Source: a candidate division WOR-3 bacterium (GTDB taxonomy: Bacteria; Hydrothermota; Hydrothermia; JBDRYB01). From it: a DNA stretch of 64,000 nucleotides. The notes under the pieces were generated by a model. It ran no database searches and had not been told where the DNA came from. It was given only the letters and a program-made list of their open reading frames with translations. This document shows positions 1-64,000 of this stretch, in pieces; position 1 is the first letter of the stretch; each line of letters starts with the position of its first letter. Where the stretch lies: the NCBI GenBank assembly GCA_039803205.1, contig JBDRYB010000001.1:377913-441912 (forward strand), given 5' to 3'. Both the position numbers and the translations under genes were made by a program.

Positions 1-2
1 CA

Positions 3-185
3 AGGTTTGGTTCCTCGGGATACTCAGGACAGCCTTATGTTAAAAACCAGAAAGCCGGGGAGCTGGTCAAGCGATTTGAGGAGCTCCAGAAGGAGCTTGC
101 CATAGCAATTGAGTTGGAGGACTACGAACGCGCCGCAATGCTCCGGGATGAGATAAACAAGATGAGAAGACGCTTGGTATCATGA
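3..185 (+). CDS. mcsA: 3' end of McsA-like UVR-domain protein (truncated by window edge)
   Basis: Own translation ...FEELQKELAIAIELEDYERAAMLRDEINKMRRRLVS* matches the UvrB/UvrC (UVR) motif; the stop overlaps the ATG of the mcsB-like gene (ATGA). Confidence 0.8.
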   Translation, partial: RFGSSGYSGQPYVKNQKAGELVKRFEELQKELAIAIELEDYERAAMLRDEINKMRRRLVS

Positions 186-1204
186 ACAGAGAGCTCGCTG
201 TAGAGAGGCCAGATTGGCTTTTTGCTGTGGGCCCGTATTCTGAGACCGTGATATGTTCAGGGGTCGAGATAGCGCGTTCGTTTGCCACGGGGAAGTTCTG
301 GTGGAAGGCTGGGTTGGCCAGAATTGGACAGAAAAAGGCTGTGAAAAAGGCGTTCGGGATAATCCTCGGCCAGGACCCCAGGACTTTGGAGCTCCGGGGG
401 CACCTGAGGGGCATCATCTGGGAGAAATACCCGTTTCTTAGAGGAACCACAACCCTTATTTCTCCTGGCAATGGCCTTCACATTGGGTTGGGACCAAATG
501 AGGCTGTGAGGCTCTATTCTTACTCAGGCGGTGTTCTAAGCGAATCCGCTTTGGCGCGCGCTATGAGGCTCACTGAATCTGCAGGCCAGGTCCTTGATTT
601 TGCCTATGACCGGGAAATGGGATTTCTCAACCCTAATCTGGAGGAGGTTGGTTCCGGACTCCGTTTCAAAGCCATTTTGCACCTTCCGGCCGCAGTTCAC
701 GCGGGCACGCTTTCTGGTTTCCGAGAGAAACTCTCTGATCTCGGGGTAAAGGCTGAGGGTTTTCTCAAAGGATGGCCGAAACCAGCCGGCTCCCTCGTGG
801 TGATAACATACTGGCCTGGGCCAGACCTTAGGCCCCATGAGGCGCATCTCGCCTTCCGAGAGATAATGCGCTTTGGGGTTGAATGGGAGGCAGAGTCCTG
901 TTCTCTCCTCTTATCTTACGCTAATCTGGCGGTTGAGGACAGGGCCGCGAGATCCATGGCAACCCTGAGGGTGGCGAGGCTACTCGGATACGGAGAGCTG
1001 GCTGACCTGCTCTCTTGGGTGAGGTTGGGGGTTGGGATTGGGGCGCTTGAACCCGTGCCGGTCAAGGAGATGACAGCCCTTTTGTTCATCTCAGGCAGGA
1101 ACCACATGCGGGCTGTTGCCGGGCGGGAGCTCACCGAAACCGAAGAAAACGCCATGCGAGCGTCTCTGGTGAGGGCAACGGTGGGGGGATGGGGGGAATG
1201 CTAG
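182..1204 (+). CDS. mcsB: McsB-like protein-arginine kinase homolog with degenerate active site
   Basis: FAYDREMGFL...VGSGLR...LHLPA, EDRAARS...LSWVRLG, RASLVR; follows mcsA. Confidence 0.75.
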   Translation: MNRELAVERPDWLFAVGPYSETVICSGVEIARSFATGKFWWKAGLARIGQKKAVKKAFGIILGQDPRTLELRGHLRGIIWEKYPFLRGTTTLISPGNGLHIGLGPNEAVRLYSYSGGVLSESALARAMRLTESAGQVLDFAYDREMGFLNPNLEEVGSGLRFKAILHLPAAVHAGTLSGFREKLSDLGVKAEGFLKGWPKPAGSLVVITYWPGPDLRPHEAHLAFREIMRFGVEWEAESCSLLLSYANLAVEDRAARSMATLRVARLLGYGELADLLSWVRLGVGIGALEPVPVKEMTALLFISGRNHMRAVAGRELTETEENAMRASLVRATVGGWGEC

Positions 1205-1345
1205 CGCGGAACAGAACTGCATCGGGTAACCCTCTGAGAAGTATGAACCGAGCCCAATAGCGAATCTCCCATCCGGGAGCTCGTTAGGGTTGAGTTTTAG
1301 ACAGGGTTGAATGCCCCGCTCATAAAGGGGCATAATATTCACAGT

Positions 1346-2572
1346 TTGAAGAAGCTCCTTCTGGTTTCATACTTCTATCCTCCGCATTCCTGGTCAATAG
1401 CCGCGATGAGGCCGTATTGGTTTTCCGTTCTCTTGCCAAAGCTCGGCTGGGATGTTTGGGTCTTCACCTCAGGGGGCCCTGTAAGGGACCCGTCGTTCAG
1501 GGATGAGGGGGTAAATGTCCTTAGAACGGGCAAGGCCGAGATCAGGTCTTCTGCCCCGCCGGGCGTCTCAACCCTGGGCAAAACGATAGCGAGGCTGTTT
1601 CTGTGGCCGGACTCAAGAAGGTTCTGGCTCAGGGAGGCCGGAAGGCTTGAGGAATTGGTGAGGGAGTTTGAACCGCACATCATTCTCGCCTGCGCTCCTC
1701 CATACACGGACCTGCTCATGGCAGAGAGGGTCTCTGAGAGAACCGGAATCCCTTTCGCGGTTGACCTTTGGGACCCATGGAAAGAGGATGTCTACGGGAT
1801 GTATCCCACGCCTTTTCACAAGCGGCTAACCCGAAGGGCTGAGGAGAGGGTTTTCAGAAAGGCAAAGATGGTTTTCGTGGTGAACGGCGCCATGAGGGAA
1901 GCCCTTTCGTCCCGTTATCCGGACAAGAGGTTTCTCACCTTGCCATTTGGATACGACCCAGCCGGTGTCCCGGGGCCTGCCCCAAAATCAAACCGGTTTC
2001 ACATAGCCTACCTGGGGAGCATGTTCGGAGAACACAAGAGGCCCGAGGGGCTTTTTGCTGGTTTTTTATCTCTCCCTGATAATGCTTCTGTTGAGTTCTC
2101 ATTCGTTGGAAACAAATCCCAGAAAGCCAAAGCCCTAATAAGGGAGCTCGGGAAAAGGTTCCCTGTCAGAGAATCCGATTACTTACCCCACTGTGAGGCA
2201 ATGAAGGTTGCGGCATCAGCTCATGCTCTTGTCGTCCTTTCAACGAGGGGTCCTCACTATCATCTGATCTCAACGGGAAAGGCCTTTGAGGCAATAGGGA
2301 TGGGTAGGGCCATACTCGGAGTGGTTCCCAAGGATACATGGATATGGGATTTCCTCAAGGAACACAATGCCTACCTCGCGGATCCGGATGAACAGGGAGC
2401 CATAAGGGAGACAACTATCCGGATGATCAACGACTGGAGCGGGGGCAGGCTCATGCTTCCTGACCCCGAGAGGATCAAAGCCTTTAGGTGGGAGGAGCTG
2501 GCGCGGAAGCTCTCAGACTGGCTATCGGAAAGCCTGGAGCACAGCAACAGCCGGGCACGAAGGTTTTACTAA
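1346..2572 (+). CDS. Glycosyltransferase family 4 (GT-B)
   Basis: LLVSYFYPP, PPY, D-W-DPW, YLGS, TGKAFEAIGMGRAIL; TTG start at 1346 inferred (ORF track 1307). Confidence 0.85.
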   Translation: MKKLLLVSYFYPPHSWSIAAMRPYWFSVLLPKLGWDVWVFTSGGPVRDPSFRDEGVNVLRTGKAEIRSSAPPGVSTLGKTIARLFLWPDSRRFWLREAGRLEELVREFEPHIILACAPPYTDLLMAERVSERTGIPFAVDLWDPWKEDVYGMYPTPFHKRLTRRAEERVFRKAKMVFVVNGAMREALSSRYPDKRFLTLPFGYDPAGVPGPAPKSNRFHIAYLGSMFGEHKRPEGLFAGFLSLPDNASVEFSFVGNKSQKAKALIRELGKRFPVRESDYLPHCEAMKVAASAHALVVLSTRGPHYHLISTGKAFEAIGMGRAILGVVPKDTWIWDFLKEHNAYLADPDEQGAIRETTIRMINDWSGGRLMLPDPERIKAFRWEELARKLSDWLSESLEHSNSRARRFY

Positions 2573-2574
2573 GC

Positions 2575-3093
2575 CTAGAAAATTCCGCCTATTTCCAGGC
2601 CAACGAACGCGAAACCCATCAGCTTCTCGTCCCCCAGAGAACCTCTGACCGGCAATAGTGAAGCGGAGAGGCTAAGCTCAGCGAACCCATGATCAAACAG
2701 CATTCGTCCAATGAAGGTCTCAGCGCTTAAGCCGCCATAATGGGGTGCTTCTATGGCTCCTCCAAGCTCTTTTATGACGAGACCCAAGCCGCACGGCCCG
2801 AACAATCCTCCCCAGTAGCTCTTATCCCGGTAGAAAACTGGCCCAGCCCCGAGGCTGAACTCTTCAAGGTCAACGGTCTTTCCAACAGCGCTGATTCTAG
2901 TGCGGGTGTAGCCAGGGGATACCCTCAGGCCCCATTTGCTCCCCGTGTTCCATTCAAGGATTCCGGAGCATGAGAAAGCGGTTATAAAAAGCGGAACATC
3001 ATTTTCCCTTGCGGCCTCAAGGAAACCCGAGTATGTCTCGTGAATGCCTATCCTGGCCCCGAAAGCTGAGAACAAAAGGATGAAGGTCACCAT
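2575..3093 (-). CDS. Hypothetical small outer-membrane beta-barrel protein
   Basis: Amphipathic beta strands, C-terminal GLEIGGIF (terminal Phe). Confidence 0.55.
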   Translation of the reverse strand: MVTFILLFSAFGARIGIHETYSGFLEAARENDVPLFITAFSCSGILEWNTGSKWGLRVSPGYTRTRISAVGKTVDLEEFSLGAGPVFYRDKSYWGGLFGPCGLGLVIKELGGAIEAPHYGGLSAETFIGRMLFDHGFAELSLSASLLPVRGSLGDEKLMGFAFVGLEIGGIF

Positions 3094-4124
3094 AATTTCA
3101 ACTCCAGATTGGCTTCTGTATAGAGCCCTTCGGCAAGATCCAGCCTGCCCGCCAGGAATGCCATACTGAGCCTAGCCCGCGAAAGCCTCACCCCGCCCAG
3201 AGCTCCATATCTCCACTGGCCCGATGAATAGTAAGAGACACGAGGCTTTGTGATTAGAGAAACAGGCCCCTTAGCCCAACTAAAGATGAGGCAATCCTGG
3301 ATGGCAAGGAGGTTAAGGGAATCGTCCATGTATGATATAGCGCTTAGCCTTTTGCCAAAACTCAGAGACCCCATGTTCTTCGTGATCTCCGATGAGAAGT
3401 TACCTCCGTATCTCTTTGTGTTTCCGCCAAGGCCGATGCCCATTTCACCGGATAAGGTAAGCTCCGCGCTCTCGCAGAGACTCCAGCGTCTCACAGCGTC
3501 CAGGGTCACGAGTCCCCTTCCAGCCGCGGTGTTGCTCAGGGTGAGGTAAGAAAGCCTAAAGGAACCACCATCTGAGCTGAGCTCAACATCAAGGCCAACG
3601 GGCAAAAGGACATCCCCGGCCACTGATTGGGCGAGCCCGAACCTCATGGTGGAAGAGACCCAGGCCTCGCCCACCGGAAACACGAGGCCGAATCCTGGTA
3701 TGGCAGTTCTGGTGTCCAGGGTCCAATTTCGCCAGGTCCCGAATATACGCTGTCTGTATGAGAAATCCGAATAGGAGAAACCGAAGCACCAGGCCCATGA
3801 ACCCAGGTCTCTCTTGAGGCCTATATCAGCGAGGCTGAGCCTATCAGAGCTCAGGGTATCCTCCCGCATCGCGAAAAGCCCTTTGGCCGCCGTTGACCAG
3901 GGCCCCCGCTTGCCCGTGAACAAGAAGGACAGGGGAGCCGAGCTGAGGTGGAGGTTCTGCGCGCCAAACAGCTCTGGCCGCTCAAACTCCGATAACCTCG
4001 CTATAGGATACTCATCCAGGATGGCTCCTATGTAGCCAGATGACCAAGCCCCTTCGTTTCTCCAGTAAGAAAACCCAAATTCAAGTGAGGCTTCATCGAC
4101 TCCGAGCAAGAGCAACAGGAACAT
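3087..4124 (-). CDS. Hypothetical outer-membrane beta-barrel protein
   Basis: Alternating beta-strand pattern, C-terminal ANLELKLW (terminal Trp). Confidence 0.55.
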   Translation of the reverse strand: MFLLLLLGVDEASLEFGFSYWRNEGAWSSGYIGAILDEYPIARLSEFERPELFGAQNLHLSSAPLSFLFTGKRGPWSTAAKGLFAMREDTLSSDRLSLADIGLKRDLGSWAWCFGFSYSDFSYRQRIFGTWRNWTLDTRTAIPGFGLVFPVGEAWVSSTMRFGLAQSVAGDVLLPVGLDVELSSDGGSFRLSYLTLSNTAAGRGLVTLDAVRRWSLCESAELTLSGEMGIGLGGNTKRYGGNFSSEITKNMGSLSFGKRLSAISYMDDSLNLLAIQDCLIFSWAKGPVSLITKPRVSYYSSGQWRYGALGGVRLSRARLSMAFLAGRLDLAEGLYTEANLELKLW

Positions 4125-4218
4125 GCGAATAATTTAATCCAGGAACGCGAGACGGATCAAATCCTTGGGCCGATTGGATTTTGTTGAAATCTCCCGATAA
4201 ATGCTTCATAATTTGAGC

Positions 4219-4701
4219 ATGCCGATAGGTCTAGTCGCGCTGATCCTTATAGATACGGCCTCCGGAATATACCTTTCGCTTCCGGAACCGTGGACCCCTT
4301 CTTACAAGACCATGACCCCTGGCCTTAACCTCGTATGCGGTAACCTGATCGCGAGCCTGGAGTATACCTCTGTCGTGGGCAAGGGCTGGACCCAGCTTGA
4401 TGTCATAAGGGTCAACCAGGAGGCAATAAGGGACTTTATGGAAGGATCAAGGTATTCAAAGCAGGGGGCTATGGAGGAGATCGGCGTTGAGGGTGCCACC
4501 CTCTATAGATCGTGGGCCTGCGCCATGAAATCAGATGGAGACCATGTCATATACATAGTGACGGCCGGATGGAGGCTGGGCGAGCGCGGCACGGTTGGGA
4601 TGTTCCTTCAAATGAAGATAGAGCGCAAGGGGGCCCTGAAGTTCTCAGAGGAGGAAGAGGAGGCAATAGATCGGCTCCTCAGGGGCTTCTCTTTTCAATA
4701 G
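4219..4701 (+). CDS. Hypothetical exported protein
   Basis: ORF with hydrophobic N-terminus MPIGLVALILI; CATAAT 6 nt upstream of ATG 4219. Confidence 0.5.
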   Translation: MPIGLVALILIDTASGIYLSLPEPWTPSYKTMTPGLNLVCGNLIASLEYTSVVGKGWTQLDVIRVNQEAIRDFMEGSRYSKQGAMEEIGVEGATLYRSWACAMKSDGDHVIYIVTAGWRLGERGTVGMFLQMKIERKGALKFSEEEEEAIDRLLRGFSFQ

Positions 4702-5515
4702 CCTGCGAGAGCCCATAAGCGGCCTTGGCCGGCGAGACAGAGAGGATGTGACAACCTGTATCCAGCTCAAAACCAGCCAGAAACCCAGTTCTCGGTATTA
4801 TCTCAACCCGCCAGTGCCAATCTCCCGGCATGGATTTCAGGATCAGGTTGTAATCCGGCGACGAGAGCACATCCTCTAAGGCCTTCAGAACCCTTTTCAG
4901 GACCCCGGCTAGGGACATGGGCCCATCCGGCAAAAGCCCCTGTGGCTCCCTCGGCATTATCCAGGTCTCGTATGGGAAACGGGAGACCTCCGGGCAAAGG
5001 GCAACGAGGCCGTCCTCCTCGTGGAATATGTGTCCGTCTCTCAGAGAGGATTTGGCAACTTCCCCGCCTATTTCCCTCTCAATAACCGGAGGCAGGAACG
5101 GGAGGCCGACGAGCTGGGTGTGAATGTGTCTTCTGGAGGCCCCGGCAGTAGGGCCGTGGTTGTGGAAGAGGCTTACATACTTGACAGATGGGTTTGAATA
5201 AGCCGCGGAAACCCTTTTGCGCCATGTGTCAACGGCCAGAGCGAGATCGTCATCCGAAAGCTCGGAAAGCGACACCCCGTGTCTCGGAGAATCAACAATT
5301 ACCTCGTGCAGATCGGTCGCTGGGTATTTGTTTGGGAAAACGCGAACCCTCCAAGGCTCTCCAACCCTCATTATCTCAGGAGGGGTCATGCCCTCGTTCC
5401 CTGGGCAGAAGGGGCAGGGGCCGGATTCGCCCGAGAAATCAAGAGGCCTTGCCCCGCGTTCCTCAGCCAGGATGGAACAGAACCCCCTTACACGATCCCA
5501 ACGGAAATCCCTCAC
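4679..5515 (-). CDS. galT: Galactose-1-phosphate uridylyltransferase (GalT/HIT family)
   Basis: CPFCPGNE, RVFPNKYPA, HEVIVDSP, NHGPTAGAS..HIHTQ, AGFEL; GTG start at 5515 inferred. Confidence 0.9.
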   Translation of the reverse strand: MRDFRWDRVRGFCSILAEERGARPLDFSGESGPCPFCPGNEGMTPPEIMRVGEPWRVRVFPNKYPATDLHEVIVDSPRHGVSLSELSDDDLALAVDTWRKRVSAAYSNPSVKYVSLFHNHGPTAGASRRHIHTQLVGLPFLPPVIEREIGGEVAKSSLRDGHIFHEEDGLVALCPEVSRFPYETWIMPREPQGLLPDGPMSLAGVLKRVLKALEDVLSSPDYNLILKSMPGDWHWRVEIIPRTGFLAGFELDTGCHILSVSPAKAAYGLSQAIEKRSP

Positions 5516-5615
5516 CCTCAAATTATATCGGTTTGCTTCAAGGTTTTGCACCGAGTGAGCCGGACTTGTTGGGAGATGAGCCGGAGATTTAAGATATTCC
5601 CTCCGGAGGAACATC

Positions 5616-6788
5616 ATGCCTTATAAAGCCTTTGATTTCTTTAACTTGGATGCTAGTCTGTCGGATGAGGAGCGGATGATCAGGGATACAGCGAGGGAGT
5701 TCACGGAGCGCGAGGTCATTCCCATCATTGCTGATTGCTGGGAGGAGGCCCGCTTCCCCAGGGAGATAATACCGAAGCTGGCTGAGCTCGGGTTCCTCGG
5801 GCCGTTCATCCCCGAGGAATACGGTGGGGTTGGCGCCAGCTACACGGTCTACGGCCTCATCTGTCAGGAGCTAGAACGAGGGGACTCAGGGGTTCGCTCC
5901 TTCTGCTCTGTTCAGGGAAGCTTGGTGATGTATCCGATATGGCGGTTCGGTTCAGAAGAACAGAGGAGATACTACCTCCCGAAATTGGCTTCTGGGGAGC
6001 TGGTGGGCTGTTTCGGGCTCACTGAGCCGGATGCTGGCTCTGATCCTGGTTCCATGAAGACGAGGTGCAGGAGGGATGGGGATGGGTGGGTTATCTCAGG
6101 AAACAAGATGTGGATAACGAACGGAACAATAGCGGATATAGCGGTTGTCTGGGCAAAGGATGAAGAGGGAAGGATAAGGGGATTTATAGTCCACAAGGAT
6201 GATCCCGGCTTCTCAGCGCCAGAGCAGAAACACAAGGTATCCCTCAGGGCATCCGTGACATCCGAGCTCGTGCTTGACGATGTCAGGGTTCCGGCTGATA
6301 GGGAGCTCCCTGGGACCGAGGGGCTCAAGAGCGCTCTCAGCTGCCTAACATCAGCCAGATACGGTATAGCTTGGGGGGCTGTTGGTGTAGCTCAGGCTGT
6401 TTTTGATGAGGCTCTTCAGTATAGCCTTGAACGGGTCCAGTTCGGGAGGCCCATAGCCTCATTCCAGCTGACCCAGGAGAAGCTCGCGGATATGGCGACC
6501 GAGATAACTAAGGCACAAATGCTCGCCTATCACCTCGGGAGGCTCGCTGACAGAGGTGAGATGAAGTATTATCATGTCTCCATGGCAAAACGCAACAATG
6601 TCGCGGTCGCGCTGAGGTGCGCGAGGGAGGCAAGGACAATCCTCGGCGCCAACGGAATATCCCTTGAATATCAGGCAATAAGGCACATGTGCAACATGGA
6701 GTCCGTTCACACATACGAGGGGACATATGAGATTCACACCCTGATTCTGGGGGAGGCACTAACTGGTTTGCCGGCCTATAGGGGATAA
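5616..6788 (+). CDS. Acyl-CoA dehydrogenase, glutaryl-CoA dehydrogenase-like
   Basis: ELERGDSG.RS..SVQ.SLVM, GCFGLTEPDAGSDP, KMWITNG, TYEGT; GGAGG SD. Confidence 0.9.
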   Translation: MPYKAFDFFNLDASLSDEERMIRDTAREFTEREVIPIIADCWEEARFPREIIPKLAELGFLGPFIPEEYGGVGASYTVYGLICQELERGDSGVRSFCSVQGSLVMYPIWRFGSEEQRRYYLPKLASGELVGCFGLTEPDAGSDPGSMKTRCRRDGDGWVISGNKMWITNGTIADIAVVWAKDEEGRIRGFIVHKDDPGFSAPEQKHKVSLRASVTSELVLDDVRVPADRELPGTEGLKSALSCLTSARYGIAWGAVGVAQAVFDEALQYSLERVQFGRPIASFQLTQEKLADMATEITKAQMLAYHLGRLADRGEMKYYHVSMAKRNNVAVALRCAREARTILGANGISLEYQAIRHMCNMESVHTYEGTYEIHTLILGEALTGLPAYRG

Positions 6789-6792
6789 GCTT

Positions 6793-7695
6793 TTATTTTC
6801 TCCTCGTCCACAGCGGAAGTATCCCGACCGTTGTTGGCACGAGGCAGACCGCGAAGTATGTCAGGGAAAGGGCTATGCAGGCCTCATCTGGCATGAATGG
6901 CCTGAAGAGAAAGAGGAAAGCCCCTTCCCTTACCCCGAAGCCGCTTACTGAGACAGGGAGCATAGCCAGTAGGTTCACGGTGGGAACGAATATGAGGGAA
7001 GCCCAAACGGGCGGCCATTTGCCAAGAGCGCCGGAGACCAGGTGTCCGATAAGGGCAAAGATGATCTGGAGGATGAGGGCGAGGATGAAGGTGATTAGGA
7101 GGAGGCCGGGCCTTCTCCCGTAGAAGTGGAAGGCTCTCAGAAAGCTCATAACCCTTTCCCCCATCCTGAGCCAACCGATCCGGCCTATTGTCCTCTCAGC
7201 GAATGAGATAAACGGATCCGTGAAGGCGAGGATCGTTCCCAGAAGAAGCAAAACAGCGAGGACCGCAACTGCGATTCTCATCTCAGAGTGAACCCAGACA
7301 GCGGCCAATGCCGTGAACGCCAGGATTATGAAACCGGTTAACCTGTCAACGACTATGCTGGCCGAGACCTTTGCCAGGTCCCCGTGTTTCCTCACTATCC
7401 AGGCGCCACGAACCACATCAACCCCAACGCCGGCTGGCATGAAGTTGCCAATAAAAAGCCCAGCGAACATTGCCCAGAGGGAGTCTGAGATCGAAACCCT
7501 TATGCCGTGTGCGCGCATGAACAGGTGCCACCGGAATCCGGCCACGCAGTATCCCCCGAGAGCCATCATCATGCCTCCGATGAGTAGCCATATGTTTGCG
7601 CTCGCTATCTCTCCGAGGACTCGGGCTGGGTTGACCTTCCAGAGGATGAACGCCAAGATGCCGCCGGATACGATCAGGCGGAGGAGGACATCCAA
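6793..7695 (-). CDS. Lysylphosphatidylglycerol-synthase TM domain / flippase-like protein (YbhN/UPF0104)
   Basis: RW, NFMPAGVGVDVVR, DR, LPVSVSGFGVREG, multiple TM helices. Confidence 0.85.
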   Translation of the reverse strand: MDVLLRLIVSGGILAFILWKVNPARVLGEIASANIWLLIGGMMMALGGYCVAGFRWHLFMRAHGIRVSISDSLWAMFAGLFIGNFMPAGVGVDVVRGAWIVRKHGDLAKVSASIVVDRLTGFIILAFTALAAVWVHSEMRIAVAVLAVLLLLGTILAFTDPFISFAERTIGRIGWLRMGERVMSFLRAFHFYGRRPGLLLITFILALILQIIFALIGHLVSGALGKWPPVWASLIFVPTVNLLAMLPVSVSGFGVREGAFLFLFRPFMPDEACIALSLTYFAVCLVPTTVGILPLWTRRK

Positions 7696-7803
7696 GGCCT
7701 TTCTGATCTTCGGAGACAGGATGAAATTATATCATGCGCGAGGAGCGCCTTGCCAGCATCGCTGATCAGCTTTCTTCTCTCGCTTTATAATTTTCCCCTG
7801 TTC

Positions 7804-7890
7804 GGAGGGGTGTCCGAGTCCGGTTGAAGGAGCACGATTCGAAATCGTGTAGAGGGAAACCTCTCGTGGGTTCAAATCCCACCCCCTCCG
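7804..7890 (+). tRNA. tRNA-Ser (CGA), CCA not encoded
   Basis: GGAGGGG/CCCCTCC acceptor stem, CACGA-TT CGA AA-TCGTG anticodon arm, long variable arm, GGTTCAAATCC, G discriminator. Confidence 0.97.
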
Positions 7891-7899
7891 CAGAGGGTG

Positions 7900-9642
7900 C
7901 TATCTCCTGGTTCTCTTGCCCTTTTCCTGGTTTATGAATACCCAAGCCACTATCTCGCCTGGATTCACCGAGTAGTCAACCCTGAGGGTTTTGGGATTCA
8001 GGAACCTTCTGTCCTCCCTTGAAGAACCAGCGAGACCTCTTCTCAGCCTCCGTGAGCGTGCCCTCGCATCCGAGATTATCGCTTTGAACCTCTTTTGCCA
8101 CTCAGTAGCGTTTTCTTGCCTCGTGTCAATCCAACCTGCGTAAGCCCATCGCTCTATGTTCTCTTTTGTGGCCGGGAGATTCCTTTCCCTCTCAAGGGGT
8201 ATCACGACGCGCGCGCCAGCCAGAAGGTTCCCCTCCGGCATGAGAACGGGTATCCCAACCGAGAGGGCCGCTTTCCTAACCCTATCGTTCTTTATGATGA
8301 AGTCCGCCATGGCCTTTGATATGGCGGCTGGCTCTTCGGAAACGACCCTTCTCATGTCTCCGTATATCTCTTTGAGAATGTGCGCCTCAAAGAGGAGCTT
8401 CGTTAGCCTCGGTGGCCCGAGTATCTCAAAGGCCACAGATGGGTAATATTTGTTTTCCCTTTCAAGGGCATAAAGCCTCTGAATAGCCGCTTCCCTGAGA
8501 AGCCCTCCGCGGTATGTTGGGCCCATGACAGCTCCTTCAAGCGCGTCTATCACATCCCTCCCCGTGTTCTGGCCGAGGGACTCGTATATCGCGTAATCCG
8601 CTATCTCCTCAGGTGTTATGAACTCCATCTGGTCAAGGGCCGTGAGCGCGACGAATTCGCCCAGAGAAAAGAGCCCGTTCTCTCCCGTGTCAATGTAGAC
8701 GGATCTCAAGGGTTCTTCGGTTATCTCGGTTGCTCTGTTGGCCTTGAGGGCTGTCGCGAAACCCTCTTCCCCGGAGAGAGGTATGGGTTTCTTGTTGTCA
8801 CAGATGGTTATCGGCCTTCCTCCCCTAGTTATCTCCCCTATTCCTATGCCCTGCCAGGCTATAGCGGCAGCCGGTTTGAGCTCCTTTATCGCTGGCGCAT
8901 CAGCCGCCCTTGACATGATGAGGAAAAGGAGGCTCTGCGCTCCTGCCATGGCGGTCTTTGAAAGGAGAACCCTGGATGGCCTGTCCTCGGAGTGGGTGTA
9001 GGGGATGTCCCAGCCCATTCCGCCCGTTCCCGTTGTGCCTATCTTCACATATAGCTCGGTTCCCGAATCCTTCATGGCCCTCTTCAGTATCTCCATGTGC
9101 CTGACCAACTGCGGGGTGTAGGCTGTCAAGAGGAACCTTTCGGAGCTCTCCCTCACATCCTTTCCAGCCTTTATCTCTTCGTATAGGTCAAGCGCCGCAT
9201 CGTAGACATTCTGATAAGCCAAGGCCGTGGCCGTGTTCACGGAATCATAAACTATGTTTGGCTTTGTAGTCTTGAACAACCAGTATAGGTATGAGGACTC
9301 TATTATCTGGTCGTTTACCTGCAGGTATGTATCCTCTATGAGGGTTCTCCTGGCCTCCTTGTCCCCGAGGAGCTCCTCTCTGGTTTTATCCTTGAACTCC
9401 TTTCTGACGAACATGTTTCCCCAAAAGCCTGTTAGCCTGCCCTTTCTGTAGCATGCTACCTCGTCAATCTCCTCGCGCCGGGGCTTGAAGCCCAGGAGCT
9501 CAAAGGTCTCGGTTATCTCGTGCTCGTAAAGCCCGAGTATTGCGACCCGGGCCGCTTTAAGGGCCAAGGCCTTCTCGGCTATTACCCTGCCTACGAGGCC
9601 TGTTCCGCCAAGAATTAGGACGCTTTTCCCTCTAAAGTTCAT
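7900..9642 (-). CDS. Large NAD(P)-binding Rossmann-fold (SDR-like) protein of unknown substrate
   Basis: N-terminal VLILGGTGLVG; conserved-looking GTTGTGGMGWDIPYTHSE block. Confidence 0.6.
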   Translation of the reverse strand: MNFRGKSVLILGGTGLVGRVIAEKALALKAARVAILGLYEHEITETFELLGFKPRREEIDEVACYRKGRLTGFWGNMFVRKEFKDKTREELLGDKEARRTLIEDTYLQVNDQIIESSYLYWLFKTTKPNIVYDSVNTATALAYQNVYDAALDLYEEIKAGKDVRESSERFLLTAYTPQLVRHMEILKRAMKDSGTELYVKIGTTGTGGMGWDIPYTHSEDRPSRVLLSKTAMAGAQSLLFLIMSRAADAPAIKELKPAAAIAWQGIGIGEITRGGRPITICDNKKPIPLSGEEGFATALKANRATEITEEPLRSVYIDTGENGLFSLGEFVALTALDQMEFITPEEIADYAIYESLGQNTGRDVIDALEGAVMGPTYRGGLLREAAIQRLYALERENKYYPSVAFEILGPPRLTKLLFEAHILKEIYGDMRRVVSEEPAAISKAMADFIIKNDRVRKAALSVGIPVLMPEGNLLAGARVVIPLERERNLPATKENIERWAYAGWIDTRQENATEWQKRFKAIISDARARSRRLRRGLAGSSREDRRFLNPKTLRVDYSVNPGEIVAWVFINQEKGKRTRR

Positions 9643-9700
9643 GGTTTTCTCTCTGATGGGCGATTATTTTAACAGCTATCGCTGTGTTGGAACAACTTAG

Positions 9701-10819
9701 CTACCATCCCATCAGAACCCCCGCGAAGACCCCTGGTTCCAGGTCTCCGAAGTAATCTCCCCTGGTGATGATGGGGAGGCCTGATGAATCCGAGGATATT
9801 TCCGTGTCCCTGCCGTAGAAATAATAAGCCCCAAGCCTTGCCTCAAAACCCCGGCCAAATGCCCTCCTGACCAGTGGCATTGCCATGAGACTGCCATCAG
9901 AAGCGCAGAGAACCCCGTAAAACGCCAAACTCCATACCACATCGTATGATTTACTGATTAGAAGCCCGATGTAATCCCTCTCGTAAAAGCTGTAAAGCCC
10001 ATAACCGGTTGGGTCTGCTCGGCCGTTGTGGTAATACTCTGCCATCAGGTAAACCTGGCCAGGGAACATCCTGTCATAATTCAAAACATAACGGGGCTCC
10101 GCGCTCGCGTAAAAACACGCCTCAGCCCGGAGCGCGCCGCCAAGGAGGTTTGTGGAAAACCCAGCTCCCACGAGCGAATCCCCCTTGTCGTATCCCCCCT
10201 CAAACACGAGATCAAGGCCTGGAAGGTAGCAAAGGGTTCTCATCCCAGCCTTCCACGCAAGGGAGGAATCGTTATCCGAGGGAGGTGAATAGGCCAGTTC
10301 AACCGAAACCGGGCCAGCCGGCCTCAGCCCAATAAACGCGCAATCTGAGAAAGGCACATCATCCGGCACCACAGAGAGGTTGTTCTGAGGCGTGAATATG
10401 TTCAGAGGGGTCCAGAAGAATGTGGTGCTCCAGTTCAGGACCCTCCTTCCTATTGCGATGGCCAGATAACGGGACTGATATTCAAAGTAGGCTCGCCTTA
10501 TGTAGTCCCTCTGCACAGTCCGCCCCGCGCCTGATGAGGCATCAAGGTCTATGAAACCGGGATCTGACAAGGAAAGCCCCTCGAGAACTGCTGAGTAGGC
10601 GTAAAGGTTTCCGATGTATAGCTCGTGAACCACCTCGGAATAAAGCCTGATGCCAGCGCCAACCGCCTTTATCCGGAGTATGCCCCTTGCCTGACCGAGC
10701 CTGAAGGGGACATAACGGAGATCCGTTGGCCCGAAAGGCCAGAGGACGCTGGTCTCCGTGAACTGGGAGTAAGCATCCCCTCCCATGGAGAACCTGAGAG
10801 CCATGAGCGCGTAAAGCAT
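9701..10819 (-). CDS. Outer-membrane beta-barrel protein of Lol-like operon
   Basis: IRRAYFEY...IGRRVLNW porin-like strands, terminal Trp; last gene of ABC operon. Confidence 0.65.
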   Translation of the reverse strand: MLYALMALRFSMGGDAYSQFTETSVLWPFGPTDLRYVPFRLGQARGILRIKAVGAGIRLYSEVVHELYIGNLYAYSAVLEGLSLSDPGFIDLDASSGAGRTVQRDYIRRAYFEYQSRYLAIAIGRRVLNWSTTFFWTPLNIFTPQNNLSVVPDDVPFSDCAFIGLRPAGPVSVELAYSPPSDNDSSLAWKAGMRTLCYLPGLDLVFEGGYDKGDSLVGAGFSTNLLGGALRAEACFYASAEPRYVLNYDRMFPGQVYLMAEYYHNGRADPTGYGLYSFYERDYIGLLISKSYDVVWSLAFYGVLCASDGSLMAMPLVRRAFGRGFEARLGAYYFYGRDTEISSDSSGLPIITRGDYFGDLEPGVFAGVLMGW

Positions 10820-10827
10820 TGATCTCC

Positions 10828-11556
10828 CTATTCCCCTGACCAGCGCTCCATCTGGTTCACATCAAACCTCTCTGCGGGTATTTTGGTGTTGAACTTTATA
10901 TCCATGATGGTGAGAACGGTCTTGTGGCCCGGTTTGTCCCCCGGGATGACTTCCATGAGCGTGGGGAGCCTTCTGCCGCCTATGGTTTTTACCCCAGAAT
11001 ATCTTATGGTCCTGACCCTTTTGCCATCCTCATCATAGTAATCCCCTCTCACAGCTATGTAGCCGGGCATTTCTATCACGAACACTATCTTTCCCCAGAC
11101 AACGGGCGCGCCCTCGCGCGGGATCAGCTCAAGGGTGTAGCGGGTGCCATCGGAGAGCGGCTCCTCGGAGACTATCCTGGAATCATAGTCCTCCGATATG
11201 CTAGATTCGTGCACTAGATCATCGTTCGTGAGGTCCGATCCCATCCAGGGGTCCATCATCATGCTCGGAGGCATCCTCAGCTTCTTGCCCGCTTTTGGCA
11301 AATACATCCATAGGTTCCCCTCCTTTTTCAGGAAGACCGTGCCGTCATCCTTTCCAGTTGAGGACTTGGTTATGACAACCAGGCTCCTGTCCCCACCTCG
11401 TTCCTCCCAGAAGCTCATCTCATAGATGGTCTGATAATCGGGCCGGATGACCTCCATCCTGTAGGAACCAACGCTCGTCGTGCCGCGCATGAGGTCTTCC
11501 GCACCCTTAAGTATCTCCTCTGCTGTAATGCCAAAGATGAACCCAACGAGGATCAT
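10828..11556 (-). CDS. Outer membrane lipoprotein-sorting protein (LolA-like)
   Basis: GTVFLK...LWMYLP...WMGSDLTNDDL, YYDEDGK. Confidence 0.85.
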   Translation of the reverse strand: MILVGFIFGITAEEILKGAEDLMRGTTSVGSYRMEVIRPDYQTIYEMSFWEERGGDRSLVVITKSSTGKDDGTVFLKKEGNLWMYLPKAGKKLRMPPSMMMDPWMGSDLTNDDLVHESSISEDYDSRIVSEEPLSDGTRYTLELIPREGAPVVWGKIVFVIEMPGYIAVRGDYYDEDGKRVRTIRYSGVKTIGGRRLPTLMEVIPGDKPGHKTVLTIMDIKFNTKIPAERFDVNQMERWSGE

Positions 11557-11559
11557 GGC

Positions 11560-12246
11560 CTAGCCCTTCCTCTCATCCCCAACGACAACCCCATCCCTCA
11601 GAAGTATGACCCTCTTTGCCTTGTCCATGACCAGCCTGTCGTGGGTTGAGAATACGAATGTCACCCCGTATCTCTCGTTCATTTCCCTCATCATATCAAG
11701 GAGGCCTGATGCTGTTGCTGAGTCAAGGTTAGCTGTTGGTTCATCAGCGAGGACTATCCTCGGGTTGTGGGCTAGCGCTCTCGCGACCGCTATCCTCTGC
11801 TGTTGGCCACCTGAGAGCCTGTTTGGGCGTTTGTTCAGGTATTCTCCCATGCCCATCGCTTCAAGCACCTCTTTGGCCCTTGCCCTGCGCTCGGCTTTCG
11901 GAACCTTCTGCAGGAGAAGCACGAACTCCGCGTTCTCAAGCGCTGTCAGAACCTCTATGAGGTTATAGCTCTGGAAGACAAAGCCGACCTTGCGCAAGCG
12001 GTAATCAGCCAAGGCTGATTTGCTCAGAGCCCCCAGATCAACGCCATCAACGATAACAGAGCCTGATGTGGGTTTATCAAGCCCACCTATTATGTTCAGG
12101 AGGGTTGTCTTCCCAGAGCCAGAAGGCCCGGCTATCGCAACGAACTCGCCCTCGTCTACCTCAAGGTTTATCCCCCGGAGCGCAGGGGCCTCAACCCCGT
12201 GCTCCAGGTATGTCTTCTTGAGGTCCCTTATCTTTATCAGCGTCAT
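11560..12246 (-). CDS. ABC transporter ATP-binding protein (LolD/MacB type)
   Basis: GPSGSGKT, LSGGQQQR, ADEPTANLD, STHD. Confidence 0.95.
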   Translation of the reverse strand: MTLIKIRDLKKTYLEHGVEAPALRGINLEVDEGEFVAIAGPSGSGKTTLLNIIGGLDKPTSGSVIVDGVDLGALSKSALADYRLRKVGFVFQSYNLIEVLTALENAEFVLLLQKVPKAERRARAKEVLEAMGMGEYLNKRPNRLSGGQQQRIAVARALAHNPRIVLADEPTANLDSATASGLLDMMREMNERYGVTFVFSTHDRLVMDKAKRVILLRDGVVVGDERKG

Positions 12247-12250
12247 TGCC

Positions 12251-13474
12251 TCACACCTGCCTCATCGCTCTTGCTGGTTCAAGCCTCGCGGAACCCACTG
12301 CGGGGAAGAGGCCAGAAACCAGCGCGGCTAAAAAACTAAGGATGCATGTCATTATCGTTCCCTGGAGGAAGAACTCCCCAAACCTCGGATATATCACATC
12401 CGGCCAACCAACCATCTTTATTGCCCTTGACCACGCTGAGAGATCTATTCCGGTCACGCCCGTGGCGGCCACTATCCCGATCCCTAAAGCAACCCCGACC
12501 ATAACCCCGAAAAAGCCGATGAAGAATGACTCCGTGAGTATGAGAAAAGCAACATGTCTCCTGTGCGCGCCCATTGCCATGATGATGCCCAACTCCTTAG
12601 TCCTCTCAGATACAGAAACTATCATCACATTGCTTATTCCCGCTACCGCCAGAAGGAGAAAAACAACAAGGACGATCATGGCGTATGCCCTTCCTATATC
12701 GGTCATCATCTTTATGATGTTCATGTATGTTTCCCAGCTGAGAACCGATAGGCCCAACAGGTTGGGTCTGAGCCTTTTGGCCGCCGGCTCTGCGGCCTCA
12801 GCCCCTCGTGTCCTCGCGACCAGCCTGTGGGCCCCGGAAATGGCGAGGGTTGCCCTTGCCTCGTTGATGTTGACCAGGAGGGTTCTTGAGTCAAGGTTCA
12901 TGTCCCCCGTCTCAATTATCCCAGAGAGGATGAAACTGCCCACGCCTATTGAGCCATCCGCGGCCTGGGTTATGAATGTCATGGAATCCCCGATCCCAAC
13001 CCCCAACTGCCTAGCTAGGTTGGAGCCGATTAACGCTGAGCCAGGGTTATCGGGATCAATGAATCTGCCTTCCTTCAACATCTTGTGTAGTCTTGTGGTA
13101 AGGGTTTCTGATGGGACATCCAGCCCTATCATCCTCGTGCCTGCGGATTTCTCCGGTCCAAAAAGGAGACCGAAGGCCTCAACCCTTGCCGCGGCAGAGA
13201 CCACATCCGGGTCCCCCGAAAGAACCGAAAGCGCGTATTGAAGCCCGGGTATGGTATCAGAGACGCGTGGGTTGTCATCGTATCCAGGTTTGGTTATCTG
13301 GAGCTGGCCAACGAATAGGCTTGTTCCAGCCTCAACAGAACCAGCCTCAATGCCATCCTCCATGCCGCAGAGAAAGACGGTCAGGGCTACCGCGAACCCC
13401 ACCATTGAGGAAGCGAGGCCTGTCCTTCCTTTGTTTCTGCTGAGGTTTCTGAGGGCTATGATCACCCAGTTCAT
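12251..13474 (-). CDS. ABC permease, FtsX/LolE-like
   Basis: ALRNLSRNKGRT, SVSERTKELGI, C-terminal PA..SARLEP..AMR; ATG 13474 inferred. Confidence 0.9.
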   Translation of the reverse strand: MNWVIIALRNLSRNKGRTGLASSMVGFAVALTVFLCGMEDGIEAGSVEAGTSLFVGQLQITKPGYDDNPRVSDTIPGLQYALSVLSGDPDVVSAAARVEAFGLLFGPEKSAGTRMIGLDVPSETLTTRLHKMLKEGRFIDPDNPGSALIGSNLARQLGVGIGDSMTFITQAADGSIGVGSFILSGIIETGDMNLDSRTLLVNINEARATLAISGAHRLVARTRGAEAAEPAAKRLRPNLLGLSVLSWETYMNIIKMMTDIGRAYAMIVLVVFLLLAVAGISNVMIVSVSERTKELGIIMAMGAHRRHVAFLILTESFFIGFFGVMVGVALGIGIVAATGVTGIDLSAWSRAIKMVGWPDVIYPRFGEFFLQGTIMTCILSFLAALVSGLFPAVGSARLEPARAMRQV

Positions 13475-14700
13475 CAATACCTCATTGCTCGGGAGGGGAC
13501 CATTCTGGCGGCTATGTATGCTGGATAAAGAGAGCTGAGAACAGAGACAGCGAGAAAACCGAGGATAGGCTCGTGAAAGTGAGACCAAAAAACAGCCCCC
13601 ATCTGCGGATATAGCTTGCCTATGTTGCCCATGTCGTAGCTCTCGTATATCTCGGAAAATCCGCTGACATCTATTCCAGTCATGCTCGTTATCCAGACAG
13701 CGATGAAACCTATGATGAGGCCGATGACTATTCCGATTGCGCCGAGAATAACCCCTTCGGCGATGACCATTCCGAAAACGCCCAAGGGCTTCATTCCTAC
13801 AGCCTGCATTATCCCGAACTCGCGAACGCGTTGCTGGACTGACATGAGCATGGTAGCGGCTATGCTTGAGAGCGCGAGGAACATGAAGAGGAGAAGGACA
13901 ATGGATACGCTCCCGCGCTTCATCTGGACGGTCTGTTCAATTACGGGCAGGAACTCTCTCCACGACCTCGCGACAACGCCTCCGCCTGGATTCAGCCTCC
14001 TGGCGACATCATCCGCGGAGCTGAGGCTCTTGACCCTTATGGCTATGATGTGATACCCGTTCACGAGGAGCATCCTTTTGAGGGTCTCCGAGCTGAGAAC
14101 CACGAGGCTCCTGTCCAGCTCAGCTGATCCGAGGTGAAATATCCCTTTTACCCTGAGCGCCTCTCCGGATATGTTCCCGGTTGAATCCATGGCCATTATA
14201 ACGAACTTGGAGCCGAGCCTCAGGCCCAGGTCATCAGCCATCCTGTCGCCGATCAGCGCCCCCCGTTTATCCCCCGGGCCTATGAACTCTCCTTCCTTCA
14301 AGTATTCGGAGAACTTTGAGACCCCGGACTCGTTCTCTGGCCTTATCCCAACGAGAAGGGCTCCGGATGAACCTGTCGGGGACCTGACCATGCCCGTTGC
14401 CAGAAGCCGGGGAGAAAACCCAATTACATCGGGGTCGCTTCTGATGCGTGAGAATATCTCAGATGTATCTGATATGACCTTTCTCACATCGTAATCGTCG
14501 CTGAATCCAGCCCTCTCAATCTGAACCTGGCCGGGGAACATGTCTGTTATGTGTCTGAGGGCTATTTCCCACGCGCCATCCTGTATTGCCCACATGAAAA
14601 CCGTGAGCGCCATTCCTACTACAATTATGGAGATTGAGAGGGCTGTTCTCCGCTTGTTGGCGAGGATGTTGCGATAGGCGATCTGAAAATATATCCTCAC
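13474..14700 (-). CDS. ABC permease, FtsX/LolE-like
   Basis: AYRNILANKRRT, QRVREFGIMQAVGM, YPAYIAARMVP. Confidence 0.9.
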   Translation of the reverse strand: MRIYFQIAYRNILANKRRTALSISIIVVGMALTVFMWAIQDGAWEIALRHITDMFPGQVQIERAGFSDDYDVRKVISDTSEIFSRIRSDPDVIGFSPRLLATGMVRSPTGSSGALLVGIRPENESGVSKFSEYLKEGEFIGPGDKRGALIGDRMADDLGLRLGSKFVIMAMDSTGNISGEALRVKGIFHLGSAELDRSLVVLSSETLKRMLLVNGYHIIAIRVKSLSSADDVARRLNPGGGVVARSWREFLPVIEQTVQMKRGSVSIVLLLFMFLALSSIAATMLMSVQQRVREFGIMQAVGMKPLGVFGMVIAEGVILGAIGIVIGLIIGFIAVWITSMTGIDVSGFSEIYESYDMGNIGKLYPQMGAVFWSHFHEPILGFLAVSVLSSLYPAYIAARMVPSRAMRY

Positions 14701-14781
14701 TTCTCACTCAGATTATAAGGCACAGAGCCAATCTGGGGCAAACGCGAGCGGGGTTGGATTCTTATTTGGGGTCACAACCAC

Positions 14782-14850
14782 TTCGCAACGAGCCTTGAGA
14801 ACATAGAGGAAGGCATAAAGAGGTTCGGGGACGCGGTTAGAGGGAGGTAG
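14782..14850 (+). pseudogene. C-terminal remnant of a class I PLP aminotransferase
   Basis: Own translation FATSLENIEEGIKRFGDAVRGR* resembles the AspC-type C-terminus; no matching 5' part. Confidence 0.5.
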
Positions 14851-14926
14851 GGGCACCTCTTGTGTGTGCTCAAAAAACCACGGCAGATCAAACCCTGGCC
14901 CGGGAAAAGGCCTTACAGAATAATTT

Positions 14927-15898
14927 TTACCCCCTGAAGAGACCTGATAAAAGTCTTTCCCAGTCCTCTCGTTTGAATTTGAGGTTTCCACAATATTCCA
15001 TGTGCTTCTCCTCTCTGATCTCGCCCAGGAATGGAAGCACGGAACCTTTTTCTCTGATACTTAAAGGCCCAGGTATAAAATACCCAACCACATAATTAGG
15101 AATAGCCGGCAGTGGGACAATTTCTTCCTCAAGTTCCGCGAGCAGATCCTTGAAATGATCATCTTTACCAACAAAGCCCTTGATGTGGTTAAGCAATTTG
15201 GCGAGGCTACTGATATTCTTCAGAATTCCCAGAAAAAAATCCTCCGGCAGAACGGTCTTGACGAATATCCCTATGTGGCAATTTTTAGGGCACTCGGCAT
15301 ATGCAGACTCCAGGCTCTTGGAGGATTTGATGGACACAATTTCACTTATCGTTGTTTCCTGCTCCCCTCTTTTCAGGTTTACAATATCGGATTTAAATCT
15401 GTCCCGTTCTATGTCGATATCCCAATCAAGATCGGTGTCGTATCCAAACCCCATTATGAACTTCCGAAATGCTATTTCACCTATCTTGCCAATGAAATGG
15501 TCTGAAATAATTTGAAGGGTTCCTCGTGATTTGGCTCTGTCCGTAAATTCGGTTATTGTGGCTCTGGTTTCGCCCACGCGCATCTTATAGGGCATCAGTA
15601 AGGAGAACAGAAGGAGCCTGTAAAAATCCTCATCCTTGTCAGGATCTATCTCAATGAGATTGGGCAAGAGCCTTTTCACAATCCACTCCTCAATCTCTTC
15701 CCGCGAGGTTTCATACAGGAAGGCGTTTCCTTTGGTGATCAGTCTCGCACACTCCAGTCCCCTTATAGCCCCTATTATCAGGCGGAGTGTGGACTCACGA
15801 TCCAGCCTATCTTTTACAAGACTAATGTCCGGTAAGGATGCAAGGACAAATTCCAAGGCATCTTTCTTGCGGGCTAGCCGTGTTCTGGCTATGTTCAT
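14927..15898 (-). CDS. Putative type II restriction endonuclease (PD-(D/E)XK-like)
   Basis: GKIGEIAF...DIV...VSIKS pattern, divergent from DNA MTase, visibly AT-richer. Confidence 0.6.
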   Translation of the reverse strand: MNIARTRLARKKDALEFVLASLPDISLVKDRLDRESTLRLIIGAIRGLECARLITKGNAFLYETSREEIEEWIVKRLLPNLIEIDPDKDEDFYRLLLFSLLMPYKMRVGETRATITEFTDRAKSRGTLQIISDHFIGKIGEIAFRKFIMGFGYDTDLDWDIDIERDRFKSDIVNLKRGEQETTISEIVSIKSSKSLESAYAECPKNCHIGIFVKTVLPEDFFLGILKNISSLAKLLNHIKGFVGKDDHFKDLLAELEEEIVPLPAIPNYVVGYFIPGPLSIREKGSVLPFLGEIREEKHMEYCGNLKFKREDWERLLSGLFRG

Positions 15899-15971
15899 AC
15901 TGAAAGTATATCAGGTTCTCATGACCCTCATCAAGTTGAATTGGCAGGAGTGATCGGATTATACTGGTAGG

Positions 15972-17207
15972 GTGAAGGAAATTCTCTCTGCCAGACCAAT
16001 AGTCTTTAGGGATATGTATGGGCTATCAACGACTTACGCTACCCACGGGCTCTATTATTACCCCGCCAAGTTCATACCCCATGTGGTTAGATATTGCATT
16101 GAAAACTATTCTCATGGGCCGAGCACGAAACTTTTTGATCCTTTTGCTGGTTCAGGAACAAGCGGAGTTGAGGCTTATCTAAGCGGCCTGGACTTTGTGC
16201 TGGCTGACATAAACCCTATACTCAAGCACTTGACTGAAGTAAAGCTTCTGAGCTTAGACCCCCACAAGGACTGGCGGGCCGAACTGAATAGGTGTTTAAT
16301 GGTTTTGGAGAATGAAAATGGAAAATTTACACCTAGTTGGAAAAGCATGGGCTACTGGTATGAGGCCCCTGTTCTGGATGAGCTGATGAAGAAGTGGGGA
16401 AATTTAATGAGGCTAGAATCACCGCTCAAGCCAATTCTTACTTTCGCACTCCTGAGAATTTCTAGGCTGTTTTCTTGGGACGAGGACAGGGCCCCGAAAC
16501 TATTCAAATCCAAGAGAAAGGATAAGGAGCTCCGCAAAATATTAAGTGGGGATTGGAAATCGGCTATGAAAACCCAACTAGCAAAAATATCCCTGGAATA
16601 CCTGGGAAGGGTCATGGATTTCAACCGTTTTGCTGGTTTTCTGACAAGGAAGCCGGAGTATGTGGTCTATAACGGGATAGATGTCTCTGAACCGAAAGAG
16701 TTCCCCAGAATCAGCTATGATCTGGTCGTCACCTCGCCTCCGTATCTTCAGGCTCAGGAATATCTGAGGACAAGCAAACTTGACCTTTACTGGCTAGGGT
16801 ATTCCGAAGAAGAAATAAAAAGGCTCACGAACAAGGAGATTCCTTACAAAAAACCGCCGGCGGATTGGTGGAGAGAATACCCTATAATTGATGGGATCAT
16901 AAGAATACATCAGAATCAGAAATCCTTGATGATTTCTTACTTTTACTACCTACTGAGAGCATTTGATCTGACAATAGAGAGCCTTTCCCCGGGAGGATAT
17001 ATATGTGTGTTTCTGGGATCGCCGAAAGCCAATGGAAACGAGATCCTCATCTGGAGGTTAATAGCGGAACATTTTGAAAACAGGGGTCTGGAACTTACCG
17101 AGGTTCTTGAGGATAGGATAGTCAACAGAAAGCTATTTAGGGGACGGAAGAATCTGAATCCTATGGGAATGGAATCGGAGTTTCTGGTGGTAGCCAAGAA
17201 GGGATAA
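15972..17207 (+). CDS. DNA methyltransferase, probably N4-cytosine, alpha class
   Basis: THGLYYYPAKF (motif X), DPFAGSGT (motif I) preceding VTSPPY (motif IV). Confidence 0.9.
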   Translation: MKEILSARPIVFRDMYGLSTTYATHGLYYYPAKFIPHVVRYCIENYSHGPSTKLFDPFAGSGTSGVEAYLSGLDFVLADINPILKHLTEVKLLSLDPHKDWRAELNRCLMVLENENGKFTPSWKSMGYWYEAPVLDELMKKWGNLMRLESPLKPILTFALLRISRLFSWDEDRAPKLFKSKRKDKELRKILSGDWKSAMKTQLAKISLEYLGRVMDFNRFAGFLTRKPEYVVYNGIDVSEPKEFPRISYDLVVTSPPYLQAQEYLRTSKLDLYWLGYSEEEIKRLTNKEIPYKKPPADWWREYPIIDGIIRIHQNQKSLMISYFYYLLRAFDLTIESLSPGGYICVFLGSPKANGNEILIWRLIAEHFENRGLELTEVLEDRIVNRKLFRGRKNLNPMGMESEFLVVAKKG

Positions 17208-17222
17208 GACCCAGCAAAAGCC

Positions 17223-18185
17223 TCATGGCACTATCCTCGTCCCCCCCTTTCCCTCAAGCGCGAGCCTAAGCCCCTCAAGGGATGTGATTATGACTTCCTT
17301 TCCGCCTGACCTCAGGAAATCGCAGGCCGCCTCAATCTTCGGGCCCATTGAGCCAGATGGAAAGTGGCCCTCCATGAGGTATTTTTCGGCCTCTGCGCAG
17401 GTTATCTCGCGGAGCTCGCGCTGGTCCGGCTTTCCGAAATTGAGATAAACGGAGTCAACCGCCGTGAGAATAATGAGGAGTTCCGCGTTTATCTCCCTGG
17501 CAAGGGTTGCTGAGGCCCTGTCCTTGTCAATGACAGCAAAGGCCCCTTCCCAGCGCCCGTTTCTGTTTATGACAGGAATACCCCCTCCGCCCGCGGCTAT
17601 GACCACGAATCCCTGCTCAAGGAGGATGTTGACCGCAGGAGCTGAGAGGACACGGATGGGCAAAGGCGACGGCACAACGACCCTCCATCCCCTCCCGGCA
17701 TCCTCCTTTATTGGCCAGCCATACCTGCCGTGCATGGCCATGGCCTTTATCTTATCAAAGAACTCGCCTATGGGTTTTGATGGATTGGCAAACCCAGGGT
17801 CATCCGGGGAAACCTCCACCATGGAAACCAGTGTCGCGACACGAAGATCAGGGCGCTGGTTTCTGAGCCCTCGCTCTATGGCATAGCCTATCCAGCCCTG
17901 GGTCTCCGCGTTGAGCGCGTCCATGGGATACACGGGGAACTCATCCTCTGTCATGGCGTTTCTCAGGAACGAGAGACCGACCTGGGGGCCGTTCCCGTGC
18001 GTTATGACGACCCGGTAGCCAGAATCCAGGAGCCGGAGTATCGGCGCGACGGATTCCTCTGCCCTTCTCGCCTGAACCTCTATCTCAAAGCTCTCCCCTT
18101 TGTTCCTCAGAGCGTTTCCCCCTAGAGCGACAACGGCCTTTCTGGGTTGCTCCTCAGAAACGGGAAGCTTCTTTCCGGATGGCAT
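17223..18185 (-). CDS. arcC: Carbamate kinase
   Basis: VVALGGNAL, THGNGPQVG, GGGGIPV, AVIDKD, GSMGPKIEA. Confidence 0.95.
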   Translation of the reverse strand: MPSGKKLPVSEEQPRKAVVALGGNALRNKGESFEIEVQARRAEESVAPILRLLDSGYRVVITHGNGPQVGLSFLRNAMTEDEFPVYPMDALNAETQGWIGYAIERGLRNQRPDLRVATLVSMVEVSPDDPGFANPSKPIGEFFDKIKAMAMHGRYGWPIKEDAGRGWRVVVPSPLPIRVLSAPAVNILLEQGFVVIAAGGGGIPVINRNGRWEGAFAVIDKDRASATLAREINAELLIILTAVDSVYLNFGKPDQRELREITCAEAEKYLMEGHFPSGSMGPKIEAACDFLRSGGKEVIITSLEGLRLALEGKGGTRIVP

Positions 18186-18544
18186 CACTCCTCCAGGATG
18201 CATACCGCTATCACATAATCCCCATCGTGGGAAATGGAGAGGGCTGACCTGCCTTTGAAAAGCTCTGCCGCCTTGCCGGAAAGCGAGTATGATGGCGCAC
18301 CAAGCCTGTCCTTTACAACCTCAACATCCTGCCAGCGTATCCCTTCTGCGAGGCCGGTTCCAAGAGCTTTGAGAAAAGCCTCTTTTGCCGCGAACGCCCC
18401 AGCGAGCTCCTTAACCCTGTGAGCGCCCTCTGCCCTGGCTACCTCACCCTGGGTGAACAACCTCTTTGTGAGCCTTTGACCCCAGCGCTTCAAGGCCTTG
18501 CTAAACCTAGGGAGGCTAACTATGTCTGCTCCTACTCTTAGCAT
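18185..18544 (-). CDS. acpS: Holo-[acyl-carrier-protein] synthase
   Basis: VGADIV, FAAKEAFLKALGTG, SISHD; ATG 18544 inferred. Confidence 0.92.
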   Translation of the reverse strand: MLRVGADIVSLPRFSKALKRWGQRLTKRLFTQGEVARAEGAHRVKELAGAFAAKEAFLKALGTGLAEGIRWQDVEVVKDRLGAPSYSLSGKAAELFKGRSALSISHDGDYVIAVCILEE

Positions 18545-18638
18545 AAAATTAAAAAAGGTCTTTTGACCCGGATAATTATAACCCGAAACCCCGGCCCGGA
18601 GCAAACTGACGAGACAACGCCTTAAACCCCTGGACCTT

Positions 18639-18678
18639 TTGGTTCGGTGATCCGGAATTTTGAAACACTGCGCCCCGC
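18639..18678. repeat. Dispersed ~40-bp repeat, copy 1 (dif-like architecture)
   Basis: TTGGTTCGGTGATCCGGAATTTTGAAACA matches 43692-43720 at 27/29. Confidence 0.75.
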
Positions 18679-18706
18679 CGCTATGGGCTATTTGGGATCA
18701 TGGGGT

Positions 18707-19153
18707 TCATCCGAAAAGAACGATCTCAAGGAGCATCTTGCCGTGAAGTAAGACGAAAATAGCGAAAGCAGTCCCCGCGAGGTGAACGAGGGCAGTTGCC
18801 CAATCGTTTTTTGGGGGAAACGCGATGCCAAGAGCCGCAAGGGGCACGAGCAAGAGCCAGAGCCACGGAATTCCCCATATCCCTATGGCAGGAGTAAGGT
18901 AAAAACAAGGGAAAAGGCCGGAGAAATGCCTGTAGAACCTGCCCTTGATGAGGCCGAGGAATGTAAAGGGAAACGAGATGAACATGGAAGGCCCGAAAAC
19001 AAAGCCCCACCTGTTGATAAGCCACCATATCTCCCAGAAGCCCGGCCTGTAGAGAAACGAGCTGTGAAGGGCAAGAGAAAGGATGGAAAGGGGCAAGCCG
19101 AGCCAGAGCCACCTGAGAAACCACTTCCAGATGAACAGCAAAACCCTTTTCAT
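18707..19153 (-). CDS. Hypothetical Trp-rich membrane protein
   Basis: Several hydrophobic helices from MKRVLLFIWKWF. Confidence 0.55.
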   Translation of the reverse strand: MKRVLLFIWKWFLRWLWLGLPLSILSLALHSSFLYRPGFWEIWWLINRWGFVFGPSMFISFPFTFLGLIKGRFYRHFSGLFPCFYLTPAIGIWGIPWLWLLLVPLAALGIAFPPKNDWATALVHLAGTAFAIFVLLHGKMLLEIVLFG

Positions 19154-19241
19154 TATCTCGCAAATAATAAAGCCCAAAGGGCATTGGGTTCCTCATGGTT
19201 CGGTAATTATTGCCGGCGCGAGGCCTTTTGACCAGGTTGGA

Positions 19242-19907
19242 TCAGGACCTCAGCGCGGTGAGCCACAGGGCCAAGGTTATTGCCCTCGGCACATCAAGCC
19301 ACCCCCTTATGTGGCTCTTTTCGCCCTGGTATATGACCTCTATGGGCACATGCGCGAGCCGAAACCCCTTCCAAAGCGCCTTAACCAGCAGTTCGGATTC
19401 CGTCTGAAACCTGGATGTTTTAAGGGAAACCGTTCGGAGGACATCCGTCTTTATTAACCTGAAGCCAGATTGGCTGTCGGGTATCCGGGTTCGGGTCATT
19501 AGGGATATAGCGAGGGTGGTTGTCCTGTTTGATAACCAGTTTGCCAGGGGCATCCCAATGAAGGGTTTCCTCGAGCCGATAACGATATCAGCCCCCTCAG
19601 ATGCCTTAATGAGATCCGGGATCCTCTCCGGAGGATGCTGACCATCAGCATCCAGGGTGATCACGAAATCGTAGCCCTCAGAGATCGCTACCGAGAAGCC
19701 CTCCCTGAGAGCAAATCCCTTTCCCCTGTTCCTCTCAAGCCTGAGAACCCCAGCACCAGCCCCTTTGGCGACCCGAGCCGTATCATCCTCAGAACCGTCA
19801 TCTATCACGAGGACATCTCCGGCGGGGAAGCTCTGCCGAGCCCTCCTTATGACATCTGAGATCCGCTCAGCCTCGTTGAAGGCTGGGATGAGGACGAGGC
19901 CTTTCAT
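19242..19907 (-). CDS. Glycosyltransferase family 2 (polyprenol-phosphate glycosyltransferase-like)
   Basis: IPAFNE, DDGSED, GKG, DADGQH, DSQSGFR. Confidence 0.92.
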   Translation of the reverse strand: MKGLVLIPAFNEAERISDVIRRARQSFPAGDVLVIDDGSEDDTARVAKGAGAGVLRLERNRGKGFALREGFSVAISEGYDFVITLDADGQHPPERIPDLIKASEGADIVIGSRKPFIGMPLANWLSNRTTTLAISLMTRTRIPDSQSGFRLIKTDVLRTVSLKTSRFQTESELLVKALWKGFRLAHVPIEVIYQGEKSHIRGWLDVPRAITLALWLTALRS

Positions 19908-19945
19908 TGCCAAATTGCGATCCGGGTTTGCACGATAGCCTGCCC

Positions 19946-21370
19946 TTACCCCCTTTTTATGACCGGGATCTCTCCTGCCTCAAGGTATCCCTTTCCCCAA
20001 TCTATATCATCCATGTTGTATCTCACGCCATCAACTATGCTCTTAGCCGCTAGTATTCCTGTCTCAAACGAGTGATCCATCAGATTGTATCTGTGCCTGC
20101 CGTTCCTGCCGATGAGATACAGGTTCTCAAATCCCTCAAGCCAGGAAAGAACTACCGAAAGAGGTTCTCTATAACCAAGATCCCAGACCGGATATGCCTC
20201 CGGAACCCGCGTCACTTCCCAACCCATAACATCTTTTTTGCTGATAAACCCGAATTCACGCTCTATGAAGTCCACGGTTCCATCCGCGAGCGCCTTATCC
20301 TCAGATCTCCATACGCCATCCCCCCGGAACACGAAATACTCAACAGGAAGCGAGGTGACGGAATCATCAGGAACCATCCATCTAGACCAGTTCTTTGGTT
20401 CGTGCCACCTGCCAAAAGGAACCCTGAGCTCCGGGAAGTATATCCAGGAATCCGAGGTGACATTCGGCTTTGCTATTTTCAGGAATACAATGAGGAGGTC
20501 TCGGAATCTCAGCTTCTCTGCCGCGGTCATGACCTCTTTGGGCGGTGAGGGTCTCATTGCGGCCAGCATTGCTGGCAAAGGAATAGAGCCTATCGTGTGG
20601 TCAACCATGAACTCCTCGTTCCCGGCCGCCACCGATATGATTCGCCTGTCCTTCCACCTGATCTCCTGGACGGGCGCGTTGAGAACAACCCTGCCCCCTT
20701 TCTCTTTGATGAAATCAGCGAACCTCTCGGATATTTCCCCTATGCCATATCTCGGATAATAGAACCTATCTATTATGGTTGCGAGCTCTGCGCCCTTTTC
20801 CTTTTTTGGGAAAAGGGCCTCTTTTAGCGCTGTCGTGAGGGACAACCCCCTTATTCTCTCTGCGGCCCAGTCCGCTGAGATCTCAGTTGGCTTGAGTCCC
20901 CAAACCTTTTCAGTGTATTCCTCAAAGTTGAAACGATAAAGCCCCCTACCGAAACGCTTGACAACCCAATCCTCAAAAGAGACATCTGGCTTGTGGCTGT
21001 ATGCCGTCTTTGCCCAAATGTAATCCAGCAAAAATCCAGCACCCCTGAAAACGCTCAGCTTCCTGAGAACATCCCCTATCTTTATGGGGTAGAGGAAAAA
21101 CTTGCCCTCCTTGTATATCCTTGAAACCCTCACTGGCATGAGTAGGTCATCGCCCAGTATCTCAGCGACCATCTCCAGGAGAACACGGTTCTTCGTGAAG
21201 AACCTGTGGCCGCCCATGTCGTATCTGAAGCCATCAGGAGTCAGCTTTGTCCGGGAGATGCCGCCGACGAAGTCCTGCTTCTCAATTACAACTGGTTTGA
21301 CCCCTGCCCTTGCCAGGAAATAAGCGGATGAGAGACCTCCTGGCCCTGCGCCGAGGATTACGGCATTCAT
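19946..21370 (-). CDS. FAD-dependent oxidoreductase (protoporphyrinogen oxidase/UDP-galactopyranose mutase-like)
   Basis: GAGPGGL, GGISRT, DMGGHRFFTK, YTEKVWG, GRNG..RY..MDHS. Confidence 0.85.
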   Translation of the reverse strand: MNAVILGAGPGGLSSAYFLARAGVKPVVIEKQDFVGGISRTKLTPDGFRYDMGGHRFFTKNRVLLEMVAEILGDDLLMPVRVSRIYKEGKFFLYPIKIGDVLRKLSVFRGAGFLLDYIWAKTAYSHKPDVSFEDWVVKRFGRGLYRFNFEEYTEKVWGLKPTEISADWAAERIRGLSLTTALKEALFPKKEKGAELATIIDRFYYPRYGIGEISERFADFIKEKGGRVVLNAPVQEIRWKDRRIISVAAGNEEFMVDHTIGSIPLPAMLAAMRPSPPKEVMTAAEKLRFRDLLIVFLKIAKPNVTSDSWIYFPELRVPFGRWHEPKNWSRWMVPDDSVTSLPVEYFVFRGDGVWRSEDKALADGTVDFIEREFGFISKKDVMGWEVTRVPEAYPVWDLGYREPLSVVLSWLEGFENLYLIGRNGRHRYNLMDHSFETGILAAKSIVDGVRYNMDDIDWGKGYLEAGEIPVIKRG

Positions 21371-21423
21371 GGGAAAATTATAATGTAGGCGCGGGTCCCG
21401 GTGCCCGCGCGGTCACGAACCAA

Positions 21424-22072
21424 TCAATCGCTCACTCCCCCGAACATCAATGTCCCCGTCACCAAGGGAACCATCTGGGATGGCTTTGGCGCGCCAACAA
21501 CATCCCTTCCTTCAACCTGCCACTCCCCTATCATTGGCGAGTAGATCATTTGTCCCTTGATGGCTATGCCGATTATAGCGCCTTCGCCTTGGCCTGTCGC
21601 CATGGGGATGTTGAATTGAGCGCTGAGCGCGCTGGTTGCCGAGAGGCCACCGCCCCCAAGGGTAGCGCTGTAGCGAGGGTTGGCGAGAAGGCTGTCAAAA
21701 TTCTGCCCCCCTTGGACCGGAACCAGGTGAAGGGTGTAACCCATGCCGCCCAAGCCAAATGTAGGGTAGAGCCAGAGCCAATCCAAGGGCGCGAAAAGCC
21801 AACCTATCTCAAAGAAACCTCCGCCTACGCTGAGCTCCGCGGTCGCCGAGTCGGACTCGGTTTTCGGGTAGCTCGCGCCGAAACCGCTGCCGCCGATGAG
21901 AAGCTTGCTTGCTATAGCATAGCCGCCGCCCATGACCAGTCCATAGGAGGACAATGGGTCATAGCCCTGTGTCTCGAGCCTGGAGCTTATTGCAGAGTTG
22001 TCCCAGAACGAGGCCCCTGATGTGAAGCCTCCCATTCCGCCTCCTACTGATAGGAGAGCTATAAAAAAACAT
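21424..22072 (-). CDS. Outer-membrane beta-barrel protein; SD-linked ATG is out of frame by one base in a T7 tract
   Basis: Gly/aromatic beta strands; GGAGG-N5-ATG(22072)-T7. Confidence 0.55.
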
Positions 22073-22135
22073 TTCAACCTCCAAGAGGGAATATTATGGG
22101 GCAGAAGGACGCTCCCGTGCATTATCATTTAACCT

Positions 22136-22567
22136 ATGGTCAGGTTCAGCATATCCATGGATGAGGAGAGCGCGGCGCAGTTGGACGAACTCGTCAAAGA
22201 AAGGGGCTATGCTAATCGCTCCGAGGCCGTGAGGGACATGGTGAGGAAGGCGCTCCTTGAGGAAAGGTGGGAAAAGGGAGGCGAGGTCTTGGGGGTCCTG
22301 ATCACGGTGTTCGATCACACAAAGAGGCTCATCCAGGAGAGGATAACCGAGGGGTATCACAAGCACCACGAAGCGGTGATAACGACCCTTCACCTTCACC
22401 TTGACGACCGAAACTGCATGGAGGTGTCCGCGATAACGGGCGAGGCCGGAGCTGTGAAGAGGGTCGCGAAGGACATTCTGAGAAGGCCGGGGCTCATTTT
22501 CGGAAAGCTGGTGCCGGTCGCTAGACCAGAGGGGTCAAAATTGTCCAAGGCCAAACATAACCATTAA
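22136..22567 (+). CDS. nikR: Nickel-responsive regulator NikR
   Basis: RFSISM...GYANRSEAVRD ribbon-helix-helix; HLHLD..CMEV Ni site. Confidence 0.9.
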   Translation: MVRFSISMDEESAAQLDELVKERGYANRSEAVRDMVRKALLEERWEKGGEVLGVLITVFDHTKRLIQERITEGYHKHHEAVITTLHLHLDDRNCMEVSAITGEAGAVKRVAKDILRRPGLIFGKLVPVARPEGSKLSKAKHNH

Positions 22568-22577
22568 GCTTTTCCCC

Positions 22578-23597
22578 ATGTCCGATGACTATGGCTACAT
22601 AAACGCGCGAATAAGGGCCAGGTTCGCAAGGCTACTCCGGCCAGAGGACTACGAAAGGCTCCTTTCGGCCGAGGATCTGTCAGCGTTCTTTCGCGAGCTC
22701 AAGGAAACCCATTACGGCCCATCCCTGCCATCCGGAGACGGAGGCATTGAGGCAATACTCCTTGGGTTGAGGCGCCACCTTGAGAAGACCGTTTCGGAGG
22801 TCCTTGGTTTTTCAGATGGGGAACCGGGTGACCTGTTCAGGATAATCCTCGGGCGCTGGGATGTCCAGAACCTAATCACGGTTCTCAGGGGAAAGACGCG
22901 CGGGCTTCCGGCCGATGAAATAGCGAGAGACCTGGTCCCGCTTGGTTCTCTTGACAATACACGGCTCTCGGAATTGCTGAAGGAGGAGACCCCCTCGGAT
23001 GTCTTGGACAGGCTTGCTTCCTGGAACATATCCCTGCCGATCAAAATAACGAGGGATCTGACGAGATTCGTGAGGGATGGGGATATCGCATCAGCGGAGT
23101 TCTACCTCTACGAGGGATACCTCGGATGGGCACGGGAGCGCCTCGGCAGGAAGGAAAATGGAGCAATGGTCCGCGAGGTCCTCGACAGCCTTTCGGATAC
23201 GAGAAACATCGTTGGAGTGCTAATTTACCTCAAGAACCGCATTAAACCCGCGGGCAGGGTAAGGTTTTTGCCTGGAGGCAAGCTCGGGCCGCACATTCTC
23301 AGAAAGCTTGAGAGGTGCGAGACATACGAGGATGGCGTGGCAGTGCTGAGGGAAACGATATACAAATCCGCGTTCCCCAGGCCCGATACCCCTCTGGCTG
23401 AGGCGGAGAGAAGAATAGAGATAGAGGCCCTCAGGTCTGCGCTCTCAAAGAGGCTCCACGCGGACCCTCTCGGAATAGGAATAGGGCTATCCTTCCTAAA
23501 GGCACAGGAAACAGAGGTGATAAACCTCAGGACAATAGCTTTGGGGATCGCCTATGGCGCTGACAGGAGGGAGATAAGGGAGGCTTTGATCCTGTAG
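22578..23597 (+). CDS. V/A-type ATP synthase subunit C (orphan)
   Basis: DYGYINARIRA...LL, RWDVQNL..VLRG, E.EVINLRTIA. Confidence 0.85.
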   Translation: MSDDYGYINARIRARFARLLRPEDYERLLSAEDLSAFFRELKETHYGPSLPSGDGGIEAILLGLRRHLEKTVSEVLGFSDGEPGDLFRIILGRWDVQNLITVLRGKTRGLPADEIARDLVPLGSLDNTRLSELLKEETPSDVLDRLASWNISLPIKITRDLTRFVRDGDIASAEFYLYEGYLGWARERLGRKENGAMVREVLDSLSDTRNIVGVLIYLKNRIKPAGRVRFLPGGKLGPHILRKLERCETYEDGVAVLRETIYKSAFPRPDTPLAEAERRIEIEALRSALSKRLHADPLGIGIGLSFLKAQETEVINLRTIALGIAYGADRREIREALIL

Positions 23598-23956
23598 CGC
23601 CTGGGGGTCCATAGCGGTGGACAAAGCTTATGTTCAGGGGGGTGCTCATCATCGCGCCTCCCCACATGCCTGCTATGAATCCCCAGTAGTAGAACGGCCT
23701 CGGATTATAATAGACGACAGCATCCTCTCGGGCTTCCTGACAGGTATCAGCGGGAACCAACGATGGAGTCCCTGCCAGAGCAAGTAAAACGAGCGAGGTC
23801 CAGGGTTTCATTTGCTTCCTCCTGATGTAAGGGCCATTATGGCAATCATTCCCGCGTAAAGAGCCATTCCAGCAACAACGCCCACTGTTACATCCCTCAT
23901 CTGCATGTTTTGGATTTCGTGATCTTCCACGGGGTTATGCTTTATAATATACCCCT

Positions 23957-24844
23957 ATGCCAGTAATTGAACGCTTTGAAACCTTAATAGAGATGGCGAA
24001 GGCCAAAAGGGAGGTTAAGGTGGTTGTTCCCTCCCCTGAGAGTGAGAACCTGATAGAAGGGCTCGCCATGGCCTCCCACCTGGCATATCCCATCCTAGTT
24101 GGGGACGAAAAGAAGATAAAACCCCTTTTGGAGAAGCACAAGCTTGAAGCAGATGTCGTGGATGTCCCTGGGCTGAATGAGGCCCTTTACAAAGCCATGG
24201 AGATAGTGCGTGAAGGCGGAGCCGATATGATCATGAAGGGAAAGGCGGATACCCCGACATTCATGCACGCTGTCCTTGATAAGGAAAGGGGCATAAGGTC
24301 AGAAAAGCTCCTATCCCATGTGACATGCTTGGAGATACCGGGTTATCACAAGCTTCTTTTCGTCACGGACGCTGGAATAATCATAAGGCCAACCCTTGAG
24401 CAGAAACTCCACATGATGGATAACCTCCTCGGTGTCCTCAGGAAGCTCGGCTACGACAGGCCAAAGATAGCCATGCTCACGAGCCTTGAGGTTCCAAACC
24501 CTGACATGCCGGAGAGCCTTGAGGCCGCTGCTATGGCGAAGTTCGCGGAGCGGGGCTACTTTGGCTCAGCCATAGTTGACGGCCCTCTTGCGCTTGATGT
24601 GGCCCTTGACAAGTGGTCGGCTGAGATCAAGGGCCTCTCAGGCGAGGTGATGGGGGACGCGGATGTGCTTTTCGTTCCTGATGTGATCACTGGTAATACC
24701 TTCTGCAAGGCCATGGTCCTGTTCGCCAACGCTAAGATGGGAGGGTTCATAACCGGAGCAAGGGTTCCCATCGTGTTCCTTTCCCGCTCGGACACCCCTG
24801 AACGCAAGCTTTATTCCCTAGCCTTTGCTGTGGCCGCAAAATAG
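23957..24844 (+). CDS. ptb: Phosphate butyryltransferase / phosphate acyltransferase
   Basis: MKG..DT, LLSHV, VTDAG, VDGPLALD, P....GN, SRSD. Confidence 0.88.
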   Translation: MPVIERFETLIEMAKAKREVKVVVPSPESENLIEGLAMASHLAYPILVGDEKKIKPLLEKHKLEADVVDVPGLNEALYKAMEIVREGGADMIMKGKADTPTFMHAVLDKERGIRSEKLLSHVTCLEIPGYHKLLFVTDAGIIIRPTLEQKLHMMDNLLGVLRKLGYDRPKIAMLTSLEVPNPDMPESLEAAAMAKFAERGYFGSAIVDGPLALDVALDKWSAEIKGLSGEVMGDADVLFVPDVITGNTFCKAMVLFANAKMGGFITGARVPIVFLSRSDTPERKLYSLAFAVAAK

Positions 24845-25068
24845 AGCCTGTTTGTGCCTTCGGTTGCAGTCATTTCAGAACGGAAAACTCTATTATTTCC
24901 ATTCTCTTCATACAAGGCCTCCCTGGGCCACTACGGCCCCAAGGGTTTGAGAGCCTTGCAGGATGAGGGTTTCAGAGGGGAGGAAAGTGTGAGATCTCAG
25001 CTCCGGAGGCGCTTGCAATTCAGGTAGGAAGTGGGTTATAATATCATCAATCATCATGGAGGTGTAGG

Positions 25069-25899
25069 ATGTTTCTAGTTTTGATCAGTCAGATCGTCCA
25101 AAGCGGCAGTTTCGTCCTTGATCTGGGCACAGGCAGGCTAATATCGGAACCGGTGAGCGAAGCAGAGGCTCAGGCTTTTCCACCCCCGCAGGAGATCCTG
25201 CAAAACACCGGGTTTGAGACGGGTTCACTCGCACCGTGGTATCAAGGCCCCGGGAACCACTGGGTCATCACGACCACCTTTCCCCACTCAGGCACATACT
25301 GTGCGACCGACACTGGTAATTACTGGATAAGGCAGGACTTCACCCAGCCGGTTCCTACCGAAAGCATCGTATCCATAACCATATGGAGCAGACAGGCCCC
25401 ATTAGGAGGCGGAGGAAGATTCCTGCAGGCCTTTGACCTTATGTATTCTGACCTGACCTACTACGAGAATGTCGTATATCCTGACCCAACCTGGCGGCAG
25501 TGGAACATAACCAGCTGGCTCACCATGGGCAAGCAGTTGTCAGGTCTAAGGATATGGGGTTTCTGGTGCTCTGACCCATACGATGATTCAACCTACATAG
25601 ACGACATAAGCATAATAGCCAACATGCCCCTTGAATTGGAGGGGGCCAGCCCAGGGCTTCCTATCGCTACCCTATCCGCGTGGCCCTCGGCATTCTCCCA
25701 AACCTGCCGTGTTGATGTGAATGCCCCCTATGAGGCGAGGCTTTGCCTTTATAACTCGTCTGGCGTGTTGGTTCAGGAGCTCTGGCGCGGCCGGGGAAAG
25801 GGAACCGTGTGGATAGGCTCTGAGCTTGGGCCCGGGGGCTACTTCTTGATCTTGGACTACGGGAGAGGAAGGCTCTATAAGAACATAATAAAGAGATGA
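25069..25899 (+). CDS. Secreted CBM-like protein with T9SS-type C-terminal domain
   Basis: NTGFETG..PW...YIDDISI jelly-roll; C-terminal LYNSSG...GGYFL...KNIIKR. Confidence 0.7.
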   Translation: MFLVLISQIVQSGSFVLDLGTGRLISEPVSEAEAQAFPPPQEILQNTGFETGSLAPWYQGPGNHWVITTTFPHSGTYCATDTGNYWIRQDFTQPVPTESIVSITIWSRQAPLGGGGRFLQAFDLMYSDLTYYENVVYPDPTWRQWNITSWLTMGKQLSGLRIWGFWCSDPYDDSTYIDDISIIANMPLELEGASPGLPIATLSAWPSAFSQTCRVDVNAPYEARLCLYNSSGVLVQELWRGRGKGTVWIGSELGPGGYFLILDYGRGRLYKNIIKR

Positions 25900-25907
25900 G
25901 ATAACGC

Positions 25908-26366
25908 TTACAGGTATTTGGTTATCTCAAATAGCTCTTGGTCCTGTGCCTTAAGCAGGTAATTTTCAATCTCCTTCTCAACCTCCTCGCACTCGCCGAA
26001 AGAGGATTCTATTCGCTTCCTGACATCGTCCTTGAGCCTTACGGTTATCACCCTTATGCCGCGCTCGTCCTCAAGCTCAGCCCTTGCCTCACAAGAATCC
26101 ATGTCCTCGGTGGAGATGTTCCCTTTTCCGAGGGTGCATCCGGTTGAAAGTTGAACTCCATCAACGAAACACGAGACAGGCGGCCTTGCCGCGAAACAGC
26201 GGACCCTCAGAGGCCATTGGCCTCTTGTGTTCAGCTCTTTCAGGATGAGGGCGCCCATCCTTAGCCCGACTATTAGAAAGGAACCCCTGTGGCCGTGGAA
26301 GGAGGTTGCCCTGCTGAGGCCCTCCTCGGTCATCCAAAAGTCCGGATCCGTTGTGTGCCACATCAT
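25908..26366 (-). CDS. FmdE-family protein
   Basis: FHGH...CFVDGVQ..TGCTLGKGN. Confidence 0.85.
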   Translation of the reverse strand: MMWHTTDPDFWMTEEGLSRATSFHGHRGSFLIVGLRMGALILKELNTRGQWPLRVRCFAARPPVSCFVDGVQLSTGCTLGKGNISTEDMDSCEARAELEDERGIRVITVRLKDDVRKRIESSFGECEEVEKEIENYLLKAQDQELFEITKYL

Positions 26367-26517
26367 AGCTAAATTGTAACACTAGACCACATTGGGGTTC
26401 AACAGCGCACAATGCCCCTCTTTTCATCTTGGAAATACTATGGCCTGGGCTCGGATTTTTGTGGCCGGGCGCGACAACTTGCAAAACATCCTCTGATACC
26501 TTTATAATTAACGAGTA

Positions 26518-26931
26518 ATGTCTTATCGGCTTCTTCATCATACATCCGACCTCGGGATTGAGGTATGGGCTCTTAACAAAGATGAGCTTTTCTGCGAGGC
26601 CGCGAGGGCCTTGTTTTCGGAGGTTGTAAATGATCTCATCTCCGTGGAGCCCAGGATAACAAAAGAGATCACCCTAAAAGAGGAGGCGGCCGAGGACCTT
26701 TTGAAGGAGTGGCTTTCTACCCTTCTATATTGGATGGATACGGAGGGCCTTCTGTTCTCGGATTTTCAAGTCAAGATCAATGAAAACGGGCTTGAGGGAG
26801 TAGTAAAGGGTGAAAAGATGAGCATGAAGAGGCACAAACTCAAACGAGTAGTTAAGGGAGTGACATACCACAACCTGAGCCTAAGGGAAGAGCCTTGGGG
26901 ATGGGTGGCGACCATAGTCTTGGACATATAG
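26518..26931 (+). CDS. Archease
   Basis: HTSDLGIEV, VKGVTYH, IVLDI C-terminus. Confidence 0.92.
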   Translation: MSYRLLHHTSDLGIEVWALNKDELFCEAARALFSEVVNDLISVEPRITKEITLKEEAAEDLLKEWLSTLLYWMDTEGLLFSDFQVKINENGLEGVVKGEKMSMKRHKLKRVVKGVTYHNLSLREEPWGWVATIVLDI

Positions 26932-26944
26932 GAAAAAGAGAGAA

Positions 26945-29077
26945 ATGGGAACGCAGAGGCTTATCTCTGAGGAAGACATTCTTTCTCAGCTAAACCCTCA
27001 GCAAAGGGAGGCTGTTCTGGCAACTGAGGGGCCGGTATTGGTGATAGCGGGTGCTGGCTCAGGGAAAACCAGGGTATTGACCTATAGGATAGCTTATCTG
27101 GTTGGGGTAAAGGGGGTCCCTCCAGAAAACATCCTCGCGGTGACCTTCACGAACAAGGCCGCAGACGAGATGAAGGAAAGGGTGAAGAACCTGCTCAGGG
27201 GGGTTGCTGAGCTGTCCGGCCTTTGGGTAGGGACATTCCACTCAATGTGCGTCAGGATGATGAGGCCATTCGCGGAAAGAATAGGTTACAAGCCAAACTT
27301 CACCATATATGACAAAGAGGATCAGATCGCCTTGCTAAAGGAGATACTCTCCGATTACAGCGATCAGAATCCCAGAACCGCCTCATCGGTTATCTCAAAG
27401 ATGAAGAACCTTGAGGGCTATGAACCGGAGGACGACAGGTTTTACTACATATACCAGGCATACCAGAATGCGCTTCTGGAGCAGAACGCCATGGATTTTG
27501 ATGACCTCATCCTAAACGCAATAAAGCTCCTCAGAGAGAATCCGGATGTCCGACTGAAGTACGCCGAGCGCTTCAGATACATCCATGTGGACGAGTATCA
27601 GGACACCAACAGGCCCCAGTATCACCTCTTGGTTCTTCTCTCGTCGGTTCACAGGAACCTATTTGTTGTTGGAGACGAGGACCAGTGTATCTACTCCTTC
27701 CGGGGTGCAAACATAAACAACATCCTGGGCTACGAGGAGGATTTTCCCGATTGCAGGGTTTTCAAGCTGGAAAGGAACTATCGCTCAACAAAGAAGATCC
27801 TCGCGGCCGCGAACGCCGTGATAGTCAATAACACCCAGCGCAGAGGAAAAACCCTCTGGACAGAAAACCCTCCCGGCGCCAATGTTCTAGTCATCCCCGC
27901 CGAGGACGAAAGGGACGAGGCACTGCGTGTTGCCGAGAAGATAAGAGAATTCCTTGAGGAGGGGTTCACGCTTTCGGATATAGCGGTCCTTTACAGGACC
28001 AACGCGCAGAGCAGGGCTTTTGAGGAGGTCCTGAGCCTCCAGGGTCTCAGGTATGAGATGCGTGGGGCTCTGAAGTTCTACGAGCGGAAAGAGGTGAAGG
28101 ACATTCTGGCTTACATGAGGCTTATTGTGAACCCGAGGGATGATGTTTCCCTGAGAAGAATAATAAATGTGCCTCAGAGAGGGATAGGCAAGAGGACCAT
28201 GGATAGGATCGCCAAGCTCGTTGAGGAGCTGCGCCCAGAGCACCCTGATATATGCACGAGGGAGGTGATATCCAGGCCAAGGCTTCTTGAGACCCTTGAC
28301 ATAAAGCCATACATCCTCGTTTCCTTGTCAAATTTCAACAGCTTGATGACAGAGTTGGAAGCGCTCGGTCCGGACGCGGGTGCTGATGTGGTTATAAAAA
28401 GTATAGTTGAGAAAACCGGATACCGAGAGCACCTTTTCACCAATTACCCCACGGATGAAGCAGAGGAACGGTGGGAAAATGTCCTGGAACTAATGGGAAC
28501 CGTTGAGGATTATGTGAAGTCCGCGGATGACATTTCTCTTAAGGGATTTCTTTCCACGGTATCGGTGAGAACAGAGCTGGACGAAACAGGGAGTCAAGCC
28601 AATGCCGTGACCCTGATGACCTCCCATGCGGCCAAAGGGACAGAGTTCCCTATTGTTTTCGTGACAGGGCTTGAAGACGGCATATTTCCTCATCACTCCT
28701 CTAAGGAGGATGGCTCATACGAGGAGGAGAGAAGGCTCTTCTATGTGTCCATGACCAGAGCTATGAAACACCTCGTTATTACATACGCTCGGCGCAGATA
28801 CATCCGAAGGGGGATGAACCTACAGCCATCCCCGTTTCTCAGGGAGCTTCCAGAAGAGGTTACCGAGTGGGCAAACAAGAACGCTGAGATGGCCGTAAGG
28901 ATGGTGAAGGAGGAGGACTTCTATCCTGGCCAGAGGGTCAGGCATCCCAAGTTTGGGAGGGGCATTGTCCTTGAATCTTATGACGGCAAGATCTTGGTGG
29001 ATTTCGGTGGCGCGGGCATAAGGACAATAGTTAAGGATTTCCTGAGATTGGAGGGATTAAACCCCCAGAGCGAATAA
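26945..29077 (+). CDS. pcrA: ATP-dependent DNA helicase PcrA/UvrD
   Basis: AGAGSGKT, TFTNKAA, DEYQD, LERNYRS, HAAKG.EF, EERRLFYV..TRA, C-terminal HPKFG. Confidence 0.95.
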   Translation: MGTQRLISEEDILSQLNPQQREAVLATEGPVLVIAGAGSGKTRVLTYRIAYLVGVKGVPPENILAVTFTNKAADEMKERVKNLLRGVAELSGLWVGTFHSMCVRMMRPFAERIGYKPNFTIYDKEDQIALLKEILSDYSDQNPRTASSVISKMKNLEGYEPEDDRFYYIYQAYQNALLEQNAMDFDDLILNAIKLLRENPDVRLKYAERFRYIHVDEYQDTNRPQYHLLVLLSSVHRNLFVVGDEDQCIYSFRGANINNILGYEEDFPDCRVFKLERNYRSTKKILAAANAVIVNNTQRRGKTLWTENPPGANVLVIPAEDERDEALRVAEKIREFLEEGFTLSDIAVLYRTNAQSRAFEEVLSLQGLRYEMRGALKFYERKEVKDILAYMRLIVNPRDDVSLRRIINVPQRGIGKRTMDRIAKLVEELRPEHPDICTREVISRPRLLETLDIKPYILVSLSNFNSLMTELEALGPDAGADVVIKSIVEKTGYREHLFTNYPTDEAEERWENVLELMGTVEDYVKSADDISLKGFLSTVSVRTELDETGSQANAVTLMTSHAAKGTEFPIVFVTGLEDGIFPHHSSKEDGSYEEERRLFYVSMTRAMKHLVITYARRRYIRRGMNLQPSPFLRELPEEVTEWANKNAEMAVRMVKEEDFYPGQRVRHPKFGRGIVLESYDGKILVDFGGAGIRTIVKDFLRLEGLNPQSE

Positions 29078-29103
29078 AAACCCGGGGACACAATTACCCC
29101 AGG
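29074..29103 (-). terminator. Intrinsic terminator-like hairpin
   Basis: Minus strand CCTGGGG-taattgtgt-CCCCGGG followed by TTTTT. Confidence 0.55.
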
Positions 29104-29192
29104 CTCAGTTCATGTGGAGAAGCCAATAGTCAGACAATATTCCAACTATACGAGACTATTGGGCTCCGCCAACCGTTCCTCTACGAGTCTCG

Positions 29193-29291
29193 CTACTTCT
29201 TCTTCGCGGCCTTCTTCTTGCCTTTGGCCACGGTCTTCTTCTTGGCCGTGGTCTTGCAAGTGCTCTTGGCCTTTGCCTTTTTCGCTGGCAT
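29193..29291 (-). CDS. 32-aa Lys/Ala-rich histone H1-like peptide (absent from ORF track)
   Basis: MPAKKAKAKSTCKTTAKKKTVAKGKKKAAKKK*, AAGGAGG SD, upstream TATAAT. Confidence 0.8.
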   Translation of the reverse strand: MPAKKAKAKSTCKTTAKKKTVAKGKKKAAKKK

Positions 29292-29396
29292 CTCCATTCC
29301 TCCTTTGGAGGGTTGCATATTATACAGCTTGTCAAGAGGTTAAACCAATTGACGCTATCCGCGGAAAAATAACTTTGAGAAGAGCCCAGAAGGGCT

Positions 29397-29855
29397 TTAG
29401 GTGGGGTCCGAGAATTTCCTCAGAAATCCTCTTAGATCCTCTTCATCCTCGGAGAATGGCATCTCAAGCCCAGGATAAGGTGGCATGAAGCCGAATATTG
29501 GGATGCCCTTCCTCAGGGCCCAGGATACCTCTGTTAGGGTTCCTGTGCTCATTCCAACCGCTACTACAGCGCGGGATATGTTGACCAAAAGGAAGTTGCG
29601 CATCCCTCCTAGGCCGGTCCCTAGGACTATGTCAACAAAGCGATTTGCCTTTTTGGGGTCCCTTCCTGGGAGAACGCCGATAACCGTTCCGCCCGCCTTT
29701 TTTGCGCCCCGGGAAGCGTGGGCCATAGCGCCCCCAAGGCCACCTGTTGCGAGAATAAAACCTGCTTCTGCTATTGCCCGCCCAGCAATATACGCCCTTT
29801 TCTTTGTCTTCTCGTCTGGCTTTGATGGTCCAACAACCGCTATTATCCCCTTCAT
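29397..29855 (-). CDS. TIGR00725 / LOG-like Rossmann protein
   Basis: GGLGGAM..ASRGAK.AGG.VIGVLP, RN, GTLTE. Confidence 0.85.
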   Translation of the reverse strand: MKGIIAVVGPSKPDEKTKKRAYIAGRAIAEAGFILATGGLGGAMAHASRGAKKAGGTVIGVLPGRDPKKANRFVDIVLGTGLGGMRNFLLVNISRAVVAVGMSTGTLTEVSWALRKGIPIFGFMPPYPGLEMPFSEDEEDLRGFLRKFSDPT

Positions 29856-30463
29856 CTTTCTTCAATCACAATTAACCTGAATCTCGTGTCAGGCCCCTCA
29901 AATCCGGGTTCAAAATGGCCGAGGATGAGCGCGACCCTGCCTTGGTATGAATAGGCCTCCTCAAGCCACCAAGAAAACCCATTACCCGCAAGCACCAAAG
30001 AGAAGATCCGCTTATCCTGCCAGAAGCCCTTTATGTTGCCCTGGGGCCAGATATACGGATCGAGGGTTTGATCTTGGATTATCTCCTCAAGGCAGAGCTC
30101 TCCAGAACCAACCCGGTATCTTTTCGTGATCCTCGTGTATGAAGGCTCGTCTCTCGCGAGGCTGTCCGTGAGCCTTGGCTCCAACTTCTTTCCGGTTTTA
30201 TCTCCTGGAACCCCTTGGGTTTTCGCTGACTCCTTTGCAATTTGAGCCAACCACTCATCCTTGGATTCTTCCTCATAGCAGAGGTCCTCGTAAAAGAACC
30301 TATCAGTTCCGTTGGGCCCTATTACCTCAAGGTATACAAATGGGAAACCGCTCCCATCGTGAACGCCATACTGCAAGAGCGCGGCCTTAGTCCCATCCTC
30401 TGACCAACCCAGGAAAACCGGACAGGAAGCGTCCGCGCTCAGGATAAAGAGAAAAGCGCTCAT
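29852..30463 (-). CDS. Exported protein, DUF2259-like
   Basis: FLGWSEDG...QYGVHDGSGFPF, GFEGPDTRF. Confidence 0.6.
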   Translation of the reverse strand: MSAFLFILSADASCPVFLGWSEDGTKAALLQYGVHDGSGFPFVYLEVIGPNGTDRFFYEDLCYEEESKDEWLAQIAKESAKTQGVPGDKTGKKLEPRLTDSLARDEPSYTRITKRYRVGSGELCLEEIIQDQTLDPYIWPQGNIKGFWQDKRIFSLVLAGNGFSWWLEEAYSYQGRVALILGHFEPGFEGPDTRFRLIVIEER

Positions 30464-31098
30464 TTGCTCTTGGTTTTTGCAACCGCATCCGGCTCCCTCA
30501 TATAGTCCGGAATGAAATCCAGCGCGGGTAGGATATTCCCCTTTGATAGCTCATCAGCCCCCATCTCGGCTATTGTTAGCGCCGAAGGTCTCTCTATCGG
30601 AATCAGGGGTCTCATCCCGTATCTGATAGCCCCATCCCCAGCAAAGCCGGTCGCACGATGCTCCAGAGCGAGTCTAACAAGCTCATCCGGCTCAAATATG
30701 CCGGGAGCCACGAGCTCGTGAATATCCCTCCTGACCCGGTAAATAGCGCCATAGACCTGGCCCTTTTTGGCGTCAAGCGCGCAGGCGATAACCCCCCGAC
30801 CGGATTCTCTCGCAAGCGCTCTCAGGGTTGAGATCCCGACTATCGGAAGCCCTATGGTAACCGAGAGGGCTTTTGCCATTGCCGCACCAGCCCTGAGAGA
30901 GGTGAAGAATCCGGGGCCCAGAGAGAGGGCTATCCCATCAAGCTCTCTGAGCGGCGCTATTTCCTCTACGAGGCTAAGAAGGTTGTTCAGCGATTCCGCG
31001 TGCGAAAACGGGGATAAACACCCTACTTCAAGCTGGAGATCTCTTCCGAACAAGGCAAGGAAGGACGATGGGCCTGATGTCTCAATACCGAGGATCAC
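30460..31098 (-). CDS. tsaB: tRNA t6A biosynthesis protein TsaB
   Basis: ILGIETS, HAE.L, GPGFFTSLR, DAKKGQVY, P.Y.R; GTG 31098 inferred. Confidence 0.9.
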   Translation of the reverse strand: MILGIETSGPSSFLALFGRDLQLEVGCLSPFSHAESLNNLLSLVEEIAPLRELDGIALSLGPGFFTSLRAGAAMAKALSVTIGLPIVGISTLRALARESGRGVIACALDAKKGQVYGAIYRVRRDIHELVAPGIFEPDELVRLALEHRATGFAGDGAIRYGMRPLIPIERPSALTIAEMGADELSKGNILPALDFIPDYMREPDAVAKTKSK

Positions 31099-31182
31099 GA
31101 GCAAATTATCGTGTATGAGGGCCCGGCCGCGCCAGTTGTTTCATTATGAAATTGATGCCCTTCCCTGCATTATAATTTTCCC

Positions 31183-31617
31183 ATGGCAAAGATAGCCGTA
31201 ATCATAGGTTCTGAGAGCGACAGGGATAGGATGAAGCCCGGGATTGACCTCCTGGAAAACCTGGGGATTGAATACGAACTCGTGGTTCTTTCCGCGCACA
31301 GGAATCCAGTTGAACTTGGAGAACACGCATCCAGGCTTTCTGAGAGGGGATTTGAGGTGGTGATAGCGGGCGCTGGTTTATCAGCCGCTCTTCCCGGCGC
31401 GATAGCGGCCCGGACAGAGCTTCCGGTCATAGGCGTTCCTTTTGATGCTGGAACCCTCGGTGGCCTTGATGCCCTTCTCTCCATGACCCAGATGCCCCGA
31501 GGGGTTCCGGTCGCGACGGTCGGGATAAACAACCCAATAAACGCTGTGATCCTCGCTCTGCGCATCCTCGCGCTGAGACACCATTGGGCCAAAGAAGCCC
31601 TGGGCAAGATAGCCTAA
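31183..31617 (+). CDS. purE: N5-CAIR mutase
   Basis: GSESD, SAHR.P, AGAG.SAALPG, QMPRGVPVATV. Confidence 0.95.
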   Translation: MAKIAVIIGSESDRDRMKPGIDLLENLGIEYELVVLSAHRNPVELGEHASRLSERGFEVVIAGAGLSAALPGAIAARTELPVIGVPFDAGTLGGLDALLSMTQMPRGVPVATVGINNPINAVILALRILALRHHWAKEALGKIA

Positions 31618-33200
31618 TGCTTTCGGTTCTGTTGGCATCATTTTTTGTTGATCATACATTCTACCACGCTTATGGTGCAACGGAGTCCATATGGGAGTGG
31701 GGGAAGCTCAGCGGGCCGGGGAACATCTATATCCTGGCCGCTTTCAAGGATGAACGGGATTACCTTATTGGCCGCAGAAACCTCTACGGCGAGGGATTGA
31801 TAAGGCAATCATTTAGGTTTATGGGAGACACTGGAGCCCTCTTTCTCTCCGGAAGCCAGAAAAAACAGGGCGCTGAGAGCTTTCTCGCCACAGAGGGCTC
31901 AGGGGGGTTGGGGCTATTACTCGGGACCAAGCCAACCGCGTGGATGAGGTTCAGCTCCCTGGCCCTTTTGGAGTCAAGAGGGTATTCCCTTGCCGGGAGT
32001 TACCAGGACAACTCAGGCATCCGCGAGGAGCTGGGGATTGAGATTGGCCACCGCTTTATCTCGGGCGAGATGGGCCTCAAAACTGAGCTAAGACCCCTGA
32101 ACGGGGAGCAGAGCCTCAGGGCCAGGCCTGTTGTCCCGCTTCCCATAGGAACCCTGAGCGCGGATGTATACTCAGGGAGGCTCCGCTATCTCACGGTTTC
32201 CGGGGAGGAATCGAAGGGTTTCTACGAGCTCACGCTCTCAGGCGTGTTTCCAGAGGCCGGCCTAATCAGGTTTTCGCCCAGATTTTACGCGAGCCAGGGG
32301 ATCTATTCATTGAACCGTTTGAACTCTGGGGGTTCTGTGGGGGGTGAGCTGGGGTTTGTGGCAAGGGCTAGCGTTGCGGGCGCCCAGTGGGAATGGGAAC
32401 TCCTCAGGGGCAGAGGTGGTAGGGATCTTTATGAGTATCAGGGCGACGAGCAGGAGGCCTGGGCAAGGGCAAACTTTTCTGTGAGAAGGGAATTTTCCCG
32501 CGGCCGCAGCGTTTATGTGAGGTCTTGGATATCCAAAAAAGCCTATGACTACCCTCAGGGTTTCCTGCCGGATGACAGGGACGACAGGGCTCTTTTCTCC
32601 GTGATTGGGCTCCGGATGAGCCTCAGGCCCAACCTCCTCGCTGAGATGGGTTTCACTGCCAGGAGTCAGGACATGGTCTTTCTAAAACCCGAGCGTAGCC
32701 ATGAGACAAGGCATCAGGAGAAGTATTCCATGTTCGGGAGGTGCGCTTGGGGAGGGCCTATCAGTCTGGACTTCAGGGCAGAGGTATCGGCTGTTTACAA
32801 CACCTACAGGTTCAACCCGCAAGCAAATCTCCTAATCAGGTTCTACGAGAACGCTCTCTATTTCAAGACGCGCAGATTTCAGTCCTCCACCAGGTTCCGA
32901 TTGCAGGACCAGGGCGGATACGCGGCTGGAATTTATTACCCCTCAGCCTTTTCACGCGAGATATGGTTACAGCCCCTTCTCAGGGTTTTCAATATTGGCG
33001 AGACAGGGATGTATGTGGCAGGAAGGTATTATATTAGGGACGAGGACGATGGGGAAGGATGGGCTAGAGCGCTTGAAGAGGAGGGGATCGGGGTTTCGGC
33101 CAAAAGGGGGTCTGATTTTGAGGCCAGGGTTCTCCTCGTTAAGAGGACTGGGGAAGAGCCGTTCTGGGACATCGGACTATATTACAATCCTGCCCAATGA
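31617..33200 (+). CDS. Hypothetical large outer-membrane beta-barrel protein
   Basis: Amphipathic aromatic beta strands; TAATG coupling to purE. Confidence 0.55.
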   Translation: MLSVLLASFFVDHTFYHAYGATESIWEWGKLSGPGNIYILAAFKDERDYLIGRRNLYGEGLIRQSFRFMGDTGALFLSGSQKKQGAESFLATEGSGGLGLLLGTKPTAWMRFSSLALLESRGYSLAGSYQDNSGIREELGIEIGHRFISGEMGLKTELRPLNGEQSLRARPVVPLPIGTLSADVYSGRLRYLTVSGEESKGFYELTLSGVFPEAGLIRFSPRFYASQGIYSLNRLNSGGSVGGELGFVARASVAGAQWEWELLRGRGGRDLYEYQGDEQEAWARANFSVRREFSRGRSVYVRSWISKKAYDYPQGFLPDDRDDRALFSVIGLRMSLRPNLLAEMGFTARSQDMVFLKPERSHETRHQEKYSMFGRCAWGGPISLDFRAEVSAVYNTYRFNPQANLLIRFYENALYFKTRRFQSSTRFRLQDQGGYAAGIYYPSAFSREIWLQPLLRVFNIGETGMYVAGRYYIRDEDDGEGWARALEEEGIGVSAKRGSDFEARVLLVKRTGEEPFWDIGLYYNPAQ

Positions 33201-33264
33201 CGCGCGCGAAGGGTTCTATCGCTAGGGGCGTGGCAGGAACAGAAGGACTCTTCAGGGTAATATC

Positions 33265-33338
33265 TGACTGACTGGTCAGTCAATACTTGACACGGGACGA
33301 GCGCTGGCCGGATAATTTATGACTGACCGGTCAGTCAT
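33265..33338 (+). promoter_or_regulatory. Sigma70 promoter flanked by two TetR-type operators
   Basis: TGACTGACTGGTCAGTCA (33265-82), TTGACA (33287-92), 18-nt spacer, GATAAT (33311-16), perfect palindrome ATGACTGACCGGTCAGTCAT (33319-38). Confidence 0.85.
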
Positions 33339-33382
33339 GATAGGCTGAACCCTACCAAAGGGGAACAGCACGGAGAGAAGAT

Positions 33383-34000
33383 ATGGAACAGGAGCAAAAG
33401 AAGGAGAGAAAACGCCGTGAGATTCTCAGCGCGGCCAGGAGGGTTTTCTCTGAGAGGGGCTATTACCAGGCAACAATGGACGAAATAGCCTCTGAAGCAG
33501 GGGTCGCTAAGGGAACCCTCTATCTCTATTACCCCTCCAAGGCACACCTCCTCCTCGCTTGCGTGAGGGAGATGATGGAATCCCTTGCCGGAAAGATGCG
33601 GGATATGCTCGCGGAATACGAGGGGAAGGATGTTTCTCCGGTTGAGATAATAAGGCACGCCATAGGCATTTACCTAGATCACCTGAACAGAAACAAGGAC
33701 ATGCTCATAACCGGAATGAGGGAGGGCCAGGTCTCGGCAGAGGAGATAGGGGGCGAGGAACTTCGGAAGGAGATACTCAGCCACATCTGGGGATACACGG
33801 AGTATGTCTCATCCGCGCTCGAGAAGGGGATGAGGGCCGGGGTCATAAGAAAGGGAAACCCTCTGATAATGGCCCTGGGTCTCATCGGTGTGGCACAGAA
33901 CATAACCATATATCATCTTTACAACGAACCCGATAAGGACCTTACGGAGCTCAAGGAGGGCATAGTTGAGCTCGTGAAGAACATGATCCTTGAAAAGTGA
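33383..34000 (+). CDS. TetR/AcrR transcriptional regulator
   Basis: ILSAARRVF.ERGY..ATMDEIA.EAGVAKGTLYLYY.SK. Confidence 0.95.
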   Translation: MEQEQKKERKRREILSAARRVFSERGYYQATMDEIASEAGVAKGTLYLYYPSKAHLLLACVREMMESLAGKMRDMLAEYEGKDVSPVEIIRHAIGIYLDHLNRNKDMLITGMREGQVSAEEIGGEELRKEILSHIWGYTEYVSSALEKGMRAGVIRKGNPLIMALGLIGVAQNITIYHLYNEPDKDLTELKEGIVELVKNMILEK

Positions 34001-34007
34001 GGAAGAA

Positions 34008-35363
34008 ATGAGAAGGTTCATAGTATCCATAGGCATCTTTGTCGGATGGTCGCTCGCTGACACCCTCATTCTCAATGAGGGGTCCGCTGTCTCCGCGGCC
34101 CTCGCGGCGAATCCGGAACTGAGGATGTATCGGGCAAAGATAAGCGAAGCTGAGGCGAGGCTCGCACAGGCACGGGCGCCCTTCATGCCCCAGCTCTCCT
34201 TGTCCGCTGGATACACCTATCTCTCGTATGTCCAGGAGATGGAGATGGTTGTCCCCAACTTCGACAGCTTCCCCAACATCAGATTGGATACGGTCACGAT
34301 GCAGTTCGGCCGCCACAACAACTACAAAGCAGAGGCGAGGTTGAGCCAGGTCCTTTTCTCCTGGGGCAGGGTCTGGAACTCTTACCAGATGGCAAAAGAA
34401 GGGCTCCGGGCCGCGGAGTTCAGTCTCAGAGCAAAGGAAGCGGAGGTTTCATCAAAGGCCAGGGTAGCTTTCTGGGGGGCTCTCGTTGCCAGAGAATACT
34501 GGAACCTGGCTAAGGAGAGCTCAAGAAACCTTGAGGAGCATTACCGAGATGCTGAGCGCAGATACAAATCGGGCGTTGCGCCGGAGTTTGAGCTGTTGCA
34601 GGCAGAGGTCAAGTGGAGGAACTCCATTCCTCAAGTAGCTGATGCCGAGAAAGCATATCGGGATGCCCTTGATGGCCTGAAATTGCTCCTTGGCATCCCA
34701 CAGGAAACCGAGTTAATCCTTGAGGGCACCCCTGAGTTTGAGGAGCCGAACATAGACGATTCGGCCGCTGTGGCCCTTGCTTTGGAATCCAGGCCCGAGC
34801 TCGCATCCCTGGACCAGCAGATCTCAGCGCTGGAAAGGCTTGTGGCGATCCAGTCTGCAGGAGATAAGCCCCAACTAGTTGGTTTCATCGGTTATGCTTA
34901 TCAGAGGCCATACGGGTTTGAAGATGAATGGGGAGGGACATGGAGCGCTGGTTTGGGTATTACCTGGAACCTCTTTGATGGCTTCTCATCCAAAGGAAAG
35001 GCCTCAGAGGCAAAGGCCCAAAGGGAGCAGGTCATCCTCTCTCGGTATCTCCAGGCCGAGGCCATAAAGAGCGAGGTTAGGACCGCGCTACGAGGGGTCT
35101 ATGAGTCCTGGGAAAAGCTCAGGTCCGCAGAGGCAACCGTCGCGCTCGCTGAGCGAGGGCTCTCCATAGCAAAAGCGCAAAGAGAAGGAGGTATCGCGAC
35201 GCAGCTTGCCCTATACGACGCGGAGATGAACCTTTATCAAGCGAAAATCAATCTGCTCGCTAGCCAGATGGGCTATGTGGCGTCTCTGGCCGCGCTTGAA
35301 AAGGCTGTTGGAGTGCCAATGTCCGAGCTCCCAAAAAAGGAGGAGAAAAATGAAAAGGAGTAG
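34008..35363 (+). CDS. TolC-family outer membrane efflux protein
   Basis: ALAANPEL, P.LSL, two OEP repeats, WNLFDG. Confidence 0.92.
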   Translation: MRRFIVSIGIFVGWSLADTLILNEGSAVSAALAANPELRMYRAKISEAEARLAQARAPFMPQLSLSAGYTYLSYVQEMEMVVPNFDSFPNIRLDTVTMQFGRHNNYKAEARLSQVLFSWGRVWNSYQMAKEGLRAAEFSLRAKEAEVSSKARVAFWGALVAREYWNLAKESSRNLEEHYRDAERRYKSGVAPEFELLQAEVKWRNSIPQVADAEKAYRDALDGLKLLLGIPQETELILEGTPEFEEPNIDDSAAVALALESRPELASLDQQISALERLVAIQSAGDKPQLVGFIGYAYQRPYGFEDEWGGTWSAGLGITWNLFDGFSSKGKASEAKAQREQVILSRYLQAEAIKSEVRTALRGVYESWEKLRSAEATVALAERGLSIAKAQREGGIATQLALYDAEMNLYQAKINLLASQMGYVASLAALEKAVGVPMSELPKKEEKNEKE

Positions 35364-36237
35364 TTGTTTCTCGTGGGCAGAGAGGATCTTGAGCCTTTTC
35401 TTGGTCATCCTTACTGTATCATTACTGGCCTGCGGTCGCAAGGGTTCATCTGATAGCATCGGAAAGGAGAAGATGGTTGTGGGCGTTGAGCTCGTCAAGA
35501 AGGGAGCCATAACAAGGAGCGCGGAGCTCTTCGGGAGGGTCTCCGGGGCTGAAGAGGCGCAGGTCTACTCGGAGTTTCCTGGGAAGGTTACATACAAGGT
35601 TAAAGAGGGTCAGAGGGTATCCCGGGGCCAGACCATAGCCTACATAGATAGAAGCCTTCCTGGTGTTGATTACCGACCATATCCGGTGAGCGCCCCGGTT
35701 TCCGGGACGGTTGCTTTTGTTTACCTAAAGGATGGCTCCATGGTTGATGCCCGGACCCCTCTTGCCCTGATAACGGGCAGGGGGAGGGTTGAGGTAACGC
35801 TTGATGTGCCAGCGAGCCTCCTTCCTTTGATGAGGCCTGGGAGCGAGGCGGCTGTGATTCTCGGGGAAGACACGGTTAAGGGCAGGATAGAAAGCGTTTC
35901 TGGAGCGGTAAATCCCATCTCAGGGGCGGGCCAAGCGAAATTGCGCCTGAAAAACCCTGGCGACAGGCTGGTCTCGGGCATGGTCGTGAGATCCAAGGTT
36001 GAGCTGGAGAAGAAGGAAGGCGCTCTGATCGTTCCGGATGCGGCCATCATAGACAGGGATGGCAGGCATGTGGTTTTCGTGATAAAGGATGGGAAGGCAA
36101 GGGAGGTTCAGGTCAGCTTAGGGATAAGGGGCGATGGGGTCGTTGAGGTCATGGGGGATCTTTCCGCGGGGGACACAGTTGCCACAACCGGCGCGCTTGG
36201 ACTCGCTGACGGCGTTCATGTGGAGGTGATGAGATGA
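35350..36237 (+). CDS. RND periplasmic adaptor (MFP) lipoprotein
   Basis: LLAC lipobox, V.EGQRV.RGQ, APVSGTV, VP..AI. Confidence 0.9.
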   Translation: MKRSSCFSWAERILSLFLVILTVSLLACGRKGSSDSIGKEKMVVGVELVKKGAITRSAELFGRVSGAEEAQVYSEFPGKVTYKVKEGQRVSRGQTIAYIDRSLPGVDYRPYPVSAPVSGTVAFVYLKDGSMVDARTPLALITGRGRVEVTLDVPASLLPLMRPGSEAAVILGEDTVKGRIESVSGAVNPISGAGQAKLRLKNPGDRLVSGMVVRSKVELEKKEGALIVPDAAIIDRDGRHVVFVIKDGKAREVQVSLGIRGDGVVEVMGDLSAGDTVATTGALGLADGVHVEVMR

Positions 36238-39200
36238 GGGGCCTGGTCAGATTCTCGGTGGATCACCCTGTCACCATAACCATGCTCGTTGGGATACTTG
36301 TGGTCATGGGAATGCTCTCGCTGTCCCGGATGGGTCAGGACCTCATGCCCGACATATCATTTCCGACCGTGACCGTTGTTACTCAATACGAGGGCGCGTC
36401 CCCAGAGGAGGTTGAGAAGCTCGTAACCCAGCCGGTTGAGGGGGCCTGCGCTCTCATATCAGGAGTCCAAAAAGTCAGCTCAACATCGGCCGAGGGGGTT
36501 TCAACCGTGACCCTGGAGTTTGAGTGGGGAACGGATATTGATGTGGCATCCCAGGATGTGAGGGAGAAGCTCGGGATGATTGAGAAATACCTCCCTGAGG
36601 AGGCTGAGCGCCCCGCTGTCTATAAGTTTGACCCATCCATGATGCCAGCGATTGAATATGCGCTCTATTCGGATAAGTTCACCCAAACCCAGCTTAAGAA
36701 GCTCTCTGAGGACCTCATAAAGCCCCGTCTTGAGAGGCAGGAAGGCGTCGCATCCGTTCTCATACTCGGCGTTGAGGATGAGGAGATAATAATTGATGTT
36801 GACATGGCAAAGCTCCACGAGCTCGGGCTCTCCCTTGGGGAGCTGATAAATGTCCTACGGGGCCAGAACCTCAACCTTCCTGCTGGGCATTACATGATAG
36901 GCCCAAGAGAATACCTGATAAGGGCTGTAGGGGAGGTTTCGGAGCCACAGGAGCTTCTTGATGTGCCCGTTGGTTTTACGAAGGACGGAAGGCCTGTTCG
37001 CCTCTCAGAGGTGGCGAGGGTTTGGACAGGACTGAGGGAAAAGAGGGGATACTACGAGATAGAAGGGAAACCAGGGGTTCTCCTCATCGTGCAAAAGCAA
37101 TCTGGGTCCAACACCGTCCAGGTCGCGGATAGGGTAAAGAGGGAAATGGGGGCAATAAAGCCCCTTTTGCCCCAGGGCATAGAAACAGCCATCGTCATGG
37201 ACTTCAGCGAGGCAGTAAAGGCCAACAACAAGAACACATTTGACACAGCGTGGCAAGGTATGCTGTTAGCCGCTCTAATCGTCTTTCTCTTTCTCTTCAA
37301 CTGGAGGCCAACTCTGGTCATATCCCTAGCTATACCGCTCTCGGTTTTCGCTACATTTATCGTTCTCCACTTGAGAGGGGACACCTTGAACATGATGACC
37401 CTCGGAGGGATAACCCTCGCTGTTGGGATGCTGGTTGATAATGCTGTGGTTGTGATTGAGAACATGTTCAGGCACGCTGAGATGGGAAAGCCCAGCTCCC
37501 AAGCCGCTGTTGATGGCGCCTCAGAGGTTGGGCTCGCGATAACGGCCTCAACCCTCACTAACATAGTTGTTTTTCTCCCCCTCATCTATTCGGGCGGGAT
37601 CGTCGGCGAGATAATGAGATCCTTGGCCTTTACAGTGACCGTGACCATGCTCATGTCCCTCGTTGTCGCGATAACCATAATCCCGAGCTACGCGGCAAAA
37701 CTCTTCAGGGCCGAGAAAAAGAGCAGGCTGGCCGGATGGTTCAACCCCGTATCCAGGGTATACAGGTTCCTTTTGGAGCTGACCCTGAGGCACCGGGTTA
37801 CCGCGACCATAGTGACCCTGCTACTGATGGCTGGATCGGCCTTCGTTTTCCTTAGGCTCGGAGGCGAGTTTATTCCCATGCTGGACATGAGATTCATCCC
37901 GATAGAGGTGGAGCTCCCCCCTGGGACCCCCGCTGACGCTACAAAGGCATACCTTGAACACGGGGCTGAGATAGCGAGGGAATACAGCGAGGTTGAGATG
38001 ATATCGGTCATGGTTGGCTCAGGGGGATTCATGTCCTCTTTCGGGAGGACAGCGGATGTCAACCAGGGAACCCTGTTTCTCAAGATGAAACCCCCTGAGC
38101 AGAGAAGGAGATACACCACCGAGGTCGCGCACGAGATAATAGCGAGAATGCCTCCTTATTACGGGTCAAAGGCTGTGGTCTCCAACTATCAATCTCAGAT
38201 GCTCGGCGGAGGCATGCCCATAGAGATACACATATACGGCCCGGATGTGAATGTCCTGACGCAGTTGGGCGAGGATGTCCTCAATAGGATAAAGAACATA
38301 CCCGGCATAGTTAGCCCGGATGTCTCTGTTGAGCTGGCAAAACCAGAAATAAAGGTCACGGTTGACAAGGAACGAGCCGCATACTATGGTTTGACGGCTT
38401 ATCAGATAGTTTCGGAAATAGAGGCCCTCACCCTCGGGAAGGTAGCAAGCAGGATGGAGGTTGAGGGAGACCAGCTTAACATAGTGGTGAGGGCGGACAG
38501 CTTGGATAGGACGAGCCTGAGCAATGCTTGGATAAAATCCCCGACCGGCGCGCTGGTTCCGCTTTCAGAGGTCTCCACCGTTATCCTCGGGACCGGGCCG
38601 ACCAGGATAGACCGGGAGAACCAGGTTCGCTTCATAAGGGTCACGGCTGACAAGGAGGGCCGTAGCCTCCAGGAGGTCAGCCGGGATGTCTCCAAAGCGC
38701 TCTCGGATTTCAAGACCCCTCCTGGCTACACCTGGGAAATTGCCGGGGAGTCAAAGCGCATGTCCGATATGATGAGGCAGATGTTCTGGGTGATCCTGGC
38801 CGCTGTCGTCCTCACATACATGATAATGGCCGCCTTATTTGAATCCTTTAAGAGGCCCTTGATTGTGATGTTCACGGTCCCCCTCGCTTTTATTGGCTCC
38901 GCATTTGCCCTCTGGTTCTCCGGCATGACATTATCAATGGTATCCCTGATGGGCTTGCTCATCGTCTTCGGCGTCGTTGTCAACAACGCCATAGTCATGA
39001 TAGACCTCATAGACAAGCTCAGGGAGCGAGGAACCGATCCCTATGAGGCTGTTGTTGATGGCGCTGTCCTGCGCCTTAGGCCCATCCTGATAACTGCCCT
39101 GACAACCATTTTCGGACTTGCGCCCATGGCTTTTCTCAGAACCAGAGGGTGGGAGATGCGCTCACCCATAGCAATTGCTTTAATAGGCGGGCTTATGACC

Positions 39201-39290
39201 GGCACCTTCGTGACCTTGCTGGTTATTCCCATGGTCTACACATGGTTTGAGGGAATAAGGACCAAGAGAAGGCCAAAGGAGCAGGGCTAA
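36234..39290 (+). CDS. RND efflux permease (AcrB family)
   Basis: GMLVDNAVVVIEN, GVVVNNAIV, RLRPILITALTT. Confidence 0.95.
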   Translation: MRGLVRFSVDHPVTITMLVGILVVMGMLSLSRMGQDLMPDISFPTVTVVTQYEGASPEEVEKLVTQPVEGACALISGVQKVSSTSAEGVSTVTLEFEWGTDIDVASQDVREKLGMIEKYLPEEAERPAVYKFDPSMMPAIEYALYSDKFTQTQLKKLSEDLIKPRLERQEGVASVLILGVEDEEIIIDVDMAKLHELGLSLGELINVLRGQNLNLPAGHYMIGPREYLIRAVGEVSEPQELLDVPVGFTKDGRPVRLSEVARVWTGLREKRGYYEIEGKPGVLLIVQKQSGSNTVQVADRVKREMGAIKPLLPQGIETAIVMDFSEAVKANNKNTFDTAWQGMLLAALIVFLFLFNWRPTLVISLAIPLSVFATFIVLHLRGDTLNMMTLGGITLAVGMLVDNAVVVIENMFRHAEMGKPSSQAAVDGASEVGLAITASTLTNIVVFLPLIYSGGIVGEIMRSLAFTVTVTMLMSLVVAITIIPSYAAKLFRAEKKSRLAGWFNPVSRVYRFLLELTLRHRVTATIVTLLLMAGSAFVFLRLGGEFIPMLDMRFIPIEVELPPGTPADATKAYLEHGAEIAREYSEVEMISVMVGSGGFMSSFGRTADVNQGTLFLKMKPPEQRRRYTTEVAHEIIARMPPYYGSKAVVSNYQSQMLGGGMPIEIHIYGPDVNVLTQLGEDVLNRIKNIPGIVSPDVSVELAKPEIKVTVDKERAAYYGLTAYQIVSEIEALTLGKVASRMEVEGDQLNIVVRADSLDRTSLSNAWIKSPTGALVPLSEVSTVILGTGPTRIDRENQVRFIRVTADKEGRSLQEVSRDVSKALSDFKTPPGYTWEIAGESKRMSDMMRQMFWVILAAVVLTYMIMAALFESFKRPLIVMFTVPLAFIGSAFALWFSGMTLSMVSLMGLLIVFGVVVNNAIVMIDLIDKLRERGTDPYEAVVDGAVLRLRPILITALTTIFGLAPMAFLRTRGWEMRSPIAIALIGGLMTGTFVTLLVIPMVYTWFEGIRTKRRPKEQG

Positions 39291-39432
39291 AAACCGGAGA
39301 TCGCCGCGAGCGCGAGGATTGACCCCTTAGAGAGCTTTCTATTGCAAGGAAAAAAGCTTGCGCGCGGCCACGATTTGCATTATACTTTTCAGGCTTTCCA
39401 AAACCCTGGGGTAAGAGGACCCCATATAATAA

Positions 39433-40716
39433 ATGGAAAAGGTCTCAGAAGAAGAAAGAGACAAGCCCCCCTCGCGAGGGGGGGCTGCGGTTGGAGTGGC
39501 CTCGGTGCCACTAGAGGAAAGGGCCCTGTGGGATAGCTGGCAGTGGCAGTTAGCCCACGCGGTCCGAAAAGCCGAAGACCTCCGGAAGTATCTCGTATTG
39601 TCCCCTGAGGAAGAAGCTGTCCTGAGAGCAGTGGAGTCCGTCTACCCAATAATGGCGACCCCATACTACCTTTCCCTCATAGATCCATATGACCCTGATG
39701 ATCCCATAAGAAAGCAGGTCATACCCTCTCAAGAGGAGCTGGGCCAGCGCGGAACGGAGGACCCCCTGGATGAGGAGGCTGACAGCCCTGTTCCTGGCTT
39801 GACGCACAGGTATCCGGACAGGGTCCTCATGGTCGTGACCAATTTCTGTCCTGTCTGGTGCAGGCATTGCACCCGAAAAAGGCTTTGGAAGCGACACGCG
39901 TGCAAAAAAGCGTATACCCTGCGCAACCTCCCTGACATGATCCAATACATAAGAACCCATACGGAAATAAGGGATGTGATCCTTTCCGGCGGAGACCCAT
40001 TGACCCTTCCGACCCCCACCCTTGAGAGGATAATCTCTCAGCTCCGGGCAATACCGCATGTGGAGATAATCCGCATAGGAACAAGGGTTCCAGTGACACT
40101 GCCGCAAAGGCTCTGGGATACGGAGCTCCTCTCCGTCCTTGACAGGAACGGCCCCATATGGGTCAATACCCATTTCAACCACCCGAAGGAGATAACCCCT
40201 GAGGCCGCTAGGGCCGTTGACAACCTCTTGAGGGCAGGGGTTCCAGTGAACAACCAGTCCGTCCTCCTGGCAGGCGTGAACGACAGCGTCAAGGTCATGC
40301 GGGAGCTTGTAACGGGGCTTCTCAGGATCAAGGTGAGGCCATACTACCTCTATCATTGCGACCCCGTCCAAGGCGCCATGCACTTCAGGACATCCCTTGA
40401 GAAGGGGCTGGAGATAATGGAAGGGCTTCGGGGACATGTGTCTGGCCTCGCTGTGCCCACATATGTCGTTGACGCGCCTGGCGGTGCTGGCAAGATACCG
40501 GTCATGCCTAACTACATGGTCTCATGGGCAGAGGATGGCGTGGTCCTCAGGAACTACGAGGGGATCCTGGTAAAATACAATCCAAAAGGAAACGGGGCAT
40601 CCGGCAAACCCGCTCCCGAAAGCGTCTCTGACCTCCTTTCCGAAGGCGGAAGGCTAGTGCCCGAGGGGAACCCTCGGATGCAAAGAAGGAGAGCGCGCCA
40701 AGGCCGCAGGTTATAG
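39433..40716 (+). CDS. kamA: KamA-family radical SAM/PLP enzyme, lysine 2,3-aminomutase-like
   Basis: HRYPDR, CPVWCRHC, SGGDPL, HFNHP.E, RPYYLYHCD, VDAPGGAGKIP. Confidence 0.9.
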   Translation: MEKVSEEERDKPPSRGGAAVGVASVPLEERALWDSWQWQLAHAVRKAEDLRKYLVLSPEEEAVLRAVESVYPIMATPYYLSLIDPYDPDDPIRKQVIPSQEELGQRGTEDPLDEEADSPVPGLTHRYPDRVLMVVTNFCPVWCRHCTRKRLWKRHACKKAYTLRNLPDMIQYIRTHTEIRDVILSGGDPLTLPTPTLERIISQLRAIPHVEIIRIGTRVPVTLPQRLWDTELLSVLDRNGPIWVNTHFNHPKEITPEAARAVDNLLRAGVPVNNQSVLLAGVNDSVKVMRELVTGLLRIKVRPYYLYHCDPVQGAMHFRTSLEKGLEIMEGLRGHVSGLAVPTYVVDAPGGAGKIPVMPNYMVSWAEDGVVLRNYEGILVKYNPKGNGASGKPAPESVSDLLSEGGRLVPEGNPRMQRRRARQGRRL

Positions 40717-40752
40717 GGTTTTCTCACGAAGAGCCAGCCATGAGGAGCCAAT

Positions 40753-41748
40753 ATGAAAATAGGCATATCCTATGACCTTTTTACCCCTTCGCTAGTCAAG
40801 GATGGCCCACCTGACCTTTATGAGGAATGGGATCAGGAGGTCACCATAAGAGCCATAGCAGAATCCATCTCAAAGTTGGGCCATGAACCCCTTCTCCTGG
40901 GTGGCGGAAGGGGCTTCCTTGAGAGGGTCTTGTCTGATCCGCCCGATCTGGTTTTCAACATAGCAGAAGGATACGGCACACGCTCCAGAGAGGCGCACAT
41001 TCCCGCTATACTGGAGTTTCTTGGGATCCCATACACGGGCTCAGACCCCCTTACCCTTGCCCTGACCCTTGACAAAGAGATGACCAAGATAGTTGTTTCT
41101 TCGGCCGGGGTAAGGGTTCCGGTTTCCCAAACGGTGGAGACGGTATCCGATCTTGAGAGGATTGATTTTCCCTTCCCGGCCATACTCAAGCTCAGGTGGG
41201 AGGGAAGCTCAATGGGGCTAAGACGAAACTCCAAGGTCAAAAACCGCGATGAGATGATCTCGGTTGGGAAGTGGCTCCTTGAGACATATTCTAGACCCAT
41301 TATCGTTGAGGAGTTCATCCCAGGAAAGGAGATAACCGTAGCGGTTGTGGGCAACGGGTCCGAAACGAGGGTCCTCGCGAGCCTACTCATTGAGCATGTC
41401 TCAGTTCCGCCGGAGGAGTTCGTCTATTCCCTTGAAGTAAAGCACAACTGGCGAGAGGAGATAAGATACACGGTTAATCCTCCCCTTGATCCAGGAACAA
41501 TTTCTTCCTTGGAGGAATCGGCTCTGGCCGCATACAGGGTTCTCGGTTGTCGTGATGTATCAAGGCTTGACTTCAGGCTTGGCCCGGACGGAACACCATA
41601 CTTCCTTGAGGTGAACCCACTGCCCGGCCTCAATCCGACCCATTCTGATCTCTGGATAATGATAGACCAGCTTGGGATCCCGTATCACGAGCTCATAGGG
41701 GAGATCCTGGGCGCGGCAATGAAAAGGTTGGGGATGGGGCCCAGTTAA
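40753..41748 (+). CDS. D-Ala-D-Ala ligase-like ATP-grasp enzyme
   Basis: FNIAEG, YTGSD, EGSSMG, EEFIPGKE, RLDFR, EVNPLPGL. Confidence 0.88.
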   Translation: MKIGISYDLFTPSLVKDGPPDLYEEWDQEVTIRAIAESISKLGHEPLLLGGGRGFLERVLSDPPDLVFNIAEGYGTRSREAHIPAILEFLGIPYTGSDPLTLALTLDKEMTKIVVSSAGVRVPVSQTVETVSDLERIDFPFPAILKLRWEGSSMGLRRNSKVKNRDEMISVGKWLLETYSRPIIVEEFIPGKEITVAVVGNGSETRVLASLLIEHVSVPPEEFVYSLEVKHNWREEIRYTVNPPLDPGTISSLEESALAAYRVLGCRDVSRLDFRLGPDGTPYFLEVNPLPGLNPTHSDLWIMIDQLGIPYHELIGEILGAAMKRLGMGPS

Positions 41749-41781
41749 AAAGGCCCCGCCCAGGGCCAGCCCTGGGCGGGG
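41747..41781. terminator. Intrinsic terminator between convergent genes
   Basis: CCCCGCCCAGGG-ccag-CCCTGGGCGGGG with A-tract on the left. Confidence 0.8.
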
Positions 41782-41798
41782 GTTAGAGCACCTCCCGA

Positions 41799-43544
41799 CT
41801 ACCTTATTACCGATACTCTGCCTCCGGTTCCGAGAAGTCGCCACAGGTAGACTCCCTCTGGCAAATACGGCAATCTCATGGTGGTGGTTTTGCCTCTTGG
41901 CAAGGGTCCGAAGGTCCAGACCTCCCTCCCGTCAACCGAGTAGAGGTGCAGATAGCTCCCCTCGGGTGGTTCGCCCTCTATCCTTATGGCGTTCAGGGAT
42001 GGGATGAAGAGGACCCTCAGTCCGCCGCCCACGCCATCCTCCTCCTGGGCGCCTACATAAACCGGCGCAATGGGTCTTGCAAAAAAGACATCTGAGTTGT
42101 GAGAGATGTAAGGGGTGTTCCATACCACCACCGGCATGCTGCCGCTGAGCTCGGAGCGAGAACTCAGCGAGAGACAGCCCTCAGCTGGCTCCACTCCATA
42201 GAGGAGCTCATTTGAGATAACGAGGGAGTCAAGGGATAAACCATCGGGTAAGCACCAGCTGGACCGTTTATCCACACCCTCAGCCGGACACATTAAAAAC
42301 TTTATGTTTCCAAGGCTATCGTTCTCACGATCGCAGTATTCGGTAAAGTAAAATACATTTGATTGGCCAGCATCAAACTGAACGCCATCCGGTGAGACCC
42401 TGGGGGATCTGGTTTCCTCGTTGCCGGTCTCCATCCAATAACCTCCCCAGGTTGCCCCGAGGTCCTTCGTGTAGAAGGCATAGACATCGTGATCGGATCT
42501 CCCGTATTTCAAGGCCACGAAGGCTACAGCCTCGTTTCGGCCCTGCGCGCCCGCCACCGAAAGCTCGGACACCGGATAAGGGATGTCCGCGTAGATCGCC
42601 CTCCATGAAGCCCCGTGATTCAATGTGGAGAAGATGTGGACCCTCTGAGCCTCTTCGGGCAGTGAATTTTCCGCGTTTGCTTTGAAAACAAGATAGGTAG
42701 CCCTATCCGTTGACCAGATCTCAGGGCCACCCCTATAACACCTGTCACCGCCAACAGAAAGGACCTTTGCCCATGGCGCGTAGCGTGAGCCCCTGAAGAC
42801 CCACAGGTATTGGATGCCCGAGAGGCGGTTCGTGGCTCTCGCAGGGATAAATGCCTTGTTCTCGGAACCGCGACCCCTTTCAACCGAAAGGGCGATCTCA
42901 GAGACATCAAAATCAGGCTCTGCTGAGACCCATGTGCTCTGGAATGTCTCAGAGGGCCTATCCGAGGCAAAAGAGGCAACCTCAAGACCCCTGTGCCCCA
43001 AACCCTTCCCATCCTTCCAGTATGAGGCAAAAGCCAAATACACGATATTCGGGGTAGGGCCCGGGTCTATGAACATTTGGGGGGGTCCAACGGGGCCTCC
43101 ATACGAGTTGTATATCCCCAAAACCAATGCCCAAGTGAGGCCCCTGTCAGTGGAGCGGAATATCCTTATGTGGCTGTTGGATTCCTCATCCACCAGCAAG
43201 GCAACCCAGATGTTTCCGCTTGCATCAACGGCAACCGAGGGAACCCGCTCATTATCATCCGCAGGCGATATCGGGATCGGGGATAACCAGCCTCCTCCAT
43301 CGTAAAATGGCAAGCCGCGAGGAGGCGAGGGGGCGCAAGCCACCGCGAACGAGGGCAGAAGCCCCCCGGTGGCCTCAGAACGAACCTCTGAAGAGCTCAT
43401 TACTTCAGGGACAGAAATCTTTATGGGGAAAGCCTTCCCCAAAACCGGGGCGCTGGTGTCATTGTCTTCTGTGATATTAGTCGTGGCCCCTATGGGGTGG
43501 GCAAATACGAACGAAAGCCCTATCCCTACAAGCAACAATCTCAT
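41799..43544 (-). CDS. Secreted BNR/Asp-box (sialidase-like propeller) protein with T9SS-type CTD
   Basis: STDRGLTW, TLNHGASW, TKDLGATW; C-terminal LYSVDGREV...EGVYL. Confidence 0.7.
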   Translation of the reverse strand: MRLLLVGIGLSFVFAHPIGATTNITEDNDTSAPVLGKAFPIKISVPEVMSSSEVRSEATGGLLPSFAVACAPSPPRGLPFYDGGGWLSPIPISPADDNERVPSVAVDASGNIWVALLVDEESNSHIRIFRSTDRGLTWALVLGIYNSYGGPVGPPQMFIDPGPTPNIVYLAFASYWKDGKGLGHRGLEVASFASDRPSETFQSTWVSAEPDFDVSEIALSVERGRGSENKAFIPARATNRLSGIQYLWVFRGSRYAPWAKVLSVGGDRCYRGGPEIWSTDRATYLVFKANAENSLPEEAQRVHIFSTLNHGASWRAIYADIPYPVSELSVAGAQGRNEAVAFVALKYGRSDHDVYAFYTKDLGATWGGYWMETGNEETRSPRVSPDGVQFDAGQSNVFYFTEYCDRENDSLGNIKFLMCPAEGVDKRSSWCLPDGLSLDSLVISNELLYGVEPAEGCLSLSSRSELSGSMPVVVWNTPYISHNSDVFFARPIAPVYVGAQEEDGVGGGLRVLFIPSLNAIRIEGEPPEGSYLHLYSVDGREVWTFGPLPRGKTTTMRLPYLPEGVYLWRLLGTGGRVSVIR

Positions 43545-43691
43545 TAAATCTAGCCTCCTTGTTCTTTCTTCTTTGGATCACACTCAAATAATAAACCAAA
43601 ACGCGTGGACTGTCAAGGGCCAAGACCAGTTTTTAGCCCTTGAACCCTTGTGGTTGGAATTCATGCAGGAAGCGGGTTGAAACATCATCCC

Positions 43692-43732
43692 TTGGTTCGG
43701 TGATCTGTAATTTTGAAACATGCGTGCCCCGC
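43692..43732. repeat. Dispersed ~40-bp repeat, copy 2 (dif-like architecture)
   Basis: TTGGTTCGGTGATCTGTAATTTTGAAACA. Confidence 0.75.
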
Positions 43733-43738
43733 GTTTCC

Positions 43739-45115
43739 CTATTTCCTTATCCTCCTGTAAGGCTCCTTGCTGGGCAGGGAATAATCCGGGTATTTCCCCG
43801 TGAAACACGCGTAGCAAAAACGATCAGCCTCTTCCGCGAGGATCGTTCTCAGGTCGCTTATGTCCAGGTATCTGACCGAATCCGCGCCCAAAAATTCCCT
43901 TATCTCCTCTATTGAACGGCTGGAGGCGAGAAGTTCTTCTTTGGTTGGCATATCTATGCCGAAGAAACAAGGGTGAGTCAAAGGGGGCGATGCTATCCTT
44001 AGGTGAACCTCGCGGGCCCCAAAATCCCGAAGCAGTTCAACTATGAGCCTGCTAGTTGTTCCCCTGACTATGCTGTCATCCACGAGGGCGATGCTTGCGC
44101 CCTCAAGCACTCCTCGCAGCGGCAGTAATTTGTTCCTGACCACATCACGCCGAGAGGTAACTGTGGGCTGGATGAAGCTCCTGCCAACATAGTGGTTTCT
44201 TATGAGAGCCATCTCAAGGGGTTTGCCCGATGCCTCGGAGAAACCCAGGGCCGCGGGGAGCCCTGAATCTGGAACCGGCGAGACAAGGTCTATCTCCATG
44301 TCTTCACGGAGGGCCAGGGCCTTCCCGCAGGCCTTGCGGAATGCATAAGCGCTGTGGCCAAAGATCCTGCTATCCGGCCTTCCGAAATATATGAGCTCAA
44401 AGACGCACTGGGCCTCCGGTAGTGTGATCTCTATCCTGCCAGAGGCGATCTGTTTGCCCTCTCGGAAAACTACTATCTCGCCCCTGGCCATTTCCCTAAT
44501 CGGTTCTGCTCCAACCAGGTTGAAAGCAGAATCCTCGGACGAAAGCACAAACGCGTCCCCGAGTTTCCCGACCCAAAGGGGCCTGAACCCGTGGGGGTCC
44601 CTCACGGCTATGAGGGAGTTGTCGTGAAGGAGAAGGAGAGAATAAGCGCCGGTAAGGGACCTGGCTATGGAATTGAGCCTATTTATGGGGTCTCCCTCCT
44701 CAGTGACATACAGCTTGAAAAGCGCTTCGGTGTCCGAGTCCGTTGAGAATATCATCCCTTTTTCCTCAAGCCTGGCAACGAGCTCGTTCGCGTTTGAGAG
44801 GTTTCCGTTGTGAGCTATAGCGTAGCGTGTTCCCCTGTGAACAGCGACAAAAGGTTGAGCGTTTGCCAGGGCTGATGCGCCGTGGGTTGAATACCGTGTG
44901 TGGCCTATGGCCGCGGTCCCCACTGTATCCCTCAGCGGATTCTGAAACATCACCTGGGGCACGAGACCAACCCCTTTGTGAACCCTAATATCATTCCCAT
45001 CGTGAATGGCCATCCCCGCGGCCTCCTGGCCGCGGTGTTGGAGGGCGAAAAGCCCCTCTGAGATCAAATCGGCCAGCTTATCTGGAGGGCTTGATATTCC
45101 AAATATGCCACACAT
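43739..45115 (-). CDS. purF: Amidophosphoribosyltransferase
   Basis: MCGI N-terminus, LQHRGQE, GHTRYST, VDDSIVRGTT, CYACF. Confidence 0.97.
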   Translation of the reverse strand: MCGIFGISSPPDKLADLISEGLFALQHRGQEAAGMAIHDGNDIRVHKGVGLVPQVMFQNPLRDTVGTAAIGHTRYSTHGASALANAQPFVAVHRGTRYAIAHNGNLSNANELVARLEEKGMIFSTDSDTEALFKLYVTEEGDPINRLNSIARSLTGAYSLLLLHDNSLIAVRDPHGFRPLWVGKLGDAFVLSSEDSAFNLVGAEPIREMARGEIVVFREGKQIASGRIEITLPEAQCVFELIYFGRPDSRIFGHSAYAFRKACGKALALREDMEIDLVSPVPDSGLPAALGFSEASGKPLEMALIRNHYVGRSFIQPTVTSRRDVVRNKLLPLRGVLEGASIALVDDSIVRGTTSRLIVELLRDFGAREVHLRIASPPLTHPCFFGIDMPTKEELLASSRSIEEIREFLGADSVRYLDISDLRTILAEEADRFCYACFTGKYPDYSLPSKEPYRRIRK

Positions 45116-46200
45116 CAGAGCGAACCCTTCACTGCCGAGACTATCTCCCCGGGCGTTATGACCCTGGCGTTCAGCTTGTTTATTCCAATGACCCGTCCTG
45201 AGAAGCGTTTCTTGACCTCCTCGGAGAGCCTTCCCGTGTTCATCTCGGGGACGAATATCTTCTCAAAACGAGAGAAGACTTCGTCCAGCTCCGGGAAAGG
45301 CCAGAGGGTCCTTGGCCTTATAAGCCCAGCCTTTATTCCCTCCTTTCTGAGACGCAGGGCAGCGGCAAACCCAGCCCTCGCGGATACCCCAGCTGAGAAA
45401 ATGAGGACCTCCGCGTCATCGGTCATGTGGGATTCCCAGTCGTCTATCTCGGCCCTGTTTTTCAGTATCTTTCCTGTGAGGTGCTTTATCAGGCGCTCCT
45501 GAGCATGGGGATCCTGGGTTTTTCTCCAACCATAAGCGTCGTGAGTTGAACCCGTTACCAAGAGCGCCTCTCCATCACCGAAAGAGGGCATGCGCGCGAC
45601 CCGGCTCTCGTCCATGTCAAAAGGAGGGCCGTTCCCCTCATTATCCCTCTCGTAGACCTCAATTTCCCCTGGGATGGTGATGTTCTCGCGCAGGTGTGCG
45701 ATGCTCTCCTCGGTCAGGACTATAACAGGAACCCGGAACCTCTCGGAAAGCGAGACCGCTCGCACGCTCAGGTCAAACAGCTCCTGAACTGACCAGGGAT
45801 AGAGAACGATGAGCTCGTAATCGCCTTGTGTTCCCCATCTGACCTGATATATATCGGACTGGGATGGCCTGGTGGCCTGGCCCGTTGCTGGGCCAGCGCG
45901 CTGGACATCTATGAGAACCATCGGTGTTTCTGTTATTATGGCATACCCTATGTTCTCAACCATGAGGGAAAACCCGGGTCCGGAGGTTGCAGTTGCTGAC
46001 TTCACTCCTCCCCAGGACGCGCCTATCACAGCGGATATGGCGGCTATCTCGTCCTCTGCCTGAAAGAAAACCCCGCCTGATTCCCTGAAACGCCGTTCAA
46101 TCGTATACATTATCTCAGAGGCTGGGGTTATAGGGTATCCGCCGAAGAAACGCACACCAGCGCAAAACAGGGCCTCGGCCGCGGCCTCGTTCCCCTGCAT
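45115..46200 (-). CDS. 2-oxoacid:ferredoxin oxidoreductase alpha subunit
   Basis: GNEA, GYPITPASE, QAEDE, TSGPGFSLM, PEMN; start uncertain (46200-46248). Confidence 0.9.
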   Translation of the reverse strand: MQGNEAAAEALFCAGVRFFGGYPITPASEIMYTIERRFRESGGVFFQAEDEIAAISAVIGASWGGVKSATATSGPGFSLMVENIGYAIITETPMVLIDVQRAGPATGQATRPSQSDIYQVRWGTQGDYELIVLYPWSVQELFDLSVRAVSLSERFRVPVIVLTEESIAHLRENITIPGEIEVYERDNEGNGPPFDMDESRVARMPSFGDGEALLVTGSTHDAYGWRKTQDPHAQERLIKHLTGKILKNRAEIDDWESHMTDDAEVLIFSAGVSARAGFAAALRLRKEGIKAGLIRPRTLWPFPELDEVFSRFEKIFVPEMNTGRLSEEVKKRFSGRVIGINKLNARVITPGEIVSAVKGSL

Positions 46201-46228
46201 GAATCCAGGCCCGTGTTTTATCGGAGTC

Positions 46229-46459
46229 TCATACCTCCTGAGAGGCAATTTCCTTCACCTCCGTGGCGAAATCAGGACAATATATCACGCAAAGCTGACA
46301 ACCGTTGCAGTTCTCTGGCCTCGCGACCGTGACCGGTTTGAAACCGCCCGGGCCAGGCAGATCCTCAATTGAAAAGACATCCCTGGGACACATATAAAAG
46401 CAAATGTAGCATCCCTTGCATAGCTCCTGGATTATGATGACCTCAAAGGACTTGTTCAA
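46229..46459 (-). CDS. 2x[4Fe-4S] ferredoxin (oxidoreductase delta subunit)
   Basis: CKGCYICFYMCP and CNGCQLCVIYCPDFA. Confidence 0.92.
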   Translation of the reverse strand: MNKSFEVIIIQELCKGCYICFYMCPRDVFSIEDLPGPGGFKPVTVARPENCNGCQLCVIYCPDFATEVKEIASQEV

Positions 46460-46520
46460 GCGTAAATTTTAATTCCGGGCAATGATGGGAGGCAACACCA
46501 ACATGGATTATAATTTGGTC

Positions 46521-47090
46521 ATGATCCTCGTTTCTCTTTTCCTTTACTCGCAGGTGGAGCCTCAGGCAATGGGGCTCGTGGACGCGCTGATAATAGAGGC
46601 GCCAAAGGGCTTGGTTAAGGAGGTTCAGGTTGCCGGCAAGACATACGAGTCCGGATGGAAACCCTGCGGATGGTTGGAGTTCTCTCCGGGGCCGTTCAGC
46701 TTTGTCATTCTGCCGGGGGTGAAGCTTAAGGAGGGCCAGGACATCACCATCGTTTATCCAGATGGCGGAATGAGCATAACGAGGCCCCTGGCAGTGGGTC
46801 AGAAGTTTCTTGCCCTCGCTGATGCGGGCACAGGGACGATCTGCATTATCACCAAGGCCAAGGTATACGAGATAGTTGCAACCCAAGGAGAAGATGAGGT
46901 CTGGTATGCTGATCTCTCTGAGTTCTGGAAATACGACGAGCCAGAATCAGGGGTGGAGCTTCTTGAGGCCGGGGATTGTGGGATATGGGGATACTATGAG
47001 GAGGGTTTATCTCTGAGTCGGGGAACCCTTTCGGTTGAGATCACGGATGCCTCCGGGAAGAAAACCGCTATAAGCGTCGAGGCGCGGTAG
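46521..47090 (+). CDS. Hypothetical exported protein
   Basis: MILVSLFLYSQ start with TATAAT 6 nt upstream. Confidence 0.55.
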   Translation: MILVSLFLYSQVEPQAMGLVDALIIEAPKGLVKEVQVAGKTYESGWKPCGWLEFSPGPFSFVILPGVKLKEGQDITIVYPDGGMSITRPLAVGQKFLALADAGTGTICIITKAKVYEIVATQGEDEVWYADLSEFWKYDEPESGVELLEAGDCGIWGYYEEGLSLSRGTLSVEITDASGKKTAISVEAR

Positions 47091-47131
47091 CCGATAGGAC
47101 TTTTGAATCCCTCACGAGGAGGTTTCTTCTG

Positions 47132-48751
47132 CTATCTAGTAACCGTGAATTTATCCGTAAGCACCCTCTCACCCGCTATTGCTCTGAGGATGTAGACGCC
47201 GGGCTTCTCAATCACTACGGGAATGTTGTGGGCTCCAGAAGCCAATTCCTCAGCCAGCTCAAAAACGAGCGCGCCCTTGGCATCGTAAACCGATATCCTA
47301 ACCAGGCAGGGCTCGGGCAAAAGGAGGGCTATGTTTCCTTTGCCACGCGTAGGGTTGGGAGAGAACCCCAGGCAAAAATCCCTTACCGGCCTTGTCTCAT
47401 CGGCAACCAAAGGCCCCGTCCCATCCCACAGATACACCCAGCACGAGAGGTCAGAAGAGGACGCCTCAAGAAGGCCATCGCCATCAGCATCCCCGAAAGA
47501 AACAGAGGTGTGGAAGGCATATTCAGAATTGCCCCAATCCCAGACTATCGTCCCGGGGGATCCGAAGTATCCGCCCCCAGAAATAACCTTAAACCTCACT
47601 CCAGCAACGGTTGCCACATCAAGGGTGTTATCACCCGTGAACCTCCCAACAGCAGGGGTGGGATCAAAGAAATAGTATGTGGCTCCGAGGGAGGTTGAGA
47701 AGAAGTTAGAGCCTCCGCCCTGAACATCAATGCAGTCTATCTTTGAGCTGAAGGCATCGTGGATGACGACCTCGGCAAACCCGTCTCCCGTGAAGTCTCC
47801 GGTTGATGGAGAGGAATAATTGAATGTGGTATCTGGACCAGGATAGCTCCTCAGGAAAAGAAGCGACCCCCCAGCGCTGAGAACTCCCACCTTCGCTGAA
47901 TCATTGGCGTAAACTATTTCAAGGCCAGGAGAGGATGTGATGTTATCTATCGCTGGAGTTGAACGCACATTCTTTCCGGTCTGATAAGCCCAGATCTGAG
48001 ACCCAGTAAGCGCGTTCAGGCAATAAATGTTCCCGTTGTCAGAACCGCAGACGAGCTCGTATGTGCCGTTGCCGTCAAGGTCGCCAAGTGCAGGAGAGGA
48101 TTGCACATAGGCACCCGTAGGGAAGGACCACCTTTGGTTGTATCCACTACCCGTCCACTCATAGCAACGGATGTCGTTGTCAATTCCGACGAAGATCTCT
48201 GGAAGGCCATCGTTATCAACATCGCAAAGCGCTGGAGAGGAAGCAACCTGATTGCCCGTGTTTATCCAGAGCTCTGTGCCACCGGATTGGTTAAGTATCC
48301 AGAACCCGTTGCTGTGGCCCTCGTCCGATGATGCGCCCACTGCTATTTCATCAACCCCGTCTCCGTCAAGATCCCCTATTGCCGGAGAAGAATAAAGCAC
48401 TACCTGGCCGCCAAGCCTTGTTTGATAGCCGTTGTAATTAAAGATATATATACCCTCGTTCACCGTCTCCTCGTAGTCTCCCCATGTGTCGTATTTCTCG
48501 CTTCCTGGCGAACCAACCAGAACCTCCATCCTGGCGTCGGAGTTGATGTCCTTAAAGGCGGGCGTTGAATACAGGACTATGTCTTCGCCACCATCAGCGT
48601 CCTCTATGAGGTATTTCCATATCAGGGTTCCCGTGCTGAAAGCCCCTTGGCCCGGTGTCCTCCCCGTTCTCTGATAGTCGTGCTTGAACATCCTCCACGC
48701 CGGATCAGCAGGCGAATAGGCCTGCGAAACCAAAGATAGCATCAACAACAT
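47132..48751 (-). CDS. Secreted FG-GAP/PQQ-like beta-propeller protein with T9SS-type CTD
   Basis: Repeated SSPA.GDLDGDG..E; C-terminal PNP...VYDAKG...GVYIL...KFTVTR. Confidence 0.85.
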   Translation of the reverse strand: MLLMLSLVSQAYSPADPAWRMFKHDYQRTGRTPGQGAFSTGTLIWKYLIEDADGGEDIVLYSTPAFKDINSDARMEVLVGSPGSEKYDTWGDYEETVNEGIYIFNYNGYQTRLGGQVVLYSSPAIGDLDGDGVDEIAVGASSDEGHSNGFWILNQSGGTELWINTGNQVASSPALCDVDNDGLPEIFVGIDNDIRCYEWTGSGYNQRWSFPTGAYVQSSPALGDLDGNGTYELVCGSDNGNIYCLNALTGSQIWAYQTGKNVRSTPAIDNITSSPGLEIVYANDSAKVGVLSAGGSLLFLRSYPGPDTTFNYSSPSTGDFTGDGFAEVVIHDAFSSKIDCIDVQGGGSNFFSTSLGATYYFFDPTPAVGRFTGDNTLDVATVAGVRFKVISGGGYFGSPGTIVWDWGNSEYAFHTSVSFGDADGDGLLEASSSDLSCWVYLWDGTGPLVADETRPVRDFCLGFSPNPTRGKGNIALLLPEPCLVRISVYDAKGALVFELAEELASGAHNIPVVIEKPGVYILRAIAGERVLTDKFTVTR

Positions 48752-48979
48752 ATTACACCTCCCATGATTGGAGACTATATTTTAAGGCTCTGGGTCAAGC
48801 CCGTTCAAGTTTTGCGATCCTTTCCCCCTCTGTGTTATTTCTGATCTCCGACATATCCCCCTGGTCTGAGAAACGACGGGTAGCTCAGCTGAACAGGGCT
48901 CTCATCTACACTACGCCGCGCTCAAATGCCTCGCCGAAGGCCTGGGTAATGTTTCTGGTTTCTAAGCAGGAACGAGCAA

Positions 48980-50539
48980 CTAGTAGAGCCCCTGAACCTG
49001 CTTGTCCTTTGGCCACTCAACGGAGAAGCTTATCTTGGCCTCCCACTTGTCAAGCGCCTTCATCTTTAAGGTCCAGGAGTATATCTTCTTGTCCTTGTCC
49101 TCGGAGTCTGGCTTTGGCTCTATCTTTACCCCTGAGACAGTTATGTCCTTTGTCTTCGGAAGGGGAACCGCCTCATAGAGAACCAGGGTTATCCCCTTCT
49201 TGAGGTAGTTTTCAACCGTTATCTTGTATCCGAGCTCAATCTTGCGCTTATTCCCGAATATCCCCGCCTTGCTCTTGAGCTCCTTGAGGGGCTCGCGTGT
49301 TATCTTTATCCTCTCGTCAGCGCCAAACGCGAGGGTGTCTGCCTGACCAGGAGCGAAATCCGGAAGGTATGTCTTCCCAGTATATTCATCACCAACATAG
49401 AGGAGACACTCTCCGGGAAGATAATGGAAATCAGAGCTGTTCTCAAAGGCACCCGTCAAGTATGCGGTTGGATCAAGCCTCGGATAAGCGTAGAACTCAA
49501 ACTGGGCCGGGAACTCATCGGATGTCACGAGTATCTTCCTCGGTTCCTCGCCGGTCTTAACGGTGAGCCTTTCCCTTATGGGATAGAGCAAGGATACGCC
49601 CGTTTCAACCGGAGGGAGAGGGGCTTCTTCCATTTCCACTTCCTCTTCTGCCATGGTGGGGGCTGCCCTCGGGGCCATTTTTTCGTATCCCCCATAGCCA
49701 TAGTAAGGTTCATAAATGTCCACATACCACGGCTCAAGCGGCGGTGCCTGGCGGATACTGGGCTTCGTGGTTGAGAGGACCATCCTCACATTCTTCCAAT
49801 CCTCTCCTGTTTTCTGCCAGATAAGGGCGTTGAATACTAATTCAACCTTCTCGTTTTCTGGGAGCGCTCGGAGCTCGTAGCTAGGTGCCCAACCAGCTCC
49901 ATAAGGAACTATGTAGCTTATTCCGAATTTGTAGCTCCCTGCCTTTGTTACTCTCACGGAAACTTCCACGCTCTTGCGGGTCTTTACGAACTCCTGTTCG
50001 GCATATAGCTTCTGCTGATAGGCATTGAGGGTATCGTTCAGGGCTGGCAGGAGCCTATCTATCTCCCTTCTGCGCGCCCTTACCTTTGCCATCTCAGCCC
50101 CTAGAAAGTCAAGGCCAGCCTGCCAGCTCTTCGCGTCAACCCTTCCGGAAATGAGTTCCTGCGAGGCTATCTGCGGCCCCCCAACTTCTATGGAAGAGAG
50201 ATACTTCTCCTTAGCGGAAAGAACATCCTTCTCATCGTTCAGGGCCTTTATCCTCTCCTGATAAAGCTTTACGGTGTCCTCAAGGGCTTTTATTCTGGAC
50301 GAGGGCTCCCTCATATAGCCCTGAACAACCTTTACCTCGCTTATCTTAACCCCTGAGGGGCTTTCCAGCCTGAGAGAAGCCTCGTCAAGGCCCCCCGGAA
50401 GGTCTTCAAACCTTATGACCGTGTCTCCTCCCAGGTTCACGGTCGCTACCCTGTGTATGTAGGCACCCGATGGATAAACGACCACCGAGTCCGGAGCCGA
50501 GCTCACTGATATGAGTATGGCGGATGCTATTCCAAACAT
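48980..50539 (-). CDS. DUF4140/DUF4139 (MuiA-like) protein
   Basis: SVVVYPSGA...LP..LDE.SLR, W.PSY, QKTGEDWKNV..LST. Confidence 0.85.
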   Translation of the reverse strand: MFGIASAILISVSSAPDSVVVYPSGAYIHRVATVNLGGDTVIRFEDLPGGLDEASLRLESPSGVKISEVKVVQGYMREPSSRIKALEDTVKLYQERIKALNDEKDVLSAKEKYLSSIEVGGPQIASQELISGRVDAKSWQAGLDFLGAEMAKVRARRREIDRLLPALNDTLNAYQQKLYAEQEFVKTRKSVEVSVRVTKAGSYKFGISYIVPYGAGWAPSYELRALPENEKVELVFNALIWQKTGEDWKNVRMVLSTTKPSIRQAPPLEPWYVDIYEPYYGYGGYEKMAPRAAPTMAEEEVEMEEAPLPPVETGVSLLYPIRERLTVKTGEEPRKILVTSDEFPAQFEFYAYPRLDPTAYLTGAFENSSDFHYLPGECLLYVGDEYTGKTYLPDFAPGQADTLAFGADERIKITREPLKELKSKAGIFGNKRKIELGYKITVENYLKKGITLVLYEAVPLPKTKDITVSGVKIEPKPDSEDKDKKIYSWTLKMKALDKWEAKISFSVEWPKDKQVQGLY

Positions 50540-50601
50540 CTCAGTCTCCTTGTTGTTTTGCATAGTTTAAGGCATAGCGCGGCCCAGAGACAAGGATCAC
50601 C

Positions 50602-50629
50602 AAAAAAGCCGGATGGGAGGCATCCGGCT
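50602..50629 (-). terminator. Intrinsic terminator
   Basis: AGCCGGATG-ggagg-CATCCGGCT with A6 on the left. Confidence 0.75.
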
Positions 50630-50651
50630 CTATTTTCACTATAGAATTCCC

Positions 50652-51431
50652 TCAGAACTCAGCCAGGCCGAGATAGTGAGAGAGGAGTTGGGTGATGAAT
50701 ATCCTCTCGTTTCTCACATAAAGGCTGTCCATCGTGTATTCCTTGATGGTTGCCCCCGCAGGAACATTGTATTTCTCAGGGGGTATGGGAACATTATCCT
50801 TTACCTCTGTCGCGTCCATGATGATGGTCTTGCCCTGTGGGGAGAGGAACTCGGTCCCGAGCACTATCTTTTTCCAGACGAACAGCCTCATGTCCCCGTT
50901 CATGAGCTTATAGACCTCGCACTGCTTGCCAGCGACGGTCTTGCGCACCCCGGACTCCTCGGTCATATTAACCAGATAGTCCCTGTAAGCGAGGCCCAGG
51001 TTCATCTGTTTTGAGAACTTCTCTATCTTTGGGCCCAAGGTCAGGCGCTCGTTGGCGGGAGTCATATCCCATATCTGCTTCAGGGTGAGAAACATCAGGT
51101 TCGGGCGCTTTGAGCCCTCCATCTTGTTCATGTTGATGGAGATGATGTAGTCCGGCATGATTATGTCCAAGCCCTTCAGGGTCATCTTTGTGCCATGGGC
51201 AGGGGTCTTCTCGTAGTATATTACCTGCTTCCAGCCGTAGTCATCAAAGTAGAGCTCCTGAATGCCCTCCATATCTCCGCTATACTTATACTTGATTATG
51301 CCGCTCTTGATGTCGTATGGCCTGTATATCTCCTCAAGCTTGGCCTTGGTGTAGTCTATCTTCTTGCCGCACCCGGCGGCCAGAAGAACTGCCAACCATG
51401 CAAACAAGCCCGTTGCCGCAAATCTCTTCAT
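50652..51431 (-). CDS. Hypothetical lipoprotein
   Basis: LAAGC lipobox; YFDDYG, VAGKQC. Confidence 0.7.
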   Translation of the reverse strand: MKRFAATGLFAWLAVLLAAGCGKKIDYTKAKLEEIYRPYDIKSGIIKYKYSGDMEGIQELYFDDYGWKQVIYYEKTPAHGTKMTLKGLDIIMPDYIISINMNKMEGSKRPNLMFLTLKQIWDMTPANERLTLGPKIEKFSKQMNLGLAYRDYLVNMTEESGVRKTVAGKQCEVYKLMNGDMRLFVWKKIVLGTEFLSPQGKTIIMDATEVKDNVPIPPEKYNVPAGATIKEYTMDSLYVRNERIFITQLLSHYLGLAEF

Positions 51432-51515
51432 TTGTAAAAACCTCCTTGGTTTCGCGCTGGTAATTTTAATGGCCCCGCGCGGACAGATGCAAGCTAAAAC
51501 CCGAGGGGTTCGATC

Positions 51516-51986
51516 TCAGTGGATCACCTCTTCCTTCTCTATGCCCCTGAAAACCTCTTTGAAGTCCTTCCCCACCAGAAGGGTGACCTCAAGGAGCCTG
51601 TCTGGATCAGGCTCATAGGTTATCTCTTTTACTCCAATAGCGCCAGCAAGGGCTTTCGCGTTTGCCATGGATGAATCAATCCTCTCTATGACGACCGTTT
51701 TGGCTATGGTATCCGTCGCGTTGCCGTAATAAACCACATCAAAACCCATGGCCCTGAGACGCCATGTCACCTTTTTTGCCAATCCTGGTTCCCCGGCCGC
51801 GTTAAGAACCTCAACCCTTATCCCAGGGAAAACCTCGGTTCTCATCCTTTCAACCTCACGCTTGCGGTTTGTCTGCCAGATGTTCCATCCACTGTAGCCA
51901 AGGAGTCCGAGGGTAACAAGGCCAATTAAGACCCCGACCAGAGGCTTCCAGCCAAACATGTGAGGTTTTTTTCTGTTATCTGACAT
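51516..51986 (-). CDS. LytR C-terminal domain membrane protein
   Basis: TM helix then VEVLNAAG.PGLA...GNA...VGKDF. Confidence 0.85.
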   Translation of the reverse strand: MSDNRKKPHMFGWKPLVGVLIGLVTLGLLGYSGWNIWQTNRKREVERMRTEVFPGIRVEVLNAAGEPGLAKKVTWRLRAMGFDVVYYGNATDTIAKTVVIERIDSSMANAKALAGAIGVKEITYEPDPDRLLEVTLLVGKDFKEVFRGIEKEEVIH

Positions 51987-52022
51987 TGCGCCGGGGCGAT
52001 CCTCTAAGGGTTTCTATCCCTA

Positions 52023-52113
52023 CGGAGAGGGCGGGATTTGAACCCGCGAGAGGGTTTTACCCCTCTACACGATTTCCAATCGTGTCCCTTCAGCCATGCT
52101 CGGGCACCTCTCC
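52023..52113 (-). tRNA. tRNA-Ser (GGA), CCA not encoded
   Basis: Minus strand GGAGAGG...CACGA-TT GGA AA-TCGTG, long variable arm, GGTTCAAATCC...CCTCTCCG. Confidence 0.97.
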
Positions 52114-52216
52114 AAAGGTTCATATGATAAAGAATTGATATAGGCCGGCGCAACCGCGCGCCGAGTTCGCTTATCGGAACCAAGAAAACGAGCTCAGGCT
52201 GGGAGCTCAAAGAGGC

Positions 52217-53197
52217 CTACTTCACGAAAACATCTTCGGCATGCCCATATGTATTGTAATACCCTGCCTCGTGCGGGGATGAAGGGTTAGAGATGTCTAT
52301 TATACAGAGGCCATAAGCTTCAGCTACCACATAAGCATAGCTCCCCAATACGGAAACACCAGCGGCAAAGCCCGGTATGCTGCAATATCCCACCTCGTAT
52401 GGGGATGAGGAATTAGAAATGTCTATTATCCGTAGGCCACCCTCATCAGCCGCCACATAAGCGTATCTCTCTGAGATGAAAACACCCATGGCATCGCCCG
52501 GTATGCTAGAATATCCTACCTCTTGCGGTTCTGAAGGGTTGGAGATGTCTATGATCCGTAGACCACGATACCCATCCGCAATATAAGCGTAGTCTCCTGA
52601 GACGAAAACACCATAGGCCAAGCCCGGCGTGTCGTAATAACCCACCTCGTATGGGGATGAAGGATTAGAGATGTCTATTATCCGGAGGCCGTAATTATAA
52701 TCCGCAATATAAGCGTAGTTTCCTGAGACAAAAACGCCCACGGCATCACCCTCCGTATCCCAATCCCCCACCTTGTATGGGGCCGAAGGATCAGAGATGT
52801 CTATTATCCAGAGGGCACGCTCCCCATCCGCCACATAAGCGTAGCCATTTGAGACGAAGACATCACACGCCTTATCCAGCGTCTCATGGTATCCCACCTC
52901 GCGCGGAGCCGTTGGATCTGAGATGTCTATTATCCGGAGGCCACAACCCCTATCCGCCACATAAGCGTAGCTCCCTGAGATGAAAACCCCCGAGGCCCAG
53001 TCCGGCGTATCGCAACGCCCTACCTCGCGCGGGGACGAGGGTTTGGAGATGTCTATTATACAGAAGCCATGCTCTCCATCCGACACATAAGCGTAGCTCC
53101 CAGAGCCCTCTTCTTCCTCATCCTTTGAGCAACCGAAAACTCCCAAGATGGGGATCATGCTAATACCTATGAGCAGTTTCAGATAGGCTCTCTTCAT
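52217..53197 (-). CDS. LVIVD-repeat lipoprotein (about seven 42-aa repeats)
   Basis: VFGC lipobox; repeated YAYVAD...GLRIIDIS.PS.P.EVG. Confidence 0.9.
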   Translation of the reverse strand: MKRAYLKLLIGISMIPILGVFGCSKDEEEEGSGSYAYVSDGEHGFCIIDISKPSSPREVGRCDTPDWASGVFISGSYAYVADRGCGLRIIDISDPTAPREVGYHETLDKACDVFVSNGYAYVADGERALWIIDISDPSAPYKVGDWDTEGDAVGVFVSGNYAYIADYNYGLRIIDISNPSSPYEVGYYDTPGLAYGVFVSGDYAYIADGYRGLRIIDISNPSEPQEVGYSSIPGDAMGVFISERYAYVAADEGGLRIIDISNSSSPYEVGYCSIPGFAAGVSVLGSYAYVVAEAYGLCIIDISNPSSPHEAGYYNTYGHAEDVFVK

Positions 53198-53416
53198 CTC
53201 GCTAACCTCCTAAAGTTAGCTCCAAAGGTATAAAGCAAACCAAAGAGGGGAGTAAAGTTTTCTCGTCTCGCGCGAGCCTTTCCCGGTCTGGTTTCAAGTT
53301 GTGTAATTGGCTCCAGAAATGAAGTTGGCCAATTTTTGGCAAAACTCTAGGGATCTAAAGTCTGTCCTTAAATTTAGCGATTTTTAAGGCAGTTTGGATG
53401 AAGGCTCCCTTTCTTC

Positions 53417-53446
53417 TTGATCCAACATATAGGTAGATGTTATAAT
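53417..53446 (+). promoter_or_regulatory. Sigma70 promoter of tRNA-Ile2
   Basis: TTGATC-18 nt-TATAAT with TGn extension. Confidence 0.6.
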
Positions 53447-53460
53447 ATGAACCTTCGGAA

Positions 53461-53533
53461 GGGCCTGTAGCTCAATCGGCAGAGCAGCGGACTCATAATC
53501 CGTTGGTTCCAGGTTCAAGTCCTGGCGGGCCCA
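53461..53533 (+). tRNA. tRNA with CAT anticodon, most likely tRNA-Ile2 (lysidine-modified)
   Basis: GGGCCTG/CGGGCCC acceptor, GCGGA-CT CAT AA-TCCGT; lacks initiator features; Ile2-like body. Confidence 0.88.
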
Positions 53534-53643
53534 GATAGATTTCGTGCGGGTTTCTAGGATTGGGAGTTTCTCGCCTTTACCCCCCTTGTGCCAAATTTGT
53601 GCCAACTCTTCCCGGAGCCACAGTATCCAAAAAACCAGGACTT

Positions 53644-54571
53644 CTAATCCTGGCATTTTTTGTCTCCGTTGAAGCTCAGCGGGTCAACGGCTTTTTTCAG
53701 GGACCTGGTCGTGAGGTGGCTATATCGCATCGTCATCTCTATACGCTTGTGCCCCAAAATCTCCTGTAAAACCCTTATATCGACTCCGCTCATCGCCATG
53801 TGGGAGGCAAAGGTATGCCTGAGATCGTGGAACCGGAAACCCCGGACGCCGGCCCTCTTCAGGAGCTTTCTCCACCTGGGATCAATCGTCCAGATATGGC
53901 CCATCTTTGCATGGCCAGGGAACAGGAAGTCGCTTTCGCGTGGTAGCATAGAAAGGATATTTTTGACCTCCGTGTGCATGGGCACCTGTCTGGGCTTCTC
54001 GTTCTTGCTCCTCTCAACACGGATGATTCCCTCACGGAAGTCCACCTGGGACCATTTCAAGGAAAGGATCTCCAGGCGCCTCATACCTGAGTAGAGAGCA
54101 ATTATGACTGTCACCCTGAACCAGACTGGTTCCTGCTCTAACTCTTGAATCAGCCTTGAAACCTCTTCATCGCTCAGAAACCGGAGACGCGGGGTTTCCT
54201 TGGCCATCTTGATACCCTGTAGAGGATTGGCAAGGGCGTGATTCCACTCCACAACCAGACGAAACATGTGTCTCATAAAGGCTAGCTCTCTGTTCACCGA
54301 CATGCAGACTACTCGTGATGTCCCTCTGGTATGAGCTCGGTTTTTTGGTAACCCTGGAATGGGACAGATAGGGGTCAATGAGATTAGCCATGGGTATAGC
54401 CCTTACGCTTGGTTTCTCGCCAGCTCTTTCCCCCTCAACCTCGTCCAGCACCCTGCGGAGAATCTTCTCAGCGCCGGCTTTCGTCCTGCTGGCAACCTTT
54501 CTCCTTCGTATTCCCAATGCATCAGTATAGTCTATGCACCAGGAATCGCCTCGTCTGAACACTCTAGCCAT
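53644..54571 (-). pseudogene. Tyrosine integrase, frameshifted with internal deletion near 54300
   Basis: N-terminal arm-binding part (MARVFRRGDSWCIDY) in one frame; VNRELA and the catalytic R-K-HDLRH-LGH-Y in another. Confidence 0.85.
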
Positions 54572-54818
54572 GGTAGTCCTCCCTGGTCTGCGAGGGTGTC
54601 AACTCCCTCATATCTTTTATACCAGGGAAAACCCCGGTTTTTTGCGTCCCTGGTTTTGGTCCCATCTGCTCTAGCCAAGCGTTGATTTCTTCCAGGCTGA
54701 AACGATCCAGACGACCTATTTTCAGGTGTGGGAGCTCTCCCCTGGCAACCCGTTTCCAGACGGTCTTTTTGCTCTCGCCTGTGATCTCAGCGACCTGTTC
54801 GGCTGTCAGTAGTCGCAC
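54564..54818 (-). CDS. Excisionase-like HTH protein
   Basis: LLTAEQVAE...TVWKRV.RGELPHLKIGR..RF. Confidence 0.75.
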   Translation of the reverse strand: MRLLTAEQVAEITGESKKTVWKRVARGELPHLKIGRLDRFSLEEINAWLEQMGPKPGTQKTGVFPGIKDMRELTPSQTREDYHG

Positions 54819-55021
54819 GGTGAATATTGCTCCACGGCGGAGTTCCTCGCCTGGCACTTCATCCAGAAGAGTATGTCCGTCCGACGAAATCTTATCCTGG
54901 GCCTCTGCCCATTGCCCAATCTCAGGTGTGGAAGAGTCCCTTCCGCCACCATCTCGTATATTGTCTTCCGGCTCAGCCGCCAGCACCTGGCAAGCTGAGT
55001 CGGGGTAAGCAACTGCTCTAT
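54806..55021 (-). CDS. Second excisionase-like HTH protein; apparent start codon is ATA (possibly inactivated)
   Basis: EQLLTP.QLA....SRKTIYEMV..G.LP.LRLG...IRF; GGAG 8 nt before ATA at 55021. Confidence 0.6.
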   Translation of the reverse strand: MEQLLTPTQLARCWRLSRKTIYEMVAEGTLPHLRLGNGQRPRIRFRRTDILFWMKCQARNSAVEQYSPCDY

Positions 55022-55222
55022 AAACAAATCTCCAAAGCCTATTGTCAGGGGCCAGGACAAACCATCTACCTCCCAATGTAGACGAAGATGAACCACCCTG
55101 ATTCCCGGTTATTCTGCCCTTGTAATGTCCTAAGTCCTTGCCCATCAAGACCATGCAACCATGCTATCATACTACCTCTTCTTGGCATCTTCTAAGTCCT
55201 TGACCCACAAAGACTTAGGCCG

Positions 55223-55377
55223 AAGTGCCGATGGCCCAAGAACTTAGCTGAGCTAAAATGCGGAATTCTCTGATTTTATAGGGAAGATCTGGATTGATGA
55301 TTTCTGGTTCCGGAGGCCAAAATGCCGGTTTTAGGCCCAGCTAGGGCCAAAACAGGGAAAAATATACTAATCAGATC
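55223..55377 (+). repeat. Intergenic element, inverted homolog of 61839-61943
   Basis: AAGTGCCGATGnCCCAAGnACTTAGCT and AATGCCGGTTTTnGGCCCAGCnnnGGCCAAAA blocks shared. Confidence 0.75.
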
Positions 55378-55502
55378 AGGCTATCGTTGATGCAGTGAAG
55401 GTTATGGGGCATCATAAGGATGAGGGAAGCTCTGGGGAGGATTAAGCTTGACCGGCCATAGGTAATGGCTTATACTTTTCAGAACCTTAAAGGAGAGGAG
55501 GT

Positions 55503-58121
55503 ATGATTTATTTGCTTTTGCTTGTTCTTTTCGAGACGGGGCCCATTGCTATTCTGGTTCAGGATGAGGTTAGGCCAGGAATTCAGACCTCACTTGATGT
55601 CTATTTGGCTGACCTTGCAAATGAAGGCTACCGGCCTATAGTAGTAGAAGTGTCCAAAACGGACTCTTGCCAGATTATAAGAACAATACTTCAAGGACTT
55701 TATTCATCGGCTGGCATAGAGGGGGCTGTTCTCATTGGCGACATAGAGGTCGCTAAGTACTTGAAATTTAGCCTTGATTACGCTTACACGGACCTTTATT
55801 ACATGGATCTGGATGGGATGTGGATAGACGAAAATGGGGACGGGATATTTGATTTGCATACAGGAAACAAGGAGCCGGAGATATGGGTTGGCAGGCTAGA
55901 TTGTGCTACATTAAGTTTCAATGGCGCCAACCAAGTTGATCTTCTGAATGCTTATCTCCTAAGGAACCACAACTATCGCTCAGGCGTTACACATCTTTCC
56001 GAGAAAGCCCTCATCTTCCTTGATGACGATGATCAGTCTTTCGGTCACGATACAATTATTCCCCGTTATCTCGATCCGGTTTTCTGGCAGAAGGTTCTGG
56101 TATCAGGCCATGACTCAACGGATGCGGAACATTACTCAACAATGCTTGGATATACTTATGGTTTGATCTGGGTAGGCGCTCATTCCGTTGCTACTGCCCA
56201 CTATTTTACCTCTGACACAGGCTATTCAATATTCAGAAGCATCCAGCTCCCAGACATAGATCCGCAGACACCCTTTTATTTTGTGGACGGATGTAGCACT
56301 GGAGGGTTTGAGTCTCCTGATTATCTGAGCGGTTGGTATGTGTTTAACCCAGAAGGCGGTGGCCTTTTGGCCCTGGCTGGGACATATGGATTCACAATGG
56401 TTCACAGTAGCATATTCTTTGAAGTGCTCGGAGCCGGGAAAACCTTTGGCGAAGCCCTCAAAGAGTGGTATGAGAAAGTAGGTATTATCAGCGGGAATTT
56501 TTATGTGAACCTTCTCCTCGGCGACCCCACCCTGCGCCTGCGCCGTGAGATGGCTAGGAGGGAAGTCCTTTTCTATGACCAGGCCGGAGACCTTGACCTC
56601 ACGCCGGATCCTGGCGAGACCCTTCAGGTCTATGTGAAGCTGAGGAACCAGACAGAGAACCAGACCATAACGGGAATAACGGCAAAGCTCTCCTGCGGGA
56701 ATGGCCTGATAACCGTGCTTGACTCCATGGCCTTCTACGGGGATTTCGCTCCAGGGGGTGAGAGGATAAACTCCACGCCATTCAGGATCGCAATATCCCC
56801 ATCAGCCCAGAGGGGCCTGAGGATCCCGATTGACACGAGGATAAGCTCAACAGATGGCCGTGAGTGGCTAACAGGGTTTTACTTAAACATAGAAAAACCT
56901 TATCTCACTTACTTCTGGCAGATGTGGGATGACCCGGACGGGAACCTTGACCCAGGAGAGACATCTCCCCTTTATGTCCAGATACTCTACGATACCCTCT
57001 GGGCCTCAGGGGATACTGGGAAGGTTGGGGCCTGCGCCAGCAATGTCAGGGGAATTCTGAGGAGCCTTGACACGGCAATAACGGTCATAGACTCCATAGC
57101 AAACTACGGGATAGTCTCATGGGGAGCGAGAGCTTGGCCAACTGACCCGTTCAGGCTGAGAGCCTCCTCAGGGATAACCCAAAGCCCTTATCCTGCCCTT
57201 CTTGAGCTTGAGCTCAGGACAAACGAGGGAGAACCCCAGCTGGATACCTTCTCAATCACCGTTGGGGATTATCCCTACTTCTACGATGACTTTGAGTCAG
57301 GGGCAAAGGGATGGCTCCACGAACCCCTCCTTCCTGGCTGGAACGACGAATGGCACCTTGAGGATTACAGGCACAACTCAGGGGGGTGGAGTTGGAAGTG
57401 CGGGGGAGGTGCAGATGGCGGATACGGCACTTTGGACGGATGTATTCTTGAATCACCGCCGGTGCTTATTGGAGAGAATTGGGCTATGATTCTTTGGTAT
57501 TATGTTGATGTCTACAAGTTTGAAGGCATCCACGATATTCCTCCGTGCTATTCCGACGGCGGCTTCGTAGAGGTGAATTCAGGGGAGACATGGAATCTTT
57601 TGGAACCCGTTGGTGGTTATCCAGCGATGATTTACATCAACAGCAACAATTACGGACTCCACCCGAAGCCAGGCATCGGAGGGTCTGATTATGGTTGGAA
57701 CAGCCTTATTTTCCCCCTGAATAGTCTCACGGGGAGAAATCTCCAGTTCCGTATAACATTCTTCTCTACAGAAGATGGTGGATATTCCAAGGAAGGCCTC
57801 TACATTGACGACTTCTATGTGGGCCCCGCGACGGGCATAGCCGAGGGGCCTAAAGGCCGGAGTTTTTCGCTTTCCGTGGCTCCAAACCCCGCCAAAGGCA
57901 AGGTAAAGATAAGCTTCACGGTTCCCGATGGCGTGCCCTATTCCCTCAAGCTCTATGACCCAGCAGGGAGGATGGTCGGGGTGATACACGAAGGCCCAGG
58001 GCGCGAGGGCCCTGGGTTAACCGGAGAGATACACTGGGAGCCAGATCTGAGGCCAGGGGTCTATTTCCTGAGGCTTGAGGCAGGGGGAAGGGCTCTAACA
58101 GAGAAGATGGTAATCAAATAG
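55503..58121 (+). CDS. Peptidase C25 (gingipain-like) with Ig-like repeats, carbohydrate-binding-like module and T9SS CTD
   Basis: GAVLIGD, TDLYYMDLDG, PEIWVGRL, GAHS/DGC dyad, NLLLGDP; CTD APNP...LYDPAGR...GVYFL. Confidence 0.85.
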   Translation: MIYLLLLVLFETGPIAILVQDEVRPGIQTSLDVYLADLANEGYRPIVVEVSKTDSCQIIRTILQGLYSSAGIEGAVLIGDIEVAKYLKFSLDYAYTDLYYMDLDGMWIDENGDGIFDLHTGNKEPEIWVGRLDCATLSFNGANQVDLLNAYLLRNHNYRSGVTHLSEKALIFLDDDDQSFGHDTIIPRYLDPVFWQKVLVSGHDSTDAEHYSTMLGYTYGLIWVGAHSVATAHYFTSDTGYSIFRSIQLPDIDPQTPFYFVDGCSTGGFESPDYLSGWYVFNPEGGGLLALAGTYGFTMVHSSIFFEVLGAGKTFGEALKEWYEKVGIISGNFYVNLLLGDPTLRLRREMARREVLFYDQAGDLDLTPDPGETLQVYVKLRNQTENQTITGITAKLSCGNGLITVLDSMAFYGDFAPGGERINSTPFRIAISPSAQRGLRIPIDTRISSTDGREWLTGFYLNIEKPYLTYFWQMWDDPDGNLDPGETSPLYVQILYDTLWASGDTGKVGACASNVRGILRSLDTAITVIDSIANYGIVSWGARAWPTDPFRLRASSGITQSPYPALLELELRTNEGEPQLDTFSITVGDYPYFYDDFESGAKGWLHEPLLPGWNDEWHLEDYRHNSGGWSWKCGGGADGGYGTLDGCILESPPVLIGENWAMILWYYVDVYKFEGIHDIPPCYSDGGFVEVNSGETWNLLEPVGGYPAMIYINSNNYGLHPKPGIGGSDYGWNSLIFPLNSLTGRNLQFRITFFSTEDGGYSKEGLYIDDFYVGPATGIAEGPKGRSFSLSVAPNPAKGKVKISFTVPDGVPYSLKLYDPAGRMVGVIHEGPGREGPGLTGEIHWEPDLRPGVYFLRLEAGGRALTEKMVIK

Positions 58122-58127
58122 CTTTGC

Positions 58128-59129
58128 CTATTCCCCGCCTCTGGTGTGAAGCGCTATCTCCCTCTTTATCTCAGTAAGGAGACCCCCATCGTGAAGCCTT
58201 CTCAGGGTGAGTATGGCGTTCTTTATTGCCCTTGGGCCTGACCTGCCGTGGCATATCATAACGAGGCCGTTCACTCCCAACAGGGGCGCTCCTCCGTATT
58301 CCTCGAAATCAACCTTCCGGAGAAGGCCCTTTATTGCCCTCCTCATCAGCATGGCGCCGAGATATGTCTCTGGTTTGCCCCTCATCTCTTCCTTGAGGAA
58401 TCCAAAAACAGCCGAGGCGAGGCCTTCGCCGAACTTGAGGATGACATTCCCGACAAACCCGTCCATCACGACGACATCTGCCTTCTGGGTCAGAAGCTCG
58501 TGGCCCTCAACAAAACCGATGAAGTTTAGCCCGCTTTCGGCGAGAAGCCTCTGGGTGGCGAGAACAAGAGCGTTGCCCTTCACGGATTCCTCCCCGATAT
58601 TCAGTATTCCAACCTTGGGGTTCTCGGTGCCGAAGAGATGCTTGTGCGCGAGAACTCCCATTATCGCGAACTGTTCGAGCTGAACGGGTTTGACATCAAG
58701 GTTCGCGCCGACATCAATAACCAGGCAATAACCGCCTCCCCTTCTCGGAAAGAAGGCCGCGATGCCAGGCCTTTTAACTCCCTCAAGGGTCTTTAGGGTC
58801 ATGAGGGAAAAAGCCATGACAGCGCCAGTGTTCCCAGCGGAAAGGAACGCGTCCCCCTTTGATTCGGAGAGGAGCCTGAGCCCAATCCCCAGGGAGGATT
58901 CCTTCTTGTATCTCAGAGCATCCGTTGGCTTCTCATGGGCCCCAACCCTCTCTGGCGCATCAACTATTTCAAGTCCTTCTGGGACACCCTTGAGCCTCTC
59001 CGAGATGACCCTCGCGTCTCCCACCAGTGTCACGGAGAGCCCGTTTGATTCCGCCAAAGCAGAAATAGCACCCTCTATCTCAGGCAATGGAGCCTCATCC
59101 GTGCCCCAGGCGTCAAGTATGACCCTCAT
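58128..59129 (-). CDS. plsX: Phosphate acyltransferase PlsX
   Basis: LDAWG.D.AP, SAGNTGA, RP.IA, DVGAN, DGFVGN, GGAPLLGV, HGRS. Confidence 0.95.
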   Translation of the reverse strand: MRVILDAWGTDEAPLPEIEGAISALAESNGLSVTLVGDARVISERLKGVPEGLEIVDAPERVGAHEKPTDALRYKKESSLGIGLRLLSESKGDAFLSAGNTGAVMAFSLMTLKTLEGVKRPGIAAFFPRRGGGYCLVIDVGANLDVKPVQLEQFAIMGVLAHKHLFGTENPKVGILNIGEESVKGNALVLATQRLLAESGLNFIGFVEGHELLTQKADVVVMDGFVGNVILKFGEGLASAVFGFLKEEMRGKPETYLGAMLMRRAIKGLLRKVDFEEYGGAPLLGVNGLVMICHGRSGPRAIKNAILTLRRLHDGGLLTEIKREIALHTRGGE

Positions 59130-59345
59130 CTAGGCCTTCTCAAGCTCCTTCTCTATCTTCTTCTCGGCCTTAGTCTTCTTAAAGGCCTTTGTCTCCCCAT
59201 AGAATCCACATTCCGGGCAAGCCCTGTGTGGCAGACGGGGTGATCCACATCTTGGGCACGCTACCATGGTTGGGGGCACGGCCTTGTAGTGGGTCCTGCG
59301 CTTCCTGGACCTGGCTTTTGACTGATGTTTCTTTGGAACAGGCAT
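59130..59345 (-). CDS. rpmF: 50S ribosomal protein L32
   Basis: MPVPKK..SKAR..KRR, CPRC...HRACPECGFY. Confidence 0.95.
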   Translation of the reverse strand: MPVPKKHQSKARSRKRRTHYKAVPPTMVACPRCGSPRLPHRACPECGFYGETKAFKKTKAEKKIEKELEKA

Positions 59346-59369
59346 TCTCTTCTCCTTCTGAAACAAATT

Positions 59370-60155
59370 TTAATCCAGGATTATATCGGGATTCAAATCA
59401 ATCTCCTCTTTCAGGAGATCCCTAATTGCATCGTCGTCTCTCGGCAGAACGAACCTCGGTTTGCCGTTCAGGTAGAGGCCCCTGGCAGTGCCGTATTTCT
59501 CTAGGGCCTCAGGGTTTGACTCCACCTTTATCACCTGGATCCGGTCCCCGAACTCCCTTGCTATCCTCTCTGTCCGTGCGAACAGCTCAGGCGCTATGGG
59601 GCACAGGAGATTCATGAACATGTGAACGGTTAATTTATCGCCTGGCCCCTTTGGCACGCGCTCCTCAGTGAACCAATATTCAACGGTTTCCTGGCTCAGG
59701 GGATAAAACATGACGAATGTGCCATCGTGGTCTCCGAGGATCTTGAAACCTGATTTCTGGAAGTGAGAGCGATGCATGTAACCCTCGTAGTCTGTGGCTA
59801 AAACGAGGATCCCTTTTGCCCCCTGATCCCTGAGCTTCTCCGCGAGGGCACCGAGCATTCCCCTCCAAATCCCCCTTCTGCGGCTCGCGCTCTTCACCCA
59901 GACGCAGGATATAATCGCGACTTTGGGTTCTGTCCTCAGCTGGCCCAGCGACCTCTCCGACCAGGCCCAGAGTATCTCTCCCACGATATTCCCCGCATCA
60001 TCCTCTGCCTGAAAGGATTCATAGTGTTTCCCGAGGTTCTCCCCTAGCCAGGCTCTTGAGGCCTCCAAGGCCTCAGGCCCGAATATTCCCCATGCCTCGC
60101 CCGCGCACGGGTAAGACCTCGCCGTATCCTCCTTTTTGGCTTGATAGAAGCGCAT
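59370..60155 (-). CDS. GNAT acetyltransferase with C-terminal thioredoxin-like domain
   Basis: ISCVWV....RRRGI...ML, F.KSGF; C-terminal LCP...YG...GLYLNG. Confidence 0.7.
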   Translation of the reverse strand: MRFYQAKKEDTARSYPCAGEAWGIFGPEALEASRAWLGENLGKHYESFQAEDDAGNIVGEILWAWSERSLGQLRTEPKVAIISCVWVKSASRRRGIWRGMLGALAEKLRDQGAKGILVLATDYEGYMHRSHFQKSGFKILGDHDGTFVMFYPLSQETVEYWFTEERVPKGPGDKLTVHMFMNLLCPIAPELFARTERIAREFGDRIQVIKVESNPEALEKYGTARGLYLNGKPRFVLPRDDDAIRDLLKEEIDLNPDIILD

Positions 60156-60158
60156 GCT

Positions 60159-61685
60159 TCACCTCCCTATGAACTTGAAAATGAGGGGCTCTCCTTCCCA
60201 GATGAGTCTCAGGAAATAGACCCCCCTTGATAGGCCTCTTATCTTCCAGAGGGTCTCTCCGGGCTTCATTTGATGGGTTTGCACCATCCTCCCTGCCGGG
60301 TCGTATACGCTCACCTCAACGCCGGAGTGAACCGAGGGCAGGATCAGGGCGAGACTGGTCTGGTCAAAGAATGGCCTGAGCGAAGCCCCGCTCGTCTCGG
60401 TTGCGCCGGTGATTACCGAGAACCTTACCCCATCACCTATCACCACCCTTGTTGAGTCCGGCACCAGGCCCCAGTTACCCAGCTCAACATAGCCAGCCTG
60501 GCCCTCATTGAATCCGAATGTTCCGAGGCTAATCCACTGGCCGCCGCCGGTTGTCTGGTCCACATAGAAGGTGTCAACCCCTCCGGCGTGATGAACCACA
60601 TAAGGGGCGTTCTGTGCCCTGTTCCATCCCTCTGTGAACCAGACAGAGACCTCGTATTGGCCTGTCTGGGGCAGGTCTGGCATAAAAAGGAGCCTTTTAA
60701 TTCCTGTTCCATCGGACCATATGTAGTTTAGGCCGTAATACTGGGGGGACCACTCCGAGACGCGCCAGTTGCCCTGCGTGAAACACCAGGGATCGAGGTT
60801 GTCTATGATGATCTCTGGCCAAGCTCTATATAGGGTGGCAGAAAGCCCGGATGTGTCTGCACTGAGCGCTATGTTCGTGATGAACGCGGAGTTGTATCCC
60901 TGGGATGAGAAATACAGGTCATATGTGTCTTGGATCAGGCTATCCAATCTGAATGGCCCCGGCCCCTGCAGGGCTTTGTAGGCAACCAGCGAGTCCGAAT
61001 AGTTTTTGTAGCAGTAGAGGTGAATGGTCTGGGTTTGTGGCGGGGAAAGGCTCACCGTTCCTGAAATGCTGTATGCCTGCTGGAAGACCGGCGGGGTTAT
61101 GCGCAGGTGGCCAGAAACCCCCCTAGCGTAAGCGAAGCCCTCTCGCTCATCGTGCCTGTTCCAATGGGCGTAGAACCTGTATGATTCGTCATATCCATCG
61201 CGATAATCAATAAAAGATGCCTCTCCAAGGATGGCTGGCATCACGGTCTCCCTTAGGACATAGAAGTCGGCCGTTTGTGCGCCCCGGTCCGGGTATCCAA
61301 AGGCCCAGAGGAGCCAAGGGTGGGTGCTATCCCTCATGGCGAAGGAGTTCGCGGAACCGTATGTGTAGCAGTATGTCTCTGTTCCCTGAACCTGGGTGTT
61401 GTAGGCGTTGTGATGTATGGAGACGAATCTGTCAAAACCTTGGGAGTTCGCGTAATAGACCCTGTCCGCCAGAGATACATAGACATCGGTTGTCCTCGTC
61501 ATGCCCACTATCACCGTATCCCCAGGAAGGCCTGCCCTCTCAAAGTAATGCTTTGCCCAGAAAGCCACATCAAGGTTTGCCTGTTTCTCCATGTAATAAA
61601 GTCCTGTAGCACCTGGGTCAGAGCCGCCGTGGCCAGGGTCTATACAGATGGTCCAAGTCACTGCAAAGAGGATGTTCAAAAACAT
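60159..61685 (-). CDS. Secreted N-acetylmuramoyl-L-alanine amidase (Amidase_3) with accessory beta domain and T9SS CTD
   Basis: IDPGHGG.DPGA, EK, SIHHN, LGEA; C-terminal VYDPAGR...GVYFL; ATG 61685 inferred. Confidence 0.85.
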   Translation of the reverse strand: MFLNILFAVTWTICIDPGHGGSDPGATGLYYMEKQANLDVAFWAKHYFERAGLPGDTVIVGMTRTTDVYVSLADRVYYANSQGFDRFVSIHHNAYNTQVQGTETYCYTYGSANSFAMRDSTHPWLLWAFGYPDRGAQTADFYVLRETVMPAILGEASFIDYRDGYDESYRFYAHWNRHDEREGFAYARGVSGHLRITPPVFQQAYSISGTVSLSPPQTQTIHLYCYKNYSDSLVAYKALQGPGPFRLDSLIQDTYDLYFSSQGYNSAFITNIALSADTSGLSATLYRAWPEIIIDNLDPWCFTQGNWRVSEWSPQYYGLNYIWSDGTGIKRLLFMPDLPQTGQYEVSVWFTEGWNRAQNAPYVVHHAGGVDTFYVDQTTGGGQWISLGTFGFNEGQAGYVELGNWGLVPDSTRVVIGDGVRFSVITGATETSGASLRPFFDQTSLALILPSVHSGVEVSVYDPAGRMVQTHQMKPGETLWKIRGLSRGVYFLRLIWEGEPLIFKFIGR

Positions 61686-61838
61686 GGATAAAGGATAAGG
61701 CAGGAGAAATAACCAGAGCAAGATGTTCAGCTTTTTGAGACCTAGTGCCTGGTTCCTTTGGCACACCTTAGGCCCGCACGGATCTAATCTTTCAGACTTA
61801 GCAGGGGTCATCCCGGGAGGAGAATTCCTCAATGAGGG

Positions 61839-61943
61839 GATCTGGTATTTTAATACTCTTCCCTTATTTTGGCCATGGCTGGGCCGAAAACCGGCATTCA
61901 GGTAATCCTGCAATTTAGCTAAGTCCTTGGGGCATCGGCACTT
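61839..61943 (-). repeat. Intergenic element, inverted homolog of 55223-55377
   Basis: Reverse complement aligns with both conserved blocks of the 55.2-kb copy. Confidence 0.75.
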
Positions 61944-62054
61944 GCACCGAACTCTTTTCCAGCTAAGGCCTTATGGGGTTTGAGTAAGGGTATTGATCCG
62001 GCTTGACAAAAAAGTTTATACTCTGGGCGTGACCCAAGAATTTGGAGGTATGCC

Positions 62055-62930
62055 ATGAGAACAGCTATAACTCTCCTAGTAGCGCTTGGAGTATCTGGAC
62101 TCCAAGCAGATGTGGTGATGAAGAAGGCGGGTAGCACGAGGGTCCTGGAACCAGTGAGGATGGCTAGAGCATGGACAATGGACACATATACGCCCTTCGC
62201 GGACCCGCAGCAGTTGGACACCCTGATAGTTGATGACGGAACCCCCGCCGGAAGAGGAGCCAACGGCGATGCAGCTTGGAAGGAGGCTGTAAAACTGCCT
62301 GTGAGCACGGACTGCGTCCTCAAGGAACTCCTGTTCTATCCCGGCGATGTCTACATGTGCGCTCCACCTCTCCACTGGTATGTCTGGGACGATGATGGCG
62401 CTGGTGGCAAGCCCGGAACCCCTCTGGCAGACGGCATTGAGACAAGCCTGATCTACGATAATTGGTTCTCCGTTGATGTCTCAAGCCTCAACATAACCCT
62501 TAACCCTGGTTCCGTATATGTGGGTTGGTCTGACGAGGATGTGATTGACTCCTCGGACTGGTATTGGAACTACTTTGATACCGCTCTGAACTGGTATAAC
62601 TGGTGGTATAATGGCAGTGCCTGGGTTCTAGACGACTTCTTCTCTGGGGATTTCTTGATAAGGGCTGTGGTAGAGCTCACCGATGTGGAGGAGACATCCG
62701 GAAACAAGATGGGGTCAGTTGAGGTCTACCCCAATCCGAGTCGCGGCACAGTGAACTTCGCTCTTCCTGCTGGCACCCTTGGAGAGATAAAGATCTACGA
62801 TGTCTCCGGGAGGCTCGTTGAATCGTCCAAGGGGGTGAACAAGGCCTCTTTTGAGCTTGGAACAGGCGTCTATTTCTACAGGGTTGTGAACTCTGGGAGC
62901 GTGAGGACAGGAACCCTCACCGTGGAATAG
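62055..62930 (+). CDS. Secreted protein with T9SS-type CTD
   Basis: Classical signal peptide; VYPNP...IYDVSGRLV...GVYFY. Confidence 0.85.
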   Translation: MRTAITLLVALGVSGLQADVVMKKAGSTRVLEPVRMARAWTMDTYTPFADPQQLDTLIVDDGTPAGRGANGDAAWKEAVKLPVSTDCVLKELLFYPGDVYMCAPPLHWYVWDDDGAGGKPGTPLADGIETSLIYDNWFSVDVSSLNITLNPGSVYVGWSDEDVIDSSDWYWNYFDTALNWYNWWYNGSAWVLDDFFSGDFLIRAVVELTDVEETSGNKMGSVEVYPNPSRGTVNFALPAGTLGEIKIYDVSGRLVESSKGVNKASFELGTGVYFYRVVNSGSVRTGTLTVE

Positions 62931-62951
62931 CTCTGGTGAAAAACAAAGCAG

Positions 62952-62983
62952 GCCGGGCTAGGTTTAGCCCGGCTTTTCTTTTT
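62952..62983 (+). terminator. Intrinsic terminator
   Basis: GCCGGGCTA-ggtt-TAGCCCGGC then TTTTCTTTTT. Confidence 0.9.
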
Positions 62984-63017
62984 GCCCGAAACAGCTTGCC
63001 CGCATTAAGCTATACAT

Positions 63018-63878
63018 GTGAAGCTCATAGGGCTTCTCGCTAAAAACGCTGAGGCTTCCCTCGCGCCGAGGCTCATGGCCCGGTTCCTGCGCAAGGGAAG
63101 GTTTTCCTATCATTACCAGCCTTTCTCGGTTGATCCTGCTCAGTTCAGGGAGGCATACGAGGGCCTCAAACTGCTATCAGGTGTTGGGTTCAACATAGGC
63201 GCCCCCTACCGGAGCATAGCGGTAAGATACACATCCGAGCTCTCTTCTGAGGTCATCATCACAGGCGCTATGGATACATTGGTCATCTCCGGCGGAAAGG
63301 ACAAGGGCCACAATGTCCAGGTCTGGGCAATAAACGATTTTCTGGGTGAAATAGGCTTTAAGCCTGATGGGGCAAAGGCAATGGTCATAGGCGCGGGCGC
63401 CGCGGCCTCCGGAGCGATATACGCGTTTCTCTCCGCTGGAGCAGAAACCGTGTGGGTAGCGAACAAGACCCCTGAGAAAGCCTATGCTTTGGCCGCAAGG
63501 TATGAAAGCATGGGCAGGGGTCGGGTCATTCCAGTGGCTCTTACCGAAGGGGAAACAGCCCGTGTCTTGCCGGATTGTGAGCTCGTTCTTCACGCCACGC
63601 CGCTCGGCTCCAGAGCCGTCCCAATGATGTTTCCCCCTATTCGCTATGGCTCGCTGAGGCCGGATGCTGTTGTGATAGACATGATATATGATCCCCTGAA
63701 CACGCCGTTTCTGGTCCGGGCGGGACACTTCGCCACCAGGACATACCATGGCCTCCGGATATTCGCTCTCAGCCTGGCCAGGAGCTGGAGCCTGTGGACC
63801 GGCAGGGATGACGCGAGAGGAATATGGGAAACCCTCAACGAGATAGTTGAGCCAGCGAAAACCTCGGAAACCGACTGA
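63018..63878 (+). CDS. Shikimate dehydrogenase (AroE)-like protein with degenerate substrate site
   Basis: SL.P, G.N..P, IGAG.AA, N.T..KA, ATP.G, DMIY.P..T.FL. Confidence 0.75.
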   Translation: MKLIGLLAKNAEASLAPRLMARFLRKGRFSYHYQPFSVDPAQFREAYEGLKLLSGVGFNIGAPYRSIAVRYTSELSSEVIITGAMDTLVISGGKDKGHNVQVWAINDFLGEIGFKPDGAKAMVIGAGAAASGAIYAFLSAGAETVWVANKTPEKAYALAARYESMGRGRVIPVALTEGETARVLPDCELVLHATPLGSRAVPMMFPPIRYGSLRPDAVVIDMIYDPLNTPFLVRAGHFATRTYHGLRIFALSLARSWSLWTGRDDARGIWETLNEIVEPAKTSETD

Positions 63879-64000
63879 CATGGCCCATTTCTAACCCCCC
63901 GTAAGTCCTTGTGGCACAAGCACATAGCCATAATCGTCCCAGGGTTATGGGGCTGTAGTAGCCATTCTCAGCCATGTTGAGAAGGCTCTGGAGCAAAACC

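Follow-up and report, generated by a model that had tools for sequence, protein, structure and literature searches.

Comparisons within the 64,000-nucleotide stretch of DNA analysed here (the window), the genome of the uncultured hot-spring WOR-3 bacterium that it comes from and related genomes support the view that short hydrophobic leaders are a genuine class of export leader in their own right, beside classical and lipoprotein signals. Judging from their sequences, these leaders are probably minimal Sec/signal-peptidase-I (SPI) signal peptides, made of Met and about 5-10 hydrophobic residues, the last three doubling as the cleavage site. The defining trait of the leaders is shortness, not absence of charge. 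An earlier note on the window had described them as uncharged, which is typical but not required: some equally short leaders carry one Lys at position 2-3, so that shortness rather than missing charge sets them apart.

The earlier note had listed twelve window proteins with short uncharged starts, and all 12 were found to begin with an ATG (Table 1); in each, the next 6-11 residues are hydrophobic or small, with no Lys or Arg among them. Each start has support independent of the peptide, in the form of a Shine-Dalgarno (SD) site, a leaderless-type -10 box or an overlap with the upstream gene.

Table 1. Window genes with short leaders, followed by two internal controls (Positions, window coordinates; no Pfam, no Pfam match)
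Product	Positions	Strand	Leader	Start and domain evidence
LolA-like protein (PF17131)	10828..11556	-	about 9 residues (11530-11556)	Pfam E 2.8e-45; SD AAGG
Amidase_3 + Golvesin_C + T9SS-tail-like protein	60159..61685	-	about 8 residues	-10 box ending 6 nt before ATG
Peptidase C25 + T9SS tail	55503..58121	+	about 10 residues	Pfam, TIGR04183; SD AAGGAG; stop 4 codons upstream
FG-GAP propeller + T9SS tail	47132..48751	-	about 9 residues, then Gln	Pfam, TIGR04183; SD GGAGGT
276-aa protein (export putative)	25069..25899	+	about 7 residues, then Gln	SD GGAGGT; no Pfam
345-aa protein, C-terminal Trp	3087..4124	-	about 8 residues	stop 3 codons upstream; -10 box ending 6 nt before ATG; no Pfam
172-aa protein, C-terminal Phe	2575..3093	-	about 9-10 residues	SD GGAG; overlaps end of upstream gene; no Pfam
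372-aa protein, C-terminal Trp	9701..10819	-	about 7 residues	SD GGAG; downstream of LolA-like gene; no Pfam
527-aa protein	31617..33200	+	about 7-8 residues	TAATG overlap with upstream stop
DUF2259-like predicted secreted protein	29852..30463	-	about 9-10 residues	ATGA overlap with upstream stop; Pfam E 1e-4, below cut-off
189-aa protein	46521..47090	+	about 11 residues, then Gln	-10 box ending 6 nt before ATG; no Pfam
Frameshifted gene	21424..22072	-	about 8 residues in intact strain	SD GGAGGT
DUF4140/DUF4139 protein	48980..50539	-	about 11 residues	SD AAGGAG; missed by the earlier note
Control, T9SS-tail protein	62055..62930	+	classical, 18 residues	
Control, lipoprotein-type signal	50652..51431	-	Lys/Arg n-region	

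The in-frame TAG reported two codons upstream of the LolA-like start (11556) is real, and the mature start of this protein aligns at residue 10, where homologues bear signals of 18-30 residues. The amidase domain of the 61685 protein begins at residue 13; in the window no stop interrupts its frame over the preceding 95 codons, but in the 80%-identical orthologue of genome G032, which shares the short start, there is a stop 15 codons before it. The gene at 22072 has one extra T within a T run at about 22063 in this strain, as do the contigs of runs X1 and X2; the base is absent from the sister-strain contigs of runs X3 and X4, whose intact frame bears out the short start proposed by the earlier note after frame repair. 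Homologues of this gene have a short leader in G125 and classical signals in G053 and G068. The 46521 protein has an alternative start at 46503, which would lengthen it by six residues, none of them Lys or Arg. DUF4140 of the additional 50539 protein begins at residue 19, with a similar short leader seen by eye in 13 of 150 homologue clusters.

A Pfam match indicative of export was obtained for only 5 of the 12 proteins, the other 7 having none. By eye, the products at 4124 and 22072 are probably an outer-membrane barrel and a barrel protein, and that at 3093 probably a small barrel; the 31617 protein is likewise a probable outer-membrane barrel, its nearest ESM Atlas clusters having a family being such barrels (score 0.92, a lead only). 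A C-terminal Phe or Trp proved a weak proxy for barrels (33/256 short, 15/180 classical and 45/604 without signal).

We observed a short uncharged leader in 84 of the 142 T9SS-tail proteins of the genome, compared with 391 of 7397 internal Met controls (5.3%) and 188 of 3000 random-position controls. Of 124 complete T9SS-tail genes whose N-terminus is hydrophobic, 94 have no Lys or Arg before or within that stretch. The start is the first ATG, GTG or TTG after a stop in 68 of these 94 uncharged cases, an ATG with an SD of at least 5 nt in 74, and preceded by an in-frame stop within 10 codons in 60. Together with the orthologues, these stops and SD sites argue against true starts further upstream and place the leaders at the genuine N-terminus, as in Sec/SPI signals (12/12 window starts; 68/94). 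Nor does the cargo look cytoplasmic, another doubt raised in the earlier note, given that it includes TonB-receptor-like (labelled by eye), LolA-like and T9SS-tail proteins. The coexistence of two signal classes likewise stands: the 62055 protein keeps a classical signal, and in all 33 lipobox proteins whose starts are strong, the n-region contains Lys or Arg and the Cys falls at 14-28.

All cleavage sites are predictions from rules of our own making, of which the short-leader rule demands a small residue at -1 and hydrophobic residues at -2/-3 and is blind to +1, whereas the one for classical sites gives preference to Ala at -1 and to polar residues at +1. The short-leader rule gave a site in 69 of the 94 uncharged cases and none in 25, with predicted lengths of 6-13 residues in 68/69 and 8-11 in 54/69; anchoring on homologues gave 7-12 residues for LolA-like proteins. 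Leu, Ile, Val, Phe and Met make up 66-80% of positions 4-8, partly by class definition. The predicted end is Leu-hydrophobic-Ala/Ser/Gly, with Leu at -3 in 47 of the 69 sites (22, 22 and 26 at -2, -4 and -5). Gln follows at +1 in 19/69 (28%; background 2.7%) and in 38/129 in a further count, an enrichment of about tenfold that does not amount to a majority. Independently of the rule, hydrophobic-hydrophobic-small-Gln occurs within residues 6-15 of 22/94 leaders, and 1, 1 and 0 times in downstream windows. In this genome, classical signals on cargo of the same class have Leu at -3 in 14/26 and Gln at +1 in 12/26; the small -1 residue of short leaders is imposed by the rule, but neither the -3 Leu nor the +1 Gln is, and both match the classical signals. 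The common +1 residues do not include Cys, which argues against Sec/SPII lipoprotein signals, and no Arg pair of the Tat twin-arginine type was found in the leaders. Members of one paralogue or orthologue family can carry either a short or a long leader before the same mature start.

We propose that the n-region and polar c-region were lost from an ordinary signal peptide. SecA would bring the short precursor to SecYEG, where the peptide, too short for a helix across the membrane, may be extended, or its N-terminus may be pulled into the bilayer or the lateral gate. Such an arrangement would cost little only for a leader that is uncharged or has a single Lys, and that would account for shortness and lack of charge going together. 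The single LepB would then cut behind the small residue and in many cases leave Gln at the new N-terminus; the end motif shared with classical signals and the one ordinary LepB make cleavage by SPI the likeliest outcome.

It is unlikely that the leader instead directs Sec export uncleaved, passing through or staying as a membrane- or chaperone-binding tag. Such a fate would suit a helical leader of fewer than about 13 residues, which should not be able to stay anchored at the cytoplasm and also reach the periplasmic active site, as well as the ordinary look of LepB, the failure to find a glutaminyl cyclase and the leader boundary that moves by several residues in the largest paralogue family. 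However, Leu at -3, the small -1 residue of the predicted sites and the enriched Gln match the genome's classical signals and would be needless for an uncleaved tag, and this shared Leu-x-small end followed by Gln favours cleavage. PF05096 glutaminyl cyclase had 0 matches in the incomplete assembly, and none of the genome's three M28 proteins resembles the lipoprotein cyclase by eye. Loss of peptide deformylase, which would retain formyl-Met, is not supported, as def is present.

Minimal Sec/SPI signals would depend on a machinery whose SecA, SecY and one LepB are found in the source genome. The earlier note had suggested a variant SecA, SRP or signal peptidase as reader. A variant SRP can be set aside in the SRP-less WOR-3 class to which the source organism belongs, where 0/39 genomes have a strong Ffh/FtsY match (PF00448, best E about 1e-6) and 0/15 have SRP RNA (RF00169; YidC control 14/15), so that Ffh, FtsY and SRP RNA as needed for SRP-dependent signals are lacking. 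A variant or second signal peptidase was not found either: all 39 class genomes have exactly one LepB, ordinary in appearance, and by eye no class-specific feature that would account for its access to so short a substrate emerged across 36 aligned LepB sequences. SecA has some class-specific columns, none of which could be linked to function. The inspection of the Sec machinery that the earlier note had called for yielded a sole striking change, an Arg in SecY (Arg399 in the class, E. coli Ser405) in 14/14 class genomes and 0/16 others, at the start of TM10 three residues before a pore-ring Ile; the pore-ring Ile residues are retained. This Arg may ease gating like prl mutations and could favour the short form. 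It is not a requirement, being absent from families f13, f14, f17 and f27, which also have short leaders.

A handler other than LepB and SecA, such as an unrecognised peptidase, chaperone or insertase (for example YidC-dependent) that arose in WOR-3, appears still less probable than an uncleaved leader. The class lives without SRP, which implies that targeting was rewired somehow; YidC is present in 35/36 genomes (yidC is missing from the incomplete source assembly), and the uneven use of short leaders among families could follow some gene. Yet both kinds of leader share one end motif and swap within protein families, and the second S26-like match of the genome is, by eye, a LexA-type repressor rather than a signal peptidase.

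Short leaders are patchy across the whole phylum WOR-3, which tempers the earlier note's view of a lineage-specific signal: they are not confined to one narrow lineage, and the LolA-like homologues compared from outside WOR-3 are classical (9/9 and 29/29), as is the one Leptospirales homologue compared, L011. Short leaders are common in some WOR-3 families and nearly absent from others, with 0/8 in f12, 0/4 in f15 and almost none in f13 and f16. DNA-pattern counts per genome were dropped as a measure, the matches being mostly chance (plausible gene starts in 2/20 sampled from SRP-positive WOR-3 families and 0/30 from the phylum of G153). We consider it very improbable that SRP loss caused the short leaders by leaving hydrophobic N-termini uncaptured and letting signals shrink. 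By eye, LolA-like leaders are short in 19/24 from the SRP-less class and 7/41 from other WOR-3 families with SRP54 matches, and an automatic count found uncharged short leaders in 50/157 signal-like starts of the class and 39/213 of SRP-positive families, a rough guide from 100 sampled regions that includes cytoplasmic false positives. Kin in these counts are not independent, however, and SRP-less f24 and f26 have classical LolA-like leaders (3/3). SRP loss as sole cause is rejected, as four genomes (G037, G042, G052 and G126) have short leaders despite SRP RNA and strong Ffh/FtsY-family matches (best E no higher than 1e-72); the most that SRP loss or the SecY change can have done is to make the short form more frequent.

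An artefact of wrong start codons, or of cytoplasmic proteins with a hydrophobic first strand, is scarcely credible and already largely refuted, for although the classifier takes in some cytoplasmic enzymes among its 291 non-T9SS calls, the DUF4139 family has some signal-less members and an upstream start within 15 codons would add Lys or Arg in 8/94 cases, the upstream stops, the signals behind all 12 window starts and the conservation of the short form in relatives stand against it.

Canonical Sec/SPI signals have an n-h-c architecture (PMC5875014) and 20-30 residues (PMC3509430). Like them, the short leaders are N-terminal, have a hydrophobic core (an h-region of at least about 7 residues) and carry cargo for the periplasm, outer membrane or beyond in a genome with SecA, SecY and LepB. 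Unlike them, they span 6-13 residues rather than 15-35, mostly lack the basic n-region, have no polar c-region and place Leu instead of a small residue at -3. Divergent SPI motifs are known from Spirochaetes, Rickettsiales and Thermotoga, including Leu/Ile at -3 in spirochaetes (Payne et al. 2012, PMC3509430), and share with the predicted sites of the short leaders this -3 residue, Ala/Ser at -1, hydrophobic -2 and an Ala-poor core. Those signals differ in having 15-35 residues and early basic residues, which the study's own filter demands, so that the present leaders would have been excluded. Gln after SPI cleavage is also known (PMC5837995), and the Bacteroidetes Q-rule (Gln at +1 in about 71%; PMC5837995, PMC10653852) resembles the enrichment after predicted sites on T9SS-tail and other exported proteins here. 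The proportions differ, Gln reaching about 28-30% in short and 46% in classical signals and thus not most SPI substrates, and Bacteroidetes signals are of normal length; a glutaminyl cyclase was not found here in the incomplete assembly.

Leptospira, Dehalococcoides and SAR86 also lack Ffh, FtsY and SRP RNA and keep Sec and signal peptidase, and the sections of PMC4758666 used here do not mention short signals. The class-wide SecY Arg resembles the E. coli prlA (SecY) suppressors of signal-sequence defects, where a polar TM10 change at pore-ring Ile408 (I408N) gives a prl phenotype (PMC3164448); here, in contrast, the change is natural, lies at 405 and leaves the pore-ring Ile in place. No prl allele at SecY 405 was found in the literature. 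SecY L407R is a further candidate allele, for which a literature search found nothing. Similar starts may also occur in Planctomycetota, Gemmatimonadota and Sphingomonadaceae. Our literature search found no description of such short export leaders, in keeping with the earlier note, which knew of none.

More tentatively, it is possible though doubtful that WOR-3 has a second Sec mode, in which a leader of 7-11 residues, too short for loop insertion, goes into SecY head-first, or with the N-terminus buried, and is nevertheless cut by LepB, and that in the SRP-less class a prl-like SecY and SecA alone handle secretion and membrane proteins and the short form became the majority.

On the evidence of these sequences, a tag much smaller than the one assumed in textbooks and prediction rules is probably enough for protein export. 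If true, the minimum length of a functional bacterial signal peptide would fall from about 15 to about 7 residues, with hundreds of natural examples, and the roles of the n- and c-regions and of obligatory loop insertion would become directly testable. Such proteins would escape filters that require a basic residue and a length of 15-35 residues (PMC3509430), so WOR-3 secretomes are probably undercounted. Very short cleavable tags may also be of use in protein secretion work, and the class provides a further lineage that naturally lacks SRP, in which a change next to the pore ring of SecY has become fixed.

We observed that all twelve short-leadered genes listed in the earlier note start where it had placed them, with each start backed by evidence independent of the peptide itself: a Shine-Dalgarno (SD) site lies upstream of seven, two overlap the stop codon of the upstream gene, and -10 boxes close to the ATG are tabulated below. 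The two weakest cases, the amidase at 61685 and the frameshifted gene at 22072, were both upheld, the first by a stop 15 codons upstream in its orthologue from another genome (G032) and the second by sister-strain contigs in two of four sequencing runs, all from one study, in which the extra base is missing and the frame is intact. This frameshift, present in the other two runs, would represent strain-level inactivation or, possibly, phase variation. Pfam supported export for 5 of the 12 proteins, with the remaining seven belonging to no family. Across the genome under study (G000), a TANNNT box 5-7 nt upstream of the start was found in 56 of 131 short-leader genes without an SD and in 198 of 675 other genes without one, the spacing peaking sharply at 6 nt, and the -10 signal near start codons is a genuine feature of G000. 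Leaderless-looking genes, with the box about 6 nt before the ATG, are numerous (254/806 genes without an SD). The multi-copy element at 24916-25000 lies directly upstream of the 25069 gene, and by eye similar sequence precedes other T9SS-tail genes.

Features of the window and of the export genes of G000 (plain positions are window coordinates)
Feature	Location	Observation
-10 box ending 6 nt upstream of ATG	61685, 4124, 46521	3 of 12 window starts
DNA methyltransferase and adjoining probable endonuclease gene (by eye)	14750-17223	island skipped by sister-strain contig in run X3
Multi-copy short elements	18612-18669; 24916-25000	high depth, many loose ends
Frameshift	22063	one additional T within a short run of Ts directly after the start codon
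tRNA, then integrase-like and excisionase-like ORFs (by eye)	53461-55154	looks like an integrated element, either small or decayed
secY	G000:C28, L004:1459-2772	class-wide Arg at E. coli Ser405 position, TM10
secA	G000:C32, L003	four-residue insertion typical of the class, at about residues 139-142; position 464 Trp in the class, Phe or Tyr in other WOR-3

To assess the leaders genome-wide we used the T9SS tail profile TIGR04183, which matched 147 times in the 2.3 Mb genome; 142 matches fell inside genes called with a purpose-written simple start caller. Of these genes, 84 had short uncharged leaders and 12 longer uncharged ones, and the remainder comprised 18 classical signals, 12 short leaders with Lys/Arg, mostly compact classical signals, and 16 other or miscalled cases. 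When internal Met residues served as a control, the short uncharged class was called at 391 of 7397 positions. Among 94 complete uncharged cases, 68 used the first possible start after a stop, 60 had an in-frame stop within 10 codons upstream, and 74 combined ATG with a strong SD. Eight genes have an alternative start, no more than 15 codons upstream, from which the leader would gain Lys/Arg; the SD of these starts never exceeds 3 nt. A further 291 genes without the tail were classed as short and uncharged, with cytoplasmic false positives among the matches listed. Two T9SS-tail paralogue families in G000 have 60 and 41 members, and PorV-like paralogues were seen by eye.

A cleavage site could be predicted in 69 of the 94 uncharged leaders, with a predicted length of 6-13 residues for 68 of them and of 8-11 for 54. 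Leu occupied the predicted -3 position in 47 of 69, compared with 22-26 at neighbouring positions, and Gln, to which the boundary rule is blind, stood at +1 in 19 of 69 against a background of 2.7%. Independently of any rule, two hydrophobic residues, a small residue and Gln occurred in succession within residues 6-15 in 22 of 94 leaders, and in 1, 1 and 0 over later stretches. Classical signals on the same cargo yielded a site in 26 of 30, at 13-23 residues, with Leu at -3 in 14 of 26 and Gln at +1 in 12 of 26 under a rule that itself prefers Ala in the -1 position and a polar +1 residue. In several paralogue families, among the matches listed, an identical mature start follows either a short or a classical leader. 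A basic n-region was retained by all 33 lipobox proteins with strong starts in G000, and relatives have a few uncharged lipobox-like starts.

By its nearest named SecY matches, which come from Hydrothermota and WOR-3, G000 belongs to the phylum WOR-3 and probably to the class Hydrothermia. We then turned to homologues of the LolA-like protein. The 12 closest are all short-leadered (one over-called, one under-called); of 106 hits ranked below the homologue P0014, 102 had at least 18 residues, two were class-type short and two looked truncated. Outside WOR-3, leaders were classical in 9/9 named genomes and, in the phylum of genome G155, in 29/29 readable cases from 30 loci. Within WOR-3, 68 homologues were counted by eye. 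Leaders measured 7-12 residues in 19 of the 24 that came from the class holding G000, in 7 of the 41 belonging to families with SRP54 hits, and in none of the 3 from the other families lacking SRP. In a sample of 100 regions, short leaders were common in WOR-3 families f14, f17, f18, f19, f25 and f27, whereas f12, f13, f15, f16 and f24 had few or none. The proposed lack of charge holds for most short leaders, although some in WOR-3 have one Lys, at residue 2 or 3. For the DUF4139 proteins, a second family, short leaders were seen by eye in 13 of 150 clusters, and the two with an assignable organism belonged to WOR-3 and Ca. Stahlbacteria. A DUF4139 protein of the Planctomycetota cluster P0264 begins with 13 uncharged residues and then Cys; it may be an instance beyond WOR-3 and is a lead only. 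Confinement to WOR-3 rests on these two families and is not proven.

No SRP54-family protein was found in G000, which alone means little given that our YidC control, found in 35 of 36 genomes, was missing solely from this assembly, probably through an assembly gap. Absence from the class is nevertheless solid: strong SRP54-family hits occurred in 0/39 class genomes (best E about 1e-6) versus 96/112 other WOR-3 genomes, and SRP RNA in 0/15 versus 14/21. Earlier examples of such loss are Leptospira, Dehalococcoides and SAR86, as described in PMC4758666. Four genomes (G037, G042, G052 and G126) combine strong Ffh/FtsY-family hits and SRP RNA with short leaders; we therefore rejected SRP loss as a requirement. 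A further genome, G008, is ambiguous (best E 3e-41, RNA unmatched). Outside the class, SRP has apparently also been lost in f11, f24 and f26 as well as in individual genomes belonging to f23 and f32, and may be divergent or decaying in f17, f21 and f25, where the best SRP54 hit is about 1e-40 to 1e-47 and small SRP RNA was not found.

G000 encodes SecA, SecY, peptide deformylase and a single LepB, which is present once in every class genome and ordinary by eye. SecY residue 399, aligning with E. coli Ser405, is Arg in 14/14 class genomes and Ser or Thr in all 16 others. It lies three residues ahead of pore-ring Ile408, whose polar substitution is described in PMC3164448 as conferring a prl phenotype; in the class the change falls instead at the Ser405 position. 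We hypothesize that Arg399 may have a functional effect, and short leaders are also found in WOR-3 families that lack it. Further class-typical SecY changes lie in TM9, TM10 and the C-terminal tail.

Our literature search, covering few subscription papers and no supplements, found no published description of such a leader class. Hydrophobicity can make up for missing positive charge in vitro, and signal peptidase I (SPI) cuts short peptides in vitro. The shared Leu-x-small end followed by Gln, together with free exchange with classical signals, leads us to regard the leader as probably a minimal Sec/SPI signal, with the hydrophobic core doubling as cleavage site, in preference to an uncleaved tag, which appears unlikely, or a leader handled by a separate, unrecognised factor, which appears more unlikely still. 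Such a minimal signal would reach LepB with its N-terminus buried or its chain extended, either of which charge would oppose. The short-leader class is real, and is probably a surprising variant form of the Sec signal peptide.
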